This document shows, piece by piece, positions 1 through 64,000 of a stretch of DNA of 64,000 bases. Location: positions 32,001 to 96,000 of the IMG/VR virus record IMGVR_UViG_3300045970_000591. One strand, 5' to 3'. The notes under the pieces are model-generated. The model was not told where the DNA came from. It made no database searches and saw only the letters and a program-made list of their open reading frames with translations. How positions within the stretch are numbered: position 1 is the stretch's first letter; every line of letters starts with the position of its first letter. Source of the stretch: a virus. The translations under genes and the position numbers were made by a program.

Positions 1-1678
1 TCCAATATAAGTGATCGGGGTTAGATGCAAGGTCGAGCATAGAGTATCCCAATGGTTGCACCTTAGCTTCAAACTGTGTTAGATATTCATCATAGAAGAA
101 TGTTGAAGCTTTTTTATCTCGTAACATTTCTTGTATTGTGTCTATTATTGTTGTTGCTATTGTACCTTGATTTCCAGCATCCGATGTTAAACTTTGCAGT
201 ATGTTTTGATCGTCTCTATACAATGCACCGTCTTGACCCAATATAGTTAAATCTTTATGGAACCCCGTAGGATCATTTAAGTCAATATACCTGCTTTGGC
301 CACTGTATGTTCTGTCAAGTGCCTGCACTTTAAGAAGTTGATTTCCATACACCAACGGTAATACATTATAGTCGCTGCCATTTACCATTCGGGACTGTGT
401 AGAAAATACCTCAGGGGCACGAAGCTTTATCTGTTCGTCTGTTTCTGACGCTGCTGCATTACCTATTGTCTGTTCTAAGTTGAACACCACTGACATTGTG
501 TATCTTTGGCCATCCACACCTACATAAGGAATAGATAGCTGTAATCCACGGGCGTTGTCTGGCCTAATAATGATTGCTTGATTTGCACTTGTGCGAACCC
601 ATGTTCTAAACAGTCCAGTAGGTACGTTACCAAAGTTACCGTCAGCAAACCTAATAGTAACCGTGTCGTTTGCACCAGTTATAACATCAAATACATTTCT
701 CTGTGAAAAGTGTATGCTATTGTAAATAATGTTTTCACCCGACAGAGCAGGCACTTTAATCCATTTGTTTATAACATTACCTGATTGATCTGTTTCCTGT
801 ACATACACATCATCTTGGTTAATATTCTGTATATCTATCGGGAATAACCTATTAGGCATAGGGAATTCAAAGTTGGCATCTACATTCATTAGCGTGCCTT
901 GTTTGAAGAACAAGAAGAATCCTGTGTTTGCAGATGATACACCTAAGCTATCATTTCTGTATATGAAGTTGAATGCATTAGCAGGGTCAGGATCTCTTTC
1001 AAATATTGTTTGATTTGTTACAAAATCTGGATTGCATATATCGATTGGATATTGTTGGCCTGTAATAGAAACTGTTGTAGGATATGTTACTGATAGGTTT
1101 CTAACATTATTCAACTGATACAAATCAGTAGGTATACTTCCTATAGAGCCACTCTTTGTTGGGCGGCCGAACGGATTAAGCGTATTGAATCCTGCGTTAC
1201 ATATTTGCACAAACTGGTCAAACCAGTTGTTATTGTTTGAGTCATTCCAAAATACAGCAGTATTAGAAATAGCTACTCCGTTAGCATCGACTAAGGGTTG
1301 GTCTGTTTGCACTGCTGCAATCTTAAATAAACCACTGGCAGAAATATTTCTACGCGGAACATAGTTAACCATTTGCGCTAAACGGATAATACTTTCCCTA
1401 CGTTCTGCTGTATCTATAAAGTTTTCTCTGCTATTCAAGTCTGTTCTAAATGCTAAACTTGTGCCGAGGTATGCCAACAGCTCTATTATAGCAATAAACT
1501 CTGAACTTTCAATATAATCATTAAAGTCTTCTGGATAATATGTCTGAATATAATTCACCATCGCTTGTTTAAGCGTGTCAAAATCATATGCTGTATAATC
1601 TATGTATTGATAGGATTTAAATACCTTCTTATAGTCTTCTGCCGAAAACAGATTGGTTGTTCTTACTGATCCGCTCAT
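1..1678 (-). CDS. gp6: Baseplate wedge protein, T4 gp6-like (3' end truncated by the window edge; not in ORF track)
   Basis: I translated from ATG at 1678: MSGSVRTTNLFSAEDYKKVFKSYQYIDYTAYDFDTLKQAMVNYIQTYYPEDFNDYIESSEFIAIIELLAYLGTSLAFRTDLNSRENFIDTAERRESIIRLAQMVNYVPRR. This matches the gp6 N-terminus (DFD..K..YPEDFNDY..S...A.RR.S...LA...Y.P). It lies directly downstream of gp25. Confidence 0.85.
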   Translation of the reverse strand, partial: MSGSVRTTNLFSAEDYKKVFKSYQYIDYTAYDFDTLKQAMVNYIQTYYPEDFNDYIESSEFIAIIELLAYLGTSLAFRTDLNSRENFIDTAERRESIIRLAQMVNYVPRRNISASGLFKIAAVQTDQPLVDANGVAISNTAVFWNDSNNNNWFDQFVQICNAGFNTLNPFGRPTKSGSIGSIPTDLYQLNNVRNLSVTYPTTVSITGQQYPIDICNPDFVTNQTIFERDPDPANAFNFIYRNDSLGVSSANTGFFLFFKQGTLMNVDANFEFPMPNRLFPIDIQNINQDDVYVQETDQSGNVINKWIKVPALSGENIIYNSIHFSQRNVFDVITGANDTVTIRFADGNFGNVPTGLFRTWVRTSANQAIIIRPDNARGLQLSIPYVGVDGQRYTMSVVFNLEQTIGNAAASETDEQIKLRAPEVFSTQSRMVNGSDYNVLPLVYGNQLLKVQALDRTYSGQSRYIDLNDPTGFHKDLTILGQDGALYRDDQNILQSLTSDAGNQGTIATTIIDTIQEMLRDKKASTFFYDEYLTQFEAKVQPLGYSMLDLASNPDHLYW

Positions 1679-1687
1679 ATCTATCCT

Positions 1688-2110
1688 TTAATTTGTATTT
1701 TGTTTATCGTTCAAAGAAAACGTAACAAATAAACTGTCTCTTATTGCATCGGGTTGAAACAATAGAACCATACTAACCGTTAATGTCTGATCTTCCTGAT
1801 ATGTGTCTATGCTAACAAGCGATACTCTCGGATCACTTGACACAACTCTTGTCGCATCTTCTATGATTGCGCTCTTTGTATATTCGTCGAACGGGTCGAA
1901 CAAATATTCGTGAATTTTTGTGCCGAAAAACGGTAGCATAACGCGAGATCCCATAGGCGTAGCAAAGTGATTTTGTAAATCCCGCTTTACTATATCTACA
2001 TTTGTTAATGCATATGGCGGATTTATTTGATCAACCGTATTAAACCCCACGAAATAGGGCTTTCGTGTGATTTGCGTTTTTATTATTTGATTGCGTTGTA
2101 TAGTTGACAT
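1688..2110 (-). CDS. gp25: Baseplate wedge protein gp25-like (GPW_gp25 family)
   Basis: DLQNHFATPMGSRVMLPFFGTKIHEYLFDP...SDPRV motif and 140-aa size. TAAATA late promoter upstream at 2127-2132 (minus). Confidence 0.9.
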   Translation of the reverse strand: MSTIQRNQIIKTQITRKPYFVGFNTVDQINPPYALTNVDIVKRDLQNHFATPMGSRVMLPFFGTKIHEYLFDPFDEYTKSAIIEDATRVVSSDPRVSLVSIDTYQEDQTLTVSMVLLFQPDAIRDSLFVTFSLNDKQNTN

Positions 2111-2165
2111 ATAATTCTCTTTTTGTTATTTATCAGGAAAATTATATGATGTTTTTATAAAGACG

Positions 2166-2981
2166 TTATCCGTAGCTGTGCAGGCCCGGGCTATACTGAT
2201 TTCTGTACATAGTCATTATTTTTGACGCATCTGAAACAGGTCGATTACCCGACGGTTTGAAACTTAGGTGATACCATACAAGCCCTGTCTTATCACTATG
2301 TTCGTATATAAACTGGTCATATGGAATATTATCCTTAACCCATGCTGCATTTTCCCAGTATCTTGCATAAGTCCATCCAGCAAACTGAATGTCCATTGCT
2401 TGCCCTAATATGTGTTGGCTTACCTTGTCGGGTTTTGTTGATGATTTATTTCTGAGTGCAGAGTTTATATTAAGTGCACCAAACTTTGCACGCATTGGTT
2501 CTGCCACATTTATTGCGAGTGCTTTAAGACAGTTAAATCTGGCATCAATACTACCTTGCCCGGCATACAGAGGAGGCAACGAACCGGTGTAAGTAATCAA
2601 CTCATTTTTAAATACAGCATTTATTGTGAAATGTCTAACCTTGTAATTCGTGCTAAGTTGCTCGTCATAAGATCCCGACCATACAGTTGATGTTGTTGCA
2701 ACAGGCGGAACAACTCGCGGCGGCGTTACAACACTCTTGGTAGCAGGTGCCGATATAGGTGGCGGCAAGGTTGTCTGCATAGCCGGTTGAGCTGTAGCAG
2801 GTATCTGCACACCTGTTTTACTCTGCGTATTATTGCCGTTGGCAATATTTTCGTCGTGTTCGTCTAAGGTAGGATCTCCATTATCACTACTAACAGTGTT
2901 CACTAATTCAGCGGAGTTTTCAAAATCGCTTGTAGAAAGTGTTACTCCGCCTACCGTAATTGTTGGTGCTGTGCAAGCCAT
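2166..2981 (-). CDS. Peptidase M15A-type (D-Ala-D-Ala/endolysin-like) protein with Pro/Thr-rich N-terminal linker
   Basis: INSALR...SQHILGQAMDI...DQFIYEH...WYHLSF gives the H-x6-D...H zinc ligand pattern of M15. Located between gp5 and gp25. Confidence 0.8.
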   Translation of the reverse strand: MACTAPTITVGGVTLSTSDFENSAELVNTVSSDNGDPTLDEHDENIANGNNTQSKTGVQIPATAQPAMQTTLPPPISAPATKSVVTPPRVVPPVATTSTVWSGSYDEQLSTNYKVRHFTINAVFKNELITYTGSLPPLYAGQGSIDARFNCLKALAINVAEPMRAKFGALNINSALRNKSSTKPDKVSQHILGQAMDIQFAGWTYARYWENAAWVKDNIPYDQFIYEHSDKTGLVWYHLSFKPSGNRPVSDASKIMTMYRNQYSPGLHSYG

Positions 2982-2982
2982 A

Positions 2983-5601
2983 TTATCCTACCTTTGTCTT
3001 ATTTGTCGGATCTATATTATTTCCTATCATAGCACATATATTAGGACCTCGTTTTCCTACCTGTCTATACCACTTTGATGTTGATAATTCTATATCAGCC
3101 CTGGCAAAGTCTTTTGCTTTTATTGCAGCAAGAAACTTTACGAATTTAGATAACCCGCCCATACCGAGGTTATAAGCGAGATCGATTATACCTCGTTTTC
3201 TTATATCAGATAATTCATCCCATGTATCTCCTACCAACTTTTGTGCAATCTTTGTGGCAGAGCTTGAGTCGGCAGAATACCAGTTTTCTATCTGGTCAGT
3301 CTCGATGGGTGTCCCCACCGGATATAACGGTATTTCATTAACCCTCATTAAGTGGCCTATACCGCCTGTTATTAGTCCTACTGTATCAGTGTATGATTTA
3401 TCCTTAAGACCTTCGTGTATCACAAGTTGTTTCCTTAATGCAGATGTTAATATATTACTGGCTATGTTACTATCCGCTAATGAATCCCCTGTCACTGATT
3501 TGTTCGAGGAACCCGGATTTACAGCAGCAGGTGGCGGCGCGGGCGGGGAATATCCATACCCCGTCATACTCATTTGAGCGTGTGTGTTGCCGACACCTGC
3601 GGAGCCCATATATGTGGCATCGTCCGGTGTTATAACAGGTGCACCACCTGCCACATTGCCTTTGTTGAAGTTCTCATGCTCTGGACACGGTTCGTATGTA
3701 GGGAACCCCGAAACAATAGTCTGTATAGGAGCCGAGTTTCGTTTAAACTTAGATAGCGGCGTAGGCGTAACAGTTGTCCAGTTTGATGGATTAAATGCAC
3801 CCTTAGGTTGCGTTACTTTGCTCTTGTAAAATAACCCATCTGCTTCGTATTTCACTACATCGTCTACTTTATATGATACCGATGTAGAAAAGTATGTCCA
3901 GTTTGTGTCTGTAGGATCACTCCATGTTGCAAGAATGTTTAGTTTATTATTGAGGGGTTTAACTTCTGCAGGCCTTGCTGTACCAGCTGACATAGCACCT
4001 TCTGCGACAAGTGGAGTCTCTACCGCTGGTCCATCGGCGGACCCATCACTTGTTGCGCCGAGCCCGCCGGCAATATTTGCCCAGGTAGATTTCAGATTTG
4101 CAGTCTGTGACGACGAAATAATACCAGTGACCCCGAGGCTTCCGCCGATAAGAGTATTTGTGCCTATATTTAATGACGATGCATCTAACGACATAGATCC
4201 TGCAGCAGTTTCTATTATATTACTCATAGCATTTAAGCTCATATTTGAGTTAGTGCAAAATACAACATCACCCATACCCACCACAGATATCGTACCCTTT
4301 GATCCTACACGAATATTTCCTGTGGCTGATACATCTACTGCTGCATCTGTTGTTAGTTTTATACCCTTCTTAGAGTTGAAATCTTGGCCACCGTTTTGTG
4401 TAGTAACACTTAAAGAGTTACCTATTTTAACATTTATATCGTTTTCTACAGCAGTTAAGAATACACCTTTCTGCGATGTGCTCTGTAGGTTGTTGAGCGT
4501 CTGTAATACAATATTACCGCCGTCACCTTTACCTTCTCCAACATATCCCCACTCTGGTATATTTTTCGTGACTGGTGCATTATTAACATCGTATGTAAAT
4601 GTTGTTGTCTTTTCTTTTGTATCTTTAGCAGCCTTCATAAAGATATTCTGGCCTGCTTCTATATTGATATTCCTATCAGCACGGATATTGAAGTCTCTTT
4701 GGGCACGCATAGATATATTCTTTGCACCAAAAATATCTACATTTCCATCTTTATCCATTTGCACCCAGGATGTTCCGTCTCTGTTTATCATGTATATGAA
4801 TCCGTTAGATTCATTTATGTGTATCTGCGCACCGGATTTCGTGCTAAGTTGCACATACTCGCTGTTCTCTGCATCATCCATAACAAATGATGATCCACCT
4901 TTTCGTCTAATATCACTTTTATTCTTACTGCCTTTTATTACTGGCCCCGGAGTAGATATGCCGAATACCTCACTTGGAGATTCTCGGCGAGCGCTTGAGT
5001 TTGTTGATCCGCGAACAGGATCATTGATCAGTCCTTGATTTCCTACACCATTAAACTTTGTTGCATGGTATGGTTTTTTAACCGTATCTGCATCAGTGGT
5101 ATTACCTATTGATTTATTGTATTCTGCAACAGGTATATTCTTCCCCGGATATTGATAGTTATTTGCAGACGATGCTGTACCGGGTATGCTATTATTTACA
5201 AACTGGTTAAATAGGCTTCCTATCCACACCCCTTTACCCGGATTACCATTAATAAACATAACCAACACTATGTTGCCCAAATCGGGCGGCACCATCCACA
5301 TACCGTATGTTGTCTGTGTGCCTTCAAACTGTTGTGTGTTGTTTTTATCTATTGTAGCAACATTGGTTGATCCTGCAAAAGGAGAGCAATAGCTTACTGT
5401 TGTCCATCCTTTTTCGTTTTCGGGCGAAGAGGCAAACTCTGGAATCCATACCATCATTCTACCGTTCTTTTGCACATCTGCTGTATTCTTAACAATACCC
5501 ATATATAGGCCGAGGAGTAACGGAGATCTACCACCTGCCTGTAGGCTATCGTTTGTTGTTGCTGAAACTGTTCTATCGTTTGTATTTAAGTATGCTGTCA
5601 T
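2983..5601 (-). CDS. gp5: Baseplate central spike gp5-like: OB fold, beta-helix, inserted carbohydrate-binding module, C-terminal GH24 lysozyme
   Basis: N-terminal YMGIVKNTAD..KNGRMMVWIPEF...YGMWMVPPD.GN.VLV.F (gp5 OB fold). Central repeated beta-strands. C-terminal HEGLKDKSYTDTVGLITGGIGH gives the E-x8-D-x5-T lysozyme triad. Confidence 0.85.
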   Translation of the reverse strand: MTAYLNTNDRTVSATTNDSLQAGGRSPLLLGLYMGIVKNTADVQKNGRMMVWIPEFASSPENEKGWTTVSYCSPFAGSTNVATIDKNNTQQFEGTQTTYGMWMVPPDLGNIVLVMFINGNPGKGVWIGSLFNQFVNNSIPGTASSANNYQYPGKNIPVAEYNKSIGNTTDADTVKKPYHATKFNGVGNQGLINDPVRGSTNSSARRESPSEVFGISTPGPVIKGSKNKSDIRRKGGSSFVMDDAENSEYVQLSTKSGAQIHINESNGFIYMINRDGTSWVQMDKDGNVDIFGAKNISMRAQRDFNIRADRNINIEAGQNIFMKAAKDTKEKTTTFTYDVNNAPVTKNIPEWGYVGEGKGDGGNIVLQTLNNLQSTSQKGVFLTAVENDINVKIGNSLSVTTQNGGQDFNSKKGIKLTTDAAVDVSATGNIRVGSKGTISVVGMGDVVFCTNSNMSLNAMSNIIETAAGSMSLDASSLNIGTNTLIGGSLGVTGIISSSQTANLKSTWANIAGGLGATSDGSADGPAVETPLVAEGAMSAGTARPAEVKPLNNKLNILATWSDPTDTNWTYFSTSVSYKVDDVVKYEADGLFYKSKVTQPKGAFNPSNWTTVTPTPLSKFKRNSAPIQTIVSGFPTYEPCPEHENFNKGNVAGGAPVITPDDATYMGSAGVGNTHAQMSMTGYGYSPPAPPPAAVNPGSSNKSVTGDSLADSNIASNILTSALRKQLVIHEGLKDKSYTDTVGLITGGIGHLMRVNEIPLYPVGTPIETDQIENWYSADSSSATKIAQKLVGDTWDELSDIRKRGIIDLAYNLGMGGLSKFVKFLAAIKAKDFARADIELSTSKWYRQVGKRGPNICAMIGNNIDPTNKTKVG

Positions 5602-5605
5602 AGTA

Positions 5606-8173
5606 TTATACGCCGCTTGCCCTTTCTGGACCTCTTGTTGAACTTCCTGAGCCAGGGCCCGGCGGTAATGCCCTGAGCGTGTCTAAAAAATCTACATATT
5701 TGAGTTTACCTGGCGCAGTTTTATCATACGGCACAAGACCCATTGATTCTCGTGTCGGATTTTTAACTGCGGCGGGCGGTATGGTTGTGTTAGATAGCTT
5801 CTCTGTTGCAATAGGTGTGTCTGCGGTATATGCAGCAGTCTTCATTTGTTTTAAGAAGCCTAATATATCTACCATAGGATCGATATTACAGGTAAGCTCT
5901 TGAGTAAACTTACCCATTTCAAACTTACTAAGTACGGAAATGACCTTATACACCCCACTAAAGGTTTCTATATTTTCAAATGAGTCAATCACACCTGTTT
6001 CGTCTATTGCCATTTGTGGTGTTCTAAACAATATGACAATAAAGTTATCTGTACCGTAAAAATTCACAGATGACGAATTTTTTCTATGACTGTTTTTGAT
6101 TTCGTCTATAGCAAGCGTTTTTGTATCCATCATAGACTTATATGGTAGTACAGTTATATTATGACCTACACTTCTCGGGAATAACCAAAATGGGTCACCT
6201 TTTATAAGCAACTTTACAATAGTAAGACTTGCATCTACTGTTGAGTATAATGCTGTTGAAAATATATTAGATACTCTGGCGCGACCACCCTCTGTAGTGG
6301 TGTCTATACCACCGGGCCCTACAGTGTTTTCTTGTGCTCCTTCTCTACGTGGGATAGGTCTTAGTTTGCTTCTTCTTGTGTCTATATTAGTTGATATTGC
6401 TGCCTTGGCGTCGGCTGATCCTGAATTTACGTCAGATATAAACTTATATCCATTCACAGGTTCTGCGAGAGATTTGGCTGTAATTTTTGTTTTCGTATCT
6501 GGCTCACCAGATCGTGTTGTTCCGCCTGCAGCTATTATGCTTGTTGTATGGTTGCGGCGGTCTGCTGGCCTAGCAGATTCCAACAGTTTATTATACCGCA
6601 GGGCCAACTCAGTATCTTTTAGTTTTGCATTATCTATTTCTGCTCGAGTTTCTGATATTTTCTTCAAGATATCTGTCTCACTCGTTGCATCATTTATGAA
6701 ATGTATTGCTTCTCTAAGTTTTTCCTTTAGCTTTTTTTCTGTTTCTCTGGCTTTATCTATATTAAGCCCAGTATCCGACGTCGACGAGTCCGAGTATACA
6801 CCGCCGAATCGGGCTAAGGTTGCGGCATACGCAAAATTCATAGTAAGATCGAACTGAAGTATCTGGTCATTCAGTCCGGTGAAAATATAACTATATTTTT
6901 TATTAAGTATTTTATTTTTTATATACTCATTTACTATTTTATTGGATAGTTTTGCTTCATCAGCAGATGTTGAAACTTCTTGAGTGTCATCTATAGCACC
7001 CATATCATATTGGACAATATAAATAGTGACTTCAACTGCATTATCCTGTCTCACAGGATCATACACAATGGGTCTAGTTTCAGTAACTATTCTCCATAAT
7101 TTTCTCATCGCCCACGGGATTTGATCTGCTTTTTTAACTTCGCCGTCCGGTGTATCTGTGCCTTGTAGTTGTGTCTGGTACTTTTCTGAGTTTGCCAATA
7201 AAGAATCTACTATCTTATCTATACTTGTACCGTCTTTATAGGTTGCGGATTTCTTCTTTAAATCAATAAAAGACCCGCCACGAGCAGTATTCTTAATCAT
7301 CGAGTCTGGTGCTAATACCAGTGGTGCTAGTTCATCATCAACTACTATGTTATACACATCGGGGATACTATAGTTATCGATTAGTTTTATATATTGATCA
7401 GCATTTATCTTGTCTGCCAACCTTTTCATAGAATCTTCAAATGTAGTTATGTTATCGAGTGTTATCGAATGCTGTATGCTAAAGTATGCATTGGCTTGTG
7501 CAAGCTCATTATAAACTATGCCGCTGAAATCGTATCGGGTACCTATATTAGCAACGTGCGCTTTTACATCAGTCACCTTAATGGGCCACACCCATAGTTG
7601 GTCTCCAAGGCCGCCCGGTGCAGATGATGGTATAGCGGTTGCTTCCTCTGGTGTTCTTCCTCTAAATTCTAACTGTAGAAAGCAAGGCATAACAAGCCAG
7701 TTACCTATACCTAGCGCACTTGCTTCTGCATACATTTTATCTAATAGACCAGCGCCGGATGGTTCAACAATTTCGAACTTAACAATAGTTTGGGTTCCTG
7801 TACCTGCTTCTACAGAAGGCACTGCGATACCGTTGAATTCTACCTTATCTATTGTTAAGTCAGTTACACCACTTTCTGCTATTATAGTTTGATTTTCAGG
7901 AGATAATACTGCACCGGAATTCGCATTAGCAGTGGATGTTATAAACAACTTCCAGTGATATGTATATGTGTCGTAGTTATCTAACATATTAGGTGAGAAA
8001 TCTAACTTATATACTTCTTTCTCTGTTGCGGGTAGGCTGTGCCTGTATGCGTTTATTTCTCCCGCGGTAGGACCACCGGCGCCGCCACGGCCGCTGCCGC
8101 CCTGAGTCTTTGGCTTCCATTTGCCACCGCTGCCCCAGTTTTTTGAACCACTTGATGAAGGTATACCTGCCAT
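5606..8173 (-). CDS. Baseplate hub protein (gp27/late-control-D-like), large
   Basis: Adjacent to gp5. C-terminal IKGDPFW...FRTP...FSGVYKVISVLSKFEMGKFTQEL is typical of hub proteins. Confidence 0.6.
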   Translation of the reverse strand: MAGIPSSSGSKNWGSGGKWKPKTQGGSGRGGAGGPTAGEINAYRHSLPATEKEVYKLDFSPNMLDNYDTYTYHWKLFITSTANANSGAVLSPENQTIIAESGVTDLTIDKVEFNGIAVPSVEAGTGTQTIVKFEIVEPSGAGLLDKMYAEASALGIGNWLVMPCFLQLEFRGRTPEEATAIPSSAPGGLGDQLWVWPIKVTDVKAHVANIGTRYDFSGIVYNELAQANAYFSIQHSITLDNITTFEDSMKRLADKINADQYIKLIDNYSIPDVYNIVVDDELAPLVLAPDSMIKNTARGGSFIDLKKKSATYKDGTSIDKIVDSLLANSEKYQTQLQGTDTPDGEVKKADQIPWAMRKLWRIVTETRPIVYDPVRQDNAVEVTIYIVQYDMGAIDDTQEVSTSADEAKLSNKIVNEYIKNKILNKKYSYIFTGLNDQILQFDLTMNFAYAATLARFGGVYSDSSTSDTGLNIDKARETEKKLKEKLREAIHFINDATSETDILKKISETRAEIDNAKLKDTELALRYNKLLESARPADRRNHTTSIIAAGGTTRSGEPDTKTKITAKSLAEPVNGYKFISDVNSGSADAKAAISTNIDTRRSKLRPIPRREGAQENTVGPGGIDTTTEGGRARVSNIFSTALYSTVDASLTIVKLLIKGDPFWLFPRSVGHNITVLPYKSMMDTKTLAIDEIKNSHRKNSSSVNFYGTDNFIVILFRTPQMAIDETGVIDSFENIETFSGVYKVISVLSKFEMGKFTQELTCNIDPMVDILGFLKQMKTAAYTADTPIATEKLSNTTIPPAAVKNPTRESMGLVPYDKTAPGKLKYVDFLDTLRALPPGPGSGSSTRGPERASGV

Positions 8174-8174
8174 A

Positions 8175-8456
8175 TTATTGTATCACACTGTCTGGCACAT
8201 AAATCTCTGTACCTGCTATAAAGTCGTTTATAGGGTCGATTAATGTGTCTGGATTTCTTACTGCAAACACCCACCACAATGATGGGGTACCATATTCGGC
8301 CTGACTTAGCAGATCGGGCCGCTGATCATACTCCGCAGGTATCTTAACAATCTTATCGTAGTCGCTTTTAGGCACCTTGAGTGTAGGCATTATATCTAAA
8401 TACCAATCATTAATAGGCGTGTTTACATAAGGACTCGATTTTTTAAACTGTGACAT
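8175..8456 (-). CDS. Baseplate wedge gp53-like / LysM-type protein
   Basis: YDQRPDLLSQAEYGTPSLWWVFAVRNP...DP..DF..G..IYVP motif; baseplate operon context. Confidence 0.75.
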   Translation of the reverse strand: MSQFKKSSPYVNTPINDWYLDIMPTLKVPKSDYDKIVKIPAEYDQRPDLLSQAEYGTPSLWWVFAVRNPDTLIDPINDFIAGTEIYVPDSVIQ

Positions 8457-9136
8457 TAAATATATCCCCCGGTTATAAGATTGCCGCTACGGAATTTATC
8501 TAAGTTAAAGTTGTTTCTTGTTTTAATCGGTGTGTATTGTGTTTCTAGTTCTATTTCAACTTTTATGTGTGTAGGAACCCAAGAGTAGCCGTTGCTTTTT
8601 CCAGCCGGTAAAGATAGGCCGTCTCCGTTAGAGTTTAATCCTGCCGTATAAACAGGCACATAATCTACAGCAGCGTCTAAAGTATATCCGAAGGATTTCA
8701 CTACAACGGGAACATCATTAAACTGATGATCTCCTAAATAGTTAAATAATAACACAGGCGGAGGCGTGCCCGATGTTTTGTATGTTTGCACACCAAAATA
8801 AAGTTTAGTTGATGATTTAAAAAAGTGTATAACTGCTAACATATAGAATGCTTCAGCATCTGACTGTGCTGTAAACTCTGTAGATATGTTAATCGGCTTA
8901 GGATACGAACGAACATACGCATTATACCCGTAGTTAGAATGTATGAATGGACTTAAATCATACTCTGCTTGACTTCCTGCGGTAACAGACGGGGTATAAG
9001 GAAATAATATGCCATTAGTGGCATGGAGTGGCCAGAGTATATTTGATTGATCTGCAGGGCCTAATATGCCTGTTTCTGTTTTTGCCGCCGACACACTCTT
9101 CGGGCCTAATCTTGCTCTAAAATCTTGTCCTGCCAT
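8456..9136 (-). CDS. Baseplate tail-tube initiator/cap (gp48/gp54-like)
   Basis: FPYTPSV...HSNY...FTAQ...GTPPPVLLF...F.DVPVVV.SF pattern; first gene of the baseplate operon, with late promoter at 9159-9164 (minus). Confidence 0.55.
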   Translation of the reverse strand: MAGQDFRARLGPKSVSAAKTETGILGPADQSNILWPLHATNGILFPYTPSVTAGSQAEYDLSPFIHSNYGYNAYVRSYPKPINISTEFTAQSDAEAFYMLAVIHFFKSSTKLYFGVQTYKTSGTPPPVLLFNYLGDHQFNDVPVVVKSFGYTLDAAVDYVPVYTAGLNSNGDGLSLPAGKSNGYSWVPTHIKVEIELETQYTPIKTRNNFNLDKFRSGNLITGGYI

Positions 9137-9200
9137 AAATATATTCTCCTAACTTGCTTATTTACCAGAATAATAAACTACTGTTTTTATTAAGAAATCC

Positions 9201-9229
9201 TTGACCAAGCATGTTAGATATGTTATACT
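9201..9229 (+). promoter_or_regulatory. Host sigma70-type promoter of the late sigma/gp47/gp46 operon
   Basis: TTGACC-17 nt-TATACT with TG at the extended -10 position. It overlaps the ORF-track start (9211), so the real start is probably ATG 9256 after GGAG. Confidence 0.7.
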
Positions 9230-9255
9230 TATACGAAACCCACTTTGGAGAATCT

Positions 9256-10167
9256 ATGATAGAGTTTGATGACGACGAAGACAGTGAAGACATTATTCAG
9301 GAAGTTTCGGTATTTCCAGTTAAAAAGATTAACTATCTGAATAACAAGGATATGCTAAAAGAAATACACAAAAGTAAAAATTCATTTAGTGAGTATGTGG
9401 ATCCGAAGTACGAAGACTACGACGTTATAGTTGAAAAGGTAGAAGATATGTTGCTTGACGATACAATAACACGAGCAAAGGCTACTAGAGCATCAAGAAT
9501 AGCAGCAAGGAACTACGAAGCAGCGTTATTGGCAGCTGGTGTTGTTACTAAAGCTGATAAGCCAAAGTTAGCTGAATATAAAGTCAAGCCGGATACTATT
9601 TCAGTTGACGATCTTGTATTTCGTGTATTAGGGTTTGATCATATACCGATGGCACCAGGAAGAAAAAAATCTCCAAAATCTACTGCCGACGGTCATATGA
9701 AACTAAACTTCTTCCCATTTAAGCATTATATATTGGTAAATAGTATACCGGTAGAGGTTGGAAGATCACATTCCAAGAAAGGGGCATTTAGTTTAGATCA
9801 CGGGTCTATAACAAATAAACTTGCCAAAATGTTTATTCTTATGGTTAATAAGTATGGACAACGAGGTAACTGGCGCGGATATACCTATTTAGATGAAATG
9901 AAAGGGCAAGCATTGCTACAGCTATCTCATATGGGCTTACAGTTTGATGAATACAAATCTGACAACCCATTTTCGTATTATACTGCATCTGTAAGTAATA
10001 GCTTTACAAGAGTGTTTAACTTAGAAAAGAAAAGTCAAGATTTACGGGATGATTTACTAATAGATAGTGGTGCAAGTCCTAGCTTTACACGGCAACTTGA
10101 GTTAGAAACAGAAGTAAGACAACTAAGAGAGGATGCACAGGATGCTGCCAAACAAGGGATTATTTAA
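9256..10167 (+). CDS. gp55: Late-transcription sigma factor, gp55-like
   Basis: YLNNKDML.EIHKSK N-terminus. LAKMFILMVNKY...NWRGYTYLDEMKGQALLQL...FDEYKSDNPFSYYT...NSF.RV.N.EKK is the gp55 region 2 pattern. Upstream of gp47/gp46 as in T4-like phages. Confidence 0.85.
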   Translation: MIEFDDDEDSEDIIQEVSVFPVKKINYLNNKDMLKEIHKSKNSFSEYVDPKYEDYDVIVEKVEDMLLDDTITRAKATRASRIAARNYEAALLAAGVVTKADKPKLAEYKVKPDTISVDDLVFRVLGFDHIPMAPGRKKSPKSTADGHMKLNFFPFKHYILVNSIPVEVGRSHSKKGAFSLDHGSITNKLAKMFILMVNKYGQRGNWRGYTYLDEMKGQALLQLSHMGLQFDEYKSDNPFSYYTASVSNSFTRVFNLEKKSQDLRDDLLIDSGASPSFTRQLELETEVRQLREDAQDAAKQGII

Positions 10168-11161
10168 AAAGTGTGCTGTTTTTACAGATATACACCTCGG
10201 TCTAAAGCATAATTCTAAAGATCATAACGAAGATTGCATTGAGTTTTTAAAATGGTTTATCGCCCAAGCAAAAGCTAAGGGCGCCGAAACCTGTATATCA
10301 ATGGGTGATTTTCATCATCATAGAAACAGTGTAAATGCAGTTACACAAAACTACATGATAACTGCATTGCAAATGTTAAATGATAACTTTGAAAAGGTAT
10401 ATTTTCTCGTAGGTAATCATGATTTATATTTCAGGGAAAATAGATCAATAACAACATCAAGATTTGCTACATTATTTCCAAATGTCATAATGGTTGACCA
10501 GCCAATAATAATAGATGACACAGCACTTGTGCCATGGTTGGTAGAGGATGAGTGGAAAGACGTTGCCGAAATGAAAACAAAATATCTATTTGGCCACTTA
10601 GAATTGCCGGGCTTTAAAATGAATGCAATGATCGACATGCCGGATCACGGTATGTTAAATGCAACACACTTTGAATTTCAGGATTATGTGTTTTCAGGTC
10701 ATTTCCATTTACGCCAAACTAAGGGTAAAATAAACTACATAGGCAACCCGTTTGGACATAACTTTTCAGATGTGTGGGATTTCGATCGAGGTGCAATGTT
10801 TTTAGAGTGGAACGGAGAACCAGAGTATGTGAATTATGCAGACGGTCCGCGATTCATTAATATACCGTTATCATCGTTAATGGCCGATCCAGAAAAATAT
10901 CTATTACCAAAAACACACCTACAGGTTGTGTTAGATATAGATATTACATACGAAGAAGCAACATATTTACGAGAAACATTCATAGAGCAATATTCGATAC
11001 GAGAGTTTAAGCTAATACGAAGTAAAGAAGAAACTACCTCAACTGAAGGTAAAGATATCACTATGAAAACGGTAGATACTATTGTTATAGAGCAGTTACT
11101 AACTGTAGTAGATGGTACATGCACTGGCGCAAAGTTAATAGAAATATATAATAGGTTATAA
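10133..11161 (+). CDS. gp47: Recombination endonuclease subunit (Mre11/SbcD-like)
   Basis: Metallophosphoesterase motifs DIH, GDFHH, GNHD, GHLE, SGHFH. Confidence 0.92.
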   Translation: MHRMLPNKGLFKKCAVFTDIHLGLKHNSKDHNEDCIEFLKWFIAQAKAKGAETCISMGDFHHHRNSVNAVTQNYMITALQMLNDNFEKVYFLVGNHDLYFRENRSITTSRFATLFPNVIMVDQPIIIDDTALVPWLVEDEWKDVAEMKTKYLFGHLELPGFKMNAMIDMPDHGMLNATHFEFQDYVFSGHFHLRQTKGKINYIGNPFGHNFSDVWDFDRGAMFLEWNGEPEYVNYADGPRFINIPLSSLMADPEKYLLPKTHLQVVLDIDITYEEATYLRETFIEQYSIREFKLIRSKEETTSTEGKDITMKTVDTIVIEQLLTVVDGTCTGAKLIEIYNRL

Positions 11162-11164
11162 TAA

Positions 11165-12964
11165 ATGCTCCAAATAAACAAACTAACAATACAAAACTTT
11201 CTATCTGTTGGAAATATAACCCAACAGGTGGAATTCAGCAGAAGTGAGCTTGTATTGGTATTAGGCGAGAATTTAGATTTAGGTGGAAATGACAATCGCA
11301 ACGGTGTCGGTAAGAGTGCCATTGTGAATGCATTATCTTATGCACTGTATGGCACAGCATTAACAAATATAAGAAAAGATAATCTTATAAATGTTTCTAA
11401 CTCAAAGAATATGTTGGTTACACTTACGTTCGATATTAATGGAAAAGCATACACTATTAAACGTGGTAGAAGACCTAATATATTTAAGTTTATAGAGGCA
11501 GGTAAAGAGACAGAGGAAGAAGATACATTAACCAAAGTAAAAGCTGCTGACATCGATGAATCGCAGGGCGAGGGTAGGAATACACAAGAAGAAATAGTAA
11601 GAACTATCGGCATAACGCACGACATGTTCAAGCACATCCTTGCGCTTAATACTTATATAGAACCGTTTCTTGCGTTACGCACAAATGATCAAAGGGTTCT
11701 GATAGAACAACTTTTAGGTATTACGAAGCTATCTGAAAAAGCTGAAAAGTTAAAGGAAGAGGCAAGGATTACAAAAGATGAAATTAAAGCGGAAGAATTT
11801 CGTATTGCGGCAGTTGCAGCGGCGAATAAAAGAATTGAAACTAATATTTCGGGATTGGAAACCAAATCGCTTACGTGGAACAGTGAAAAGACGAAAAAAA
11901 TAAATGAGTTACAAACTTCTATCTTAGAATTTATGGCAGTGGATATAGATAAAGAGATAGAGTTGCATAAATCTAAAAAAGAAGTAGAAGATCTTACTGC
12001 AGAATATAGGGCATTATCCCGTGAACTAACTGCGTTAGAAAAGGATGTGGTAGAATCTACCAAAGCAGTAGCGCGGCTTGATAAAATATTATCCACATCT
12101 GTAGAAAAAATATGTCCAACATGCTCTCAGGAAATGGACAAAGATACTCACGAACAAGTACACAACGAGTATGTAACCAGACAGAAAGACGAAAAAGACA
12201 AACTTGTTACAAAGAAACTCAAGAAAGAAGAAGTGTCAACACTTGCAACATCGGTTAAAGCAATCATCCCTATATTGCCTGACACATTTTACGACACAAT
12301 AGATGAGGCATATGAGCACAAAACAACACTTAGTAACCTCGGTAATAGCTTAGAGAGTGAATTAGCAACTGCTAATCCATATGTAGAGCAAATCGAATCC
12401 TTAAGAAAAGATGGTATTCAGGAGATTAAGTTCGATGTAATGAACGAGTTGGTTAAGCTAAAGGATCACCAGGATTTTCTTCTTAAACTATTAACTAATA
12501 AAGATAGTTTCATTCGTAAAAAGATTATCGACCAAAATCTAACATATTTAAATCATAGATTAGCACAGTATCTAATAGACATTGGGTTGCCCCACACAGT
12601 GAAGTTTAAGTCTGATCTTGAGGTAGAAATTACAATGTATGGAAAAGAGTTTGACTTTGATAATCTGAGTAGGGGAGAAAGAACGCGGCTTATATTATCA
12701 CTATCCTGGTCATTTAGGGATGTTTTCGAATCAATGAATGATAAGATAAATCTACTGTTTGTTGACGAGCTACTCGATAATGGGTTGGATACAAGTGGAG
12801 TGGAATCATCATTAGTTATATTGAAAAAGATGGCAAGGGATCATAAGAGGAATGTATTTTTGATTTCACACCGCGATGAATTAGTGGGTAGAATATCTAA
12901 TGTATTGAAAGTTGTCAAGGAAGGCGGGTTTACCAACATCGAAAGTGTCGAAAACGACGAATAA
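11165..12964 (+). CDS. gp46: Recombination ATPase subunit (Rad50/SbcC-like)
   Basis: Walker A NGVGKS, coiled coil with CPTC zinc hook, LSRGE signature, Walker B LFVDE, LISH. Confidence 0.93.
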   Translation: MLQINKLTIQNFLSVGNITQQVEFSRSELVLVLGENLDLGGNDNRNGVGKSAIVNALSYALYGTALTNIRKDNLINVSNSKNMLVTLTFDINGKAYTIKRGRRPNIFKFIEAGKETEEEDTLTKVKAADIDESQGEGRNTQEEIVRTIGITHDMFKHILALNTYIEPFLALRTNDQRVLIEQLLGITKLSEKAEKLKEEARITKDEIKAEEFRIAAVAAANKRIETNISGLETKSLTWNSEKTKKINELQTSILEFMAVDIDKEIELHKSKKEVEDLTAEYRALSRELTALEKDVVESTKAVARLDKILSTSVEKICPTCSQEMDKDTHEQVHNEYVTRQKDEKDKLVTKKLKKEEVSTLATSVKAIIPILPDTFYDTIDEAYEHKTTLSNLGNSLESELATANPYVEQIESLRKDGIQEIKFDVMNELVKLKDHQDFLLKLLTNKDSFIRKKIIDQNLTYLNHRLAQYLIDIGLPHTVKFKSDLEVEITMYGKEFDFDNLSRGERTRLILSLSWSFRDVFESMNDKINLLFVDELLDNGLDTSGVESSLVILKKMARDHKRNVFLISHRDELVGRISNVLKVVKEGGFTNIESVENDE

Positions 12965-12979
12965 GGAAGTATTAAATAA

Positions 12980-13948
12980 ATGAAACCATTATATATGTGG
13001 GCTGGTGGGAAAAACAAAATGATACAGAAATATCTGCTTGATCCGGGCATACCATACACGGGATATGACACCTATGTTGAACCATTTTTCGGCGGTGGCG
13101 CGATGATGATACATATTGCCGAAAATAATCCATCGGTTACTAAGTTTGTTCTTAATGACATAAATCCGGAAATAGTAGGGCTATATACCGCAATCAAACA
13201 TGATGTAAACAATTTTATTTTATACTGTGATCAGTTATGCAATCAGTATCTGCCATTAAGTAAAGAAGATCGTAAGGTATTTTTCTATAAGATAAGAAAA
13301 GAATACACAACAGATTATAAAAAATGGTCATCTGTTCAAGAATCAGCGACATTATATTTCTTAATGAAGACAGCATTCAATGGTATTTTTCAGAGTACCA
13401 TAGAAGCAAAAGGTAGATTTTGCACACCGTGTGGGTTGTTAAGTCATACAGATAAAGTATATGATAAAGACAATGTATTAGAGTGGAATATATTTTTACA
13501 AAAAGTAGACATCTATACAGGCAACTGGGAAGATTGTTGTGATAAGGTTGCAGGTAAGGCATTATATTTTCTCGACCCACCGTATCGTGGCAGTTTTACA
13601 CAATATGGGCAAGATTTTACAGATGCTAAACAACTAGAGGTTATTCATTTCTGTAAAAAAGCCACAGTAGACGGACATTTAGTAATGTTCTGTAATAGAG
13701 ATACAGGTGATTCTTTTTACACCGATAATAAAGGAAGCCTACTGATTAGTTATTACACTGTGACATACACTGCCGGGAGACGGGCAACTGACAAAGACGG
13801 AAATAGGTTAGCTAAGGCAGCGACGGAAATATTATTATATTCAGAAGATATTGTTAATATGAAATGTCAGCGAGTTATAGAAGCTAAGAAAGAAAAGAAA
13901 AAAGTAAAGAAAGAAAACGAATATAAGACACTTTTTCATGTTGTATAA
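12980..13948 (+). CDS. dam: DNA N6-adenine methyltransferase, Dam/D12 family
   Basis: WAGGK, YVEPFFGGGA (motif I), NDIN, YFLDPPY (motif IV). Target sequence not determinable from the sequence. Confidence 0.88.
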   Translation: MKPLYMWAGGKNKMIQKYLLDPGIPYTGYDTYVEPFFGGGAMMIHIAENNPSVTKFVLNDINPEIVGLYTAIKHDVNNFILYCDQLCNQYLPLSKEDRKVFFYKIRKEYTTDYKKWSSVQESATLYFLMKTAFNGIFQSTIEAKGRFCTPCGLLSHTDKVYDKDNVLEWNIFLQKVDIYTGNWEDCCDKVAGKALYFLDPPYRGSFTQYGQDFTDAKQLEVIHFCKKATVDGHLVMFCNRDTGDSFYTDNKGSLLISYYTVTYTAGRRATDKDGNRLAKAATEILLYSEDIVNMKCQRVIEAKKEKKKVKKENEYKTLFHVV

Positions 13949-13969
13949 GATGATATGTATTTGATATTC

Positions 13970-13998
13970 TTGACTTTGTGATATGTTTACTACACAAT
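13970..13998 (+). promoter_or_regulatory. Putative sigma70-type promoter of the two nuclease-like genes
   Basis: TTGACT-17 nt-CACAAT, followed by AAGGAG SD before ATG 14046. Confidence 0.5.
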
Positions 13999-14045
13999 AA
14001 CTACTGTCGTGCAGACACTATATTATTTAAACAAGGAGTTATATT

Positions 14046-14951
14046 ATGACAACATTTACATCATTTGATACAAAAGTGACTGATCTATTAAGTAAACGCG
14101 GTATGATTCCATCTGTAGGCACCGGCATAAAACATTTTGTTGATTATTTTCGGGCATTCTCGTGGTATGCTCATACCATACATGGCGACGGAGATAATAT
14201 GTTAGATATATTATTAGATGATAACAACTTAATCAGTAATGTTATTTTAGATTCTAATTTTCTTAAACCGTTGGCTAAATTTTATCCATCTGCGCTTTCT
14301 AATAATAATTCCTGGAAATATTTATTTGAAACACTATTAAGATACACCCCTAAGGGTGTTGGTGTAGGAGAACTATGTTTTCCGTTAATTATACAGGGAT
14401 GGTCTTGTATCGGAAATGGGGATGGTACACTATTTCGTGCAGGCGAAATACTTAGGCTAGAACTAAAGAAAAACGGTGCTAGTTTAAAACCTAATAGAGA
14501 AATTCTTCGTGTTCAGAAGGAGTTAAACCGCCGTGTTTTCGAAGGACACAGGGCTGGCCCAGCACGCAATTTTAAACAGCATAGGGACTGGATTAAAACA
14601 AAGCCTTCAGCAGAAACTATATATTTAGAATATTTCCCCAATCTATGGAGAGATTTTAAAGATTCTCCCGATGTAGAGCATATGTGCAAACGACTTGCAA
14701 CTATAGACGACTGTAAAATGTTCTACAATGTTATTGGTACAACAGTTTTAAAACAATATAAACAGATAGACGGATGGTATTCACTTATTGTTATTGATCC
14801 AACCAAGATGTTTATTGCCAATCTAGTTGATATATCCGATATAGGGTTACAGATATTTGGTGATAAGTTAGGATTTCGCTGGATTAGTGATTCAGGTAAA
14901 GATACACAGGCCGTTAGTGATGGATATGTAAATATCACGTTTAAAGAATAA
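14046..14951 (+). CDS. Hypothetical protein, possible PD-(D/E)XK endonuclease
   Basis: KGVGVGEL...GDG...LELKKNGA resembles the E...D...ExK catalytic pattern. Strong SD. Confidence 0.45.
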   Translation: MTTFTSFDTKVTDLLSKRGMIPSVGTGIKHFVDYFRAFSWYAHTIHGDGDNMLDILLDDNNLISNVILDSNFLKPLAKFYPSALSNNNSWKYLFETLLRYTPKGVGVGELCFPLIIQGWSCIGNGDGTLFRAGEILRLELKKNGASLKPNREILRVQKELNRRVFEGHRAGPARNFKQHRDWIKTKPSAETIYLEYFPNLWRDFKDSPDVEHMCKRLATIDDCKMFYNVIGTTVLKQYKQIDGWYSLIVIDPTKMFIANLVDISDIGLQIFGDKLGFRWISDSGKDTQAVSDGYVNITFKE

Positions 14952-14958
14952 CACCCGA

Positions 14959-15480
14959 ATGTCCTATCCTATCGCTGAACGCCTTTGTCTTAAACACTTC
15001 ACCTTCCTGTGGCCGCTGGCATATCCTAATAGATCTACCGAATCATATTTCGATCATTATCAAACCGTCGCAGATGGTTCTTGGACAAACCTGGGATCAT
15101 TGCTAGAACATGCTATACATGTTACCGGCAGTATTTCTAAACATAATGCTGCTGGTGAGGATTTTCATGATGAATCAGATGCTAAACTTTCGTCTGTTAG
15201 GATATCCGGTAAGGGCACTAAATACGGGGCACCTATAACTAACCTACACAGGAAAGGTGGCTATATACGGGCAGTTGTGTATGAACGAAAACAAGATAAG
15301 TTTTATTTTTTCTTGATACCTTTTTCAGCATATTTTCATATTTCTAAAACAAGTAACATTGAAGTACCGTTCAATATGGACGGGTCGCCCAAAAAGAAAA
15401 ATAAATGTAAAGTGAATTGGTGGGATTACAATAAAGAAACATTTGACGAAATTTGTGTTCCAGTCGAACGTATTACATAA
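14959..15480 (+). CDS. Hypothetical protein, possible PD-(D/E)XK endonuclease
   Basis: GSLLEHAI...GEDFHDESDAK resembles the E...D...DxK pattern of restriction-like nucleases. Confidence 0.45.
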   Translation: MSYPIAERLCLKHFTFLWPLAYPNRSTESYFDHYQTVADGSWTNLGSLLEHAIHVTGSISKHNAAGEDFHDESDAKLSSVRISGKGTKYGAPITNLHRKGGYIRAVVYERKQDKFYFFLIPFSAYFHISKTSNIEVPFNMDGSPKKKNKCKVNWWDYNKETFDEICVPVERIT

Positions 15481-15484
15481 TATT

Positions 15485-15994
15485 TTAAGTAGATAACAAA
15501 AAGAATAATGTGTTGTCTGACGCCAATACCGAAGTCAGTGTATAAGCATAATAACCCTTATACACTAATATCTCGTCTATCTCTAACTTATTTTTAACAA
15601 ATACAAATTCCGGGACATTATTATACTTTATTATAAGTAGTGGTAGTTTTCCGGCGCTTGTAGAATCTTGTTCTACCTGTTTGATCCACCCATCCCATTG
15701 TGTAACTTCTTTGTTTATAACTGATTGGAATGATGGTGCAGTTTTATAGTGTTTGCACTCGACTGAAAACTTAAAGTTGACAGGGCACATCAGGTCGCCA
15801 AATACTGCATGATCCATATCGTGCTTTTCTACTCTAAATACATTCTTTCCACCAAAATAGGAACCGCTATCCGAGTTTCTACGAAATCCTGTATCTATAC
15901 CTAAAAAATCTTTGAATCTTGCAGACAACAGATTAGCCATTTTTCTTTCAAATGTATTGCCCTTATTCTTTCCGTTTACTTTACCTGTTGCCAT
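15485..15994 (-). CDS. Holliday junction resolvase (Hjc-like)
   Basis: KNKGNTFERKMA...SG...GDL...SVECKHYK...W..Q...PLLI.K.N. Confidence 0.75.
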   Translation of the reverse strand: MATGKVNGKNKGNTFERKMANLLSARFKDFLGIDTGFRRNSDSGSYFGGKNVFRVEKHDMDHAVFGDLMCPVNFKFSVECKHYKTAPSFQSVINKEVTQWDGWIKQVEQDSTSAGKLPLLIIKYNNVPEFVFVKNKLEIDEILVYKGYYAYTLTSVLASDNTLFFLLST

Positions 15995-16009
15995 ATTATA
16001 ATATCTCTT

Positions 16010-16276
16010 TCAACTTTCTTGTAAATAACCTGTCGCCTTATTCTTTAACAACATGGTTGATTCATCTTCATTTAACTGCGCGTCAATAATTCGATTTATA
16101 TTATATTCTATCTGTTCGATTCTCGGTATCCAGAAGTTATTTCTGTGTGGGCTTTTTAGTTTTAGGAGTAATCTTAAAATTTCGGTGGCTTCTTTGAAAT
16201 CTGTATCTATATCAAGATTTATACCTGCTGTTACCGCCCAGGTTCGATCTAAATCATCTATTTCTTTTAATTTCAT
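16010..16276 (-). CDS. Small hypothetical protein, paralog of 35305-35592
   Basis: MK..EID..D..WA...GI.LDID..FK...W.P.IE..E.N...IIDA...DEST.LLK.KA is shared with the 35305 ORF. Confidence 0.7.
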   Translation of the reverse strand: MKLKEIDDLDRTWAVTAGINLDIDTDFKEATEILRLLLKLKSPHRNNFWIPRIEQIEYNINRIIDAQLNEDESTMLLKNKATGYLQES

Positions 16277-16427
16277 TATTTTTCTTTTGTTCGTGTTGGA
16301 GGACTTCTTTACGGAGAGTATTTAATGCCTGGTTCCTTTCTGTTCTATTTGCAATAATGTCTTTCCGAATTTCTTCTAATATTTCGCTATTTGTCTTATT
16401 CTTAAGTTCTTTTATTAATTCTACCAT
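16254..16427 (-). CDS. Small charged helical hypothetical protein, 57 aa (below ORF-track cutoff)
   Basis: MVELIKELKNKTNSEILEEIRKDIIANRTERNQALNTLRKEVLQHEQKKNNEIKRNR. GGGAG SD and TAAATA (16447-16452, minus) upstream. Confidence 0.6.
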   Translation of the reverse strand: MVELIKELKNKTNSEILEEIRKDIIANRTERNQALNTLRKEVLQHEQKKNNEIKRNR

Positions 16428-16486
16428 AATAACTCCCTATTTAACATATTTACCATTTGGATAAATATGCTATTAGGGAGAAAGAT

Positions 16487-17068
16487 ATGTATTCGGACGC
16501 TTTCGAGGCTGCGATTAATCATGCCATGTTATATGAAGTCGGTGGATTTTGGAAAATGACCCCAGATGTTGAAGCAGGGCTTATATCTACTCCTCAACAG
16601 CGTAAAGCAGTGGGTTATGTAAATGACCCCGATGACTCGGGCGGCGAAACAAAGTTCGGGGTCGCAAAGAACGCGAATTTAGACTTAAATATAACCGATC
16701 TAACATGGGCACAGGCCAAAGCAGTCTATTACAAGCGATATTGGTTATTAGGCTCTTGCGACAAACTTTCTCCGCGTACCGGTATATTGCACTTAGATGG
16801 ATGCATCAATCACGGTGTAGGCAGAGCAAGTAAGTTTTTACAAAAGGCATTATTGGTAGAGGAAGATGGTAAGATAGGTCCTGCTACCTTAGAAAAAGCC
16901 ACTAATGCAGATCAGATTGTGCTATGCAACGCAATCTGTGATAACAGAGAACAGTTTTATCGTGACATTGCGGCCAATAAACCCACGCAAGAAAAGTTCT
17001 TGGCAGGGTGGCTTCGCCGTATAAAAGAGATGAGGGTTTTTACAACAGATCCCGAATCATTTAACTGA
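16487..17068 (+). CDS. Glycoside hydrolase family 108 lysozyme with PG-binding-3 domain (endolysin candidate)
   Basis: EVGG...GYVNDPDDSGGETKFGV, GCINHG, R..FY..I....P.Q..FL.GW.RR. Start reassigned to ATG 16487 after GGGAG. Late promoter TAAATA at 16462-16467. Confidence 0.88.
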   Translation: MYSDAFEAAINHAMLYEVGGFWKMTPDVEAGLISTPQQRKAVGYVNDPDDSGGETKFGVAKNANLDLNITDLTWAQAKAVYYKRYWLLGSCDKLSPRTGILHLDGCINHGVGRASKFLQKALLVEEDGKIGPATLEKATNADQIVLCNAICDNREQFYRDIAANKPTQEKFLAGWLRRIKEMRVFTTDPESFN

Positions 17069-17140
17069 CTCAATATTATTAGCCATAGTTGTGTCGCGAT
17101 GATAAAATAGTATAACAACAAAAAGTTGTTCAATAACATT

Positions 17141-17146
17141 TAAATA
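17141..17146 (+). promoter_or_regulatory. T4-like late promoter (TAAATA) at the 5' end of the ORF-free structured interval
   Basis: Same hexamer precedes many structural genes in this window. No ORF follows it on the + strand. Confidence 0.5.
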
Positions 17147-17149
17147 ATA

Positions 17150-17812
17150 AGTAGATAGCAGGACTGACGCGCCCTGTGAACTTTCAAAGACAAAAGCGTA
17201 AATCTTTCAAATCATTTCAAATCAATATAAATCAGCGCGTTGCGTATCACAGCGGTATGCGGCAAAGACATACATTATAAGGTTAGCGAGCCTAGTTAAA
17301 TATTTCGCAGGCGTGTCGTTCAGAATAGAGCGCAACAGCCAAGTCCGTTGAATGTACATCGGCAAGATCATATGAAAGATAGAGCTACAGAGGCTCGGGC
17401 GAACGGAGGAATCCATGCACGTCACAAGTAAGATGATCGAGTTTAAGTTTGCAGCAGGTATGTGAAAACAGGGTATGGCTTGCTGGTCGTGTAAATATTG
17501 TCTGAAAAGTATTTACATATGCGATGAGGACGTGTGGTGTTACAACACCTTGTCCCCCTTCCGAAACGCTATAAAGCAATAACCTAGCGCGTAGTTGACA
17601 TAATCAATCCAACACTACATAAATATTTCGGTTCAGAGTCTGGCGATGCTGTCAAGCATTTTCGGTATCCAAGGTTTTGGATACCCTTGGTCTGACTTCT
17701 ACCGTCAGGACACTTAAATACCGATCATCTTTCTTAAAAAGTTGTCTGAATAAATGCATCGCTGAGTTTACGAAGCGAAGGCATTTATGAAAGACTTGGT
17801 CTGTAAGACCGA
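17150..17812 (+). ncRNA. Candidate large structured non-coding RNA (~660 nt), family unrecognised
   Basis: No credible ORF. Nested long-range helices: 17335-17345/17793-17804 (11 bp, 1 bulge) and 17430-17448/17712-17731 (10 + 8 bp). About ten local hairpins, including 17664-17685 (9 bp perfect), 17750-17788 and 17490-17517. G-U pairs favour the + strand. Ends are approximate. Confidence 0.6.
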
Positions 17813-17821
17813 TTAGTTGAG

Positions 17822-18325
17822 CTATATAGTTTTTCTATATATCTTCTTGAGTAGCTTTATTACTTCTGCATTTGTCTCTGCAGGCATAAGTGCTGATGAC
17901 TTAAGGGATATTGAGTATATATGTGAGCCTATAGTGGTCATTGATATGATACCTGAATATTTCTGGAAATACATAGATATGAATGCTGCTATTTGTAATT
18001 CTATATTGCCATTAATGGATACGAATGACTTTGAAGATATATCTAGTGATCTTGAATATTTGATCTCTCCCTTGACTATGCACAGCTCTGTAAGTATTTT
18101 ATCGCCAGTGGGTTCTTTGATAAAAATATGAGCAGGAAATATTTCGATATCTGTGTCTATATCTATACAAATAGCCGAATGAGTTAATGACTGGGTTTTA
18201 TATAAACTCCAATCTATATTCTGTGCATCTAGCAGTCTTGAAAGATCATAGACCCATCTATGCTTAGGGTATCTCTCCCAACATTCTATATCGTTTAAAG
18301 GAATATCAGTTTCTATCGTATCCAT
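17822..18325 (-). CDS. Hypothetical protein, possibly a short/degenerate ATP-grasp-like protein
   Basis: N-terminal D..CWERYPKHRWVYD resembles the phage ATP-grasp family N-terminus as I recall it. Only 167 aa. GGAG SD; start overlaps the upstream stop (TAATG). Confidence 0.4.
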   Translation of the reverse strand: MDTIETDIPLNDIECWERYPKHRWVYDLSRLLDAQNIDWSLYKTQSLTHSAICIDIDTDIEIFPAHIFIKEPTGDKILTELCIVKGEIKYSRSLDISSKSFVSINGNIELQIAAFISMYFQKYSGIISMTTIGSHIYSISLKSSALMPAETNAEVIKLLKKIYRKTI

Positions 18326-18564
18326 TACATATACTCCTTTGCATTAGGATTCTGTTCTTTTATCTTTTTGTTTATTACTCTTATTGCCATTTCTCTATCT
18401 GTAAAACACATTCTCCATGCCGATTCAAGTTCTATACCACCTTTCATGAAATAACATATTTCCATTACTTGTTCTTTCAACGCCCTTGTCTCAGCAGCAT
18501 ATGATTTAAGTAGGTCTTGAAGCTGCTCTGGTGGCAGGAAGATTAAAGACCTTATGAAAAATTT
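18325..18564 (-). CDS. gp51-like baseplate-hub assembly domain in the -1 frame of the gp26-like gene (not in ORF track)
   Basis: Open frame FFIRSLIFLPPEQLQDLLKSYAAETRALKEQVMEICYFMKGGIELESAWRMCFTDREMAIRVINKKIKEQNPNAKEYM*. It begins at slippery heptamer A AAT TTT (18558-18564). First in-frame ATG is at 18465. Confidence 0.65.
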   Translation of the reverse strand, partial: KFFIRSLIFLPPEQLQDLLKSYAAETRALKEQVMEICYFMKGGIELESAWRMCFTDREMAIRVINKKIKEQNPNAKEYM

Positions 18565-19394
18565 ACTGGATTAAAATCTATCTCACTCTCCCACGAATGT
18601 CCGCATTTATCGCAGTTGGCAATAAAAGATCTTTTTATACCTATTAGGTTTATTTCTTTTATTAGGTCTGATATTTTATCATATTCGGTTTTGTTAATAT
18701 TATTAAGAAACTCGGCTATAAATGCTCTATCAGTTACATTAATATTATTATTTTCATCTACTACCTTTATAACAGAGTTGCATAGTAGGTCTCTTGTTAT
18801 AACAATCATTTCTTTAAATGCATCCGAAAACATCTTCATTCTTTTATCTTCGTTGATTTCTTCATTGGCTATAGACCTTGATATTTTACTTTGTTCGAAC
18901 TGTGCGTGAAGTCCTTTTAGTAACTCTGGAAAACCGTAAGGCTTAACAAATATACTAACTCCACTGTCAAGATTAACTACATAGTCTTTTTCAAGATATG
19001 TCATGTTATCTATTGAATACTGTAAGTCTAGTTTAAATAAGTGTTGAGTTCCACACGACGGGCAAACTAGTTCTGTTTCAAGCGTATCCTCGTATGTGGC
19101 AAATCTTATAGCAGTGATTAACGCATCAATGTCGTTAGTAAGTAATGCTGTTGCTTTTTTAACGGCAGGCACACAACTATTAATAATCTCGACTAATGCC
19201 TCACCGTTTAGCAGTGCATCGGGGTTCTTTAATAGTAGTTCATCTTTACCTGTCATAGGCATAACACCTATTTCTCCGGTGGTAGTAAATTCTACAACAT
19301 TATCGGTATAGTATGATGTTCCGCTAGGTAGTTTCATATAAAGTTTAATCTGACGGAAATATTGTTTGAGTGGATTGTTAGCTTTTTGATCCAT
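18552..19394 (-). CDS. gp26: Baseplate hub assembly chaperone, T4 gp26-like
   Basis: NPLKQYFR..K.Y..LPS...Y...PMTGKDEL.LKNPDALLNGE, two CxxC pairs (CPSC, CDKC), ends F.P.NF. Divergent from tape measure. Start set to ATG 19394. Confidence 0.75.
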   Translation of the reverse strand: MDQKANNPLKQYFRQIKLYMKLPSGTSYYTDNVVEFTTTGEIGVMPMTGKDELLLKNPDALLNGEALVEIINSCVPAVKKATALLTNDIDALITAIRFATYEDTLETELVCPSCGTQHLFKLDLQYSIDNMTYLEKDYVVNLDSGVSIFVKPYGFPELLKGLHAQFEQSKISRSIANEEINEDKRMKMFSDAFKEMIVITRDLLCNSVIKVVDENNNINVTDRAFIAEFLNNINKTEYDKISDLIKEINLIGIKRSFIANCDKCGHSWESEIDFNPVNFS

Positions 19395-19417
19395 AATGCG
19401 CCTTATTTTATATTTGA

Positions 19418-19423
19418 TAAATA
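19418..19423 (+). promoter_or_regulatory. Late promoter TAAATA for the tape measure/portal operon; divergent partner at 19445-19450 (minus)
   Basis: GATAAATA 53 nt upstream of ATG 19476, within a 9-bp inverted repeat (19410-19434). Confidence 0.6.
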
Positions 19424-19475
19424 GTATCAAATATGTATTACTTTTATTTATCTATATACTTAATTGCCGGAAATT

Positions 19476-21992
19476 ATGACTGAAAATGTTTTTATCGCAG
19501 GGTCGAATGCAGGGTCTCTCTTTGGCGCATTAGATGGATATCCTCCCTGGGCCACCGAGGCCACGGCTAACAGAATACAAACTCATTTAGCTCAAAGCCT
19601 GAAAATTCAGAATTTAACGCTGGGTCAGCTTATGAAAAGTGCTACAGGGAAAGGTTCGGCACTATCTCCTGCAGAGGTTAATAAGCTCGATGATGCATTA
19701 AAGCAGGTAATAAATGATGCCGTCGATTTAACAAAAGAGAATAAGAAACGACGTAAGTTTTGGGGCGAAGAAGAAAAAGAAGCCGATCAAATACGCAGAA
19801 GATGGGGTGAATGGAAATCAAATAATGTCATAAAGGTTGCACTATTTGCTTCTTTAATGAAGTTGGGCCAGAGTATTACCTCAACATTTAAAGAAAACTT
19901 CAATACATTTACTAAGTTAAATGAGGCAGGGTTAGCCGTAACAAGTGGATTTGCCGAAGGGACAAGCGGATTCGCTGCATTGCAAGGATTAGTTAAGGAA
20001 GCAGGAGTGAGATATACAGATTTATCGGCTGCTATGATGAAATATAGTAATGCGATAAATTTAATAGGCGTAAAGAAATTTGCCACTACAATATCGGGTG
20101 CTCAACAAGGGCTCAGCTCGTTTGGGTACTCTACAAAAGAGACAGCAGATTTATTGGGTGCAATGACGACTGCACAAATGGCCCATGCCGATGTCACAGC
20201 ATTGACAGATAAAGAAAGAAGCGATAGTTTAGTAAAACTGGGTGGTAGTATATTTAAGCTAACAATGGCAACCGGCATGGCCCGTGGCGCAATGCTTTCT
20301 AACCTAGAATCAATATCAAAGAGTACCGATGCAAACGTGTTGGCTGGTCGAATAGGTAATGAATCGGCGTTAGAGATGGAGACCTTTTTAGCATCATTCA
20401 AAGATCAAAATATAGCTAAACAGATTCTGAAGTTAATGTCTGACCCTATCAAGCCATTAAATGCTACGTTTATGAATTTACAAAAAGCAGGTATGGGCGG
20501 CTTCGCACAAAAGTTTACTGCCTTTACAAATACCTTGGGTGATATGCCTGCAGATTTGAAAGCCCAAGAGATGAAGTCTTTTGTTGCAGCAAACAGAATG
20601 GAATTCAGTGTAAAAAAACAACAGCTTGCCCTACTCGCCCAAGCAGGATCAGCCGAAGCACAAGCATCCTTAGACTTTATTGTTTCGTTAGAACAACAGG
20701 CCGATTCTACAAAGGCATTAACAGAAGAAGAGCGAAAATTACGAGACGCTCAAATGAAAACAAATGAAGTGAGGTCTAAGCTATCTACTGCATTAGATAA
20801 GCTATCTGCGAGTTTTCAACTACTATTTGCACCGACAGAAGGTATGATTAAAGGCTTTACGATGCTAGTAGACGGTATTAACTGGGTTGTTACTAAGATT
20901 TATGACATATTCGGCCCTACTGTACTTTCCTGGGCCGGTGCCCTAGTAGCAGGAACAGCAGCAATAGTTGCATTCGCTTCAGGATTCGGCGTAGTCATAG
21001 ACATGTTTGCTAAGTTTAAAGATTGGAGAGGTGGTAAGAAAGGTTCTGCATCAGACGGATGGACTACTTCTTTAGGCGCGGATGGATCCGGCGGCAAAAC
21101 AAAGGGCGGTAAGAAAGGTAAAGGCGGTGGATTGTTAGATGGATTGGGTGGACTTGACGGCGGTATGCTCGAAGGCCTTGCAGCAGGACTAAAGGCCTTC
21201 GGCACAGGCAGTCTTCTCATAATAAAAGGTGCCGCTGTATTAGCTGCCAGTATAACTATTATAAGCGCAGGTATAGCAGCATCGGCATATATAATCGGCT
21301 GGGCATTGCCGAAGTTAGCAGAGGGATTTGAAGCATTTACTAAGGTAGATGGAGCAAACTTAATTAAAGTGGCATTAGGTGTCGGTGCATTAGGCGTAGC
21401 ATTTGGTGTATTTGCCGCAGGTAGCGTAGCTAGTTCGTTCGGAATGGGACTGAGCACAATAGGCAACGGTTTCTCTAAACTGTTCGGCGATGGATCAATA
21501 CTAGACCAACTTACTAAACTTTCTGGCATGGGTGACTCATTACAAGTTACAGCAAGTTCGATGTCGTCTATAGCAACAGGTATGTCTACACTATCTTCTG
21601 CACTATCATCATTTACTGGGTTAAATACATTAAAAGGTATAGTAGAAACAGTCAACAGTATAAGTGTTGTAAAGGCAGCAGCATTTGCTGCGTTATCATT
21701 AACAGGTATAGGATTACCATCTCCTACATCCCCGTCGGGCGTATCTAATCCTACCTCGCCGAGATTAACTACTGTGTCTAGTCCTTCTGCAACACCGGCA
21801 GCAGCAGGTTTGTCGCCACCTTCTAGCGATTCGTCTATACCGTCGAAACCCGGAATAGAGAAGGCAGCAGACAAAACCGACATAAATAGCGTTATAGCAT
21901 ACCAAAGTTCTGTTTTAGAACAAATATTGTTGAGTACAAACAACTTAGTAAGCGTCAATAAAGACATACTAAGAGCATCGAAGAATCGATAA
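19476..21992 (+). CDS. Tape measure protein
   Basis: Long Ala/Gly/Ser-rich helical protein with hydrophobic segments, between the gp26-like gene and portal. Confidence 0.75.
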   Translation: MTENVFIAGSNAGSLFGALDGYPPWATEATANRIQTHLAQSLKIQNLTLGQLMKSATGKGSALSPAEVNKLDDALKQVINDAVDLTKENKKRRKFWGEEEKEADQIRRRWGEWKSNNVIKVALFASLMKLGQSITSTFKENFNTFTKLNEAGLAVTSGFAEGTSGFAALQGLVKEAGVRYTDLSAAMMKYSNAINLIGVKKFATTISGAQQGLSSFGYSTKETADLLGAMTTAQMAHADVTALTDKERSDSLVKLGGSIFKLTMATGMARGAMLSNLESISKSTDANVLAGRIGNESALEMETFLASFKDQNIAKQILKLMSDPIKPLNATFMNLQKAGMGGFAQKFTAFTNTLGDMPADLKAQEMKSFVAANRMEFSVKKQQLALLAQAGSAEAQASLDFIVSLEQQADSTKALTEEERKLRDAQMKTNEVRSKLSTALDKLSASFQLLFAPTEGMIKGFTMLVDGINWVVTKIYDIFGPTVLSWAGALVAGTAAIVAFASGFGVVIDMFAKFKDWRGGKKGSASDGWTTSLGADGSGGKTKGGKKGKGGGLLDGLGGLDGGMLEGLAAGLKAFGTGSLLIIKGAAVLAASITIISAGIAASAYIIGWALPKLAEGFEAFTKVDGANLIKVALGVGALGVAFGVFAAGSVASSFGMGLSTIGNGFSKLFGDGSILDQLTKLSGMGDSLQVTASSMSSIATGMSTLSSALSSFTGLNTLKGIVETVNSISVVKAAAFAALSLTGIGLPSPTSPSGVSNPTSPRLTTVSSPSATPAAAGLSPPSSDSSIPSKPGIEKAADKTDINSVIAYQSSVLEQILLSTNNLVSVNKDILRASKNR

Positions 21993-22006
21993 CATAGAGA
22001 AAACCA

Positions 22007-23767
22007 ATGTCATTTAAAAAATATTTCAAACCCGTTAATTCAGTGTTACCAGTTGCACAACGTGCAGTTGATAATACCGGTGCATATACAGCATCTAACA
22101 AATATAACAGTTGGTTACCAGAAGTGTACTCCGGCCCGCCAGATAGACTGCAACGATACACTGTATATGATCAAATGAATTATGATCACGAAATTAGCGC
22201 AGCACTGGACACTATTGCCGATTTCGGTGCCGAGCCCGATGAAGTAACAAAGTTACCGTTGTTGATAGAATATAACGACGAACCTACTCCTAGCGAAATA
22301 CAGATATTAGAAAAGACTTTAAGTCAGTGGGTTAGGTTGAATAAACTCAATCGAAGATTATGGAGAATGTTTCGCTCTACATTAGTATACGGAGATCAGT
22401 TCTTTTTACGAGACCCCGAAACATTTGAACTTTATTGGATTGATCCAGTTAAAGTAGAAAAGGTTATTGTCAACGAAAGCGAAGGTAAGAAAATAGAAAG
22501 CTATTTCATTAAAGATATTGATTTAAATCAGAAGAATTTAATAGCAACAAATCAACTAAACAAGCTATCTACACAAGCATTTGGATCTAATAGTATTGTA
22601 TTTTCCCCACCAATGGCAGGTAATATGAACTATGTATCGGGTGGGTTTGGCAGTGCAGGTTCTGCTAACTACCAAGACGGAAGTGCTACGGCAGTTGATG
22701 CAGCACACATTGTTCAACTATCGCTTACTGACGGAATGAATATAGCTTGGCCGTTTGGATTAAGTATACTAGAACAAATATACAAAGTTTATAAACAAAA
22801 AGAACTGCTCGAAGATGCTATTTTAATATATCGCATACACCGTGCTCCAGAAAGACGTATGTTCTTTATTGATGTGGGCACAATGCCACCTAATAAAGCA
22901 CAACAATATTTGGAACGTGTTCGTTATGAAGTTCAACAAAAGCGCGTGCCTAGTAGAACAGGTGGCGGTGCCAGTGTTGTTGATTCAACATACAATCCTA
23001 TGTCTATGCTAGAAGATTATTTCTTTGCTGTGACAAGTGAAGGCCGTGGTTCAAAAGTAGAAACATTACAAGGCGGAGATAACCTAGGTGATATCGATGA
23101 CTTAAAATATTTCAACAATAAGATGTTAAGGGCGCTCGGCGTTCCTAGTTCTTATCTACCTACAGGACCGGAAGACGGCACAGCAGCAATGGGCGACGGA
23201 AAAGTAGGTACAGCATTTATTCAGGAGTTTAGATTTTCAAAAGTAGTAACTAGGTATCAACAGCAGATAATAGAGCCTATAGATGATGAGTTTAAGTTAT
23301 TTCTTAAACATAAAGGAATAACAATAGATAATAGCTTGTTCCAGCTTACGTTTACTCCTGCACAATCTTTCTCTGAGTATAGACAGTTAGAACTAGATTC
23401 TGCTCGCATTAATACATTTCAGGCACTTACAGATATATCTTTTGTGTCTAAACGGTTTATTCTTAAAACGTATCTTGGTTGGACAGAAGCTCAACTTAAT
23501 GAAAACGAAGTTATGTGGAAAGAAGAACGTAGTAGACTCTCAAGGCCTTCTGCATCTGCAGGTGGCGGAGCAGGTGGCGGAGCAGGTGGCGGAGGCGGCA
23601 TGGGTGGTATGGGCGGCGGCTCTCCCGCAGCAGGCCTATCCGATGTTGGTATAACAAGTTCCGGAATCGACGGTATGGCACCTCCAGAAGAGGGTGATGG
23701 TATGGGAGATGACGCAGGTGGAGCCCCTGTGTCCGACACAGAAGTAAGCGGGTTCGGTAGTCAGTAA
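22007..23767 (+). CDS. gp20: Portal protein
   Basis: EDAILIYRIHRAPERRMFFIDVGTMPPNKAQQY, EDYFF...EGRGSKVETLQGG, DDLKYF. Gly-rich acidic tail. Confidence 0.95.
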   Translation: MSFKKYFKPVNSVLPVAQRAVDNTGAYTASNKYNSWLPEVYSGPPDRLQRYTVYDQMNYDHEISAALDTIADFGAEPDEVTKLPLLIEYNDEPTPSEIQILEKTLSQWVRLNKLNRRLWRMFRSTLVYGDQFFLRDPETFELYWIDPVKVEKVIVNESEGKKIESYFIKDIDLNQKNLIATNQLNKLSTQAFGSNSIVFSPPMAGNMNYVSGGFGSAGSANYQDGSATAVDAAHIVQLSLTDGMNIAWPFGLSILEQIYKVYKQKELLEDAILIYRIHRAPERRMFFIDVGTMPPNKAQQYLERVRYEVQQKRVPSRTGGGASVVDSTYNPMSMLEDYFFAVTSEGRGSKVETLQGGDNLGDIDDLKYFNNKMLRALGVPSSYLPTGPEDGTAAMGDGKVGTAFIQEFRFSKVVTRYQQQIIEPIDDEFKLFLKHKGITIDNSLFQLTFTPAQSFSEYRQLELDSARINTFQALTDISFVSKRFILKTYLGWTEAQLNENEVMWKEERSRLSRPSASAGGGAGGGAGGGGGMGGMGGGSPAAGLSDVGITSSGIDGMAPPEEGDGMGDDAGGAPVSDTEVSGFGSQ

Positions 23768-24201
23768 TGAAAGCGGCAGAGTTTAGTATACCAGAGTCGC
23801 TTGATAGTGATATACAATCGACAGTAAGCGCTCATGCATCAGAGTTTAGAACAAGGGCAACTATAGGTAATAGAAATGTTGACTTCGAAGCATTAAAATA
23901 TAGCAGTGCCAACAAGTGGGAAATTGCGTTTACAGAGTCGCGCCCAGGTAGGAAATATGTCAGTAAAACAGGGTCGGGGAGCGAATTACAAGTTTTTTCT
24001 TTTGTGATTGCATCTATAAAAGACTTTATTGCTAGATATGCACCAGAGTCAGTTGAGTTTTCATCACACAAAGACGACGGCAACAGGACATCATTGTATA
24101 ACAGAATAATCAATCGTATTAAAATAGATGGTTATCATTTACAAGATGTAGAGTCTGGCACCTATGATGATAGATTTATTATTGTTCGAAATGATAAATA
24201 A
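23767..24201 (+). CDS. Hypothetical protein, possible head-associated/internal protein
   Basis: Translationally coupled to portal (TAATG). MKAAEF start; TG.G...VF..V...I..F...P..V.F.......R..LY pattern. Confidence 0.55.
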   Translation: MKAAEFSIPESLDSDIQSTVSAHASEFRTRATIGNRNVDFEALKYSSANKWEIAFTESRPGRKYVSKTGSGSELQVFSFVIASIKDFIARYAPESVEFSSHKDDGNRTSLYNRIINRIKIDGYHLQDVESGTYDDRFIIVRNDK

Positions 24202-24205
24202 CTGT

Positions 24206-24433
24206 ATGAATGTTAAAGAACTACTTTTCGAATTCTATGATCCTGCAGATGATCAAATGGGAATTACACACATGGATGATACAAGGCGTCCGCGACTAAC
24301 TATACTTCATTTACAGAAGCTAAGGAAGGCCCGCGATGTCGAAAAATACGAAACTGCACAGCATCTTAACTTCATTCCCGACATGTATGGACAGGCAGCA
24401 GCTCAGGAAGCTGGCGGCATGCCAGGCATGTAA
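24206..24433 (+). CDS. Small head-cluster protein
   Basis: MNVKELLFEFYDPADD...DTRRPRLT..HLQKLRK. Start at ATG 24206, after TAAATA (24195-24200). Confidence 0.65.
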   Translation: MNVKELLFEFYDPADDQMGITHMDDTRRPRLTILHLQKLRKARDVEKYETAQHLNFIPDMYGQAAAQEAGGMPGM

Positions 24434-24449
24434 TACTCCTGTTTTTTAG

Positions 24450-24455
24450 TAAATA
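24450..24455 (+). promoter_or_regulatory. Late promoter TAAATA for the prohead core/protease/scaffold/MCP operon
   Basis: GTAAATA in the loop of a 9-bp inverted repeat (24442-24464). A second TAAATA lies nearer the gene. Confidence 0.55.
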
Positions 24456-24583
24456 ACTAAAAAATATACAAAATGGCGTCTTTTATAGCCATTTCCACCT
24501 ACGATCGCGGCCATTTAGTTAAATAAGCTAGAACACCATTAATATGGGCTTTAAATTTTTAACTAAACAAGGAGAGGCTAGGC

Positions 24584-25633
24584 ATGTCACAACAAAAAAA
24601 GCTAGAACAGGTATTAGACCTTCTGTTATCAGAAGACTCGGACCGGGCTGCTGAATTACTACATTCTATCATTGTAGAAAAAGCAAGAACTATTTATGAA
24701 AGTATTGTCGACGAAGAAGATGACGTTGTAGGTGGCGAACCTAGCGAAGACTTCACAAACGATATCTCTGCAGATGCCGATGATATTGATTCGGACGAAC
24801 AAAACGACGGTGAAGCTGACGACAGCGAAGAAGGCGAAGAAGGCGACGATGAATTCGGCGGCGAAGAAGGCGAAGGCGAAGAAGGTGAAGGCGAAGAAGG
24901 ATCCGTGGAAGATAGGATCGAATCTTTGGAAGACCAACTTGCTCAACTAACTGCTGATTTTGAAGAAATCATGTCCGGTGGAGAAGGTGACGGCGATGCA
25001 GACGATTTCGGCGGCGAGCCTGACGGCGATGCAGACGATTTCGGCGGCGATGATGAGTTTGGTGGCGAAGAAGACTTCGGTGGCGAACAAGACTTTGGTG
25101 GCGAAGAAGACTTCGGTGGCGAACAAGACTTTGGTGGCGAAGACGGCGAAGAAAAAGTTATCGGCGAAATCACAGCAACAATGTTCGAGAAACAAAAAGC
25201 AAAGAAGGCAGTCGACGATAAGGCAGCAAAACTTAAACTTGCAGCACAAGCAAAAGACAAAAAGAAAGATAAGAAAGTCGACGAAGAAACAAAGTTTCTT
25301 AACGCAGTAGGCGATACAGGTCAAAAAGGCACAGCTAAGTTAGTCGGTACAGGTAAAGGTATGTCTTTGGGCGCTGAACAAAATCAGTCACCATATACAC
25401 ACGCACCTGCTAAGAAAGACTTCGGTGGCGGCCCAGTTAAGATTGGTAAAGGCACTGGCGGCGAGTATGGCAAATACCACGGTGATTCTGCAACAAATAA
25501 AACACCATCGGATAACGTAAAAGTAACACCGAAGAATGTTTCTACAAAAGCAGATACAACAGCTAAGTTTACCGGTGGTAAAGTAGCAGGCGATGGTTTT
25601 AGCAAATCTCCATTGTCAAAGAAACCAGCGTAA
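24584..25633 (+). CDS. Acidic prohead core / scaffolding protein
   Basis: Very acidic centre with (D/E)FGGE repeats and a basic C-terminus. Position between portal and prohead protease; GGAG SD. Confidence 0.65.
   Translation: MSQQKKLEQVLDLLLSEDSDRAAELLHSIIVEKARTIYESIVDEEDDVVGGEPSEDFTNDISADADDIDSDEQNDGEADDSEEGEEGDDEFGGEEGEGEEGEGEEGSVEDRIESLEDQLAQLTADFEEIMSGGEGDGDADDFGGEPDGDADDFGGDDEFGGEEDFGGEQDFGGEEDFGGEQDFGGEDGEEKVIGEITATMFEKQKAKKAVDDKAAKLKLAAQAKDKKKDKKVDEETKFLNAVGDTGQKGTAKLVGTGKGMSLGAEQNQSPYTHAPAKKDFGGGPVKIGKGTGGEYGKYHGDSATNKTPSDNVKVTPKNVSTKADTTAKFTGGKVAGDGFSKSPLSKKPA
24988..25143 (+). repeat. Coding tandem repeats in the prohead core gene
   Basis: 30-nt TGACGGCGATGCAGACGATTTCGGCGGCGA twice at a 33-nt period, then 18-nt GACTT(C/T)GGTGGCGAA(C/G)AA units. 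Confidence 0.9.
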
Positions 25634-25645
25634 GGACTGACGTAA

Positions 25646-26278
25646 ATGGCAAATAAACTGTACGAATTCTTATCGTTTGATAAGGCGCATGTACAACTTC
25701 TTGAAGAAGATAACAAGATTGGTGGTAAAGATCTCTGCATGAAAGGGATCTTTATCCAAGGTGACGTAAGAAACCAAAACCAACGTGTATATCCTGCGAG
25801 AGAAATAGCCAAAGCAGTTCATTCGATTACAGAAAAGTTAAGTACCGGTCAATCAGTTATGGGCGAGCTCGACCATCCAGAAGAGCTCTCTATTAACCTA
25901 GACCGTGTTAGTCACCTCATTACAGAAATGTGGATGGAAGGTGCAGATGGATACGGTAAGCTGAAAATAGTCCCAACCCCGATGGGCAACATTATTAAGA
26001 CATTGTTGCAGTCGGGGGCGAAGTTGGGCGTTTCTTCCCGTGGTTCCGGTAATGTTGGTAATGACGGGGCAGTTTCCGAATTTGAGATTGTTACTGTTGA
26101 TATCGTTGCACAACCAAGTGCTCCAGATGCATTTCCGAGAACAGTATATGAAAGTCTTTATAACATGAAGGGTGGTTCAAATGTGATGCTGACCGCAAGA
26201 GCAGCGTTAACAGAGGCCTCTGCACAAAAACAGCTTGTTAAAGACATTCAGAGATTTATTCAAGAGTTAAAAATTTAG
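25646..26278 (+). CDS. gp21: Prohead protease
   Basis: GIFIQGDVRNQNQRVYP, GELDHP, GKLK..PTPMG, LGVSSRGSG, DIVAQPSAP.A. Confidence 0.93.
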   Translation: MANKLYEFLSFDKAHVQLLEEDNKIGGKDLCMKGIFIQGDVRNQNQRVYPAREIAKAVHSITEKLSTGQSVMGELDHPEELSINLDRVSHLITEMWMEGADGYGKLKIVPTPMGNIIKTLLQSGAKLGVSSRGSGNVGNDGAVSEFEIVTVDIVAQPSAPDAFPRTVYESLYNMKGGSNVMLTARAALTEASAQKQLVKDIQRFIQELKI

Positions 26279-26289
26279 GAGAACTCAAG

Positions 26290-27408
26290 ATGGCAAAAAA
26301 GTTAGATGAACTCTTGAGTGAAAGCGTTGGATTATCCGAGGATACCAAAACTCAAATAGTTGGGTTATGGGAAACAAAGATCACCGAAGCGCGTGAAGAA
26401 GTTGCAGCAACACTCCGCGAGGAATTTGCACGTAAATTCGACCACGACAAAGGTGTTTTAGTTGAATCCATGGATAGGTTCTTAACAGACCAAGTCCGCG
26501 TCGAGCTCGAAGAATTCGCAGATGATAAGAGAAAACTTGTCGAAGAACGGGTAGCCTACAAAGGTAAGCTCGTAGAACACACAAAAATGTTAAACACATT
26601 TATCACAGAGTCCGTAGCTAAAGAAATGAAAGAGTTTTATTCTGAAAAGAAGGCGATGAAGGAAAACTTCACAAAACTTGAAAACTTTCTGTTGAAACAA
26701 CTTGCTGAAGAAATTCGCGAGTTCCGTGCTGATAAGAAGTCCCTTGTGGAACAAAAAGTCAAAATGGTCACAGAAGGCAAGAAGAAGCTACAAGAAACAA
26801 AGGTGAATTTTGTTAAGCGTGCAGCTCAGATTATCGAATCAAACATCGATAATACATTGCGTGCAGAAATTGGACAATTCAAAGATGACATCCGTGTCGC
26901 CCGCGAAAACGATTTCGGCCGTAAGATTTTTGAGAGCGTAGCAGCAGAATTTATGACTTCGTACTTAAACGAAGGTACAGAAATCAGCAAAATGCAAAAA
27001 ATGGTAGAATCTAAGACAAACGAATTGAAGGCAATGAGGGCGACAGTCCTTAAGAGCAAGCAACTTGTTGAATCGATGGATTCGAAGTTACGCGCATCCA
27101 AAGATTTAGTCGAAAGACAAACTGTGATGAACGAATTACTTGCCCCATTATCGAAAGATAAGCAAGGTGTAATGAAAGAATTGCTTGAGTCGGTGCAGAC
27201 AAAGAATTTACAAGGTTCGTATAACAAATACTTGCCAAGTGTTCTAAATGAAGCCGGAAATCGTAAACCTGTGTTTAAAACAACACAGTTAAATGAAGCA
27301 GCATTGTCAGCCAAGACAGGTGACAGAGCGAAGGTCGCTCAAACCGATGAAGAAACTCAAGATTCGTTGGAACTTAGTAGAATATTAGCCCTAGCCGGCA
27401 GAAAATAA
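26290..27408 (+). CDS. gp22: Prohead scaffolding protein
   Basis: Charged coiled coil with many L/I-x-E sites (LSES, ITES, LNEG, LNEA), between gp21 and gp23. Confidence 0.8.
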   Translation: MAKKLDELLSESVGLSEDTKTQIVGLWETKITEAREEVAATLREEFARKFDHDKGVLVESMDRFLTDQVRVELEEFADDKRKLVEERVAYKGKLVEHTKMLNTFITESVAKEMKEFYSEKKAMKENFTKLENFLLKQLAEEIREFRADKKSLVEQKVKMVTEGKKKLQETKVNFVKRAAQIIESNIDNTLRAEIGQFKDDIRVARENDFGRKIFESVAAEFMTSYLNEGTEISKMQKMVESKTNELKAMRATVLKSKQLVESMDSKLRASKDLVERQTVMNELLAPLSKDKQGVMKELLESVQTKNLQGSYNKYLPSVLNEAGNRKPVFKTTQLNEAALSAKTGDRAKVAQTDEETQDSLELSRILALAGRK

Positions 27409-27423
27409 TTTAGGAGAAAAATA

Positions 27424-28596
27424 ATGGCAACAAAGCTATTTGAATCAAACTGGGGCGCTACAAAACAAGCCCTTTTAGAAGGCCTATCAGGAACCCGCCG
27501 CCAATCCATGGACACAGTGTTTGAAAACACTCGTAGATATTTGGCAGAATCGGCAACTGCTGGTGCCACACAATCAGGTAATATTGCAGTTCTTAACAAA
27601 GTAATGCTACCTTTAATCCGTCGGGTTATGCCGACCGTTATCGCTAACGAAATCATGGGTGTTCAGCCTATGACAGGTCCTGTGGGTCAAATCCACACCC
27701 TGCGCGTTCGTTACGCTAACACTGCCGCTGGTGTAACAGCTGGTACAGAAGCACTTGGTCCATTCGAAATTGCTAAGGCATATTCGGGTAACGAAGTTGC
27801 TGCTAATGCCGCAGCCGCATCGACAGCACGTTTAGAAGGCGTACCAGGTAACAAGTTAAGCATCCAAATCTTGAAAGAGACCGTGGAAGCTAAGACACGT
27901 AAGTTATCAGCTCGCTGGACATTTGAAGCAGCACAAGATGCTAATGCTATTCATGGTATTGACATCGAAGCAGAAATCATGCAAGCTCTTGCACAAGAAA
28001 TCACTGTTGAAATCGACCAAGAAATGTTGTTCAAGTTAGGTAGCTTAGTGCCAGTTGCACCAACTACATTCAACCAAGCAGCAGTGTCTGGAACAGCTAC
28101 TTATGTTGGTGACGAAATGGCCGCTCTTGCAGTCATGATCAACCAGCAAGCAAACTTGATTTCCACTCGCACACGTCGCGGTGCAGCTAACTGGGCAGTT
28201 GTTTCGCCAACAGCGTTAACAATTCTTCAGTCTGCTACTACATCGACATTTGCTCGTACCACAGAAGGTACATTCGAAGCACCTACAAACACAAAGTTTG
28301 TTGGTACATTGAACAGCACAATGCGCGTGTATGTGAACCAATACGCAAGTGATGGCGACCCTATTTTGTTAGGTTACAAAGGCCCAACAGAAACAGACGC
28401 AGCAGCTTACTACTGCCCATACATTCCATTGATGAGCATCGGCCCAATCATGGATCCACAGACTTTCGAGCCAGTGGTTTCGTTCATGACACGCTATGGC
28501 TACTTGGAATTGACCAACACAGCAAACAGCTTCGGTAACGCAGCTGACTATTTGTCCAAGGTTGGAATAGACAGCAGCACATTGAAATTTTATTGA
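27424..28596 (+). CDS. gp23: Major capsid protein
   Basis: LPLIRRVMP...GVQPMTGPVGQI..LR, A..RKL.ARWT.E.AQD....HG.D.E, YCPYIPL, MTRYG. Confidence 0.95.
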   Translation: MATKLFESNWGATKQALLEGLSGTRRQSMDTVFENTRRYLAESATAGATQSGNIAVLNKVMLPLIRRVMPTVIANEIMGVQPMTGPVGQIHTLRVRYANTAAGVTAGTEALGPFEIAKAYSGNEVAANAAAASTARLEGVPGNKLSIQILKETVEAKTRKLSARWTFEAAQDANAIHGIDIEAEIMQALAQEITVEIDQEMLFKLGSLVPVAPTTFNQAAVSGTATYVGDEMAALAVMINQQANLISTRTRRGAANWAVVSPTALTILQSATTSTFARTTEGTFEAPTNTKFVGTLNSTMRVYVNQYASDGDPILLGYKGPTETDAAAYYCPYIPLMSIGPIMDPQTFEPVVSFMTRYGYLELTNTANSFGNAADYLSKVGIDSSTLKFY

Positions 28597-28642
28597 TCAA
28601 AAAGGAAGTATTCAACTACTTCCTCGGATAATAAAAATAAGA

Positions 28643-28667
28643 AGCCTCACTTTGTGGGGCTTTTTCT
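28643..28667 (+). terminator. Rho-independent terminator after the major capsid gene
   Basis: AGCCTCAC-TTT-GTGGGGCT stem followed by TTTTCTT. A second hairpin GGAAGTA-TTCAAC-TACTTCC lies at 28604-28623. Confidence 0.75.
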
Positions 28668-28670
28668 TGA

Positions 28671-30122
28671 CTATATTATATTTAATATCCATGTAGACTG
28701 GCCGCAATCCCAGTATCGTCTATACCCTGCCAAGAACATATTTTCAGCTTGAGATTTAGTTGAATCATAAGTTTTTAACCATTTCTGTAGTTGAGCTGTT
28801 TGACTTTTATGCCGCGATATAGGGTAGTTTCCGTCGGTCCAATAAAACCCTGGGGCAATATTTCTCGATAATGTAAATCCGAGTGTTTTATATAGTGCCC
28901 CTGTGAATTTACTCATGTCACAATATGATACTATTATTTTATTATTGAATATATTTTTAATGGCGTTAAATAACTTATGTGCGCCACCTACGACTATATA
29001 ATCTAATCTTGTGCATACTCTTAATAGTTCGATGTCTGCTATTTTAGAAAAACGAGATTTTCCTATGCTCATTAACATGCATAATTCATTATTAAAATAT
29101 AAACCAACGGCATACGACGATGCAATATACCCCTGCAAATGATTTCTATTTAGAAATGATTTTTCTTCTTCTTTGTCAACTTGCTTTAATACGAGTTTTC
29201 TTGCATATACCTTTGTTGAAATACCTACTTTTGTTTTGATTATAGATTTTATAATATCTGTTTTATTTGCCCACTCAAAATCGGTTATTTGTATAAGATT
29301 AATTCCAGTTTTAATAGCTAAATCGGTTTTATATTTGTGTTTATTCTTATCCTCGATTTTCGGTGTATGAGGGCAATAAGGGTTGTGCGAATGCCAATAC
29401 AGGCCATTTAATTCTATTCCCAATCTGTAATCGGAAATATAAATGTCGAGTTCTTTTGATTTTAACACCTCCCAATCACTGTGTATATATGATATGTCTA
29501 TGCTATCTAAAAATGCACAAATTTCTTTTTCTTGTATAGAGTATTGTGTTCTTTGTCGAATTGTGAAATTGTGCTTCCTACAATACTCACCCACAGTGCC
29601 ATAATATACATTTAGGTCCTGTGCAATTTCAGTTAATGATTTTTGTTTATCTATGTATTCTTTGTGCAGCCATTTTTCGTCATTTAATAATATTTCGTTT
29701 TCGGGCGTAAGTTTTGATTTTGATAATGTTTTTCTTACACTGTCTCTTTGCATACTAAAAGGTACACCGAATCGCTGAATCATTGTGTCCTCTCGTTTTT
29801 TATTTATTATATCATTTTCTTCTTTAGTAGTTTTGCTTTTTGTACTAATGACGCCTGCTGATATATTTTCCTTGGTACACTGACACTTATTTGCAGGTCC
29901 ACAACACACCCATCCTTCGGATATTCTATTGAGCGTTTTTTTATTACCGTATTTACAAATATTACTTTCGCCGTTTAGCGCAGAGTATATTACTGTAGGA
30001 TAATGAGTTGATTCGATTAACGTATTATTACTTACCCAAGATGACATATCACTTGATTTTTTAATAATCGATGAGTAATGTTTCGGTTTTTCTTTTATAA
30101 TATTTAAAATCTTAGCTCTCAT
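28671..30122 (-). CDS. Hef-like free-standing endonuclease (Vsr/DUF559-like) fused to a C-terminal Mom/GNAT-like domain
   Basis: ELDIYISDYRLGIELNGLYWHS nuclease motif. C-terminal HLQG...ELLR.C...VGG..KL...IVSYCD...G.LY..LGF. HTH-like segment. Start moved to ATG 30122 because the promoter overlaps the ORF-track start. Confidence 0.65.
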   Translation of the reverse strand: MRAKILNIIKEKPKHYSSIIKKSSDMSSWVSNNTLIESTHYPTVIYSALNGESNICKYGNKKTLNRISEGWVCCGPANKCQCTKENISAGVISTKSKTTKEENDIINKKREDTMIQRFGVPFSMQRDSVRKTLSKSKLTPENEILLNDEKWLHKEYIDKQKSLTEIAQDLNVYYGTVGEYCRKHNFTIRQRTQYSIQEKEICAFLDSIDISYIHSDWEVLKSKELDIYISDYRLGIELNGLYWHSHNPYCPHTPKIEDKNKHKYKTDLAIKTGINLIQITDFEWANKTDIIKSIIKTKVGISTKVYARKLVLKQVDKEEEKSFLNRNHLQGYIASSYAVGLYFNNELCMLMSIGKSRFSKIADIELLRVCTRLDYIVVGGAHKLFNAIKNIFNNKIIVSYCDMSKFTGALYKTLGFTLSRNIAPGFYWTDGNYPISRHKSQTAQLQKWLKTYDSTKSQAENMFLAGYRRYWDCGQSTWILNII

Positions 30123-30144
30123 ATAACCTTTGATGTTACAGCTT

Positions 30145-30173
30145 ATTATACCGTATTTATGACCTCTAATCAA
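30145..30173 (-). promoter_or_regulatory. sigma70-type promoter with embedded TAAATA for the Hef-like gene
   Basis: TTGATT-17 nt-TATAAT on the minus strand; the spacer contains CATAAATA. Confidence 0.6.
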
Positions 30174-30222
30174 GAATCCTAATATTTAAAATGAAGATAA
30201 ATAAAGTAATCGGAGTTAATAA

Positions 30223-32568
30223 ATGGTAATCAAAGTCAGCACACTGCTAAAAAGCACTACATCACTATCAGCTGATCCAGCACCCAAACTATTTGCGCCA
30301 TTAGACACAAATAACTTTGCTATTGCAAACGGTGTAAATCCTGTAACAATATCATCAAATAAATATCCAACAACACAAGGCAGTAACGGACAAGTTTTAA
30401 CGACAGACGGCACAGGCAACCTATCTTGGGGTGCAGGTGGCGGAAGTGGCTATAGTGGCTATAGCGGATTTAGAGGCTTATCTGGATATTCGGGATTAAA
30501 TGGTACCTCTGTTGCATTAAAAGGATCTGTTGCAAACTTTGCAGCACTGCCGTTGGTTGCTACCGCAGGTGATTTATGGGTTACATTGGATACAGGTCAC
30601 GGTTGGGTGTCGGACGGTGCAAACGGCTGGTCAGATGTGGGGCAGATTCAAGGACCAACTGGTATAACAGGCACAAGCGGATATTCAGGTACAAGTGGAT
30701 ATAGCGGTACTAATGGTGCATTTGGTTTCAGTGGATTCAGCGGTACGTCGGGTTATAGTGGCTTTAGCGGTACATCTGGTTTAGATGGAACAAGTGGCTA
30801 CAGCGGTGTAAGTGGTTACAGCGGCATTGACGGTGCAGTGGGCACAAGTGGCTACAGCGGGTGGTCAGGTATTAGCGGCGCAAGCGGTTATAGTGGTGTA
30901 AGTGGTTCAAATGGAACTAATGGAACATCCGGTGTAAGTGGATATAGCGGCATCAGTGGAACAAATGGCTACAGTGGCGCAACAGGAACAAGTGGCTATA
31001 GTGGCGCAACAGGAACAAGCGGTTTCAGTGGTTATAGTGGTGCCGGTGCGGTATTAGGCACAGACATTCAGCGTTGCGGTTTCTTAAATCAGACAGAAAC
31101 AACTATTGCCTTCGATGGTACTAATACATTTACGTTAGGTGATGCAGGATCTGGTTGGTCATATTACCTAAACGGTACAAAATACACTGTTTCGGGTGCT
31201 AAGACTGTCACTTTAAGTGCCACACCTCCCGCTGCAAAAGCAGTTTATTTTATTAGTATTTCAAATAACACAACAGGTACATTAAGTGTTTCGACTACTG
31301 CCTGGGATTTAACTGATCCACTCACAATACCTGTTGCAATAGTTAACTGGGATAATTCACTAACTCCTAAGTTTTGGTTAGCAGATGAGCGCCACTCAAC
31401 TAAGATTGATCGTAGGGTGCATTATTACCTACACTCAACACAAGGTACAAAAGTACAGACAAGTGGTGCTATAGCAGGATATACTGTTTCACCAGCAGTT
31501 CCTACTAATGTAAACAATACATTCTCTATAGGCGCAACAGTAATCGAAGACGAAGATATTATTCTAAGTCTTGCAGCATTAGCAGACCCGAACGGCACTG
31601 CAACAGATTATGTAAATCTATATAGAACAGCAGCATCAACCTATGCATGGGCAGTATCTGCATTACCATATCCGTCATCTGCTACATTTATTCAATATGA
31701 TAATGCTGGCACACTAACAACAGGCGTTACAGGTAGATTCTATAACTCATATCTATTATATACTGACTACGAAGGTGCAGGACGTTACTTAATGGTGCCC
31801 GGTAGAGCCCAGTTTACAACTTTAGCCCTTGCACAAGCAGAGAGCCCATCAACATTTGATTGGACAGGTATTGGCATCTCTGAGTTTGTAATAGCCTACC
31901 AATTCACATGGTTTACTGATGTTGCATATACAACAACAGGTAGGGCTAGATTAGCAGCGACACCAGTTAAAGTAAATATATCAACAGTAAGCGCAACTGC
32001 ATTGGTAACTGCACCACATAATACCTTAACTGGTTTACAAGGTGGTTTAGTTAGTGAGTATTTCCACTTAACTTCTGCAGAATACACCGCACTTCAACTA
32101 ACAGGTGGGTCAGGGTTCAGTGGATATAGTGGGATAAGTGGTTATAGCGGAGTGTCGGGATACAGCGGGGTCGGTACAAGTGGCTACTCGGGCACAAATG
32201 GATCACAAGGAACAAGTGGTTATAGTGGCATACCGGCAGCAAGAGCGCCGGTAACCATCGGCTACTCAACAACTATAACACCGAGTGCCACAGGCTCGTT
32301 TGCTATCTTTAGAATTGTTGCGACAGGAGATTTAACTATAAACATTCCTACCGGTGGCACAGACGGGGGTGAGATAGAAGTATGGGTTACGGCTTCTGGC
32401 GTGCCAATAAATCTAAGTTTCCAAGCAGGTATCATCGTCCCAACAACAAGTTCCTTTACATCACCCTACGCAATGGCTATTGGTAAGAAAGCAAAGATAT
32501 TGTTGCAGTATGATGCGGTATTAAACAGTGGCCAATGGGAACTAACATCATTTATATATGGATATTAA
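30223..32568 (+). CDS. Tail/head fibre protein with Gly-X-Ser (SGYSG) repeats
   Basis: GQVLTTDGTGNLSW fibre motif, three G-X-S blocks, and a ~330-aa domain duplicated in the 42687 gene. TAAATA at 30198-30203. Confidence 0.75.
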   Translation: MVIKVSTLLKSTTSLSADPAPKLFAPLDTNNFAIANGVNPVTISSNKYPTTQGSNGQVLTTDGTGNLSWGAGGGSGYSGYSGFRGLSGYSGLNGTSVALKGSVANFAALPLVATAGDLWVTLDTGHGWVSDGANGWSDVGQIQGPTGITGTSGYSGTSGYSGTNGAFGFSGFSGTSGYSGFSGTSGLDGTSGYSGVSGYSGIDGAVGTSGYSGWSGISGASGYSGVSGSNGTNGTSGVSGYSGISGTNGYSGATGTSGYSGATGTSGFSGYSGAGAVLGTDIQRCGFLNQTETTIAFDGTNTFTLGDAGSGWSYYLNGTKYTVSGAKTVTLSATPPAAKAVYFISISNNTTGTLSVSTTAWDLTDPLTIPVAIVNWDNSLTPKFWLADERHSTKIDRRVHYYLHSTQGTKVQTSGAIAGYTVSPAVPTNVNNTFSIGATVIEDEDIILSLAALADPNGTATDYVNLYRTAASTYAWAVSALPYPSSATFIQYDNAGTLTTGVTGRFYNSYLLYTDYEGAGRYLMVPGRAQFTTLALAQAESPSTFDWTGIGISEFVIAYQFTWFTDVAYTTTGRARLAATPVKVNISTVSATALVTAPHNTLTGLQGGLVSEYFHLTSAEYTALQLTGGSGFSGYSGISGYSGVSGYSGVGTSGYSGTNGSQGTSGYSGIPAARAPVTIGYSTTITPSATGSFAIFRIVATGDLTINIPTGGTDGGEIEVWVTASGVPINLSFQAGIIVPTTSSFTSPYAMAIGKKAKILLQYDAVLNSGQWELTSFIYGY
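30661..31041 (+). repeat. 9-nt-period coding repeat (AGTGGNNNN; Ser-Gly-X)
   Basis: Gly at every third residue, nearly always preceded by Ser. Boundaries approximate. Confidence 0.9.
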
Positions 32569-32570
32569 AT

Positions 32571-33146
32571 ATGACAATTCAGACACCTAATATTCCGAGA
32601 GTGGTTTTATGCACACAAGGCAGGTGTGGTTCTTCGATGATGATGCGTGTATTAGAGGCAGGCGGGCTGACAGTTGATCATTCCCCTGAGATTCCCGAGG
32701 CGATGATTATGTTTAGAAATCCGGGAGGTATGTATGAAAATCGTGTTGCTGTTTTGGATAAAATATTTCTCAACTCTTTTAAACTACCGAATGCAGGCCA
32801 CTTAATAAATGTACCCGATGACTATAGAAGGATTTATATTGGTAGGCCTCTGAGTAAGATTTTAGCATCTTGGAATGATGTGGCAACTCGTGGTGCAGAA
32901 CAAGGTCGGAATATGGCTGGGTGGGCTGACACTTCTTGTCAAATGGCTATTGATAGAAATGAAAAATGGACGAAACTTCTTTCCGTATCAACGGGGTTCC
33001 TTATCCTTGACTATGACACGGTAGTTGCAAATCCGGCAGCAATGGCGCGATCTGTTGCAGATCACATAAACACACCTATCTTTTCATTCAACGAAGCGAA
33101 TGCAATCGCAGTTGTTGATCGAAGTTTATATTTGGAGAGAATATAA
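32571..33146 (+). CDS. Sulfotransferase-fold protein
   Basis: TQGRCGSSMMM resembles the 5'-phosphosulfate-binding loop; IGRPLSKILASW the 3'-phosphate R-x7-S motif; L.LDYD.VV.NP the C-terminal motif. Start ATG 32571. Confidence 0.7.
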   Translation: MTIQTPNIPRVVLCTQGRCGSSMMMRVLEAGGLTVDHSPEIPEAMIMFRNPGGMYENRVAVLDKIFLNSFKLPNAGHLINVPDDYRRIYIGRPLSKILASWNDVATRGAEQGRNMAGWADTSCQMAIDRNEKWTKLLSVSTGFLILDYDTVVANPAAMARSVADHINTPIFSFNEANAIAVVDRSLYLERI

Positions 33147-34117
33147 TGCCATACGTATATTTTGGTGAGTATCCTAGTGCAGTTACTGATGGTAACTGGA
33201 ATACCGTTGGTAACTGGTATTCAGTTAGAGGATTTTATCCATCAAAAGGAACCCCTGTGCCCGGCGTCCTGCTCGGAAGATTGCCACTAACTACCGAATC
33301 TGTAGTCATTAATTCAAACTTATCTACTGGACCAGTATCGGGTAGTTGGACAGGGACTGGCCCGATCTTAACCGATACAGCAACATTATCGGCTGCAATG
33401 ACATTTTCTAACATGGTTGTTCTTCAAAATTCTTCATGTATTACAACAGGCACATTTAATGGCGAGGTTTTCGTGCAAGGTGGCTCATCCTTTATATCCG
33501 GTGGTATATTCAACGGCCCGGTGGTGGGTCATGCTTCGTATATATCGGGTGGGACATTTAATGCTACTACTGCCAGTGGTATAAACTCGCAGGATATAAC
33601 TATATATTTTAATCTTTCAGGTGGGACATTTAATGCTGCTATATCACTGAATTTATATTTAGGTTCGACTCTTTCGGGAGGGACATTTAATGCACCACTA
33701 ACTATACTACTCTCTTCTATCAATATTACTGGTGTGACTTTTAATAATCCGGTGATAATACATGGGCCCTCGGCGCCGGCGCCACCGGCAATACTATCAG
33801 CCGTAACCAACTGCACATTTAATAATACACTCAGCATAAATATTGCTGATTATTCAACTATTATTCAATATTACAGGGATTCTGGATGCACTTATAACGG
33901 TACGATTACAATCATGCGTAATTCCATATCGTTGATTTACTTTTCTCCAACCAGTCGTTATAATCCGATTGCAACAAGAACATTAAGTTGGTCAGGAAAT
34001 CAGCCAGTAATAACATCATCGATTATTGATCCGGGCTTTGCTATTAGCGGTGGAACATTCTCACCAACTTACACCAATGTTGGTTTTTCTGATGCATTAG
34101 GAAGTGGAATGTTATGA
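33146..34117 (+). CDS. Putative beta-helix adhesin/virion protein with GGTFN repeats
   Basis: NWNTVGNW start resembles autotransporter passenger openings. About seven xGGTFN / xxTFNN motifs at ~16-24 aa spacing. Confidence 0.5.
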   Translation: MPYVYFGEYPSAVTDGNWNTVGNWYSVRGFYPSKGTPVPGVLLGRLPLTTESVVINSNLSTGPVSGSWTGTGPILTDTATLSAAMTFSNMVVLQNSSCITTGTFNGEVFVQGGSSFISGGIFNGPVVGHASYISGGTFNATTASGINSQDITIYFNLSGGTFNAAISLNLYLGSTLSGGTFNAPLTILLSSINITGVTFNNPVIIHGPSAPAPPAILSAVTNCTFNNTLSINIADYSTIIQYYRDSGCTYNGTITIMRNSISLIYFSPTSRYNPIATRTLSWSGNQPVITSSIIDPGFAISGGTFSPTYTNVGFSDALGSGML

Positions 34118-34236
34118 TTGGTAAAGCAGGAGCAACGGGATGTGGTGGCGGTGGTGGTGGTGGATGCCTTACCGGCGGTGTAGGTGGATCTGGTGGCCGC
34201 GGTGGCAACGGTATAGCAATATTGACTTCTTGGTAA
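34114..34236 (+). CDS. 40-aa Gly-rich mini-ORF, probable remnant of a glycine-rich fibre domain
   Basis: MIGKAGATGCGGGGGGGCLTGGVGGSGGRGGNGIAILTSW; ATGA overlap with the upstream stop. Confidence 0.4.
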   Translation: MIGKAGATGCGGGGGGGCLTGGVGGSGGRGGNGIAILTSW

Positions 34237-34247
34237 TAAGGAAAAAT

Positions 34248-34868
34248 ATGAAAGCATTATGGTATAAAATATTTGATTGGGTTGTAACTCGTATAGGAAA
34301 CACAACTTGGAAGTTTAAGAATGGTTTAACGCAAGAAGAAAAGGATATTATTCGTGCTAAACTTGTGCCTAACTATTACATTATACTTACAAGAAGTAAC
34401 AATCATTTAGCAACATTTTTCATAGGACTTGCAACATTTGCACTGTCTTGGAAGTGGGGATTCTGGCCGCATGTTTTAATGAATCTTGAAGACGAGTTAA
34501 AGACAGATACTGATTTTAGATTAGTTGAAGCTACGAAGAAAGGTATACATTATTCAACCTTTGACGAAGTGTTTACCACAAACAGTGTAGCATTACTTAA
34601 ACCTAAGTCCATGACTGTAGAACATTGGACAGAGGTAATGGATAAGGCAAAGACTGAGTTAGGCAAACCATATGACACACTATTTGATCTCAAGAATGAT
34701 AATGCATTAAGTTGTGTAGAGTTGGTTAGAACAGCATTAATGGCTGAACCACACTATGCAGAAGACTTTGCTAACTTCGAAGCAATGATTGCTCATAATA
34801 AAAATCTAACACCAGATATGTTTTATAGCTGCCCGGACTTTGAAGTGGTGTTTGAAATCAGACGATAG
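34248..34868 (+). CDS. Permuted papain-like amidase (YaeF/YiiX, NlpC/P60 superfamily)
   Basis: His (WPHVL) precedes VEA and ELGKPYD..F......SCVELV Cys. Start ATG 34248 after AAGGA; the ORF-track N-terminus MWWRW is spurious. Confidence 0.8.
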   Translation: MKALWYKIFDWVVTRIGNTTWKFKNGLTQEEKDIIRAKLVPNYYIILTRSNNHLATFFIGLATFALSWKWGFWPHVLMNLEDELKTDTDFRLVEATKKGIHYSTFDEVFTTNSVALLKPKSMTVEHWTEVMDKAKTELGKPYDTLFDLKNDNALSCVELVRTALMAEPHYAEDFANFEAMIAHNKNLTPDMFYSCPDFEVVFEIRR

Positions 34869-35304
34869 GGTGTTGGCTAAGTATTTGATTAATCTTAGAT
34901 ACTGCTTTTTGATTACAGAAACTTATTTTAGCACCTTGGTGCATTGGTTTCGGCCAATCGCCTAAGTTTATCCAACAATACCCGCAGCTTTCGTGATTTA
35001 GTATAGGTATAAACTCTGATTTTACAACCGACACAAACGAATAATATTTGAAGTGTTTATCTCTGCTTTGGTAAGAGTCAAACGGATATATTTTTTCTAT
35101 ATCAGGTATTTCTCCCATTTCTTCAGACAGTTCACGCAATAATGCTTCTTTAGGCTGTTCGCCTGATTCCATCATTCCGCCCCACAACGACCACTCCATT
35201 GCATGTGTCTTATGTGGTGCTCTTAGATTAAGTAATACGCGATTTGTTTCTGTGGAAATAAAAACTGTACCTACACCTATTTTATCTGTATCATTTGTAT
35301 ACAT
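34858..35304 (-). CDS. Nudix hydrolase
   Basis: GGMMESGEQPKEALLRELSEEMG Nudix box. Confidence 0.9.
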   Translation of the reverse strand: MYTNDTDKIGVGTVFISTETNRVLLNLRAPHKTHAMEWSLWGGMMESGEQPKEALLRELSEEMGEIPDIEKIYPFDSYQSRDKHFKYYSFVSVVKSEFIPILNHESCGYCWINLGDWPKPMHQGAKISFCNQKAVSKINQILSQHPIV

Positions 35305-35592
35305 TTATAACCTGCTCTTCATGTCTTGTATTTTATTTAATATAGTGGCCGCTTTTTCTTTTAGTAGTCTAGTAGATTCATCATCTGAAAAAGTCGCATC
35401 TATTATATTTTGTAAATTCTGTTCTGCATATTCTATAGTAGGTAACCATGTTTGCCGTCTAAATAAACTTTTAGTACCATATAAAATCGTAAATATTCCT
35501 GATATCTTTTTGAATTCGGCGTCTATATCTAACTCAATACCCTTTATTTTAGCCCATATTTCGTCCTGCCCGTCGATTTCGTTTATTTTCAT
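35305..35592 (-). CDS. Small hypothetical protein, paralog of 16010-16276
   Basis: End-to-end alignment by eye with the 16010 ORF. Confidence 0.7.
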   Translation of the reverse strand: MKINEIDGQDEIWAKIKGIELDIDAEFKKISGIFTILYGTKSLFRRQTWLPTIEYAEQNLQNIIDATFSDDESTRLLKEKAATILNKIQDMKSRL

Positions 35593-35593
35593 A

Positions 35594-35788
35594 TCAGCTC
35601 TTGATAGATAATAAAACTGATGTTACCTCGGGACTAACCGGTGAATTGCCTATTGTATTTTTCATATATATTAGCAACTGATCTAGTTTATTATTTGTGA
35701 GTTTTATATCATTGCTGATGTTGTCCAGATGGTTTATTAAACTTACTTCCGTTTTTAATTCGTTTATTTTATTTTTCATATTAATCAT
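35594..35788 (-). CDS. Small coiled-coil hypothetical protein
   Basis: Fills the gap between gp15 and the 35305 ORF, with an overlapping start/stop. Confidence 0.5.
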   Translation of the reverse strand: MINMKNKINELKTEVSLINHLDNISNDIKLTNNKLDQLLIYMKNTIGNSPVSPEVTSVLLSIKS

Positions 35789-37227
35789 TCGTAAACATCT
35801 ATCGTGCCATCTGCTGTTTTTATAATATTATCGATGCGCCATTTTCCTGGGCCATACTCTCCATAGTATGTATAGGACCATACCTTGTCTTTGAACATAT
35901 ATTGCACACCTGTGGTGTTATTTACCAGATATTGTGTGCCCGTAGAATTTCGTGAATCAAATATAACAACCCACTTTATTCCGTTATATTCTATAACATC
36001 ATTTGGATATACTATCAACCCCACACCCCACGGACTTGTCGATACACCCGGTGGAATAGCAAGGCCATTAGTTGCAGCATTAGCAGATGTTATAAGATAT
36101 CGCTGTCCTGCCACCGCTACAGGAAGGCCAGCACCCGGCATAACTTCAACAGGATCAATAATATCACTTATGGGTAAAATCGTTGTAGCAGGAAGTGAAT
36201 CGACATCGGGTGTAAAAATAAGCACGTTTTTTCTATCTAAATCTTGTGTTATATCGCCTATAACGTCAGAATAGCTAATGTCTATGTTAGGGTCTATTTT
36301 TAGCCGGATTTTGGTTATATTAGTGCTTATTTGCCCGTATGCAGCAATGAGAGTCTGCCAGCTAAGTTCTGGTAAAACTGATCCGTCTGCATTTATTAAT
36401 GTAATCTCGTCCCTGTTATTATTTCTTTCTACACGTATTTTATAGTTGCCCTCTGTAGTAATAATCTGTGTAGGAACAGCATTCATTGATGTTCTAAATG
36501 CATCGTAGTTCCCGTTCATACTTTCTTCAAGTCCGGTGATTTCTATATCACTAAACACATTTGTGACGATCTCAGCAACAAGCGTACTTCTTTTAACTTT
36601 TGCAGGAGGGTTTATCCATACAGGAACTTTAAATCTCCAACTCATTACATCACGTTCAATCTCTCCGCCTTGAGGAATAGATCTATTTGTCCAGGTAGTA
36701 TTATCCATCCATACTTCGAATATACTTGTCCAATCTAATAAGTTATTGTTTTGCTGTAGTTGAATAGATGGGTTAAAAATAGAATCTATTTGTTCTTTTA
36801 TTTGAAACTTAGTTGTTGTGTTTGTTGTCCAGCAGTCTAACTTGAGTATCATTTCATACGGCACAGGCATGTATCTTTCTACATCATATCTTATGCCGGG
36901 TTGATTGGTGTATTGCCCTGTCATATGATCAACTGCTCTCTCCATAGTAGATACCTTTCCTACAAACTGAGAATCTTGCCTGCGGGTTGGATCCATATTT
37001 ATTGCCTCTATATACGCACTAAACATAGGTGACGGCATTAGTGTATTTTCACTTACACCTTTGATGATTTGTGCAACCATAGACGATGGATCGCCGTAAA
37101 CTATAGGCACACGTTTGATTTCGTATGCACCATTTGCATCTGGTCCTGACTTATATTTTATATCAGAGAACATCCGTATAAACTGTACCAGATAACGGCG
37201 GTACTGAGAATCATAGTGAAAATCCAT
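35785..37227 (-). CDS. gp15: Tail sheath terminator gp15-like, with C-terminal extension
   Basis: FHYDSQYRRYLVQF.RMFS, RVPIVYGD, P.PY.....L.C.......Q..EQI...FNP. Confidence 0.8.
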   Translation of the reverse strand: MDFHYDSQYRRYLVQFIRMFSDIKYKSGPDANGAYEIKRVPIVYGDPSSMVAQIIKGVSENTLMPSPMFSAYIEAINMDPTRRQDSQFVGKVSTMERAVDHMTGQYTNQPGIRYDVERYMPVPYEMILKLDCWTTNTTTKFQIKEQIDSIFNPSIQLQQNNNLLDWTSIFEVWMDNTTWTNRSIPQGGEIERDVMSWRFKVPVWINPPAKVKRSTLVAEIVTNVFSDIEITGLEESMNGNYDAFRTSMNAVPTQIITTEGNYKIRVERNNNRDEITLINADGSVLPELSWQTLIAAYGQISTNITKIRLKIDPNIDISYSDVIGDITQDLDRKNVLIFTPDVDSLPATTILPISDIIDPVEVMPGAGLPVAVAGQRYLITSANAATNGLAIPPGVSTSPWGVGLIVYPNDVIEYNGIKWVVIFDSRNSTGTQYLVNNTTGVQYMFKDKVWSYTYYGEYGPGKWRIDNIIKTADGTIDVYE

Positions 37228-37231
37228 TGTA

Positions 37232-38446
37232 TTATCCTTTCTTTGCAGCTCTATCGTCTGCTATTTTAGCTCTTGCTGCTTCAGCGGCAGACACTTGTGT
37301 TTTTCTATCAGCGTATAGATCTACCTTCTGACGAACAACCTGCGACAGTGATTGTTTTTCGGGCATAACAGTGCCGTCTTGCAATATTGTATCTTTATTA
37401 TTATCGATAAAAGAATCAAGTACTCTGTTGGTTGCAGTCCAGTGCTTCATAACATTTACTTCTATTAGTTTATATGTATTACCTTGTTTTTGGAATAATC
37501 TCTCCGGTGTATAATCTAATCTTAAATAATAATCACCATCTTGCATAGTTAACGGAAATGATAACCCCGCACCCGCTAATGGTGCACCGTTGGGCGGCAC
37601 ACCATCACCGCTATAATAGTTACTACCTATCACGGGATATCCTTTATCATCTATGTATATGTAGAGATTAGCACTTTCGAAAAACTTAGGATCAAAAAAT
37701 GCATTCTTTTCTGCTTCTGCAACTATGCCGTCTGTTATGCCGATTATTCTACAGAACAAATCTATTGAGTTTGTTATATTAGGATTTATACCTGTTCCTG
37801 GATTACCACTACTGTCAGCGGTATCTGTGAAACCGTCCGGCATAATGCCGATACCCTGTCCTATGCCGCCCGCAGTTTGTCCTGTTCCGGCCTGATCTAT
37901 TATTTCTTTAAACTCCGGTCCTGCTGTCATAAGTTTCACCTTGGTTAGCCAAATATGTGGAAACCACTTTTGTCCATATCCCGCCGCAGCCCACATAGCA
38001 TCCTGCACTACATAATATTTGTTTATCCCTACCGCGTTGTCGAATATAGGAACATCTCTCATGTTTGGAAACTCTAGCACATCGCCCGGTATAAGTTTTC
38101 TACCTATCGCATCTATCATATCATTATAATGAAACTGCACTCGTATTGTATCTGAACTAAGAAATATACCAAACTGCGATAAATCGTAGTTTATATCTTG
38201 TGGAGCATAATGCCCCCTCAACTCAATAACATCTGGGTTATATTTTCGTGCTGTATTTTCTAAGAATAATACATCTTGGATTGATGTAATGGTGGTATCA
38301 ACATTACCGGTTGAGTCTATAGTCGGCCCTTCATATAGGTGTATAAGAATACCTGCTCCACCTATATTAAAGTTTTCTCCAATCGCTCTATCTGTGAAGT
38401 TAAAATCTGCGCCCTTCGCCGCATTCCAGAGAGAAATTTTTGCCAT
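37232..38446 (-). CDS. gp14: Neck/head-closure protein gp14-like
   Basis: LFLENTARKY, DLSQFG.FL..D, PGDVLEFP. Adjacent to gp15. Confidence 0.75.
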   Translation of the reverse strand: MAKISLWNAAKGADFNFTDRAIGENFNIGGAGILIHLYEGPTIDSTGNVDTTITSIQDVLFLENTARKYNPDVIELRGHYAPQDINYDLSQFGIFLSSDTIRVQFHYNDMIDAIGRKLIPGDVLEFPNMRDVPIFDNAVGINKYYVVQDAMWAAAGYGQKWFPHIWLTKVKLMTAGPEFKEIIDQAGTGQTAGGIGQGIGIMPDGFTDTADSSGNPGTGINPNITNSIDLFCRIIGITDGIVAEAEKNAFFDPKFFESANLYIYIDDKGYPVIGSNYYSGDGVPPNGAPLAGAGLSFPLTMQDGDYYLRLDYTPERLFQKQGNTYKLIEVNVMKHWTATNRVLDSFIDNNKDTILQDGTVMPEKQSLSQVVRQKVDLYADRKTQVSAAEAARAKIADDRAAKKG

Positions 38447-38537
38447 CTTGTGTCCTCATTTTAACTATTTATCATAAAACTAATATGAAAGAAAATGTCA
38501 TCTATGATAAATATAGGTGTATTGAGGAATAATAAAA

Positions 38538-40697
38538 ATGTCACAAAAATATCCGCGAGTTGCCCCTGGTGTAACAATAATAATGGATGAGGCATCAAAT
38601 GGTGTATCATCAAGGCTGACCGCAGATCCGCTGCTAACTTTACCAGCAGATCCGGGCGTAAGTGGTTACAGCGGATTTAGTGGTTATAGTGGCGCCGATG
38701 GGATAACGGGTATAAGTGGTTATAGTGGCACAAATGGCACCAACGGTACAATAGGTGTAGATGGTGTGAGTGGCTATAGTGGTGTAAGTGGATATAGTGG
38801 CCTGCAAGGTTTGCAAGGCATAAGTGGGTATAGTGGATGGTCAGGCGCAAATGGTGCTGGGTCGGTTATGTCTGTAGGTATAAGTGGCTATAGTGGTATC
38901 ACTGCAGGTAATACTCCTATAACAACTTCAGGCATAATGACGGTTACATTAGATAATACCGCTGTTACTCCGGGATCATACACAAATACTAATCTCACAG
39001 TTGATGCACAAGGTAGAATAACTGCTGCTGCAGACGGAACAGGTGGTGGTATAGGATTAGATGCATATAACAGTTTAGGTATAGGCAGCGTCGGCACTTT
39101 AGCAACCTCAACCGGGTTGAATAATCTTGCTATCGGCATTGCCACGTTATGTAACAACACCACCGGCTGTAATAATACAGCAATAGGCTATGGTGCTCTT
39201 TGCACAAACATTACAGGAAAAGATAACCTCGCCCAAGGTTATCAAGCACTATATGCTAATACATACGGTAACGATAATGCTGCTATAGGTCATCGTGCGC
39301 TTTATTGCAACACAACAGGCATTAATAACACTGCAATCGGTAACAGAGCGCTTTATGGGAATTTCACAGGTATCAATAATATTGCCATAGGTGCAGATTC
39401 GCTGGTTTTATCCGCACCAGAATCGGGTTGCGCAACAGTAAATAATAATATAGCACAAGGTTACAGTAGTTTACGCAATCTCACCTCAGGTTCAAATAAC
39501 ATAGCGATAGGCCAGTGCGCAGGTGCAAGTGTATCGTACGGATCTGATAATACCATATTAGGCTCGTTGATAGCAGGAAACTGTGTTTGCACTGTGTTGA
39601 TTGGCGCCGGAACATGCGAGCGTATCAAGGTTGATAATACAGGCCTGTATATAAATGGCACAGCTTTTACTGGTGGTGCACCATCACTGACTGCCACGTA
39701 TAACAACTTAGGAATCGGTACAGGTGCCCTTGCCAATCCGGCGATATATGGCCGCAATAACTTTGCCGTGGGTATTGGCGCGCTCTGCAAAGATACAGGT
39801 GGTAACCATAACTTCGCCCAAGGATATCATGCACTACAAAACAATCTCTATGCGAGTAATAACTTCGCCCAAGGCTACAATGCGCTAGGCAGCAACACAT
39901 ATGGTAGCCATAACTTCGCCCAAGGCTATCGCGCACTATGTAAAAACATTAACGGTAGTAGTAATATAGCAATGGGATTCAATGCACTCACGAGCAACAC
40001 CGCCGCCTGTAATAACACCGCGATAGGAGCATATGCACTCTTTACTAATACCACCGGTAGTAATAACATTGCAATAGGATCTAATGTACTCCGGAGTAAT
40101 ATTGCCGGTATTAATAACATCGCCATGGGAGATCATGCGCTTTACGGTAATACTACTGGCAATAATAATATTGCTCAAGGATATCAGGCGCTCTTCAGCA
40201 ATACTACCGGTACCGATAATATAGGAATTGGTTGCTGTGCCGGATACAGTAATATAGGGGGGTCCAATAATACGTTCCTAGGATACAATGCCCAAGGGAG
40301 CACCTCTACTTCTTCTAACACCATAACACTAGGCAATGCATCAATCGCGACCATTCGTGCTCAAGTAACAACTATTACAGCACTATCTGACGCACGTGAT
40401 AAAACTGACATTGTCGATATTCCACTCGGCCTCGATTTTATCAATCAGATACGCCCAGTGAAGTTTACATGGAATATGCGTGATGGAAGTAAAGTAGGTC
40501 AAGGCTATGCTGGTTTCATTGCACAAGAACTAAAACAAGTAATGGATTATCATCAAGTCAAAGATTGGTTGGATCTCGTTCTTGAAGATAATCCCGATCG
40601 ATACGAAGCCGCACCGGGTAAACTACTGCCTATCATTGTTAAAGCGATCCAGGAACTAAATGCCAAGTTTGAAGCATATAAACTAACGCACCCATAA
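38538..40697 (+). CDS. Fibre/adhesin: G-X-S block, 17-aa NNxAxGxxALxxNTTG repeats, peptidase S74 intramolecular chaperone
   Basis: Repeats visible in the protein. C-terminal SDARDKTDI...RPVKFTW...GFIAQE...KAIQEL. TAAATA at 38509-38514. Confidence 0.8.
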   Translation: MSQKYPRVAPGVTIIMDEASNGVSSRLTADPLLTLPADPGVSGYSGFSGYSGADGITGISGYSGTNGTNGTIGVDGVSGYSGVSGYSGLQGLQGISGYSGWSGANGAGSVMSVGISGYSGITAGNTPITTSGIMTVTLDNTAVTPGSYTNTNLTVDAQGRITAAADGTGGGIGLDAYNSLGIGSVGTLATSTGLNNLAIGIATLCNNTTGCNNTAIGYGALCTNITGKDNLAQGYQALYANTYGNDNAAIGHRALYCNTTGINNTAIGNRALYGNFTGINNIAIGADSLVLSAPESGCATVNNNIAQGYSSLRNLTSGSNNIAIGQCAGASVSYGSDNTILGSLIAGNCVCTVLIGAGTCERIKVDNTGLYINGTAFTGGAPSLTATYNNLGIGTGALANPAIYGRNNFAVGIGALCKDTGGNHNFAQGYHALQNNLYASNNFAQGYNALGSNTYGSHNFAQGYRALCKNINGSSNIAMGFNALTSNTAACNNTAIGAYALFTNTTGSNNIAIGSNVLRSNIAGINNIAMGDHALYGNTTGNNNIAQGYQALFSNTTGTDNIGIGCCAGYSNIGGSNNTFLGYNAQGSTSTSSNTITLGNASIATIRAQVTTITALSDARDKTDIVDIPLGLDFINQIRPVKFTWNMRDGSKVGQGYAGFIAQELKQVMDYHQVKDWLDLVLEDNPDRYEAAPGKLLPIIVKAIQELNAKFEAYKLTHP

Positions 40698-40754
40698 TCA
40701 ATAATAGTATCTGCAATACCTGTTCCTAAGTAAATACTACTTTAAGGGACAAGT

Positions 40755-41606
40755 ATGACTAAGATTTTAATAATGGGCCTCCCCGGCTCCGGAAAAACAT
40801 TTCTCGCCCAAGCACTAAAACATTATCTGATAGAGAACGGCACTGCAAATAACATGTCGTTACCTAACGCGATGCTTACTGATTTACAGTTTGGTGATTA
40901 TAAAATATCTGTAGATTGGTTCAACGCCGACGAAATAAGAAAACGATTCAATGACTGGGATTTTAGTCACGATGGTAGAATCCGCCAATCATTAAGAATG
41001 GCAGAGTTTGCATTAAAGTCTGCTGGTGATTTTGTTATCGCTGACTTTGTTGCACCACTTGTAGAGATGCGTAACAACTTCAAAGCAGATTGGACTATTT
41101 GGATGGACACTATTGACCAAGGCCGCTTCGCTGATACAAACAAGGCATTTATTCCTCCGGAACAGTATGATTTCCGTATAACTGAAAAGGATGCAGAGAA
41201 ATGGGCAGAGTTTGTAGGTTCGCATATTTTAGAAAATCGTCGCCGACCTGTCTTTGATTGGAAGAAAGAGACAGTGCAGATGTTAGGCCGTTGGCAACCT
41301 TTTCACGAAGGTCATCGCGCCCTGTTTGATAGACTTATTCAGAAAACTGGACAAGTTGTTATTCAAATAAGAGATTGTCAGGGCTGGCAAGGATCTAATC
41401 CGTTCGCTATTAAACAAGTAGAAGGATTTATCCGTCGCGATTTAGATCCTTTATATCAGGGGCAATATGAGATTCAGGTGGTGCCTAATATTGTGCATAT
41501 CGGCTGGGGTAGAGGTGTAGGATATACAATGGCAGAGGAATCTTTTGTTGATAGTATAACTGATATTTCGGCCACTAAAATCCGTAAAGAACTGGGGTTA
41601 AAATAA
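40755..41606 (+). CDS. Adenylyl-sulfate kinase-like domain fused to an HxGH nucleotidyltransferase domain
   Basis: GLPGSGKT P-loop, NADEIR, GR.RQ..R, ADFVAP...R (CysC-like); then GRWQPFHEGH...NP...ISATKIR. TAAATA at 40731-40736. Confidence 0.75.
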   Translation: MTKILIMGLPGSGKTFLAQALKHYLIENGTANNMSLPNAMLTDLQFGDYKISVDWFNADEIRKRFNDWDFSHDGRIRQSLRMAEFALKSAGDFVIADFVAPLVEMRNNFKADWTIWMDTIDQGRFADTNKAFIPPEQYDFRITEKDAEKWAEFVGSHILENRRRPVFDWKKETVQMLGRWQPFHEGHRALFDRLIQKTGQVVIQIRDCQGWQGSNPFAIKQVEGFIRRDLDPLYQGQYEIQVVPNIVHIGWGRGVGYTMAEESFVDSITDISATKIRKELGLK

Positions 41607-41650
41607 CATAGTGCTATTTTAGTGATAAATACTATAATAAGGAACCTATT

Positions 41651-42598
41651 ATGAAAACAAAAACACCTGTAGAAAAATCCGCAAAGATACCTAAGCCAGC
41701 AACTGTAGCACCAAGAATCATACCGTTATCGGACTTACAACCATCGCCACCGGATATACGAGATCATATAGCAGCATTACCTCGTGTAACCTTGCCTACA
41801 TCTGTTGATCTTAAGCCATTAGTGAATGAAGTAGAAAATCAAAGCATATTCAACTCTTGCACTGCTAACGCAGGTTGTTCCGCATTAGAACTTATGTATC
41901 ACGGAAATAATACCATAGTTGATTTGAGTAGATTCTATCTATATTACTACACACGTCAACTAAGCGGTATTACAGGTGACAAAGGTGCGTATGCAAGAGA
42001 TATCGGCAAAGCACTTAAGGCGTATGGTGTGTGTACTGAAAATAACTGGGCATATGTTCAGGAGAACCTAGATAAGGCGCCCACGCCGGCAGTAATCCAA
42101 GAAGCAAACAAGTTTAAGATTTTATCTTATGAACAGCTTGTTGGTGACAAGTTACTTGAGATTAAGAATGCAGTTGCTCAGGGTGTTCCTGTATTGCTTA
42201 CAATGGCAGTGCATAATGGTTTCTATGGTTTAACAGGCAACTGGAAAACACATTCGTGGGATTATACTGATAACTCTAAAAATCCAGTAGTAGGTTGGCA
42301 CGAAGTATTGATTATTGGGTACGACGATGCAGCTCAAAGATTGTTGGTAGAAAATTCTTGGGGACCTGAGTGGGGAGATGGTGGCTTCTTTGGCATATCT
42401 TATGGTATGTTGACATCAGCAGCAATCGGTGAACTGTGGGTTTTATCACCTAACTATTCATTGGGTAACGATGTTATTCCGGATCCATTACCGGATCCAT
42501 TACCTACTCCACCTACTAATAAATCGTGGATAGTTATTGCATTGATTGCACTTGCTATTATTATTTTCACAACTACAGGTATGTTTCCGACTCCATAG
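41651..42598 (+). CDS. Papain-like cysteine protease (C1A) with Pro linker and C-terminal hydrophobic helix
   Basis: NQSIFNSCTANA (Gln/Cys), WHEV (His), ENSWGPEWGDGGF (Asn). C-terminus WIVIALIALAIIIF. Confidence 0.85.
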   Translation: MKTKTPVEKSAKIPKPATVAPRIIPLSDLQPSPPDIRDHIAALPRVTLPTSVDLKPLVNEVENQSIFNSCTANAGCSALELMYHGNNTIVDLSRFYLYYYTRQLSGITGDKGAYARDIGKALKAYGVCTENNWAYVQENLDKAPTPAVIQEANKFKILSYEQLVGDKLLEIKNAVAQGVPVLLTMAVHNGFYGLTGNWKTHSWDYTDNSKNPVVGWHEVLIIGYDDAAQRLLVENSWGPEWGDGGFFGISYGMLTSAAIGELWVLSPNYSLGNDVIPDPLPDPLPTPPTNKSWIVIALIALAIIIFTTTGMFPTP

Positions 42599-42686
42599 GG
42601 TTTTATTATCTATTGATAAATAGTAATAGAATTCTAATGACTATTACATAATGTAATAGACGAGTTTCGACTCGAACAAGGGAACT

Positions 42687-45600
42687 ATGTCAGTTACAAT
42701 CAATGCTAAAGGTACCAGTGTACCCTATTTTACTATAGGTAAAGGCGGCGCCACGATATATCAAGGCGTTGCAGATCCCTCCCTTTCATACACAATCAAC
42801 ACAGGCGATTATTGGCTTGATACTGTCACCTTGGCTCAAAAAGTGTGGAATGGTTCTGCTTGGGTTATGCCTCTTGGAACAAGTGGCTATAGCGGTGTAA
42901 GTGGCTACAGTGGTTTCAGTGGTGTAAGTGGCTACAGTGGTTTCAGTGGTGTAAGTGGAACAAGTGGCTACAGTGGTTTTAGTGGTTTCAGTGGCGTAAG
43001 TGGAACAAGTGGCGTAAGTGGCTATAGTGGTTTCAGTGGAACATCTGGTGTAAGTGGCTACAGTGGATTTAGTGGAACATCTGGCTATAGTGGTTTCAGT
43101 GGTTTCAGTGGGTTCAGTGGTGTAAGTGGCTACAGTGGAACATCTGGCTACAGTGGAAAGTCAGGGTATAGTGGGTTCAGTGGAACAAGTGGCTACAGTG
43201 GCTTTAGTGGTGTAAGTGGCTACAGCGGTTATAGTGGTGCAGGATCAGTATTAGGCGCCGATATTCAACGCTGCGGTTTCTTAAATCAGACAGAGACTAC
43301 AATCGCATTTGACGGTACCAATACATTTACGTTAGGTGATGCAGGCGCCGGGTGGTCGTATTATCTCAACGGGTTAAAATATACAATATCCGGTAGCAAA
43401 ACAATAACACTAACTGGTGCACCTCCCGCTGCAAAAGCAGTTTATTTTATTAGTATTTCAAATAACACAACAGGTACATTAAGTGTTTCGACTACCGCCT
43501 GGGATTTAACTGACCCACTTACTATACCTGTCGTAACCGTAAACTGGGATAGCACCCTTACGCCTACGTACTGGTTAGCAGATGAGCGCCACTCGACAAA
43601 GATTGACCGTAGAATGCATTACTATTTGCATACTACTCACGGAACCCAAGTAAGAACATACGGTGGCGTAGCAGGATATACCGTAGCACCCGCTGTCCCT
43701 GCAAATATAGATAATACTTTTTCTATCGGTGCAACCATATTAGAAGATGAAGATATTATTTTAAGTCTTGCAGCATTAACAGATCCGGGCGGCGTCACTA
43801 CTGATTATGTAAACCTATACAGGACTGCTGCAACAACATATGCTTGGGCTGCATCTGCACTACCATATCCTTCATCTGCAACATATATTCAATATGATAA
43901 TGCCGGCACACTAACAACAGGTATCAATAATAGATGGTATAACTCGTATCTATTATTTACGGATTACAGCGGCGCTGGCCGATTTGTTATGATACCGGGT
44001 CGCGCACAGTTTACATCGTTAGCAAACGCTCAGTTAGAAGATCCATCACAGTTTGATTGGACAGGGTTAGGCATTGCCGAGTTTGTTATAGCATATCAGT
44101 TTACATGGAATAGTGGTGCGGCATATACAACAACCGGTAAAGTTAGATTAGCAGCAATACCGGTCAAGGTTAATATAGCAACATTAGCAGCAACTACAAT
44201 AACATCGGCTGCACATAATAGCTTAACAGGGTTACAAGGCGGCATACCGACAGAATATTTCCACTTAACCGCTGCCGAATATGCAGCACTTCAACTAACT
44301 GGTGGATCGGGGTTTAGCGGGTATAGTGGGATAAGTGGTTATAGCGGAGTGTCAGGATACAGCGGGGTCGGCACATCTGGTGTAAGTGGCTACAGTGGAA
44401 CAAGTGGCACATCTGGCTACAGTGGAACATCTGGTGTAAGTGGCTACAGTGGTTTCAGTGGAACATCTGGTGTAAGTGGCTACAGTGGTTTCAGTGGAAC
44501 ATCTGGTGTAAGTGGCTACAGTGGATTTAGTGGAACAAGTGGCACATCTGGCTACAGTGGAACATCTGGTGTAAGTGGCTACAGTGGAACATCTGGTGTA
44601 AGTGGCTACAGTGGTTTCAGTGGAACATCTGGTGTAAGTGGCTACAGTGGATTTAGTGGAACAAGTGGCTATAGCGGGTTCAGCGGCGTTTCTGGCTATA
44701 GCGGGTTCAGTGGGTTTAGTGGCACAAGCGGGTTCAGCGGCGTTTCTGGCTATAGCGGGTTCAGTGGGTTTAGTGGAACATCTGGCTATAGCGGTTTCAG
44801 TGGAACAAGTGGCTACAGCGGTAAATCAGGTTTCAGTGGCTATAGTGGTACACCTCTATCTTGGGTTGAGATAACAAGTAATACAACTGCGGTGAGTTTA
44901 GTACAGTATATATGCGATACAACTGCTGCACCATTCACCCTAACATTACCGCTATCTCCTACTACGGGCAATATGGTAACTGTAATGGACGGTGGTTCTT
45001 TTGCAGTCAATAATCTAACGGTAGCAAGAAACGGAAGCACTATAGAAGGCCTTGCTGAAGATTTTGTTATTAATATATCTTCGGTGATAGTTTATTTTGT
45101 ATATGATGGCGTCACCTGGCAAATGGCTGCAACAGTCGGCCCAGCAGGAACAAGCGGATATAGCGGATACGGTGGCGTAGATGGTACAAGTGGGTTCAGT
45201 GGATCAAACGGTACCATAGGTGTAGATGGAACAAGCGGCTATAGTGGGTTCAGTGGTTACAGTGGAACATCTGGTTATAGCGGAACATCTGGTTATAGCG
45301 GCTCACCTGGCCCGTCAAATATAATAAATGCTACAGATGATGTCGCCACAACATTATTATACCCGGTTATGGTTGCCGCAGCAGGCTCACCACAAACTGC
45401 TAAAGTATCTACTCCAAAAATATCATTTGACGCATCGACTGGTGTATTTTCCGCTGTTTCGAAATCTTTCTTGATAGATCATCCTACCAAACCTGGTATG
45501 CAGCTACGATATGGTTGTTTAGAAGGCGAAGAATATGGCGTATATTTGCGCGGAAGATTAACTGATTGTAATGAGATTATGTTGCCGGAATACTGGACAA

Positions 45601-45785
45601 AACTAATAGATCCCCAATCTATAACAGTGCAACTAACGCAGATAGGCATTAGTAAACAAGATTTATATGTTGATTCAATAGAACACAATATAGTTAAGAT
45701 AGGTGGCACAAACATAAACTGTTTCTATGTTATATTTGCCGAAAGAAGTGATATACCCAAAATAATAGTAGAGGATAGTAAATGA
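42687..45785 (+). CDS. Long fibre protein with extensive G-X-S repeats and a C-terminal chaperone-type domain
   Basis: Three SGYSGFSG blocks, the duplicated ~330-aa domain, a TLTLP...W fibre module, and KSFLIDHP...LRYGCLEG...GVY.RG...LPEYW terminal domain. Confidence 0.78.
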   Translation: MSVTINAKGTSVPYFTIGKGGATIYQGVADPSLSYTINTGDYWLDTVTLAQKVWNGSAWVMPLGTSGYSGVSGYSGFSGVSGYSGFSGVSGTSGYSGFSGFSGVSGTSGVSGYSGFSGTSGVSGYSGFSGTSGYSGFSGFSGFSGVSGYSGTSGYSGKSGYSGFSGTSGYSGFSGVSGYSGYSGAGSVLGADIQRCGFLNQTETTIAFDGTNTFTLGDAGAGWSYYLNGLKYTISGSKTITLTGAPPAAKAVYFISISNNTTGTLSVSTTAWDLTDPLTIPVVTVNWDSTLTPTYWLADERHSTKIDRRMHYYLHTTHGTQVRTYGGVAGYTVAPAVPANIDNTFSIGATILEDEDIILSLAALTDPGGVTTDYVNLYRTAATTYAWAASALPYPSSATYIQYDNAGTLTTGINNRWYNSYLLFTDYSGAGRFVMIPGRAQFTSLANAQLEDPSQFDWTGLGIAEFVIAYQFTWNSGAAYTTTGKVRLAAIPVKVNIATLAATTITSAAHNSLTGLQGGIPTEYFHLTAAEYAALQLTGGSGFSGYSGISGYSGVSGYSGVGTSGVSGYSGTSGTSGYSGTSGVSGYSGFSGTSGVSGYSGFSGTSGVSGYSGFSGTSGTSGYSGTSGVSGYSGTSGVSGYSGFSGTSGVSGYSGFSGTSGYSGFSGVSGYSGFSGFSGTSGFSGVSGYSGFSGFSGTSGYSGFSGTSGYSGKSGFSGYSGTPLSWVEITSNTTAVSLVQYICDTTAAPFTLTLPLSPTTGNMVTVMDGGSFAVNNLTVARNGSTIEGLAEDFVINISSVIVYFVYDGVTWQMAATVGPAGTSGYSGYGGVDGTSGFSGSNGTIGVDGTSGYSGFSGYSGTSGYSGTSGYSGSPGPSNIINATDDVATTLLYPVMVAAAGSPQTAKVSTPKISFDASTGVFSAVSKSFLIDHPTKPGMQLRYGCLEGEEYGVYLRGRLTDCNEIMLPEYWTKLIDPQSITVQLTQIGISKQDLYVDSIEHNIVKIGGTNINCFYVIFAERSDIPKIIVEDSK
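42876..43238 (+). repeat. 9-nt-period Ser-Gly-X coding repeat
   Basis: Near-perfect reiteration of AGTGGCTAC / AGTGGTTTC / AGTGGTGTA units. Confidence 0.92.
44305..44849 (+). repeat. 9-nt-period Ser-Gly-X coding repeat (longest block)
   Basis: Higher-order unit ACATCTGGTGTAAGTGGCTACAGTGGTTTCAGTGGA repeated several times. Confidence 0.92.
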
Positions 45786-46486
45786 GTATCTCTTACAATC
45801 CGAGTATAGTAACTAATGGGCTTGTGCTGTGTCTTGACGCAGCTAATACGAAAAGTTATCCTGGCAGTGGAACTATCTGGAGTGATCTTAGCGGGTTCGG
45901 CAATAATGGCACACTCTATAACACCCCTGTGTATAGTAGTGGAAGTTTAGCATTTAATGGCACTACACAATATTGTTTATGTGGAAATGCAATCCAGGTT
46001 AGTGGTAGTTTACCCTGGTCTGTTGTTGGTTGGTTTAAAAGAACATCAGCATATGCAGGAAAAGCATCGTGGGGATTTGGAACTGCCAACGCCAACTTTA
46101 ATACCTTCAATAATGCTTCGGCCAATGAGATATCTATAGATTTATATGGTGTTGCTACATTCAGCAGCGGGCAAATATATGATCTTAACTCATGGAACTT
46201 CGCCGCATGGACATTTAGTGGGGGCGTATTTAACCGAGCAAATATTAAGATTTGGAAAAATACCACATCTTACACCGGCCCTACTCTAAATATATTACGG
46301 GGAGCAGAAACCACAACACCCAACATAAACGCAGCAGGCGGATTTTTAGTAGGTAGAGTTAGCGCAGCAGACAATGCATACTATGCGCCGGTTACAGTTT
46401 CACATATCAGCTTTTACAACCGTGCCATTACTGCGGCTGAAGTTGCACAAAACTTTAACGCTACAAAATCGAGGTATGGGCTATGA
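45782..46486 (+). CDS. LamG/concanavalin A-like lectin-domain virion protein
   Basis: NGLVLCLDAANTKSYPGSGT.WSDLSG...FYNRA.TA.EV.QNFNA..SRYG. Confidence 0.82.
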   Translation: MSISYNPSIVTNGLVLCLDAANTKSYPGSGTIWSDLSGFGNNGTLYNTPVYSSGSLAFNGTTQYCLCGNAIQVSGSLPWSVVGWFKRTSAYAGKASWGFGTANANFNTFNNASANEISIDLYGVATFSSGQIYDLNSWNFAAWTFSGGVFNRANIKIWKNTTSYTGPTLNILRGAETTTPNINAAGGFLVGRVSAADNAYYAPVTVSHISFYNRAITAAEVAQNFNATKSRYGL

Positions 46487-47175
46487 GCTTAGGTCACGGA
46501 GCATCAATCGTTACTAACGGACTGGTATTGTGTCTTGATGCTGCCAACACAAAGAGCTATCCTGGCAGTGGAACTACCTGGAGCGATTTATCCGGATTTA
46601 ATAATACAGGGACATTGGTTAATGGAGCAACTTATTCGTCTGCTAACAACGGTAGTATTGCATTTGATGGAACATCAGGTTATATCAACTGTGGCTCGGC
46701 ACCCGTTATTGGCTCGTCATTAACTGGCCTTACAGTCGAGGTGTGGTTATATTCTACCGCTAGAACAACTAAATGTATAGCAGAAAACGGCTCAGCGCAC
46801 AATGCAAACACATTTTATATGTTTCAAGAGAACGTTGTTAACTTTTCATTTGAGGTGTGGGGCGGCACAACATATGATGCATTATACTCAAACTTCACAT
46901 ATCAACTAAACACATGGTATCATTTAGTCGGTACATGGTCGTCTGGCAACAGGGTGAAAATGTATAGTAACGGTGTAGAAAGTGGCGCCGCCCCGTTCGG
47001 TTCAGTGCAAACTGCGGTTGCAAACGGTAATACAAATCTAATGATTGGTGCCAGGGCAGGCACCGGCTCCTGGTGGTCGGGTAACATACCTACCGCACGA
47101 TTTTACAACCGCGCTCTATCAGCCTATGAGGTAAGACAGAATTTCAACGCAGCAAGGTCACGTTATGGCCTATGA
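46483..47175 (+). CDS. LamG/concanavalin A-like lectin-domain protein, tandem paralog
   Basis: Same N- and C-terminal motifs as the 45782 gene, with a divergent centre; WYHLVGTW. Confidence 0.82.
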   Translation: MSLGHGASIVTNGLVLCLDAANTKSYPGSGTTWSDLSGFNNTGTLVNGATYSSANNGSIAFDGTSGYINCGSAPVIGSSLTGLTVEVWLYSTARTTKCIAENGSAHNANTFYMFQENVVNFSFEVWGGTTYDALYSNFTYQLNTWYHLVGTWSSGNRVKMYSNGVESGAAPFGSVQTAVANGNTNLMIGARAGTGSWWSGNIPTARFYNRALSAYEVRQNFNAARSRYGL

Positions 47176-47196
47176 TAAATATAAAATAAGGTAAAA

Positions 47197-47562
47197 ATGG
47201 CATCATATATAGGTCTTAGTCCGGCATTAGTAGCAATCAGAACAGATGCAGAAGCAGCTCGCGATACTGCGGTAGCCGCCGCTACAGGACAATATAACAA
47301 TGTAGTAAGGAACATAACAGTATCTGACAGTATAGTAATGACAGATAGTATTATTTTTGCATCAAACACTATCACATTGACTATGCCCACAGCAGTTGGC
47401 ATTAGTGGTAGAACATTTACTGTAAAGAATAAAGGTGTAGGGATGATAACTTTAACTGGTGTAAATGCAGAAACCATTGACAGTTATTCAACAATGACAC
47501 TAAGTGAACCAAATACATCTATAGATATTATATCTGATGGAAGTAACTGGTATATTTTATAA
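47197..47562 (+). CDS. Small fibre-module protein
   Basis: ITLTMP.A....GR.FTVKN.G.G.IT....AETID......L......I.IISDGSNW is homologous to modules inside the 42687 and 50759 genes. Confidence 0.6.
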   Translation: MASYIGLSPALVAIRTDAEAARDTAVAAATGQYNNVVRNITVSDSIVMTDSIIFASNTITLTMPTAVGISGRTFTVKNKGVGMITLTGVNAETIDSYSTMTLSEPNTSIDIISDGSNWYIL

Positions 47563-47571
47563 GAGGATATT

Positions 47572-47898
47572 ATGTCATACATAGAAACAACAAAGATCAA
47601 AGACGCAGACGGGGTTTTGATGACCCCAGCTAAGGATGATAGTCTCACCCTACTACGCAGAATATTTCAGCTACTCAAACCACTCGGTGTCACATCGGGT
47701 CTCGGTAGTAATAGATTGAACGTTGATATAAACACAGTTGGTTCAGGTACGATTACCACTGTAGGCACTGTTACAACTGTAACAACCGTCGCAACCGTCA
47801 CTAATCAAAACTACATGGCCAATATCCACTTGTTTGAACTATTAAAAGCATCAAACAGAGCCGGATATAACACCGGAATAAGAGCAAACATAACTTAA
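47572..47898 (+). CDS. Small Thr/Val-rich hypothetical virion protein
   Basis: GAGG SD; TITTVGTVTTVTTVATVTN stretch. Confidence 0.55.
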   Translation: MSYIETTKIKDADGVLMTPAKDDSLTLLRRIFQLLKPLGVTSGLGSNRLNVDINTVGSGTITTVGTVTTVTTVATVTNQNYMANIHLFELLKASNRAGYNTGIRANIT

Positions 47899-47905
47899 GG
47901 CAAAT

Positions 47906-50749
47906 ATGGCTAACAATAACAAACCAATGATTGATTTACCGTTCTTTGAACTGTGCAACCAAGCGCCGGTGGCATCATCGGCAGTAACATGTATGACAAC
48001 AGTGGAAGACGGCAGCGACCGATATATCTACTACATGGTGTCAGCAGCATTTTACAGATATGATACCGTTGCGGATACATGGCAGCTTTTGGCTACACCG
48101 CCGTTTACTCCGGCAGCAACGGTATCAATGCGCTATACAACCTTCCGTGGCTTTCATGGTAGGGTATTGGGCGCCACAGGTACAACCGTGACAATACCCG
48201 GTCTTCGTGGTCCAACACTAAACGGCAAAACGATAAAGATTCTGCAAGGAACAGGTATTGGTCAAGAGCGCGTATTGACTTATACAGGTGAGACCATTCA
48301 CGCCGCAGGTGTTATCACAGCAACGTTAACAAACTATCTTCAAGACAATACTAAGAAATGGGAAATAAACCAGTGGTCAGGGTATATGGTTGGTATTACA
48401 TTCGGCACTGACGCAACCCAATATAAAAAGTGTATTTATAATGATACCAATACGCTGTATTTTTACGACATAAACCTACAACCACACGACCCGTGGAACA
48501 ATCAGCCGTTTGCTGCTACAGCACCATACGCAGTGCCTGTCATAACAGCCGGCGCCCAGGCTCACTATCTGGTTATGTCATCTTCCTTCACTGTACCTAC
48601 ATGGACTGTGACGCCTGACTCAAGCTCATATTTTACCACAACTACCGGTGGCATATACATGGTATGTTCGTACACAGCAGCACCTTGGTATCTTATGTAC
48701 TATTACGATGTTATCGCAGACTCGTGGTCAACTCGGACTGTGCTACAGGGACTGAAAGTTGCCGCGTTCGGTACTGATATGTCGCTGGAAAGAACTGCTA
48801 AACTTGGTGGCCCTTATGTGTCTAAACTGGGCACAACATCGGCAACGATACGAACATTATCGGACTCCGGATTGGCATTGACGCCAATGAGATACAATAA
48901 CTATCGTGTGGTAATAACCGGCGGAACGGGTGTAGGACAAAACAGACGTATTGTGAATCATACAGCCACAACATTCACCATACCTAAGAACTGGGATGTT
49001 ACACCAGATGCTACATCAACCTACGAAGTGTGGCCCGACTTTGACAGACTATACCTGGGTGGTGACGGTGGCGCAGCAATGTATGCTTACTCACCCGAGG
49101 GCGACTTTTGGATGCAAGGCCAATCATTTGACGACGGTATGACTGTAAATGCAGCAGCAACAATGAACGGATGGAACCCTGTTGGTATTGCTACAGGTGT
49201 AAGAATTGCAGCTGGTGTTACAGCCGTGAATCCAGTACCAACAGCAGGTGGTGCAAACTATGCCATTGGCGACTTTCTAACTTGTTCTGTCATTGGTACA
49301 GGTGCTCAAGTAGTTGTAACATCTATTTCTGCAGGTGGTGTTGTTACAGGAGTTCGCCTTGCACACTCTGGCACTGTTACTGGTTTTACAACAGGTGTAG
49401 GTAAGGCAACAACCGGTGGTGTAGGAACCGGTTGCACCATAGAGATTACAGCAGTTGGCGCAACAGCACTCATTACAACCTCATCCGTTCATTGGTTTGA
49501 GTATGGGGATACGATTACATTCTCTGGGCTTGTTGAAGCAGCGTGGAACGCGGCATATACAATCATCGGGGTAAACTCATTAACATCGTTTAGTGTAGCA
49601 GCACCAACTACCATCGGGTCAATGACAGCAACTTCAATACAAAGTATCACTGTGATAGTTGATAGTACCAAGAACTGGATAAACAACGAACACGTAGGCC
49701 GCCTGGTTCATCTATCGGTGGCAGGTCAGATACCTACATCACAGGTAAGATGGATTCAGTCTAACACACAAACAACGCTCACTGTAGCAACGATTGTTGC
49801 AGGTGTAACTGGTACCAGCAAGTATTGTATATATGACTCAAAGGTATTTGGTATTGACGATCAGCGTAAAGAGACAGGAATGTCCGGCTACGGCATGGCA
49901 TCATCTGGTTCCACAACAACGCTGGCAGACAGCAGCAAAGGCTGGATTCCTAATCAGTGGGTTGGATATCTATTCAAGATAGAAGCCGGTACTGGGTACG
50001 GCTCGGGAAGGATAGCTATTACAGCAAACTCTACAAATACGCTTACATTTGCTACGCAAACTTTCACCCCTGACACAACAACAAAATATGAGATTGCAGA
50101 TGCATGGGGCATAGCATCATCTGGCGCCTTGAGCACCATAAACGAAATAACCTATAAAAACTGGGTTGTAAATCAATGGGCAGGTAAGCGCGTAAAAATT
50201 ATTGCTGGTACCCTGCAAGGTACAGAGGCAGTTATTTCCTCTAATACTGCAACCGCACTCACTGCTGTCGTGGGTACTCCAGATGCGACATCAGTATATG
50301 CCATTTATAGCATACCGGGGCGTGGTCAAAATACCCAACTAATGTGGATGTGGGGTGCAAGCGATGCAGCAAAGAAAGGTAGGTTTATGTTTTCTGTAAG
50401 GGGTGGATCATCTAACTCTGCCGACATTTATGATATAACAACTGGTAGATGGACCTTTGGTTATTTCTTTTCACCACAGGCTGAACTATTTGTTACCGGT
50501 TCCTCTTATGCATATGACGGAGCCGATACAATCTATATGTCACGTTCTTTGCTTAATGCACCTATTCGTATTTTCAAATACAATATAAACACAAATAAGT
50601 TAGACGGTGCCGGAACAACTACTATTTTAAACAACACCGTTACTATTGGTAATATGATGGAGATTGTTGATAGTTCAGATTCGTTGTGCAGCTATCTATA
50701 CGTGATGCAAAATACAGGAACGATCCTATGTAGAGCACTGCTGTTTTAA
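47906..50749 (+). CDS. Large beta-rich virion protein with DxxKxWxxNQWxG repeats and propeller-like segments
   Basis: Four to five copies of L.D..K.W..NQW.G...I..GT..G.......NT...LT. Kelch-like YRYDT..D.W and DIYDITTG.W segments. Confidence 0.55.
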   Translation: MANNNKPMIDLPFFELCNQAPVASSAVTCMTTVEDGSDRYIYYMVSAAFYRYDTVADTWQLLATPPFTPAATVSMRYTTFRGFHGRVLGATGTTVTIPGLRGPTLNGKTIKILQGTGIGQERVLTYTGETIHAAGVITATLTNYLQDNTKKWEINQWSGYMVGITFGTDATQYKKCIYNDTNTLYFYDINLQPHDPWNNQPFAATAPYAVPVITAGAQAHYLVMSSSFTVPTWTVTPDSSSYFTTTTGGIYMVCSYTAAPWYLMYYYDVIADSWSTRTVLQGLKVAAFGTDMSLERTAKLGGPYVSKLGTTSATIRTLSDSGLALTPMRYNNYRVVITGGTGVGQNRRIVNHTATTFTIPKNWDVTPDATSTYEVWPDFDRLYLGGDGGAAMYAYSPEGDFWMQGQSFDDGMTVNAAATMNGWNPVGIATGVRIAAGVTAVNPVPTAGGANYAIGDFLTCSVIGTGAQVVVTSISAGGVVTGVRLAHSGTVTGFTTGVGKATTGGVGTGCTIEITAVGATALITTSSVHWFEYGDTITFSGLVEAAWNAAYTIIGVNSLTSFSVAAPTTIGSMTATSIQSITVIVDSTKNWINNEHVGRLVHLSVAGQIPTSQVRWIQSNTQTTLTVATIVAGVTGTSKYCIYDSKVFGIDDQRKETGMSGYGMASSGSTTTLADSSKGWIPNQWVGYLFKIEAGTGYGSGRIAITANSTNTLTFATQTFTPDTTTKYEIADAWGIASSGALSTINEITYKNWVVNQWAGKRVKIIAGTLQGTEAVISSNTATALTAVVGTPDATSVYAIYSIPGRGQNTQLMWMWGASDAAKKGRFMFSVRGGSSNSADIYDITTGRWTFGYFFSPQAELFVTGSSYAYDGADTIYMSRSLLNAPIRIFKYNINTNKLDGAGTTTILNNTVTIGNMMEIVDSSDSLCSYLYVMQNTGTILCRALLF

Positions 50750-50758
50750 AAGGTAAAA

Positions 50759-52849
50759 ATGGCGTTAATCGACAAGGATATACTAATAACCCCTAATAAG
50801 GGTGGACCACTTGATCCGCAGATAACATTTTCGGGGGCAGATGCTGCCACGGCCGCCCAAGATATTGTTTTACAAGTATATCCTACAAATAATGGTACTC
50901 TATCGTTTGAAGGAAGTGCCGGTCAGTTATTTTCTATAACAAATAGTTTAACAGGGACAATATTTTCAGTTAATGATGTATCAGGTATCCCAAGCATAGA
51001 GGTTCTGGATACAGGGTTAGTAAAACTCGCCCAGTATGGTGGAAATATAGTTATCGGCTCGAGTGTAGATGGTGGCCAAAAGTTACAAGTAAATGGTATA
51101 ACCAAAACATTAGGATTACAAGGTAATGTTGTTTCTAAAACAGGTGCATATGCAGTAACAGCGAATGATCTACTAATAATGGTAGATTCAACAACTGCAC
51201 CTATCACAGTAACACTACCGAGCGCAGTTACATATACTGGTCAAATATACACTGTAAAAAAGAGTGATAGCACAGCAAATGCAGTTACCATAGCAACTAC
51301 TTCTGCGCAAACAATAGACGGTGTAACTACTCGCACATTATCAGCACAGTATGATCAGATTGTGGTACAATCAACAGGAACTAGTTGGGCTATAATAGGT
51401 ACATCGGGCTATAGTGGTTACAGTGGAAAGTCGGGATACAGTGGATTTAGTGGAATAAATGGGGCATCTGGCGTAAGTGGCTATAGTGGAATAAATGGGG
51501 CATCTGGCGTAAGTGGCTACAGTGGAATAAATGGAGCATCTGGCGTAAGTGGCTACAGTGGGTTCAGTGGAACAAGTGGCTACAGTGGGTTCAGTGGAAC
51601 AAGTGGCTACAGTGGTTTCAGTGGTGTAAGTGGCTACAGTGGTTTCAGTGGTGTAAGTGGCTATAGCGGTAAATCGGGTTATAGTGGTTTCAGCGGAACA
51701 AGTGGCTATAGTGGAATAAATGGAGCATCTGGTGTAAGTGGCTATAGTGGTGTATCGGAAGGCCTCGCGTTTTTATTTAACACCACAACAACTGTTACCG
51801 GTATAACAACAGGCACAATAAGATTTAATAATATAGCATATGGGTCGGCTACCACAGTGTGGATATATGATGCTGATAGGAGTGGATCAACACTCGGCCC
51901 TACCTTAAATAATATAAAGGTCGGTGATTCGATAAACATATTGGCAGAAGGTAATGATAGTATATTTGCAGACTTCGATGTTGTGTCGAATGTTGATTCA
52001 GGCAACTATCATACATTTACTGTCACATCTTCGTCGTGGTTAAATACCTTTACAAATGGTCAGCCGGTTAGGTTACAGCACAGTCATATAGGCGCAAGTG
52101 GCTACAGTGGGTTCAGTGGCTATAGTGGAATAAATGGTACCAGTGGCTATAGTGGAACAAGTGGCTACAGTGGTTTCAGTGGCGTAAGTGGTTACAGCGG
52201 AACAAATGGCGCATCTGGTATAAGTGGCTATAGTGGTTTCAGTGGTATAAGTGGCTATAGTGGTTTCAGTGGTGTAAGTGGCTATAGTGGTTTCAGCGGT
52301 GTAAGTGGCTACAGTGGAATAAATGGAGCATCTGGTGTAAGTGGCTATAGTGGGTTCAGTGGTTATAGCGGAACATCTGGCTACAGCGGAATAAACGGAC
52401 CGTCCACTGCTATCAATGCTACAGCACAGACAACAGGTACATATTATGTAGTTGGTGTGGCATCGACGGGAACTGCACAAACACCGAGCGCAGTTACAGC
52501 ACAACCAATCAACTTTGACGCTGCGACAGGCACGCTGAATGCGGTTATTTTCAACACAACCTCAGATATTACACAGAAAACAAACATATCGAATATCGAT
52601 AATGCTGTAGATATTGTTAATAATCTACAAGGTGTAGAGTTTAACTGGATTAGAAATAATAATAAGTCATCGGGTGTCATTGCACAACATATAGAAAAAG
52701 TATTACCTCACTTAGTTGATACAGATGCCAATGGATTAAAGAGTGTCAACTATGCAGGTATAAATGGGTATTTGATAGAGGCTGTTAAAGAACTATATTC
52801 TGAAATACAAATATTAAAGGCATTAAATAATAGCAAGGATGTGAAATGA
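50759..52849 (+). CDS. Fibre protein with G-X-S repeats and peptidase S74 chaperone
   Basis: TLSFEGSAGQLFSIT.SL.G.IFSVND.SGIP N-terminus, two SGYSG blocks, SD...K.NI...GVIAQ.IE...P...VNY.G...LIEAVKEL. Confidence 0.8.
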   Translation: MALIDKDILITPNKGGPLDPQITFSGADAATAAQDIVLQVYPTNNGTLSFEGSAGQLFSITNSLTGTIFSVNDVSGIPSIEVLDTGLVKLAQYGGNIVIGSSVDGGQKLQVNGITKTLGLQGNVVSKTGAYAVTANDLLIMVDSTTAPITVTLPSAVTYTGQIYTVKKSDSTANAVTIATTSAQTIDGVTTRTLSAQYDQIVVQSTGTSWAIIGTSGYSGYSGKSGYSGFSGINGASGVSGYSGINGASGVSGYSGINGASGVSGYSGFSGTSGYSGFSGTSGYSGFSGVSGYSGFSGVSGYSGKSGYSGFSGTSGYSGINGASGVSGYSGVSEGLAFLFNTTTTVTGITTGTIRFNNIAYGSATTVWIYDADRSGSTLGPTLNNIKVGDSINILAEGNDSIFADFDVVSNVDSGNYHTFTVTSSSWLNTFTNGQPVRLQHSHIGASGYSGFSGYSGINGTSGYSGTSGYSGFSGVSGYSGTNGASGISGYSGFSGISGYSGFSGVSGYSGFSGVSGYSGINGASGVSGYSGFSGYSGTSGYSGINGPSTAINATAQTTGTYYVVGVASTGTAQTPSAVTAQPINFDAATGTLNAVIFNTTSDITQKTNISNIDNAVDIVNNLQGVEFNWIRNNNKSSGVIAQHIEKVLPHLVDTDANGLKSVNYAGINGYLIEAVKELYSEIQILKALNNSKDVK
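51398..52399 (+). repeat. Two Ser-Gly-X repeat blocks (about 51398-51755 and 52091-52399) flanking a globular insert
   Basis: 27-nt unit AGTGGAATAAATGGGGCATCTGGCGTA recurs among the 9-nt units. Confidence 0.88.
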
Positions 52850-54876
52850 CACAATACTTAGATAAGTTCTTAGGTGGTATGGGTGTAAGTGGATATAGCG
52901 GTATAAGCCCTACACTTACTGCCACATATAATAACTTTGCAATCGGCACAGGTGCATTGGCATCAAATACAACAGGTAATAACAATGTTGCGATAGGTAT
53001 AGGCGCATTATGTAAAAATACAATCGGTTATAATAACTTTGCAAGCGGGTACACGGCACTCGCGGCCAACACCACAGGTGCCAATAACACGGCTATAGGA
53101 TGCAAGGCACTCGCGGCCAACAATATAGGCAAGAATAACTTCGCCCAAGGCTACTATGCGCTCCTAAACAATACAATCGGCAGTTATAACTTTGCCCAGG
53201 GATCCTATGCGCTCTATGGCAACACCACCGGCAGTAATAACACGGCTATAGGGACCGGGGCACTATACTGCAACACCACTGGCATCAATAACATCGGTAT
53301 CGGTTGCCGTTCACTATTCAATTCAAACTCTACCGGCACCAACATAGGTATCGGCTACAATGCAGGTAGTTCTATCACAACTGGTGTTAACAACACCGTC
53401 ATAGGTTCTCTTGTAGCAGCCGCAGGCTGCGTCTGTACTTTACTACTTGGTGCAGGGACCTGCGAACGCATTCGAGTAGATAGCAGCGGTTTATATATTA
53501 ATAATGCAATATGGAACTGTGGTACACCAACGTTAACACCAACATACAATAATCTAAACATTGGCACGGGTGCATTGGCATCAGTTACAACCGGTAATAA
53601 TAACTTTGCAGTCGGTATAAATGCGTTATGTACGAATACAGTGGGTATTGCCAATATAGCAATAGGATGCGGTGCGTTAAAGTCTAATACATATGGTTTC
53701 TTTAATATTGCACTAGGGCCGTGTGCGTTATGTACCAACACCTCGGGCAGCTCTAACTTCGCTGCCGGATATGGTTCCCTTATATTCAATACCTCGGGGA
53801 AATCTAATGTTGCCATAGGGTGTCAGACACTATATTATAACTCAACCGGTTGTCATAATGTAGCCATAGGGTGTAGAGCACTATTTTCCGCCACCGGTGG
53901 TATAAACAATATTGCAATGGGCGAATACGCCCTCACCAATACAACTACCGGGCAAAATAACATTGCACTAGGATATTGGACACTACGGTGTAATACAACA
54001 GGCAGCTACAACTTTGCCTTCGGAACATATACTCTATATCAAAACACAACAGGATATGATAATTTTGCTGTAGGTTATAGAACTTTAACCAGTAATACAG
54101 GTGGCATGCACAATGTAGCATTAGGCCAGTGTGCTATGATTTGTAACACCACCGGATGTAATAACTTCGCTGCAGGGCCGAGTGCCAATCAATACGGGGT
54201 AACAGGATCAGATAATATTTCTATCGGTGCATGTGCCTCATATTATACTGCTGGTTCCTGTAATATTGCAGTAGGTGGAATGTCTCTGCGTAATAACTAT
54301 TATGGTTTAGGCAGTGTTGGTGTAGGGTACTGTGCATTATATGGAAGCAACTGTAGTTTTAACACAGCCATAGGGAATCTCGCCGGTTGGACAAATACAA
54401 CTGGTGTAAATAACTCATATATCGGCAATGGTGCTGTAGGACTCACAGCCACATCTGCCAATACTGTTACTTTAGGTAACAACAGTATCACAACCCTAAG
54501 AGCCCAGGTAACCACTATAACTGCACTATCTGATGCAAGAGATAAGAAAGACATCGTTGATATCCCTTTAGGACTCGACTTTATCAATCAAATCAGACCC
54601 GTGAAGTTTACATGGAATATGCGTGACGGGAGTAAAGTAGGCCAGGGATACGCAGGTTTCATCGCACAAGAACTGAAACAAGTAATGGACTATCACCAAG
54701 TCAAGGATTGGCTTGATTTAGTACTCGAAGACAATCCCGATCGATACGAAGCCGCACCAGGCAAACTACTGCCTATCATTGTTAAAGCAATCCAGGATTT
54801 GTCTAAAGCAAATGATAAGTTAAAGGCACAAGTTGCCGACAATACAGCTAAAATAGAAAAACTGCTTGCAGGTTAA
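52846..54876 (+). CDS. Fibre/adhesin with 17-aa Asn/Cys repeats and peptidase S74 chaperone
   Basis: Paralog of the 38538 and 59559 genes; shared LLGAGTCERIRVD..GLY.N linker and near-identical chaperone. Confidence 0.8.
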   Translation: MTQYLDKFLGGMGVSGYSGISPTLTATYNNFAIGTGALASNTTGNNNVAIGIGALCKNTIGYNNFASGYTALAANTTGANNTAIGCKALAANNIGKNNFAQGYYALLNNTIGSYNFAQGSYALYGNTTGSNNTAIGTGALYCNTTGINNIGIGCRSLFNSNSTGTNIGIGYNAGSSITTGVNNTVIGSLVAAAGCVCTLLLGAGTCERIRVDSSGLYINNAIWNCGTPTLTPTYNNLNIGTGALASVTTGNNNFAVGINALCTNTVGIANIAIGCGALKSNTYGFFNIALGPCALCTNTSGSSNFAAGYGSLIFNTSGKSNVAIGCQTLYYNSTGCHNVAIGCRALFSATGGINNIAMGEYALTNTTTGQNNIALGYWTLRCNTTGSYNFAFGTYTLYQNTTGYDNFAVGYRTLTSNTGGMHNVALGQCAMICNTTGCNNFAAGPSANQYGVTGSDNISIGACASYYTAGSCNIAVGGMSLRNNYYGLGSVGVGYCALYGSNCSFNTAIGNLAGWTNTTGVNNSYIGNGAVGLTATSANTVTLGNNSITTLRAQVTTITALSDARDKKDIVDIPLGLDFINQIRPVKFTWNMRDGSKVGQGYAGFIAQELKQVMDYHQVKDWLDLVLEDNPDRYEAAPGKLLPIIVKAIQDLSKANDKLKAQVADNTAKIEKLLAG

Positions 54877-54897
54877 GTATGTATATAAATACGTTGT

Positions 54898-57800
54898 ATG
54901 ACGTATTCTATCATTATCCCTACCTATAATCACTGTGAAGATTTCTTAAAACCGTGCTTAGAATCTATCTTTCGGTATACTGATTTATCTGATGTTGAGA
55001 TTATTATATCAGCAAATGGTTGTATAGACAACACAAAAGCATATGTAGACAGCCTACCATACAATGTTAAACTTGTCTGGTCTGATACCGCAACGGGCTA
55101 CACAAAAGCAACAAACGATGGCATAAAAGTTGCAACAGGTGATTACATTATTTTAATGAATAATGATGTTGTATTATTACCACAGGAAACAAATACCTGG
55201 TTGCATATGCTATGTAATCCTTTCATTGATGGGAAAGTTGGTATAACAGGGCCTATGAAGTTTAGTTGGGACTGTGGTGGAATACAATATGATGGTATGG
55301 CATTCTGGTTAGTTGCAATACGAAAAGAGGTATTTGCAAGCATAGGTATATTAGATGAAATATATTCTCCAGGGATGGGGGAGGATGGAGATTTTTGTAT
55401 AAGGGCGACAAGCTCAGGATATACATTAGTTAGCGTACCAAACGATGTAAAGACTGCATTCGGTGCCGGCCCTGGTCACGATGCCTTTCCGATCTACCAC
55501 GCCGGCAATGGTACATTTGCTGATGATGAAAGACTCAAGAATGATATCATAGAGAGAAATAATAAGATTTTGGCAAATAAATACGGCAAGAAGAAATACA
55601 GTATTGTTATCCCGACTTATAATCATTGCGACGATTTATTGAAACCGTGCATTGAATCTATTATTGAACACACCGATTTAGATAACACAGAGATTATTGT
55701 TGTGGCAAACGGGTGCGAAGATAATACACACATATATGTTAGTAGTTTGGGAGATTTAGCCAAACTTATATGGGTTGACGATGCAATAGGTTACACGAAA
55801 GCCACTAATATAGGTATACAAGCTGCACGCGGCGAGTATATAATACTGCTAAATAACGACACGATGTTTTTAAGTCAGGAAAAGAATACCTGGATAAGAT
55901 TATTAGAAGCACCGTTTATAAATCCTAAAATGGGTATTACCGGCGTATTAGAAAACTATGATCCGTATGCCGATGCAAAGTTTCTTGTATTCTTTTGTGT
56001 AATGATACCTAAAAAACTATTTAATGAGATAGGTATATTAGATGAGATTTTTAGTCCAGGGTACGGGGAAGATATTGATTTTTCGTTAAGAGCAGCAAAA
56101 GCAGGGTATTCTTACAAAAGTGTAGATTCGTTCATATATGTTAATGGAAATACGCATACAACATACCCTATTTGGCATAAAAATAATAAGACATTCGGTG
56201 AGATATCCGAATACAGCACAAAGATAGTAGTCAGAAACAGTGCTATATTGGCACAAAGATATGGAAAAAAGATGAAAAAATATAGTGTAGTTATTCCGAC
56301 ATATAATCATTGCGACGATTTATTAAAACCGTTGGTAGATAGTATTATTAAATATACCAACTTAGATAATATTGAGTTTATCATTGTTGCAAATGGTTGC
56401 ACAGATAATACAAAAGCATATGTTGAAAGTTTAGGTGCGCCATTTAAGTTGGTGTGGTCAACTGACGCAATAGGATATACAAAAGCAACCAACTTAGGTA
56501 TTAAGGAATGTAACTCAGAGTTTGTTATTTTATTAAATAATGATACCGAGTTATTAAGTCAAACAAAGAACGATTGGCTAAAGATATTAGGAGCGCCCTT
56601 TGCAGATGAAAAAGTAGGCATGGTTGGCCCGTTAGAAATGTTTGATAGATACTCAAACCATCATGTGCTTATATTTTTCTGTGTTATGATTCGTAAGAAA
56701 CTATTTGACGAGCTTGGTTTGTTAGATGAGATTTATTCACCGGGCGGCGGGGAAGACATTGACTTTACTATTCGCGCCCAAAAAGCGGGATGGAAGACAA
56801 TGCCTACCTCTATACCAACATATACAGCATCTGTAAAAACAAATGTAGGCGATTTTCCTATCTGGCATAAAGATAATCAAACGTTTAGGGATATCCCGGA
56901 ATATACAAAAAGCATTATTAAAGTAAATGGCTTACTAAACTGCAAAAGATACAATGATAATATTAAGCTAAATCTTGGAGCAGGCGGCATAGATTATGAC
57001 GGGTTCTTGTCAGTTGATATGTATGATAAGCGGTCTAACATTCCAATGGATATAACAAAGTTAGATTTCGATGATAATACCGTTGTAGAAATAATGGCAT
57101 CACATGTATTTGAACATTTGAATCCATATCACTCTGTGGCGATTTTGCAAGAATGGTTGCGTGTGTTGAAACCAGGCGGCAAGTTAGCAATGGAAATGCC
57201 CGATATTGAAGCACTATGCAAGAGTTTCTTAGCTGAAAAGGATTACTACAAGAAAATGGGTATTCTAAATGCAGTCTATGGAAGTGTAAATACAACTGAT
57301 GTAGGCGGTCCAGACGAGATAACAAGCCCGCATTTGTTCGGGTGGTGGCCAGAATCGTTGTTTAACCACTTACAGGCAGCGGGTTATATTGATATTACTT
57401 TTCACCCAGAGAAATGGCCGCACCCGTGTGATAACCTGCGCGTAGAAGCATATAAGCCATCGATTACGATTGATAAGGATAATCTAAAAGCACAGGAGCC
57501 AAATACATATCACGAAATATTTGAACAAAATACATATGGTGTAGAAACAGCAGAAGTGCGCGGTAAGACTGTTATTGACATTGGTGCCAATCTTGGAATG
57601 TTTTCGCTATCTTGCTTATCAAGAGGCGCAACAAAACTCATAGCAATCGAAGCGCAACCCACAGTATATAACTTAGGTATGCTTAATAATATTGCTCCTT
57701 ATCCTGCTATTATTCCGTTAAACTATGCTGCATCTGATGTAGATGGTGCTATAGTTCATATTCCTAACGCACACGTTGCATCAAGGGTAGGCGGCACCGA

Positions 57801-58134
57801 TGGTGATGCGGTAGAAACGATAACATTGGCAACGGTGTTAGATAGATATAATATTATTGGTGATGATTTAGTAATGAAGATTGATTGCGAAGGATCAGAG
57901 TTCAACATATTATTACCTGCACCAACAGAACTGCTTCGTAGATTTAATATAATCTATATGGAAGTGCATGCCAATACAAACGAAAACCCTGCATATCACG
58001 ATGTAAAACTTATAGAAAACAAAATGATTGCATCGGGATTTAATCTTGCTAAGAGATTTACATATTACTCATATAACGAGAAGGGTGAGTCATTCCATAT
58101 TGGCGTGTATGTTGAAAAATGGGTGCGCGTATGA
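54898..58134 (+). CDS. Five-domain protein: three GT2 glycosyltransferase domains, class I SAM methyltransferase, FkbM-type methyltransferase
   Basis: YSI(I/V)IPTYNHC(E/D)D.LKP occurs three times, each with LxNND and GEDxDF. Then LNLGAG...ASHVFEH...RVLKPGG. Then IDIGANLG...MKIDCEGSE. TAAATA at 54886-54891. Confidence 0.88.
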   Translation: MTYSIIIPTYNHCEDFLKPCLESIFRYTDLSDVEIIISANGCIDNTKAYVDSLPYNVKLVWSDTATGYTKATNDGIKVATGDYIILMNNDVVLLPQETNTWLHMLCNPFIDGKVGITGPMKFSWDCGGIQYDGMAFWLVAIRKEVFASIGILDEIYSPGMGEDGDFCIRATSSGYTLVSVPNDVKTAFGAGPGHDAFPIYHAGNGTFADDERLKNDIIERNNKILANKYGKKKYSIVIPTYNHCDDLLKPCIESIIEHTDLDNTEIIVVANGCEDNTHIYVSSLGDLAKLIWVDDAIGYTKATNIGIQAARGEYIILLNNDTMFLSQEKNTWIRLLEAPFINPKMGITGVLENYDPYADAKFLVFFCVMIPKKLFNEIGILDEIFSPGYGEDIDFSLRAAKAGYSYKSVDSFIYVNGNTHTTYPIWHKNNKTFGEISEYSTKIVVRNSAILAQRYGKKMKKYSVVIPTYNHCDDLLKPLVDSIIKYTNLDNIEFIIVANGCTDNTKAYVESLGAPFKLVWSTDAIGYTKATNLGIKECNSEFVILLNNDTELLSQTKNDWLKILGAPFADEKVGMVGPLEMFDRYSNHHVLIFFCVMIRKKLFDELGLLDEIYSPGGGEDIDFTIRAQKAGWKTMPTSIPTYTASVKTNVGDFPIWHKDNQTFRDIPEYTKSIIKVNGLLNCKRYNDNIKLNLGAGGIDYDGFLSVDMYDKRSNIPMDITKLDFDDNTVVEIMASHVFEHLNPYHSVAILQEWLRVLKPGGKLAMEMPDIEALCKSFLAEKDYYKKMGILNAVYGSVNTTDVGGPDEITSPHLFGWWPESLFNHLQAAGYIDITFHPEKWPHPCDNLRVEAYKPSITIDKDNLKAQEPNTYHEIFEQNTYGVETAEVRGKTVIDIGANLGMFSLSCLSRGATKLIAIEAQPTVYNLGMLNNIAPYPAIIPLNYAASDVDGAIVHIPNAHVASRVGGTDGDAVETITLATVLDRYNIIGDDLVMKIDCEGSEFNILLPAPTELLRRFNIIYMEVHANTNENPAYHDVKLIENKMIASGFNLAKRFTYYSYNEKGESFHIGVYVEKWVRV

Positions 58135-59093
58135 TTCTATGCAGCATATCTACAAAAGGTAGGTATCACACTACCTTACCATTAGCAATAATGGCAGTGA
58201 TAAATCAAACGAAAAAAGTTGATAAACTTGTTATATTTGACGATAATGATACGCCTGAAGATATGAGGCAGGTTCAAATATATCAGTATATGTTTGAGAT
58301 GATGAATCTTAAAGGTATTGCGTGGGAATGGGCATATGCATTAAAGAAAGGGCAACACTATAATCACCAAAAAGCAAACGAAATGGGGGTTGAATGGTGT
58401 TGGAGGGTAGATGACGATTGTGTGCCGGAGCCTAATGTATTAGAAACACTCTATTCCTATGTAAATAGTTCTGTAGGTGCAGTTGGTGGCGCAATACTAA
58501 CACCACCATATGCGCCTGTCGGTAATGCTACAGGTATGATGGAACACATAGATAAAGAACAAAGCATTCAGTGGAACCCTATAAAGGTAGCAAAAGAAGT
58601 TGATCATTTGCACTGCTCATTTTTGTATCGCGCAGGAATACAGGATTACAACTTAGCATTATCAAAAGTGGCATTTAGGGAAGAAACTTTATTCACTTAT
58701 GGATTAAAGAAGAAAGGATATGGCATTCTTGTTGTACCTAATGCAACAACATGGCATGTAAAGAATAAGTTTGGTGGCGTGCGTACCGAACAGGAATCTA
58801 TGTTTGCACACGACGATATGATTTTTAGAAATATTATGTCGTTTGATAAACAAACTATTGTTGTATTAGACAACGGAATGGGTGATCATATAATAGCTAA
58901 GAAAATATTACCATTATTAAAAGATCCTGTTGTATTTTCTTGCTACCCCGATATTGTGCCCGGTAGAAGTATTCAAGAAGCTAAAGACTTGTTTGGCGAT
59001 ATCGATCAGTGGAATATATACAAGAAAATGGATCAATGGAACTGGAAAGGTGAAGTTTTAGATGCATTTAAGAAAATGTATGGAGTAATATGA
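58131..59093 (+). CDS. GT2-like glycosyltransferase with a C-terminal GT9-like N-lobe fragment
   Basis: IFDD, RVDDD (DxD), FREET; C-terminal VLDNGMGDHII. Start ATG 58131 (ATGA overlap). Confidence 0.7.
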   Translation: MILCSISTKGRYHTTLPLAIMAVINQTKKVDKLVIFDDNDTPEDMRQVQIYQYMFEMMNLKGIAWEWAYALKKGQHYNHQKANEMGVEWCWRVDDDCVPEPNVLETLYSYVNSSVGAVGGAILTPPYAPVGNATGMMEHIDKEQSIQWNPIKVAKEVDHLHCSFLYRAGIQDYNLALSKVAFREETLFTYGLKKKGYGILVVPNATTWHVKNKFGGVRTEQESMFAHDDMIFRNIMSFDKQTIVVLDNGMGDHIIAKKILPLLKDPVVFSCYPDIVPGRSIQEAKDLFGDIDQWNIYKKMDQWNWKGEVLDAFKKMYGVI

Positions 59094-59524
59094 TTTTAAT
59101 ATTTCCTTATGCTAAACAGCTATTAAACGGGCAAGAAAACCCTAAGAACTATCCAATACAATGCTGGAAAGAACTATTAGCAATGATAGATGAGCCTGTT
59201 GTGCAGGTGGGTGTCGATGGTGAGGTGCAACTTGTGCCCGATTTTAGAAAAAACCTGTCTATGGCAGACTTAGCAAAGTTAGTTAAAGAATGCCGGACGT
59301 GGATATCTGTAGATTCCTTTGCACAGCACTTTTGTTGGGATTTAGATAAGCAGGGTATTGTTATTTTCAGCCAATCTGATCCAAACATATTTGGCCACAA
59401 AGAAAATAAAAACTTATTAAAAGATAGGAAGTATCTTAGACCAAATCAGTTTTGGCTCTGGACACAAACTGTATATGATATAAACGCATATGTTTCACCT
59501 TTAGAGATATACCAAGAACTATAG
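59090..59524 (+). CDS. GT9 (ADP-heptose transferase-like) C-terminal lobe, standalone
   Basis: KNYP...W.EL...VQVG...DFR..LS...LA..V..C...ISVDSF..H. Own GGAG SD. Confidence 0.7.
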   Translation: MILIFPYAKQLLNGQENPKNYPIQCWKELLAMIDEPVVQVGVDGEVQLVPDFRKNLSMADLAKLVKECRTWISVDSFAQHFCWDLDKQGIVIFSQSDPNIFGHKENKNLLKDRKYLRPNQFWLWTQTVYDINAYVSPLEIYQEL

Positions 59525-59558
59525 GTAAATACTTATTGACGAGTTCATAGGAGCGAAG

Positions 59559-61619
59559 ATGTCAATAAAAGTAAGCGGCAACACCATTTTGCCAGATTCT
59601 AATGGTAATGTAAGAGGTGAAGTTGCGATAGGGGTCGGCGTAGGATTGGCCACTAGTACAGGTACCAACAATCTTGCTATTGGTGTTGGTGCTTTGTGTA
59701 AGAATACCACCGGCATTAATAACTTCGCCCAAGGATACAAGGCGCTCGCCGCTAACACCACCGGCAATAATAACACCGCAATAGGATGCCTGGCGCTCAC
59801 CAATAACACCACCGGCTGCAATAACTTCGCCGTAGGATACGCGGCGCTACGCAACAACACCGGCGGTGTTAATAACACCGCAATAGGGTGCTGGGCGCTC
59901 TACTGCAACACCACTGGAAACAATAACACCGCGATAGGATGCCAAGCGCTCAAGAGCAATGCCAGAGGCAATAATAATTTCGCCCAAGGATACAATGCGC
60001 TCTACGCCAACACCACCGGCAGCAATAACTTCGCTCAAGGATACTGGGCGCTCTGGGGCAACACCACAGGCAGTAATAACTTCGCCTCAGGAGCCTATGC
60101 GCTATGTGTCAACACCGGCGGCGATAATAATACAGCTCAAGGTTATAAGGCGCTTTACAGCAATACCACAGGCGCTAATAATATCGCTATTGGTTGCTGT
60201 GCTCTTTATGCGTCAAATTCAACTGGTTCTAATATAGCAATAGGTGCATCGGCTGGATCGGCTCTAGCTACGGGTGTCAATAACACGATCATCGGAACGC
60301 TGCCTGCGGCCGCCGGGTGCGTATGTACGCTCCTCCTTGGTGCTGGTGCCTGTGAGCGGATAAGAGTAGATAATGGTGGTTTATATGTAAATAATGCCGG
60401 CCCTTATCCTACATCAGCCAATCCTTCGTTGACTGCTACCTACAACAACCTGGCTATTGGTACAGGTGCACTGGCGTCTAATACAACGGGTGCAAATAAC
60501 GTCGCAATTGGTATAGGCGCGTTGTGTAAAAATATTTATGGGAGTCACAACTTCGCCCAGGGATACAAGGCGCTCCAGAAAAATACCACCGGCTGTAACA
60601 ACTTCGCCCAAGGAAGCCAGGCGCTCACCGCTAACACCACCGGCTGTCATAACTTCGCCTCGGGCAACACGGCGCTCTTCAACAACACCACCGGCAGTAA
60701 TAACGTAGCAATAGGGTACAATGCGCTCAAAAATAACGCCGCCGGCAAGAATAACTTCGCCTCGGGATACGTGGCGCTCTACAACAACACCGGCGGCTGT
60801 AATAACTTCGCCCAAGGATACTTTGCACTCTACAATAACACCACCGGATGTAATAACTTCGCCCAGGGATACCGGGCGCTCTACGGCAACACCACCGGAT
60901 GTGATAACTTCGCCTCGGGATACGTGGCGCTCTTGTGCAACACCTACGGCTGTAACAATTTCGCCTCAGGCTGCATGGCGCTCTACAGAAACACCACCGG
61001 CAGTAATAACTTCGCCCAAGGATACCGGGCCCTCTTCGGCAACACCACCGGCAATAATAACACCGCAATAGGATGCTGGGCACTCTACGGCAACACCTAC
61101 GGCTGTAATAATATTGCTATTGGTCAATGTGCTGGATACGGAGTTAATGGTGGATCAAATAATATCCTTTTAGGTTGTAATGCTCAGCCGTTAGCCGCAG
61201 GCGACTCTAACACTATTACATTAGGTGACGCCAATATTACAGCTATACGCGCTCAAGTAACGTCTATTACTGCGTTATCTGATGCCCGTGATAAGAAAGA
61301 TATTGTTGATATTCCACTTGGACTTGACTTCATTAATCAAATCCGGCCAGTGAAGTTCACATGGAATATGCGAGATGGAAGCAAGGTAGGCCAAGGCTAC
61401 GCTGGCTTCATTGCCCAGGAACTCAAACAAGTAATGGATTATCATCAAGTCAAAGATTGGCTTGAACTTGTTATTAGTAATGAAGACGAGTCGCGTTATG
61501 AAGCCGCACCGGGCAAACTATTACCTATCATTGTCAAAGCAATCCAAGATTTGTCTAAAGCAAACGACTCATTAAAGGCTCGTGTAGCAGTGTTAGAAGA
61601 CATAAATAGAAGCACTTAA
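59559..61619 (+). CDS. Fibre/adhesin with regular 17-aa repeats and peptidase S74 chaperone
   Basis: Twenty regular 51-nt units; chaperone near-identical to those of the 38538 and 52846 genes. TAAATA at 59526-59531. Confidence 0.82.
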   Translation: MSIKVSGNTILPDSNGNVRGEVAIGVGVGLATSTGTNNLAIGVGALCKNTTGINNFAQGYKALAANTTGNNNTAIGCLALTNNTTGCNNFAVGYAALRNNTGGVNNTAIGCWALYCNTTGNNNTAIGCQALKSNARGNNNFAQGYNALYANTTGSNNFAQGYWALWGNTTGSNNFASGAYALCVNTGGDNNTAQGYKALYSNTTGANNIAIGCCALYASNSTGSNIAIGASAGSALATGVNNTIIGTLPAAAGCVCTLLLGAGACERIRVDNGGLYVNNAGPYPTSANPSLTATYNNLAIGTGALASNTTGANNVAIGIGALCKNIYGSHNFAQGYKALQKNTTGCNNFAQGSQALTANTTGCHNFASGNTALFNNTTGSNNVAIGYNALKNNAAGKNNFASGYVALYNNTGGCNNFAQGYFALYNNTTGCNNFAQGYRALYGNTTGCDNFASGYVALLCNTYGCNNFASGCMALYRNTTGSNNFAQGYRALFGNTTGNNNTAIGCWALYGNTYGCNNIAIGQCAGYGVNGGSNNILLGCNAQPLAAGDSNTITLGDANITAIRAQVTSITALSDARDKKDIVDIPLGLDFINQIRPVKFTWNMRDGSKVGQGYAGFIAQELKQVMDYHQVKDWLELVISNEDESRYEAAPGKLLPIIVKAIQDLSKANDSLKARVAVLEDINRST
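59718..60176 (+). repeat. Nine tandem 51-nt coding repeats
   Basis: Consensus AAT AAC TTC GCC CAA GGA TAC NNG GCG CTC NNN NNY AAC ACC ACC GGC NNY. Confidence 0.92.
60546..61106 (+). repeat. Eleven tandem 51-nt coding repeats
   Basis: Same consensus as 59718-60176; 561 nt = 11 x 51. Confidence 0.92.
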
Positions 61620-61629
61620 CACTTCTTAT

Positions 61630-62523
61630 ATGCAACCACGGGGCGGGACAGAGTTACTTTACAGTAACTTATTAAAATATTGCGGAACAGATTGGCAGAA
61701 AGATAAAAACCTTATTTTATCTTTCTGTAATCCTACCTTAATACATCCGACTAAAACTAATATAGTGTGGCAGCATCTTATGCACGATCAGGGTGCTATA
61801 GCAGGGATGTATCAACCAGAGTTTATAGATAGTGTTGATAAGTTTGTATATGTTAGCAACTGGCAGTTAGGCCAGTTTAGGAATAAGTTTAACATTGCTA
61901 ATGCAAATAACATAGTAATAAAGAATGCGATAGATCCTATCTCCTACAAGGAAAAGCCAAAGGGAAAACTAAGACTCATTTACACATCAATGCCAAATCG
62001 CGGATTAGATATTTTATTAGATGCATTTGCACTGGTAGATAGAGATGTTGAACTTAGCATTTACTCATCAAATATAATATATGGTAAAAGTTATAGTGAT
62101 GCGGTAGGTAATAGAGATAGCCTATTATTTGCTCGTGCGCGTTCTATGAAAAATGTGTTATACAAGGGGTTTGTATTGAATAAAGTTGTTAGATCGGCAT
62201 TGCAAGATGCACACATATTAGCATATCCAAGCACATATAAGGAAACAAGTTGTATAGCTGCTATAGAGGCAGGTGCGGCAGGATGCAGGATTGTAACAAC
62301 AGATTTAGGCGCATTACCAGAAACTTGCAACCAATACGCACATTATGTTAAACATACAGTAGATAGGCAAACCTTGGTAGAAAACTACGCTACGGCACTC
62401 ATTGAAAACATTGACAACTATTATGAAAACAGCTATACTTTAGAAAATCAATCAGCCTGGTTCAACAAACAGTATTCCTGGGAAAATCGTAGTAAAGAAT
62501 GGACTCAGTTTCTAAATGCATAA
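61630..62523 (+). CDS. GT-B (GT4-like) glycosyltransferase
   Basis: N-terminal GGTE; YTSMPNRGLD.LL; YPS.Y.ETSCI.AIEA (E-x7-E). Confidence 0.82.
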   Translation: MQPRGGTELLYSNLLKYCGTDWQKDKNLILSFCNPTLIHPTKTNIVWQHLMHDQGAIAGMYQPEFIDSVDKFVYVSNWQLGQFRNKFNIANANNIVIKNAIDPISYKEKPKGKLRLIYTSMPNRGLDILLDAFALVDRDVELSIYSSNIIYGKSYSDAVGNRDSLLFARARSMKNVLYKGFVLNKVVRSALQDAHILAYPSTYKETSCIAAIEAGAAGCRIVTTDLGALPETCNQYAHYVKHTVDRQTLVENYATALIENIDNYYENSYTLENQSAWFNKQYSWENRSKEWTQFLNA

Positions 62524-63160
62524 AATAAGTTATCACTCTATACAGCACAGAATGGATTATGTGTTGCACAAAATAAATACTGCTCGACAACTAAATCCAG
62601 ACTACAGAGTAATAGACATAGGTGGAACAGCAGGAACAGGATGGTCAGCAGGCGTCGCTAATACGATTATAGATATAAATGCAGAAGATACAGAAACTTC
62701 TATGAAGATAGATATATGTAATCCGTTAGACTGGGAACGGGTTAAGTGTATGATAGATGTGTTTGGACTGTATGATTATGCCATTTGCACTCACACCCTC
62801 GAAGACATATATAATCCTATAGTGACATTAAAGATGCTTCCTTTTATCGCAAAGGAAGGTATAATAACAATGCCGAGCCTGCGAACAGAACTAAGCAATG
62901 TTGAAAGTTCTTTCTGGTTAGGGTATATACATCATAGATGGATGTTTGACCAAGTTAACGGGGTGATGCTTATTATACCTAAGATAGGTATGTTAGAATC
63001 TTTAGCAGCAAATAAAATACAATATAAGCAAGATGTTGAGGAAATATGGTTTGAATGGAAATGGTCTCCCGGATATAAACTGTTTATGGATAACTATCTC
63101 GGCCCTGATTCTAAAACAGTAGTAAGAGAATATAGCAAACTAATAGATGGTATAATATGA
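62516..63160 (+). CDS. SAM-dependent methyltransferase-like protein
   Basis: VIDIGG motif I-like; DYAICTHTLEDI. Confidence 0.65.
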   Translation: MHKISYHSIQHRMDYVLHKINTARQLNPDYRVIDIGGTAGTGWSAGVANTIIDINAEDTETSMKIDICNPLDWERVKCMIDVFGLYDYAICTHTLEDIYNPIVTLKMLPFIAKEGIITMPSLRTELSNVESSFWLGYIHHRWMFDQVNGVMLIIPKIGMLESLAANKIQYKQDVEEIWFEWKWSPGYKLFMDNYLGPDSKTVVREYSKLIDGII

Positions 63161-63840
63161 GAAAAGTTTTAATAGGTTCCCCTTCATATAACGGTCAGCT
63201 TGATGTTTGGTATGTGAATAGCTTGTGCAACACAATAAAAATGAGTAAAGAGCACGATGTAGAAATCATACCTATGTGGGTATCATTTGACGCATTGTTG
63301 CAACGAGCAAGAAACGATACTATTCAACTTGCATTAGAAACGGGGTGTGATGATATTATTTTTATTGACACAGATATAGAATGGCAACCCGAATGGTTTT
63401 TTAAGTTATTGGAGTATGATGTTGATGTTGTTGGTGGAACATATCCTAAGAAGGGCGATAAGGAAGAATATGTTATTAGGCAACTACAAAGAAAACCTGC
63501 CAATGCGGATGGGTTAATAGAAGTAGATGGATTAGGAACCGGGTTTGTTAGACTGTCTAACAAAGCTATGCAATATCTATGGGACACAAGTGCAAAATAC
63601 ATAGATCCAAAAGATAATAAAGAACGCAGGATGATTTTCGATGTTGTTGTGCAAAACGAAAGTTTAGTAAGCGAAGATATTCATATGTTTAATAAACTTG
63701 CAGCAGGCGGATTTAAAGTATATTTAGATCCTACAATGACTTGCAATCACACCGGACCAAAGAAGTTTACTGGTAGCTTTGAGAACTGGTATAACAAATC
63801 ACCTATTAAAAATATTATAAAACCTACCAGACAACTATGA
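63157..63840 (+). CDS. GT2-like glycosyltransferase
   Basis: ARN...FIDTD (DxD), VVGG.YP.K, G.GTGF, SED..F. Confidence 0.78.
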   Translation: MRKVLIGSPSYNGQLDVWYVNSLCNTIKMSKEHDVEIIPMWVSFDALLQRARNDTIQLALETGCDDIIFIDTDIEWQPEWFFKLLEYDVDVVGGTYPKKGDKEEYVIRQLQRKPANADGLIEVDGLGTGFVRLSNKAMQYLWDTSAKYIDPKDNKERRMIFDVVVQNESLVSEDIHMFNKLAAGGFKVYLDPTMTCNHTGPKKFTGSFENWYNKSPIKNIIKPTRQL

Positions 63841-64000
63841 TAATACCTATTATTAGCGAAGATAGATCTTGTAACGGATGCACCGCTTGTTGCGATGGAT
63901 GGGCAACCGGGATAGCTCATGGGCATAAGTTTTATCCGGGTAGAAAATGTCATTATGTATCTACAACAGGTTGCACCATATATGATCAGCGTCCTAAAGA
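63837..64000 (+). CDS. YkgJ-type cysteine-cluster protein (truncated by window end; not in ORF track)
   Basis: MIIPIISEDRSCNGCTACCDGWATGIAHGHKFYPGRKCHYVSTTGCTIYDQRPK: CxxCxxCC...C...GCxIYxxRP. Confidence 0.7.
   Translation, partial: MIIPIISEDRSCNGCTACCDGWATGIAHGHKFYPGRKCHYVSTTGCTIYDQRPK

Follow-up and report, generated by a model that had tools for sequence, protein, structure and literature searches.

A predicted family of large structured RNAs at the lysin/baseplate-hub junction of uncultured jumbo phages

Known large RNAs and the jumbo-phage locus

Outside the ribosome, RNase P and the self-splicing introns, very few large non-coding RNAs with an intricate fold are known. Those that have been solved gave unexpected biology, namely the HEARO guide RNA, the GOLLD and ROOL RNA cages, and the OLE membrane ribonucleoprotein. 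GOLLD and ROOL are often found near tRNAs. In tmRNA, the 5' and 3' ends pair with each other. For GOLLD and ROOL, the cited preprint reports cryo-EM structures that show RNA-only homo-oligomeric complexes (bioRxiv 10.1101/2024.12.08.627333 = PMC12286853).

The element described here lies on the plus strand at about positions 17110-17812 of the window, i.e., the 64-kb stretch of DNA that was analyzed as part of a 123-kb IMG/VR virus record with an estimated completeness of 36%. It is very probably a real structured RNA gene. In kind, it is comparable to GOLLD and ROOL, the 'ornate' RNAs associated with phages, since it spans several hundred nucleotides, contains many covarying helices and invariant loops, is non-coding and occurs in a phage context. 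It differs from both in having no sequence or structure homology to them (no Rfam match, E up to 10) and in its location at a junction of lysin and baseplate hub genes. The modular build with its G-depleted tether and core-only paralog is likewise particular to the jumbo-phage RNA. With OLE, raiA and other large bacterial ncRNAs it shares a large, conserved, multi-helix structure defined by comparative analysis; those RNAs, however, are encoded by bacterial chromosomal genes and not by jumbo phages, and again no Rfam match was obtained. Like phi29 pRNA, tmRNA and RNase P RNA, it is a structured RNA encoded or used by phages, but its size and architecture are different and neither Rfam nor ARAGORN connects it to them. 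A possible parallel to tmRNA is that its ends may pair (GUGAAC with GUUUAC). Unlike tmRNA, it has no tRNA-like end, and the G-depleted tether (5% G) offers no start codon for a tag ORF.

The window was searched with cmscan against Rfam 15, which gave no match at gathering thresholds. For the region 16900-18000 with E up to 10, only four chance-level matches to unrelated families were returned, and six further sequences, comprising family members and paralogs, gave none. The Rfam covariance models of GOLLD, ROOL, OLE, raiA and HEARO were not matched, nor were those of RNase P RNA, group I and group II introns, phi29 pRNA and 6S RNA. ARAGORN found no tmRNA or tRNA genes in the window. An earlier note on this DNA, which had named cmscan as a check, had failed to match the region to RNase P, tmRNA or group I/II intron consensus, and the Rfam and ARAGORN results agree with it at gathering as well as permissive thresholds. 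No description of the RNA family was found in literature searches. The same note had proposed that the plus strand encodes a large structured RNA of several domains that had not been described before; this proposal is upheld by covariation in about 50 homologs together with the lack of a conserved ORF and of any Rfam, tmRNA or tRNA match.

Gene neighborhood and distribution

The interval 17069-17816 is the longest ORF-free interval of the window, as had been claimed earlier. With an ORF cut-off of 70 aa it measures 748 nt, compared to 226 nt for the next longest. Its neighbors are the following:

16457-17068, plus strand: GH108/PG_binding_3 endolysin gene, the upstream neighbor of the RNA (Pfam and PHROG matches)
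17822-18325, minus strand: convergent ORF of 167 aa, assigned by synteny (about 190 aa in relatives)
Beyond the convergent 167-aa ORF and before the gp26-like gene: 51-aa ORF
18552-19430, minus strand: gp26-like baseplate hub gene (Pfam T4_baseplate)

The upstream lysin gene is complete and the RNA element is intergenic. Wherever a contig extends far enough, the same order is found, i.e., lysin (+), RNA (+), convergent ORF of about 190 aa (-) and gp26-like baseplate hub (-). The lysin is located upstream of the RNA in 21 of 24 loci, with the remaining three contigs (L130, L147, L151) ending short of it, and the convergent ORF is found downstream in all 24. The flanking proteins are merely 42-71% identical across these loci. 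In two members, L149 and L159, an additional stretch of about 800 bp lies between the lysin gene and the RNA with its TAAAAT box. No lead on the 167-aa protein was obtained from Pfam, PHROG or Atlas; it is unrelated to the neighbor protein of the paralog described below, and a search for relatives carrying it returned a near-identical contig alone. Further upstream, the window encodes SbcD-like and SbcC-like (gp47/gp46-type) nucleases at 10133-12964. They are 69-85% identical in RNA-bearing relatives and can be used as markers of the clade.

Homologous intervals were collected from about 50 distinct metagenomic and IMG/VR contigs. A lysin-based search led to three IMG/VR contigs with a homologous gap, and a motif conserved in these contigs (AGATAGC-N5-TGACGC-N5-GTGAAC) was used for retrieval. 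It yielded 39 metagenome loci, about 35 of which are true homologs with the conserved blocks in the same order: an upstream G(C/A)TAAAATAGTGTAAC element, the 5' motif, and the 3' motif AGTTTACGAAGCGAG located 543-623 nt downstream. A second retrieval motif, the invariant loop of helix P10b, gave 39 IMG/VR loci, nearly all of them confirmed by nhmmer. Among these are four complete genomes (362,810-385,394 bp) that have direct terminal repeats. The metagenomes were sampled from pond, wetland, lake, sediment, fen and rhizosphere, and a search of sequencing runs listed no RNA run that contains the sequence. As far as seen, the family appears restricted to a single clade of uncultured jumbo phages of about 360-385 kb from freshwater, sediment and soil.

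Scanning for the exact 3' motif returned chance matches for the most part, and a motif scan of genome contigs gave two chance matches and no clue to the bacterial host. No match was found by blastn against 50,697 GenBank phage records. Neither BLAST nor nhmmer finds a homolog of the RNA in two jumbo phages related by their lysin, G001 (349 kb) and G002 (336 kb). Identity of their gp26 genes is only about 30%, and most of the gap next to gp26 is taken up by a continued coding frame and a terminator. In these distantly related phages (336-350 kb), the end of the gp26-like gene is a conserved CTTTTTTCAC stretch (L177:7880-8130 in G002, L178:7520-7770 in G001), and conservation runs about 240 nt past the stop codon of this gene.

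Covariation and architecture of the fold

The plus strand of the region folds better than its dinucleotide shuffles (z = -3.77, none of 20 shuffles as good), and folding of the minus strand is weaker (z = -1.92). For 24 distinct full-length sequences, RNAalifold predicts 116 pairs, 55 of them with a compensatory change. A curated fold of 19 helices and 103 pairs was derived, in which rival pairings were settled by covariation. It was scored on a MAFFT alignment of the 24 sequences (A2) that had not been fitted to structure. Here, 96.9% of the cells are paired (87.2% in shuffles, 34-44% with slid partners), 53 of the 103 pairs are changed on both sides (26.5±2.7 and 7-16, respectively), and the covariation score is 0.336 compared to 0.149 in shuffles. 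None of 500 shuffles reached the observed values; since the sequences all belong to a single phage clade, the number of covariation events is smaller than these cell counts suggest. A second, independent alignment (A4) was obtained by fitting 48 distinct sequences, paralogs among them, to a covariance model of P10-P13. Here, 95.1% of the cells are paired and 17 of the 28 pairs show compensatory change, which is equaled by none of 500 shuffles. Two of the checks suggested by the earlier note, fold energy against dinucleotide shuffles and covariation in the syntenic intervals, both turned out positive.

The curated fold contains 284 G·U cells versus 26 A·C cells, which identifies the plus strand as the folded strand and bears out the earlier reading of the G-U pairs. 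G·U accounts for eleven percent of all pair cells, some of them invariant. No ORF of at least 35 aa is common to the family beyond the level expected from nucleotide conservation. The locus is therefore a conserved, strand-specific, non-coding structured element, most simply understood as an RNA gene. It is longer than 400 nt, phage-borne and non-coding, with many covarying helices and conserved unpaired nucleotides, and judged by these sequence features it is a new family among the large ornate phage RNAs. The parts of the RNA are listed from 5' to 3':

17080-17108, plus strand: promoter-like site from a consensus scan (TAGCCA, 17 nt, TAAAAT preceded by TG)
17114-17130, plus strand: P0, 5' hairpin (AACAAC/GUUGUU) that follows the TAAAAT box, with compensatory variants
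17153-17201, plus strand: optional 5' domain (AGAUAGC motif, P1, GUGAAC, P2)
17158-62/17173-77, plus strand: P1, loop ACUGACGCGC, 99% paired, 2 compensatory pairs
17176-81, plus strand: single-stranded GUGAAC of the 5' domain
17182-85/17198-201, plus strand: P2, a weak helix of the 5' domain
17202-17277, plus strand: G-depleted, A/C-rich tether with repeated (A/U)UCAAA, AACCCAA and AAUCC motifs
17278-17708, plus strand: universal core of about 430 nt, P3-P13, with covariation on A2 and A4
17286-90/17304-08, plus strand: P3
17310-12/17338-40 plus 17317-21/17328-32, plus strand: P4
17345-50/17357-62, plus strand: P5
17366-71/17433-38, plus strand: P6, 6 of 6 pairs compensatory, enclosing a variable arm (17372-17432)
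17452-59/17478-85, plus strand: P7
17486-90/17521-25, plus strand: P8
17491-99/17508-16, plus strand: P8a
17528-31/17552-55, plus strand: P9
17561-66/17626-31, plus strand: P10
17567-69/17587-89, plus strand: P10a
17591-95/17614-18, plus strand: P10b, invariant loop UUGACAUAAUCAAUCCAAC
17644-50/17655-64, plus strand: P11
17665-72/17677-84, plus strand: P12, 5 of 7 pairs compensatory in A4
17692-96/17704-08, plus strand: P13
17742-17812, plus strand: optional 3' domain, P14 and P15
17744-47/17792-95, plus strand: outer stem of P14, 5 of 5 pairs with compensatory change
Between the outer and middle stems of P14: GA/GAA internal loop
17750-57/17781-88, plus strand: middle stem of P14
17759-61/17776-78, plus strand: apical stem of P14
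17764-75, plus strand: invariant apical loop of P14, 12 nt, GAGUUUACGAAG
17797-802/17806-11, plus strand: P15, terminal hairpin, 3 of 6 pairs compensatory

As a whole, the locus is reasonably well explained as an independent structured ncRNA gene of about 700 nt whose product would be a stable, trans-acting folded particle. Transcription would start a few bases after the TAAAAT box and open with the protective 5' hairpin P0. The optional 5' domain and then an unstructured, G-depleted tether of about 75 nt would lead into the universal core, that comprises about 430 nt and 13 helices (P3-P13) with invariant loops and junctions. The 5' domain may be a docking site for the invariant apical loop of the optional 3' domain (P14-P15). 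Function would reside in the compact core, which could form an RNA-only assembly or scaffold a ribonucleoprotein, with the G-poor tract as a single-stranded platform or tether. The sequences show conservation, fold, strand, modularity, paralogy and lack of coding; we infer the promoter, the transcript ends, action in trans and the role as particle or scaffold, and the trans-acting particle or scaffold is put forward tentatively.

The TAAAAT box (17103-08) lies within the family-wide motif G(C/A)TAAAATAGTGTAAC, which nearly all full-length members carry at -42 to -54 relative to the 5' motif, and it scores as an extended -10 promoter in the consensus scan of the window. In L180, L183, L198 and L202, the box closely follows canonical intrinsic terminators that belong to the gene upstream, and in L149/L159 it stays with the RNA despite the 800 bp that separate it from the lysin gene. 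The box with its TG, its position after terminators and this co-location argue for an independent transcription unit. No intrinsic terminator is present here. The TAAATA late promoter (17141) proposed earlier is not conserved in the family. As the TAAAAT box is conserved instead, the RNA probably starts about 40 nt upstream of the previously assigned start. P0 varies in the family in a compensatory manner (AACAG/CUGUU, AACAAC/GUUGUU, AACGAU/AUCGUU). As for other promoter motifs, TAAAATAG is mildly enriched in the window, at sites without a common context, and is therefore not considered a general promoter motif. The octamer of T4 late promoters, TATAAATA, is underrepresented in the window (3 sites versus about 10 expected), and T4-type late promoters are probably not used by this phage.

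Most of the local structure proposed in the earlier note reappears in the family. Nine of its eleven local hairpins are family-wide (P1, P7, P8a, P9, P11, P12, its alternative, P13 and the middle stem of P14). Those at 17158-77 (P1), 17452-85 (P7), 17490-517 (P8a), 17528-55 (P9), 17646-59 (P11), 17664-85 (P12), 17692-708 (P13) and 17750-88 (P14 middle stem) are conserved with covariation, while the two at 17240-62 and 17382-96 are private insertions of the window's phage. Of the mutually exclusive pairings described for 17664-90, the hairpin 17665-72/17677-84 is conserved. The alternative CCAAGG/CCUUGG (17669-74/17685-90) is 86% paired with no compensatory change and is less supported. The repeat TAAATATTTCG at 17297 and 17620 is confirmed; both copies are conserved as AAUAUUUCG and form the 3' strands of P3 and P10. 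The global architecture of two long-range closing helices, in contrast, was wrong. The outer helix (17335-45/17793-804) is not conserved and competes with the covarying P15, and the inner one (17430-39/17722-31, continued by 17441-48/17712-19) is not conserved either and competes with the covarying P6. In the family these helices are 56-82% paired, with 4 compensatory pairs versus 3.3 in shuffles, a value that 209 of 500 shuffles attain.

The tether measures 48-96 nt across the family (median 75) and contains 5% G compared to 24% elsewhere in the RNA. A private GC-rich hairpin at about 17233-62 interrupts the tether of the window. Every full-length copy has a tether, including those without the 5' domain. 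This composition, the variable length and the recurring short motifs would suit a decoy or sponge, in which the A/C-rich, G-depleted tract of about 75 nt titrates a host factor that binds single-stranded RNA (Hfq, S1, Rho or RNase E, for instance) and the folded domains serve mainly for stability. The short paralog could be accommodated through the G-poor, U-rich tail that it carries after P13 instead, but it has no A/C-rich tract, and the tract matches no known binding consensus. Moreover, stabilization would not call for a module of 430 nt in which loops and junctions are invariant. A sponge is therefore considered unlikely.

The unpaired core stretches J6/7 (GAGUUUAAGUUUG), J9/10 (CCCCCUU) and the P10b loop are invariant. 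Together with the size and the multi-helix core, these many invariant unpaired nucleotides could also point to a large ribozyme that processes itself or acts on other phage or host RNA. At permissive Rfam thresholds, however, RNase P, group I and II introns and small ribozymes are not matched, the RNA interrupts no gene and no processing site is evident. Earlier 'ornate' RNAs predicted as ribozymes turned out otherwise, and we regard catalysis as improbable here as well. A folded particle or scaffold remains the preferred reading of the core.

In the 3' domain, the GUUUAC of the P14 loop could pair with GUGAAC (17176-81) of the 5' domain. L200 shows one compensatory change, two members are wobble-compatible and L198 has one mismatch. 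With a single compensatory example and one mismatch, docking of the 3' loop on the 5' domain is at most plausible.

Modular variants, the short paralog and the convergent gene

The 5' domain (P1-P2) occurs in most members. It is absent from L183, L195 and L203, where P0 runs directly into the tether, and from a short paralog. The paralog keeps P3-P13 alone, with further compensatory changes, and adjoins a PhoH-like gene, with a G-poor, U-rich tail following P13. Copies are located as follows:

L201:8941-9397, minus strand: short paralog
L196:12296-12575, minus strand: short paralog
G008:C1:139289-139448: short paralog
G009:C1:123376-123536: short paralog

In one lineage (L163:2879-3345; also L157, L184, L185, L190-L192 and L207), the 3' domain is disrupted by an insertion of about 390 nt that consists of a perfect 17-bp hairpin and an 82-aa ORF with a Shine-Dalgarno sequence. 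Since the paralog retains only P3-P13, some members do without the 5' domain and the L163 lineage has an interrupted 3' domain, the core is regarded as the probable functional unit.

Three of the four complete genomes carry both the full-length RNA and the paralog, which share a strand and are separated by 47-53% of the genome, and the fourth (G007) has a single copy without the paralog. No second copy is present in the 123-kb fragment. This spacing, and the location of both copies at points of transcription convergence, would fit an element that acts at the DNA level, i.e., an origin of replication or packaging at which the plus strand folds as single-stranded DNA and which is possibly primed by a transcript; a strand-specific structure would suit single-stranded DNA as well. 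The spacing, however, represents one inherited arrangement and not three independent observations, one complete genome has a single copy, and the core is lost in L003. A share of 11% G·U pair cells, invariant ones included, is typical of RNA and not of DNA hairpins, and a multi-junction fold of 430 nt likewise speaks against this reading. A persistent R-loop is disfavored by the low G content that the unstructured tract has in the transcript sense. An origin is thus very improbable, and an RNA gene is the reading followed here.

A bolder form of the RNA reading, rather speculative in our judgment, would make the family a new class of large phage RNA with the core of about 430 nt as a self-contained machine (ribozyme or self-assembling particle), its two copies about half a genome apart serving in genome replication, packaging or take-over of host RNA metabolism. 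To our knowledge, no described RNA family has such properties. A template RNA of the retron, DGR or DRT kind would be accompanied by a reverse transcriptase gene; no PF00078 match was obtained in the 123-kb fragment, which itself covers about 36% of the genome. With a defined fold, about 50 variants, a minimal core delimited by the paralog and complete phage genomes, the family is ready for in vitro transcription, probing and cryo-EM.

In most members (e.g., L141:2460-3035, L162:1991-2563), the convergent ORF of about 190 aa overlaps the last ~55 nt of the RNA. It extends 17 codons into P15 and P14, and its stop codon TAA is the complement of UUA in the invariant loop GAGUUUACGAAG. A conserved tail (...SGLTDRVLHETLAS) is thereby encoded antisense to P15 and P14. 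In the window (TAG at 17822-24, 167 aa) and in L200, the ORF ends earlier and P14 and P15 are still kept. Compensatory changes in P15 alter the encoded tail peptide (GLTD, GPTD, GPSG). From the retention of P14 and P15 where there is no overlap, and from these peptide changes, we regard the fold of the RNA as the primary constraint.

The overlap, with a stop codon complementary to the invariant loop, and the position of both paralogs, each of which closes a transcription unit and faces a convergent gene, would also be expected if the element acted in cis, as a structured 3' UTR or insulator of the lysin unit, or if its 3' domain were antisense to the 3' end of the ~190-aa gene. Such a role is doubtful on several grounds. 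P14 and P15 are retained in the window and L200 regardless of the overlap, no known UTR or terminator comes near the core in complexity, and the RNA has its own TAAAAT box after upstream terminators and no intrinsic terminator. Elsewhere in the 123-kb fragment, no antisense target above chance was found. Complements of at least 12 nt number 17 compared to roughly 10 expected from a size-only estimate, and with the longest at 13 nt no target is evident. Little probability is therefore assigned to a cis or antisense function, and an independent RNA is preferred.

The closest relative by proteins, L003, has a lysin that is 83% identical. In this part of the contig (L003:4761-5200 and L003:5320-5931), the RNA keeps the 5' domain, the tether and the 3' domain, and the core of ~430 nt is replaced by unrelated sequence without excess folding (z = 0.08). 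This replacement and the single copy in G007 indicate that the RNA is not strictly essential. A homing-endonuclease-like ORF (PHROG 314) adjoins the replaced core of L003.

Follow-up and report, generated by a model that had tools for sequence, protein, structure and literature searches.

A phage glycosyltransferase cassette linked to Gly-X-Ser collagen-like fibre genes: a candidate system for glycosylating the phage's own tail fibres

The window analysed here, a 64,000-nucleotide stretch of a viral genome from IMG/VR, encodes a set of collagen-like fibres interspersed with sugar-modifying enzymes. The preliminary description had named four Gly-X-Ser fibre genes (30223, 38538, 42687 and 50759) and a vestige in a fifth (52846), and we find all of them. 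The fibre genes and their lectin-like neighbours are as follows.

30223..32568, + strand: fibre A1, 781 aa, tracts at aa 70-96, 144-275, 628-651 and 654-671
38538..40697, + strand: fibre B1, 719 aa, tract at aa 40-108
42687..45785, + strand: fibre A2, 1032 aa, tracts at aa 64-186, 539-562, 565-723 and 818-877
45782..47175, + strand: two tandem ConA-like lectin-fold (Laminin_G_3) paralogues, E 2.9e-5 and 2.2e-23
50759..52849, + strand: fibre C, 696 aa, tracts at aa 214-333 and 445-549, C-terminal Peptidase_S74 chaperone
52846..54876, + strand: fibre B2, 676 aa, paralogue of 38538, C-terminal S74
59559..61619, + strand: fibre B3, 686 aa, paralogue of 38538 and 52846, C-terminal S74

With tracts called as (G-x-x)n runs of n at least 5, the four fibre genes hold 287 Gly-X-Y triplets, and serine occupies Y in 239 of them, while X in the Gly-X-Ser triplets is predominantly Y, T, F, V or I. 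Proline accounts for only 7 of the 861 repeat residues. Matches to Pfam Collagen reach 34.5-159.5 bits (cut-off 27.2). Both the AGY and TCN codon families are used for the Y-position serines, which points to selection for the amino acid and not to duplication of repeat DNA.

The fibres are modular around these tracts. Fibre A1 (Collagen 75 bits) carries a 350-aa globular domain between its tracts, matches tail-fibre PHROGs, and over aa 277-626 is 79% identical to fibre A2, whose four tracts add up to 122 triplets, 112 of them with Ser at Y, and whose Collagen score is the highest (159.5 bits). The lectin-fold paralogues immediately 3' of fibre A2 share 40% identity with each other. Fibre B1 runs from its Gly-X-Ser tract through a body of NNxAxG-type repeats to a C-terminal Peptidase_S74 chaperone domain, and is 50-55% identical to B2 and B3. 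The tract is reduced to MGVSGYSGIS (aa 11-20 only) in B2, and none is present in the 686 aa of B3, though B3 is sited within the enzyme island. Homologues of fibre C lie immediately 5' of the cassette in two related contigs (L009 and L010).

Two promoter-like motifs occur among these genes.

30196..30203, + strand: GATAAATA, promoter-like, 5' of fibre A1 (30223)
38506, 41624, 42615 and 47174: other copies of GATAAATA, each 5' of a gene (38538, 41651, 42687 and 47197)
54884..54891, + strand: TATAAATA, T4-type late-promoter-like, 7 nt 5' of the 54898 start

Late promoters had been proposed for this region. The proposal is supported in part: GATAAATA matches 11 times in the window against 5.6 expected, almost always between genes, and the single TATAAATA site is only suggestive, since the window as a whole has just 3 such motifs where 10 are expected.

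The enzyme and enzyme-like genes in the window are the following.

32535..33146, + strand: 203-aa ORF, weakly sulfotransferase-like C-terminus (PF13469 E 0.007, 17.1 bits, cut-off 27)
40755..41606, + strand: P-loop kinase fused to a cytidylyltransferase-fold (NMNAT-like) nucleotidyltransferase, all matches far below cut-off
54898..58134, + strand: 1078-aa enzyme with three GT2, Methyltransf_11 (class-I SAM) and FkbM methyltransferase domains
58119..59093, + strand: core enzyme 1 (win58119), 324 aa, GT-A domain at aa 1-245 (GT2)
59090..59524, + strand: core enzyme 2 (win59090), 144 aa, C-terminal, nucleotide-sugar-binding half of a GT9 heptosyltransferase-like GT-B
61630..62523, + strand: GT4 (GT-B, Glycos_transf_1), syntenic in L009 and L010
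62516..63160, + strand: weak class-I SAM methyltransferase (PF13489 E 1.7e-4, below cut-off)
63157..63840, + strand: 227-aa ORF, possibly GT2-like (PF00535 E 0.012, below threshold)
63837..64000, + strand: start of a 154-aa CxxCxxCC (YkgJ-like) ORF that continues past the window end

Fibre and enzyme genes form a single close-packed co-directional array from 47197 to about 69927 on the window's scale, with neighboring genes either 7 to 34 nt apart or overlapping at stop and start. The island of glycosyl-, methyl-, sulfo- and carbamoyl-transferase genes extends about 6 kb beyond the window end, where (64298-69273) it encodes a sulfotransferase, an FkbM methyltransferase, a full GT9, a NodU-like carbamoyltransferase and a second sulfotransferase. 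No island enzyme has membrane segments, and no lipid-carrier machinery was found among the island genes. About seven glycosyltransferase domains had been counted in the window, of which four GT2, the GT4 and the split GT9 stand and a fifth GT2 (63157) falls below cut-off. The three methyltransferase domains are found, two in 54898 and a third, a weak match, in 62516; the claimed in-window sulfotransferase (32535) falls below cut-off. The YkgJ protein was correctly recognized, with its CxxCxxCC motif at aa 12. The gene at 40755 had been called an APS-kinase fusion, an assignment that is not supported. It has a 78% identical homologue in contig L007, where the cassette is absent from the stretch examined, and homologues at 27-30% identity two genes 5' of the cassette in L016-L018.

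Much of this island is of narrow distribution. The GT4, sulfotransferases and carbamoyltransferase are kept only in the close relatives L009 and L010, which also encode homologues of 62516 (60-63% identity) and 63157 (73-77%). Homologues of 54898 occur in 13 viral contigs at 42-66% identity, and this protein is an expanded form of the single GT2-methyltransferase protein of a minimal cassette found elsewhere. The conserved core order is GT2 and/or methyltransferase, then win58119, then win59090, and these are the only part of the island that is specifically linked to the repeats.

The two core enzymes look active, judged by their conserved residues. In win58119 the GT-A invariants are D98-D99-D100 (DxD), E188-E189 and H213 (28 sequences, 38-70% identity), and the GT-A domain is followed by an 80-aa Rossmann-like piece with an invariant G253-x-G255-D256. 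Its predicted structure (pLDDT 92) gives GT-A matches at Z 17-18; the fold is a generic GT-A with tied matches, and therefore does not tell a protein acceptor from a glycan one. There are 2416 metagenomic homologues and no PHROG family. The family is essentially confined to phages, with 11 matches across 185,579 species genomes, all on MAG contigs with incoherent taxonomy. The start of win59090 overlaps the win58119 stop by 4 nt. Its product aligns with WaaC residues 180-294 (E 0.002) and with the C-terminal half of the complete GT9 encoded at win65770 (E 1.4e-6), and its predicted structure (pLDDT 96) matches WaaC (E 4.9e-5) and TibC (E 6.6e-4). At the donor site, K192, D261 and H266 of WaaC correspond in the alignment to K19, D75 and H80 of win59090, which do not vary, and the catalytic-type residues of both core enzymes are invariant over 28-29 sequences.

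The pair is also predicted to form a complex, with an ipSAE of 0.82 against 0.00 for the best control. Of 80 solved complexes 58 attained that mark, as did 2 of 110 mismatched pairs. Model runs agreed on at least 87% of contacts, with partner pLDDT of at least 92. In the model, win59090 sits on win58119 aa 253-313, and the GxGD loop contacts H80 of win59090; this docking result may stem from resemblance to solved single-chain GT9 structures. Motif, fold and docking model together suggest that the win58119 tail is a small GT9-like N piece, and hhalign of the tail with full GT9 found nothing. The split into two genes is conserved, and the halves are never joined, not even where a 1793-aa multi-enzyme is encoded.

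A test of co-occurrence between these repeats and the enzymes had been proposed, and in IMG/VR it was positive, with Ser-type repeats accompanied by the cassette and Thr-type repeats without it. A scan seeded by the repeat DNA alone gave at least 120 loci. Among the loci listed, 65 encode (G-X-S)n and 55 are Thr-type or other non-Ser, mostly (G-Y/F/P-T)n. A win58119 homologue is present at 36 of these 65 Ser loci; all 36 share the strand of the fibre gene, 29 lie downstream of it, and the median gap is about 1.5 kb. Such a homologue is present at 1 of the 55 non-Ser loci listed, and that locus has a 10-triplet Ser tract. When whole records of the contigs listed were searched, a win58119 homologue was found in 47/63 Ser contigs and 0/50 others (Fisher p 2.7e-18, nominal because the contigs are not phylogenetically independent). 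The 16 listed Ser-type contigs that lack the cassette are all fragments of 4-58% completeness. Even at 35-44% identity, win58119 homologues adjoin Gly-X-Ser genes (L019, L026, L038, L160 and L162, as well as L069, L103, L119 and L124).

The association spans different kinds of phage. Carriers include the present T4-core jumbo phage, T4-like contigs with gp15 and neck genes, and CheckV-complete genomes of 38-57 kb. The cultured siphovirus P19250A (38.7 kb) carries a minimal cassette: its gp23 has 281 triplets, 225 of them with Ser at Y, and behind it come a methyltransferase, a win58119 homologue (61%) and a win59090 homologue. On the other side, five Thr-type contigs (L056, L063, L075, L084 and L134) have no cassette despite sharing non-repeat fibre domains with the window. 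The complete 94-kb genome G095, where the cassette was also not found, has a fibre domain 55% identical to that of 30223 and ordinary, Pro-containing collagen repeats. The 150 genes within 5 kb of win58119 homologues include 34 of GT2 type, 12 of FkbM type and about 31 for class-I methyltransferases; the 25 commonest of the 52 matched families there include no flippase, polymerase or initiating phosphoglycosyltransferase.

The cassette lies beside Gly-X-Ser but not Gly-X-Thr fibres, and the phages therefore most likely glycosylate their own fibres. We put at roughly 0.7 the probability that these genes encode a phage system for O-glycosylating protein in the cytoplasm, with the Ser array of its own collagen-like tail fibres as the acceptor. 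This idea was raised in the preliminary description for the whole island; co-occurrence favors it, with only part of the island tied to the repeats. We found no published description of a Gly-X-Ser fibre/glycosyltransferase cassette in the literature. Under the proposed mechanism, the fibres would trimerise, two of them aided by a C-terminal S74 chaperone, and the (Gly-X-Ser)n tracts would form a collagen-type triple helix in which each chain exposes a Ser hydroxyl at every triplet. The win58119 and win59090 proteins would assemble into a single bifunctional enzyme, in which the C-terminal piece of win58119 supplies the catalytic/acceptor side of a split GT-B and win59090 the donor-binding half. 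This core enzyme would add the first sugar or sugars to tract serines, GT2 domains would lengthen the glycan, and methyltransferases would cap it. The jumbo phage has an enlarged set (three GT2, two methyltransferase domains, GT4, full GT9, FkbM methyltransferase, two TPST-like sulfotransferases and a NodU-like carbamoyltransferase), and we therefore propose that its glycan is longer, methylated, sulfated and carbamoylated. If so, it is conceivable that glycosylation stabilises and hydrates a proline-free triple helix, confers protease resistance or masks the surface.

An unlikely alternative, yet the strongest of those we weighed, is that the enzymes act on a glycan of the host surface such as LPS core, capsule or EPS, for example blocking superinfection or keeping progeny from sticking to debris, and are an accessory insertion beside the fibres. 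Accessory genes are frequent downstream of tail-fibre genes, and the GT9 family is known chiefly for LPS heptosyltransferases; win59090 and win65770 do resemble WaaC, WaaF and RfaQ, and the GT2 domains match enzymes of EPS and O-antigen at scores far below cut-off. A common host group could also create a spurious contrast between Ser-type and Thr-type fibres, and shared host range (the samples are mostly freshwater or groundwater) is a possible confounder. Against this, the link is specific to Ser-type fibres even where Thr-type fibres have homologous non-repeat domains, and the strand agreement at all 36 Ser loci with a win58119 homologue, with frequent stop/start overlaps, points to late co-expression with structural genes. 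Neither the island nor the commonest neighbor families provide the membrane segments, flippase, polymerase or lipid-carrier transferase of such a pathway, and the canonical GT9 N-domain, which in WaaC binds Kdo2-lipid A, is replaced by the 80-aa piece fused to GT-A.

We consider it less probable still that the cassette glycosylates virion proteins generally (capsid, tail tube or non-collagen fibre parts) and that Gly-X-Ser is not the acceptor. Mycobacteriophages offer a precedent, with glycans on capsid and tail-tube C-termini according to PMC12619734. A few contigs also have the cassette without a nearby Gly-X-Ser gene, as in L011, L016 and L017 (3-5% complete), where it adjoins ribonucleotide reductase and no Gly-X-Ser gene lies within 10 kb; these repeat-less contigs are fragments, 3-24% complete, and a relative of this type, L018, has a Gly-X-Ser tract at the contig end. 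General virion glycosylation would leave the preference for Ser over Thr, and the closeness to the repeat gene, without a reason.

It is improbable that the island makes a free or non-protein-linked decorated oligosaccharide, or that the core proteins are non-catalytic fibre-assembly factors. The NodU-like carbamoyltransferase, sulfotransferases and methyltransferases recall Nod-factor tailoring, and fibre chaperones are typically encoded immediately downstream of fibre genes. However, no NodC-like chain synthase scores above cut-off in the island, the tailoring enzymes occur only in close relatives whereas the Ser-repeat link is with the glycosyltransferase core, and the invariant DxD and donor-site residues speak for catalysis. 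Modification of phage DNA (T4-type glucosylation or glycan base hypermodification) is very improbable. A weak TAGT (TET-associated glycosyltransferase) match in win54898 (E 0.003, 17.9 bits, cut-off 27.5) speaks for it but lies beneath a far stronger GT2 match, the genes sit in a late structural array away from replication genes, and neither sulfo- and carbamoyl-transferases nor fibre linkage in small siphophages fits.

Glycosylation of the phage's own fibres has several partial parallels. In mycobacteriophages, glycans on the C-termini of capsid and tail-tube subunits were shown by mass spectrometry (Freeman et al. 2023, Cell Host Microbe, as relayed in PMC12619734). Both systems have phage glycosyltransferase genes among structural genes and own virion proteins as acceptors, probably in the cytoplasm here; unlike theirs, our acceptor would be a (Gly-X-Ser)n fibre stalk and our enzymes are a split GT9, a GT-A and a methyltransferase, and our case for glycosylation comes from comparative genomics. 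The BAHT enzymes of the TibC/TibA and Aah/AIDA-I pairs (PMC4358343) are heptosyltransferase-type GT-B proteins that hyper-glycosylate serines of repetitive surface adhesins in the cytoplasm without lipid carriers. The win59090 product is of the same general type, with TibC among its structural matches, but ranks nearer WaaC, gives no match to TIGR04414 at E<=0.01, and its family has no conserved four-Cys iron finger; the phage enzyme is moreover split and joined to a GT-A domain, and its proposed acceptor is a collagen helix, not a beta-helix. With WaaC and WaaF (GT9; PDB 2GT1, 2H1F, 1PSW) it shares the donor-binding C-domain fold and key residues, but it lacks the lipid A-Kdo-binding N-domain, is split over two genes and is linked to fibre genes rather than LPS genes.

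The exosporium protein BclA of Bacillus has a Pro-poor collagen-like region (Gly-Pro-Thr or Gly-X-Thr) that is O-glycosylated by enzymes encoded nearby. It thus resembles the phage fibres in composition, in the hydroxy amino acid at Y and in its glycosyltransferase neighbors, but in phages the Thr-type repeats are those without a cassette (0/50 contigs listed), and the glycosyltransferases are unrelated. Among giant viruses of eukaryotes, A064R of chlorovirus PBCV-1 is a GT-GT-methyltransferase protein that acts on the major capsid protein, mimivirus glycosylates its fibrils, and the enzymes of both build capped glycans on their own structural proteins without host machinery. The hosts, acceptors and linkages differ, and the likeness lies in domain logic: glycosyltransferase and methyltransferase modules are joined in one chain, as they are in the GT2-GT2-GT2-MT-FkbM arrangement of win54898.

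We consider it probable (about 0.7) that this phage encodes its own machinery for O-glycosylating, in the cytoplasm, the serine array of its collagen-like fibres. The products of two adjacent genes, win58119 and win59090, would act on the fibre serines as the core enzyme in the cytoplasm, GT2 domains would extend the glycan and methylation would cap it, while the jumbo phage would add further tailoring by GT4, GT9, sulfo- and carbamoyl-transferases. We argue from things observed: how the genes are laid out, the chemistry of the repeats, the folds and motifs of the enzymes, and a specific co-occurrence. The stretch, bases 32001-96000 of a viral contig of 123,382 bp, includes these structural genes:

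27424-28596, T4-type major capsid gene (Pfam Gp23, E 3e-94; 76% identical to its counterpart in Pseudomonas jumbo phage PA5oct)
35785-37227, minus strand, gp15 tail-sheath stabiliser

A 500-aa HNH/homing-endonuclease gene (28671-30173, minus strand; phrog_3339, E 7e-90) lies between the major capsid and first fibre genes, on the opposite strand. From 47197 to about 69927 on the window scale all genes are co-directional, with junctions that are either gaps of 7-34 nt or stop/start overlaps. Fibre and enzyme genes thus form a contiguous co-directional array, and the glycosyltransferase genes are embedded in a structural/late array, as they are in mycobacteriophages. A nucleotide search of the enzyme island against cultured phages gave no match. 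The preliminary description placed the island under late promoters, and this holds in part: the variant GATAAATA is modestly enriched (11 against 5.6 expected) and lies upstream of several fibre genes, and a single copy of the T4 late promoter TATAAATA stands just 5' of 54898, but TATAAATA shows no enrichment in the window (3 against 10 expected).

Translation and Pfam Collagen agree with that description on long Gly-X-Ser tracts in four fibre genes and a vestige in a fifth. The fibre genes, named by their start coordinates, carry (Gly-X-Y)n in translation as follows:

30223, aa 70-96, 144-275 and 628-671
38538, aa 40-108
42687, aa 64-186, 539-723 and 818-877
50759, aa 214-333 and 445-549
52846, vestige only, MGVSGYSGIS

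The tracts of the four genes comprise 287 triplets, with uninterrupted runs of up to 53, and score 34.5-159.5 bits against PF01391 (cut-off 27.2), as expected of collagen-like repeat proteins; PHROGs matches place the Gly-X-Ser proteins in tail-fibre families. Serine occupies Y in 239 of the 287 triplets. The X and Y positions are not Pro/Hyp-rich as in animal and most bacterial collagens, although the tracts, first described as lacking proline, do contain it at 7 of 861 residues. X is chiefly Tyr, Thr, Phe, Val or Ile, Tyr being commonest. Both AGY and TCN codons encode the tract serines, a mixture that copying of DNA repeats would not yield, which argues that selection acts on serine itself. 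By their non-tract domains the fibres fall into three groups: 30223 and 42687 have a common 350-aa domain (79% identity); 38538, 52846 and 59559 have a common repeat body and Peptidase_S74 (S74) chaperone (50-56% identity), with a full tract, the vestige and no tract, respectively; and 50759 stands alone. S74 trimerisation chaperone domains are C-terminal in 38538 and 50759, and these, together with bulky Tyr, Phe and Trp at X, make a polyglycine-II bundle a less attractive account of the tracts.

Several further genes lie within the fibre array. Candidates for processing or lysis are a C1 papain-family cysteine peptidase (41651-42598, plus strand, E 4e-14) and, at 34140-34868 (plus strand, E 2e-8), a permuted papain-like amidase of the YiiX/C92 type. 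Directly after the largest Gly-X-Ser fibre come two ConA-like lectin-fold (Laminin_G_3) paralogues in tandem (45782-47175, plus strand), which could be fibre-tip adhesins or glycan-binding partners. A 947-aa ORF (47906-50749, plus strand) falls in no PHROG family, and Pfam gives it no more than a borderline Kelch match (E 4.4e-4); it is a candidate large structural protein.

The enzyme island beside the fibres contains:

54898-58134, three GT2 domains, Methyltransf_11 and FkbM (win54898)
58119-59093, GT2 (win58119)
59090-59524, GT9 C-terminal fragment (win59090)
61630-62523, GT4
62516-63160, methyltransferase (weak)
63157-63840, GT2-like (E 0.012 only)
63837 onward, CxxCxxCC ORF
64298-65092 (L001:1298-2092, on a stretch that carries the island past the window end), Sulfotransfer_3 enzyme just past the window end
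68392-69273 (L001:5392-6273), second Sulfotransfer_3 enzyme, likewise

Besides these two sulfotransferases, the island past the window end adds an FkbM methyltransferase, a full-length GT9 (win65770) and a NodU-like carbamoyltransferase (Carbam_trans_C, E 4.5e-59). Comparison of win54898 and the fibre core domain with cultured-phage proteins returned remote or uninformative matches only. Two earlier assignments fared less well. The sulfotransferase proposed at 32535 is a weak match (E 0.007) below cut-off, and the supposed APS-kinase fusion at 40755 (40755-41606, plus strand) is instead a P-loop kinase joined to an NMNAT-like nucleotidyltransferase, with every match far below cut-off. With a NUDIX hydrolase at 34858-35304 (minus strand), this fusion looks more like NAD/nucleotide salvage than sulfate activation. 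Its distant homologues (27-30%) lie two genes upstream of the cassette in L016-L018, the cassette being a GT2 and/or methyltransferase followed by win58119 and win59090 homologues.

A tie between enzymes and fibres was sought by comparison across phages. An enzyme-side search with win54898 found 13 IMG/VR loci, all with a win58119 homologue and 12 with a win59090 homologue (L019 is the exception). Huge Gly-X-Ser ORFs adjoin the enzymes in L009, L010 and L019, the last of which runs to over 1364 aa, has 407 triplets with Ser at Y and lies beside an enzyme only 42% identical. When the search started instead from the 30223 core domain, its relatives (L005-L007) proved to have ordinary Pro-containing collagen repeats, with the cassette absent within 10 kb. 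An IMG/VR scan whose only seed was a degenerate DNA motif coding for repeats of the G-[YF]-S/T type gave at least 120 loci; among those listed, 65 encode (G-X-S)n and 55 encode non-Ser repeats, whether Thr-type or other, chiefly (G-Y/F/P-T)n, and the latter served as a built-in control. Homologues of win58119 (tblastn E<=1e-10) occur in 36 of the 65 Ser loci listed, on the fibre's strand in 36/36 and downstream in 29/36, across a gap of 0-9 kb (median about 1.5 kb). Only one of the 55 non-Ser loci listed has a homologue, and this locus (L032) itself carries a 10-triplet Ser tract. Whole-record searches added 11 Ser contigs with a homologue and no Thr contigs. The pairing of Ser-repeat genes with a glycosyltransferase cassette, which the preliminary description had anticipated, is thus found, among the matches listed, in 47 of 63 Ser contigs against 0 of 50 others, with a Fisher p of 2.7e-18 that is nominal and overstates the evidence because contigs are not independent.

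Several observations reduce this worry. The link holds in enzyme branches of only 35-44% identity (L019, L026, L038, L069, L103, L119, L124, L160 and L162) and is seen in T4-like contigs, in complete 38-57 kb genomes and in one 310-kb contig. Five Thr-type loci (L056, L063, L075, L084 and L134) have fibre non-repeat domains in common with the window's fibres, yet the cassette is absent, and the CheckV-complete 94-kb genome G095 encodes a fibre domain 55% identical to 30223 with Pro-containing repeats and no cassette. The cassette-negative set also includes several complete Thr-type genomes and two giant-virus bins. The 222-kb L007/G094 was left out as a close-relative control; it is probably incomplete, since the cassette and any gp23 match are both absent. 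Giant-virus (GVMAG) bins of IMG/VR (L022, L025, L042, L046, L057, L061, L085, L088, L094, L106 and L127) encode long (Gly-Tyr/Phe-Thr)n without the win58119 cassette, and these repeats are the Thr counterpart of the phage Ser repeats. At L133:8232-11026 a collagen-like repeat has Cys at Y (G-Y/F-C-G-P-Q/T/S...) and adjoins a large ORF with a GT4-like domain (28% to win61630).

The same arrangement exists in culture. Methylophilaceae phage P19250A, a 38.7-kb siphovirus of a freshwater LD28 methylotroph, is the only cultured phage with a win58119 homologue, and its host-specificity and tail-fibre genes are immediately followed by:

gp23, L141 (KX815270.1) 4750-8355, 1201 aa with Ser at Y in 225/281 triplets (GenBank 'tail length tape-measure protein')
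gp24, SAM methyltransferase (GenBank hypothetical)
gp25, win58119 homologue, 61% identity (GenBank hypothetical)
gp26, win59090 homologue (GenBank hypothetical)

Despite its tape-measure annotation, gp23 is a Gly-X-Ser collagen-like fibre, and gp24-26 beside it are a minimal cassette in a tractable system. A further gene, gp21 (L141 1405-4182), annotated 'PE family protein', encodes a Gly-rich fibre-like protein. Among 150 genes within 5 kb of win58119 homologues, 34 are GT2, about 31 class-I methyltransferases and 12 FkbM, and the remainder are unrelated phage genes (holin, endolysin, RNR, gp15, neck). Directly beside the cassette and divergently transcribed from it are a cytidylyltransferase-fold nucleotidyltransferase at L012:1307-1801 (minus strand) and, at L014:8581-9884 (minus strand), another with an RmlD-like SDR, which may mean that the nucleotide-sugar donor is phage-made in some cases. 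A TIGR02199 search, following an ADP-heptose lead, matched 3 of 33 records, all below cut-off, and was also positive in 10 of 14 control genomes. The win58119 family has no PHROG and numbers 2416 metagenomic homologues, none with an informative name. Across 185,579 species genomes the family matched 11 times, in every case on a MAG contig whose taxonomy is incoherent; a win59090 homologue is the neighbour in 10 of these, and Gly-X-Ser tracts are adjacent in three.

What kind of enzyme the core might be is suggested by its folds. In win58119 (family alignment of 28 sequences, 38-70% identity; AF2 model, pLDDT 92), residues 1-245 are a GT-A domain with invariant D98-D99-D100, E188-E189 and H213, and residues 246-324 a small Rossmann-like piece with invariant G253-x-G255-D256. 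PF00535 (25.9 bits, cut-off 23.3) assigns it to GT2/GT-A, and it matches GT-A structures at Z 17-18 and rmsd 2.9-4.4 A over 200-250 residues. Foldseek and VIA-align gave tied generic GT-As (AvpGT, PcManGT, ppGalNAc-Ts, RmlT, TarP, SpsA), and the fold therefore singles out no acceptor. Only ppGalNAc-Ts aligned across residues 1-323, a match that does not identify the acceptor because the Z values are tied. A PDB sequence search with the family profile had no match at E<=1. The second gene, win59090 (29 sequences; model pLDDT 96), is the donor-binding C-domain of GT9 heptosyltransferases: its profile matches WaaC 180-294 (E 0.002), invariant K19, D75 and H80 align with WaaC K192, D261 and H266, PF01075 scores 24.8 bits against 22, and the complete GT9 encoded by the same phage aligns with it through its C-terminal half (E 1.4e-6). 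WaaC is the top Foldseek match (E 4.9e-5, TMq 0.60), ahead of TibC (6.6e-4) and WaaF (7.1e-4). A PDB sequence search with win65770 gave nothing useful.

On its own chain win59090 has no counterpart of the N-terminal acceptor domain of about 170 aa that GT9 enzymes carry, and the candidate partner is the 80-aa C-terminal piece of win58119. The predicted complex of the two proteins reaches an ipSAE of 0.82 against 0.00 for the best control. Of 80 solved complexes 58 attained this mark, as did 2 of 110 mismatched pairs, although the pass may stem from likeness to GT9s, of which single-chain structures are solved. Runs share at least 87% of contacts with partner pLDDT of at least 92, and win58119 faces win59090 77-84 and 97-103 with its GxGD loop and final helices (253-259, 301-313). 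The model supports binding between the two proteins, and we read the pair as a putative split GT-B whose catalytic/acceptor side is fused to a GT-A. No N-half homology emerged when the win58119 family was compared with the full GT9 by hhalign, so that this role of the tail is one we infer.

The split is kept in all loci seen. Homologues of win58119 are often fused N-terminally to a methyltransferase or GT2 and always end where the win59090 homologue starts. At L032:214-5595 (plus strand) a 1793-aa polypeptide joins several GT2 domains to a win58119-like domain, and the win59090 homologue is still a separate downstream gene. No Gly-X-Ser tract was found fused to an enzyme in one polypeptide: the N-terminal extensions examined are methyltransferase or GT2 domains and lack such tracts.

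From these observations we infer the acceptor, the sugars and the benefit of glycosylation, and the competing explanations fail mainly because the cassette accompanies Ser but not Thr repeats, is coupled to fibre genes in operon-like fashion and lacks membrane machinery. Modification of a host-surface glycan is the best of them and is unlikely. A lipid-carrier-dependent O-antigen or capsule pathway would call for machinery that is not seen: no island enzyme has membrane-like segments, no initiating phosphoglycosyltransferase, flippase/ABC exporter, polymerase or membrane-spanning segment was found among the window and island ORFs, and no flippase, polymerase or lipid-carrier transferase is among the 25 most frequent of 52 families matched by the 150 cassette neighbours. 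Glycosylation of other virion proteins is less likely again, and a free glycan or a non-catalytic role has very little to recommend it. DNA modification is scarcely credible, as no DNA glycosyltransferase family (TAGT, T4 alpha-/beta-GT) is matched above cut-off and the PF20691 (TAGT) match scores 17.9 bits against a cut-off of 27.5, beneath a stronger GT2 match.

Within the favoured reading of fibre glycosylation, the end product can be pictured only tentatively, and we hold it doubtful, as a collagen triple helix that bristles like a mucin or proteoglycan bottle-brush, in which hundreds of serines per chain bear short methyl-capped glycans (sulfated and carbamoylated in the jumbo phage) that hold the proline-free helix together. 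Going a step further, the two sulfotransferases past the window end may O-sulfate the tyrosines of Gly-Tyr-Ser repeats. Solved relatives of the first by sequence are confined to the protein-tyrosine sulfotransferases TPST1/2 (about 200 residues, E 4e-5), and direct Tyr sulfation is conceivable because Tyr is the commonest X residue. Sulfation of the glycan is at least as likely, because the close relative L009 keeps the same enzyme (79% identical) though its neighbouring fibre has few Tyr. Either a Tyr-sulfated or a sulfated-glycan virion structure would, if true, be the first in a bacteriophage.

To our knowledge, post-translational virion glycosylation of phages has so far been demonstrated only in mycobacteriophages, and our literature searches (collagen-like phage fibres and glycosylation; virion glycosylation; autotransporter heptosyltransferase and phage; P19250A) found no paper on the fibre-cassette pairing. 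The result points to a second and far more widespread system, with over 2,400 metagenomic core-enzyme homologues, carriers from 38-kb siphophages to jumbo phages, a defined candidate acceptor motif in Gly-X-Ser collagen repeats, and an unusual enzyme that couples a GT-A with a GT9 split in conserved fashion. The idea, if true, would account for the stabilisation of proline-free collagen helices in phage fibres and for the near-invariant Ser at Y, and would give a function to unannotated 'hypothetical' genes. A glycan coat on the fibres would affect how phages recognise hosts, how well they withstand proteases and the environment, and how immunogenic they are. Enzymology, and the engineering of glycosylated collagen-like materials, could make clean use of the Ser-versus-Thr specificity, and P19250A makes the idea directly testable.

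Among known enzymes, the phage core differs from the GT9 family, since its GT9 part is not a single chain with a full N-domain. Nor is it a member of the BAHT family (TibC/Aah): WaaC is a closer structure than TibC, neither win59090 nor win65770 matches TIGR04414 at E<=0.01, and the four-Cys iron finger of BAHT is absent, with one nearly invariant Cys in the win59090 family. In its manner of working the core system would presumably resemble BclA glycosylation. By analogy it may also work like the heptosylation of adhesin serines by TibC/Aah (PMC4358343), and like the glycosylation of mycobacteriophage virions, as far as this is summarised in PMC12619734.
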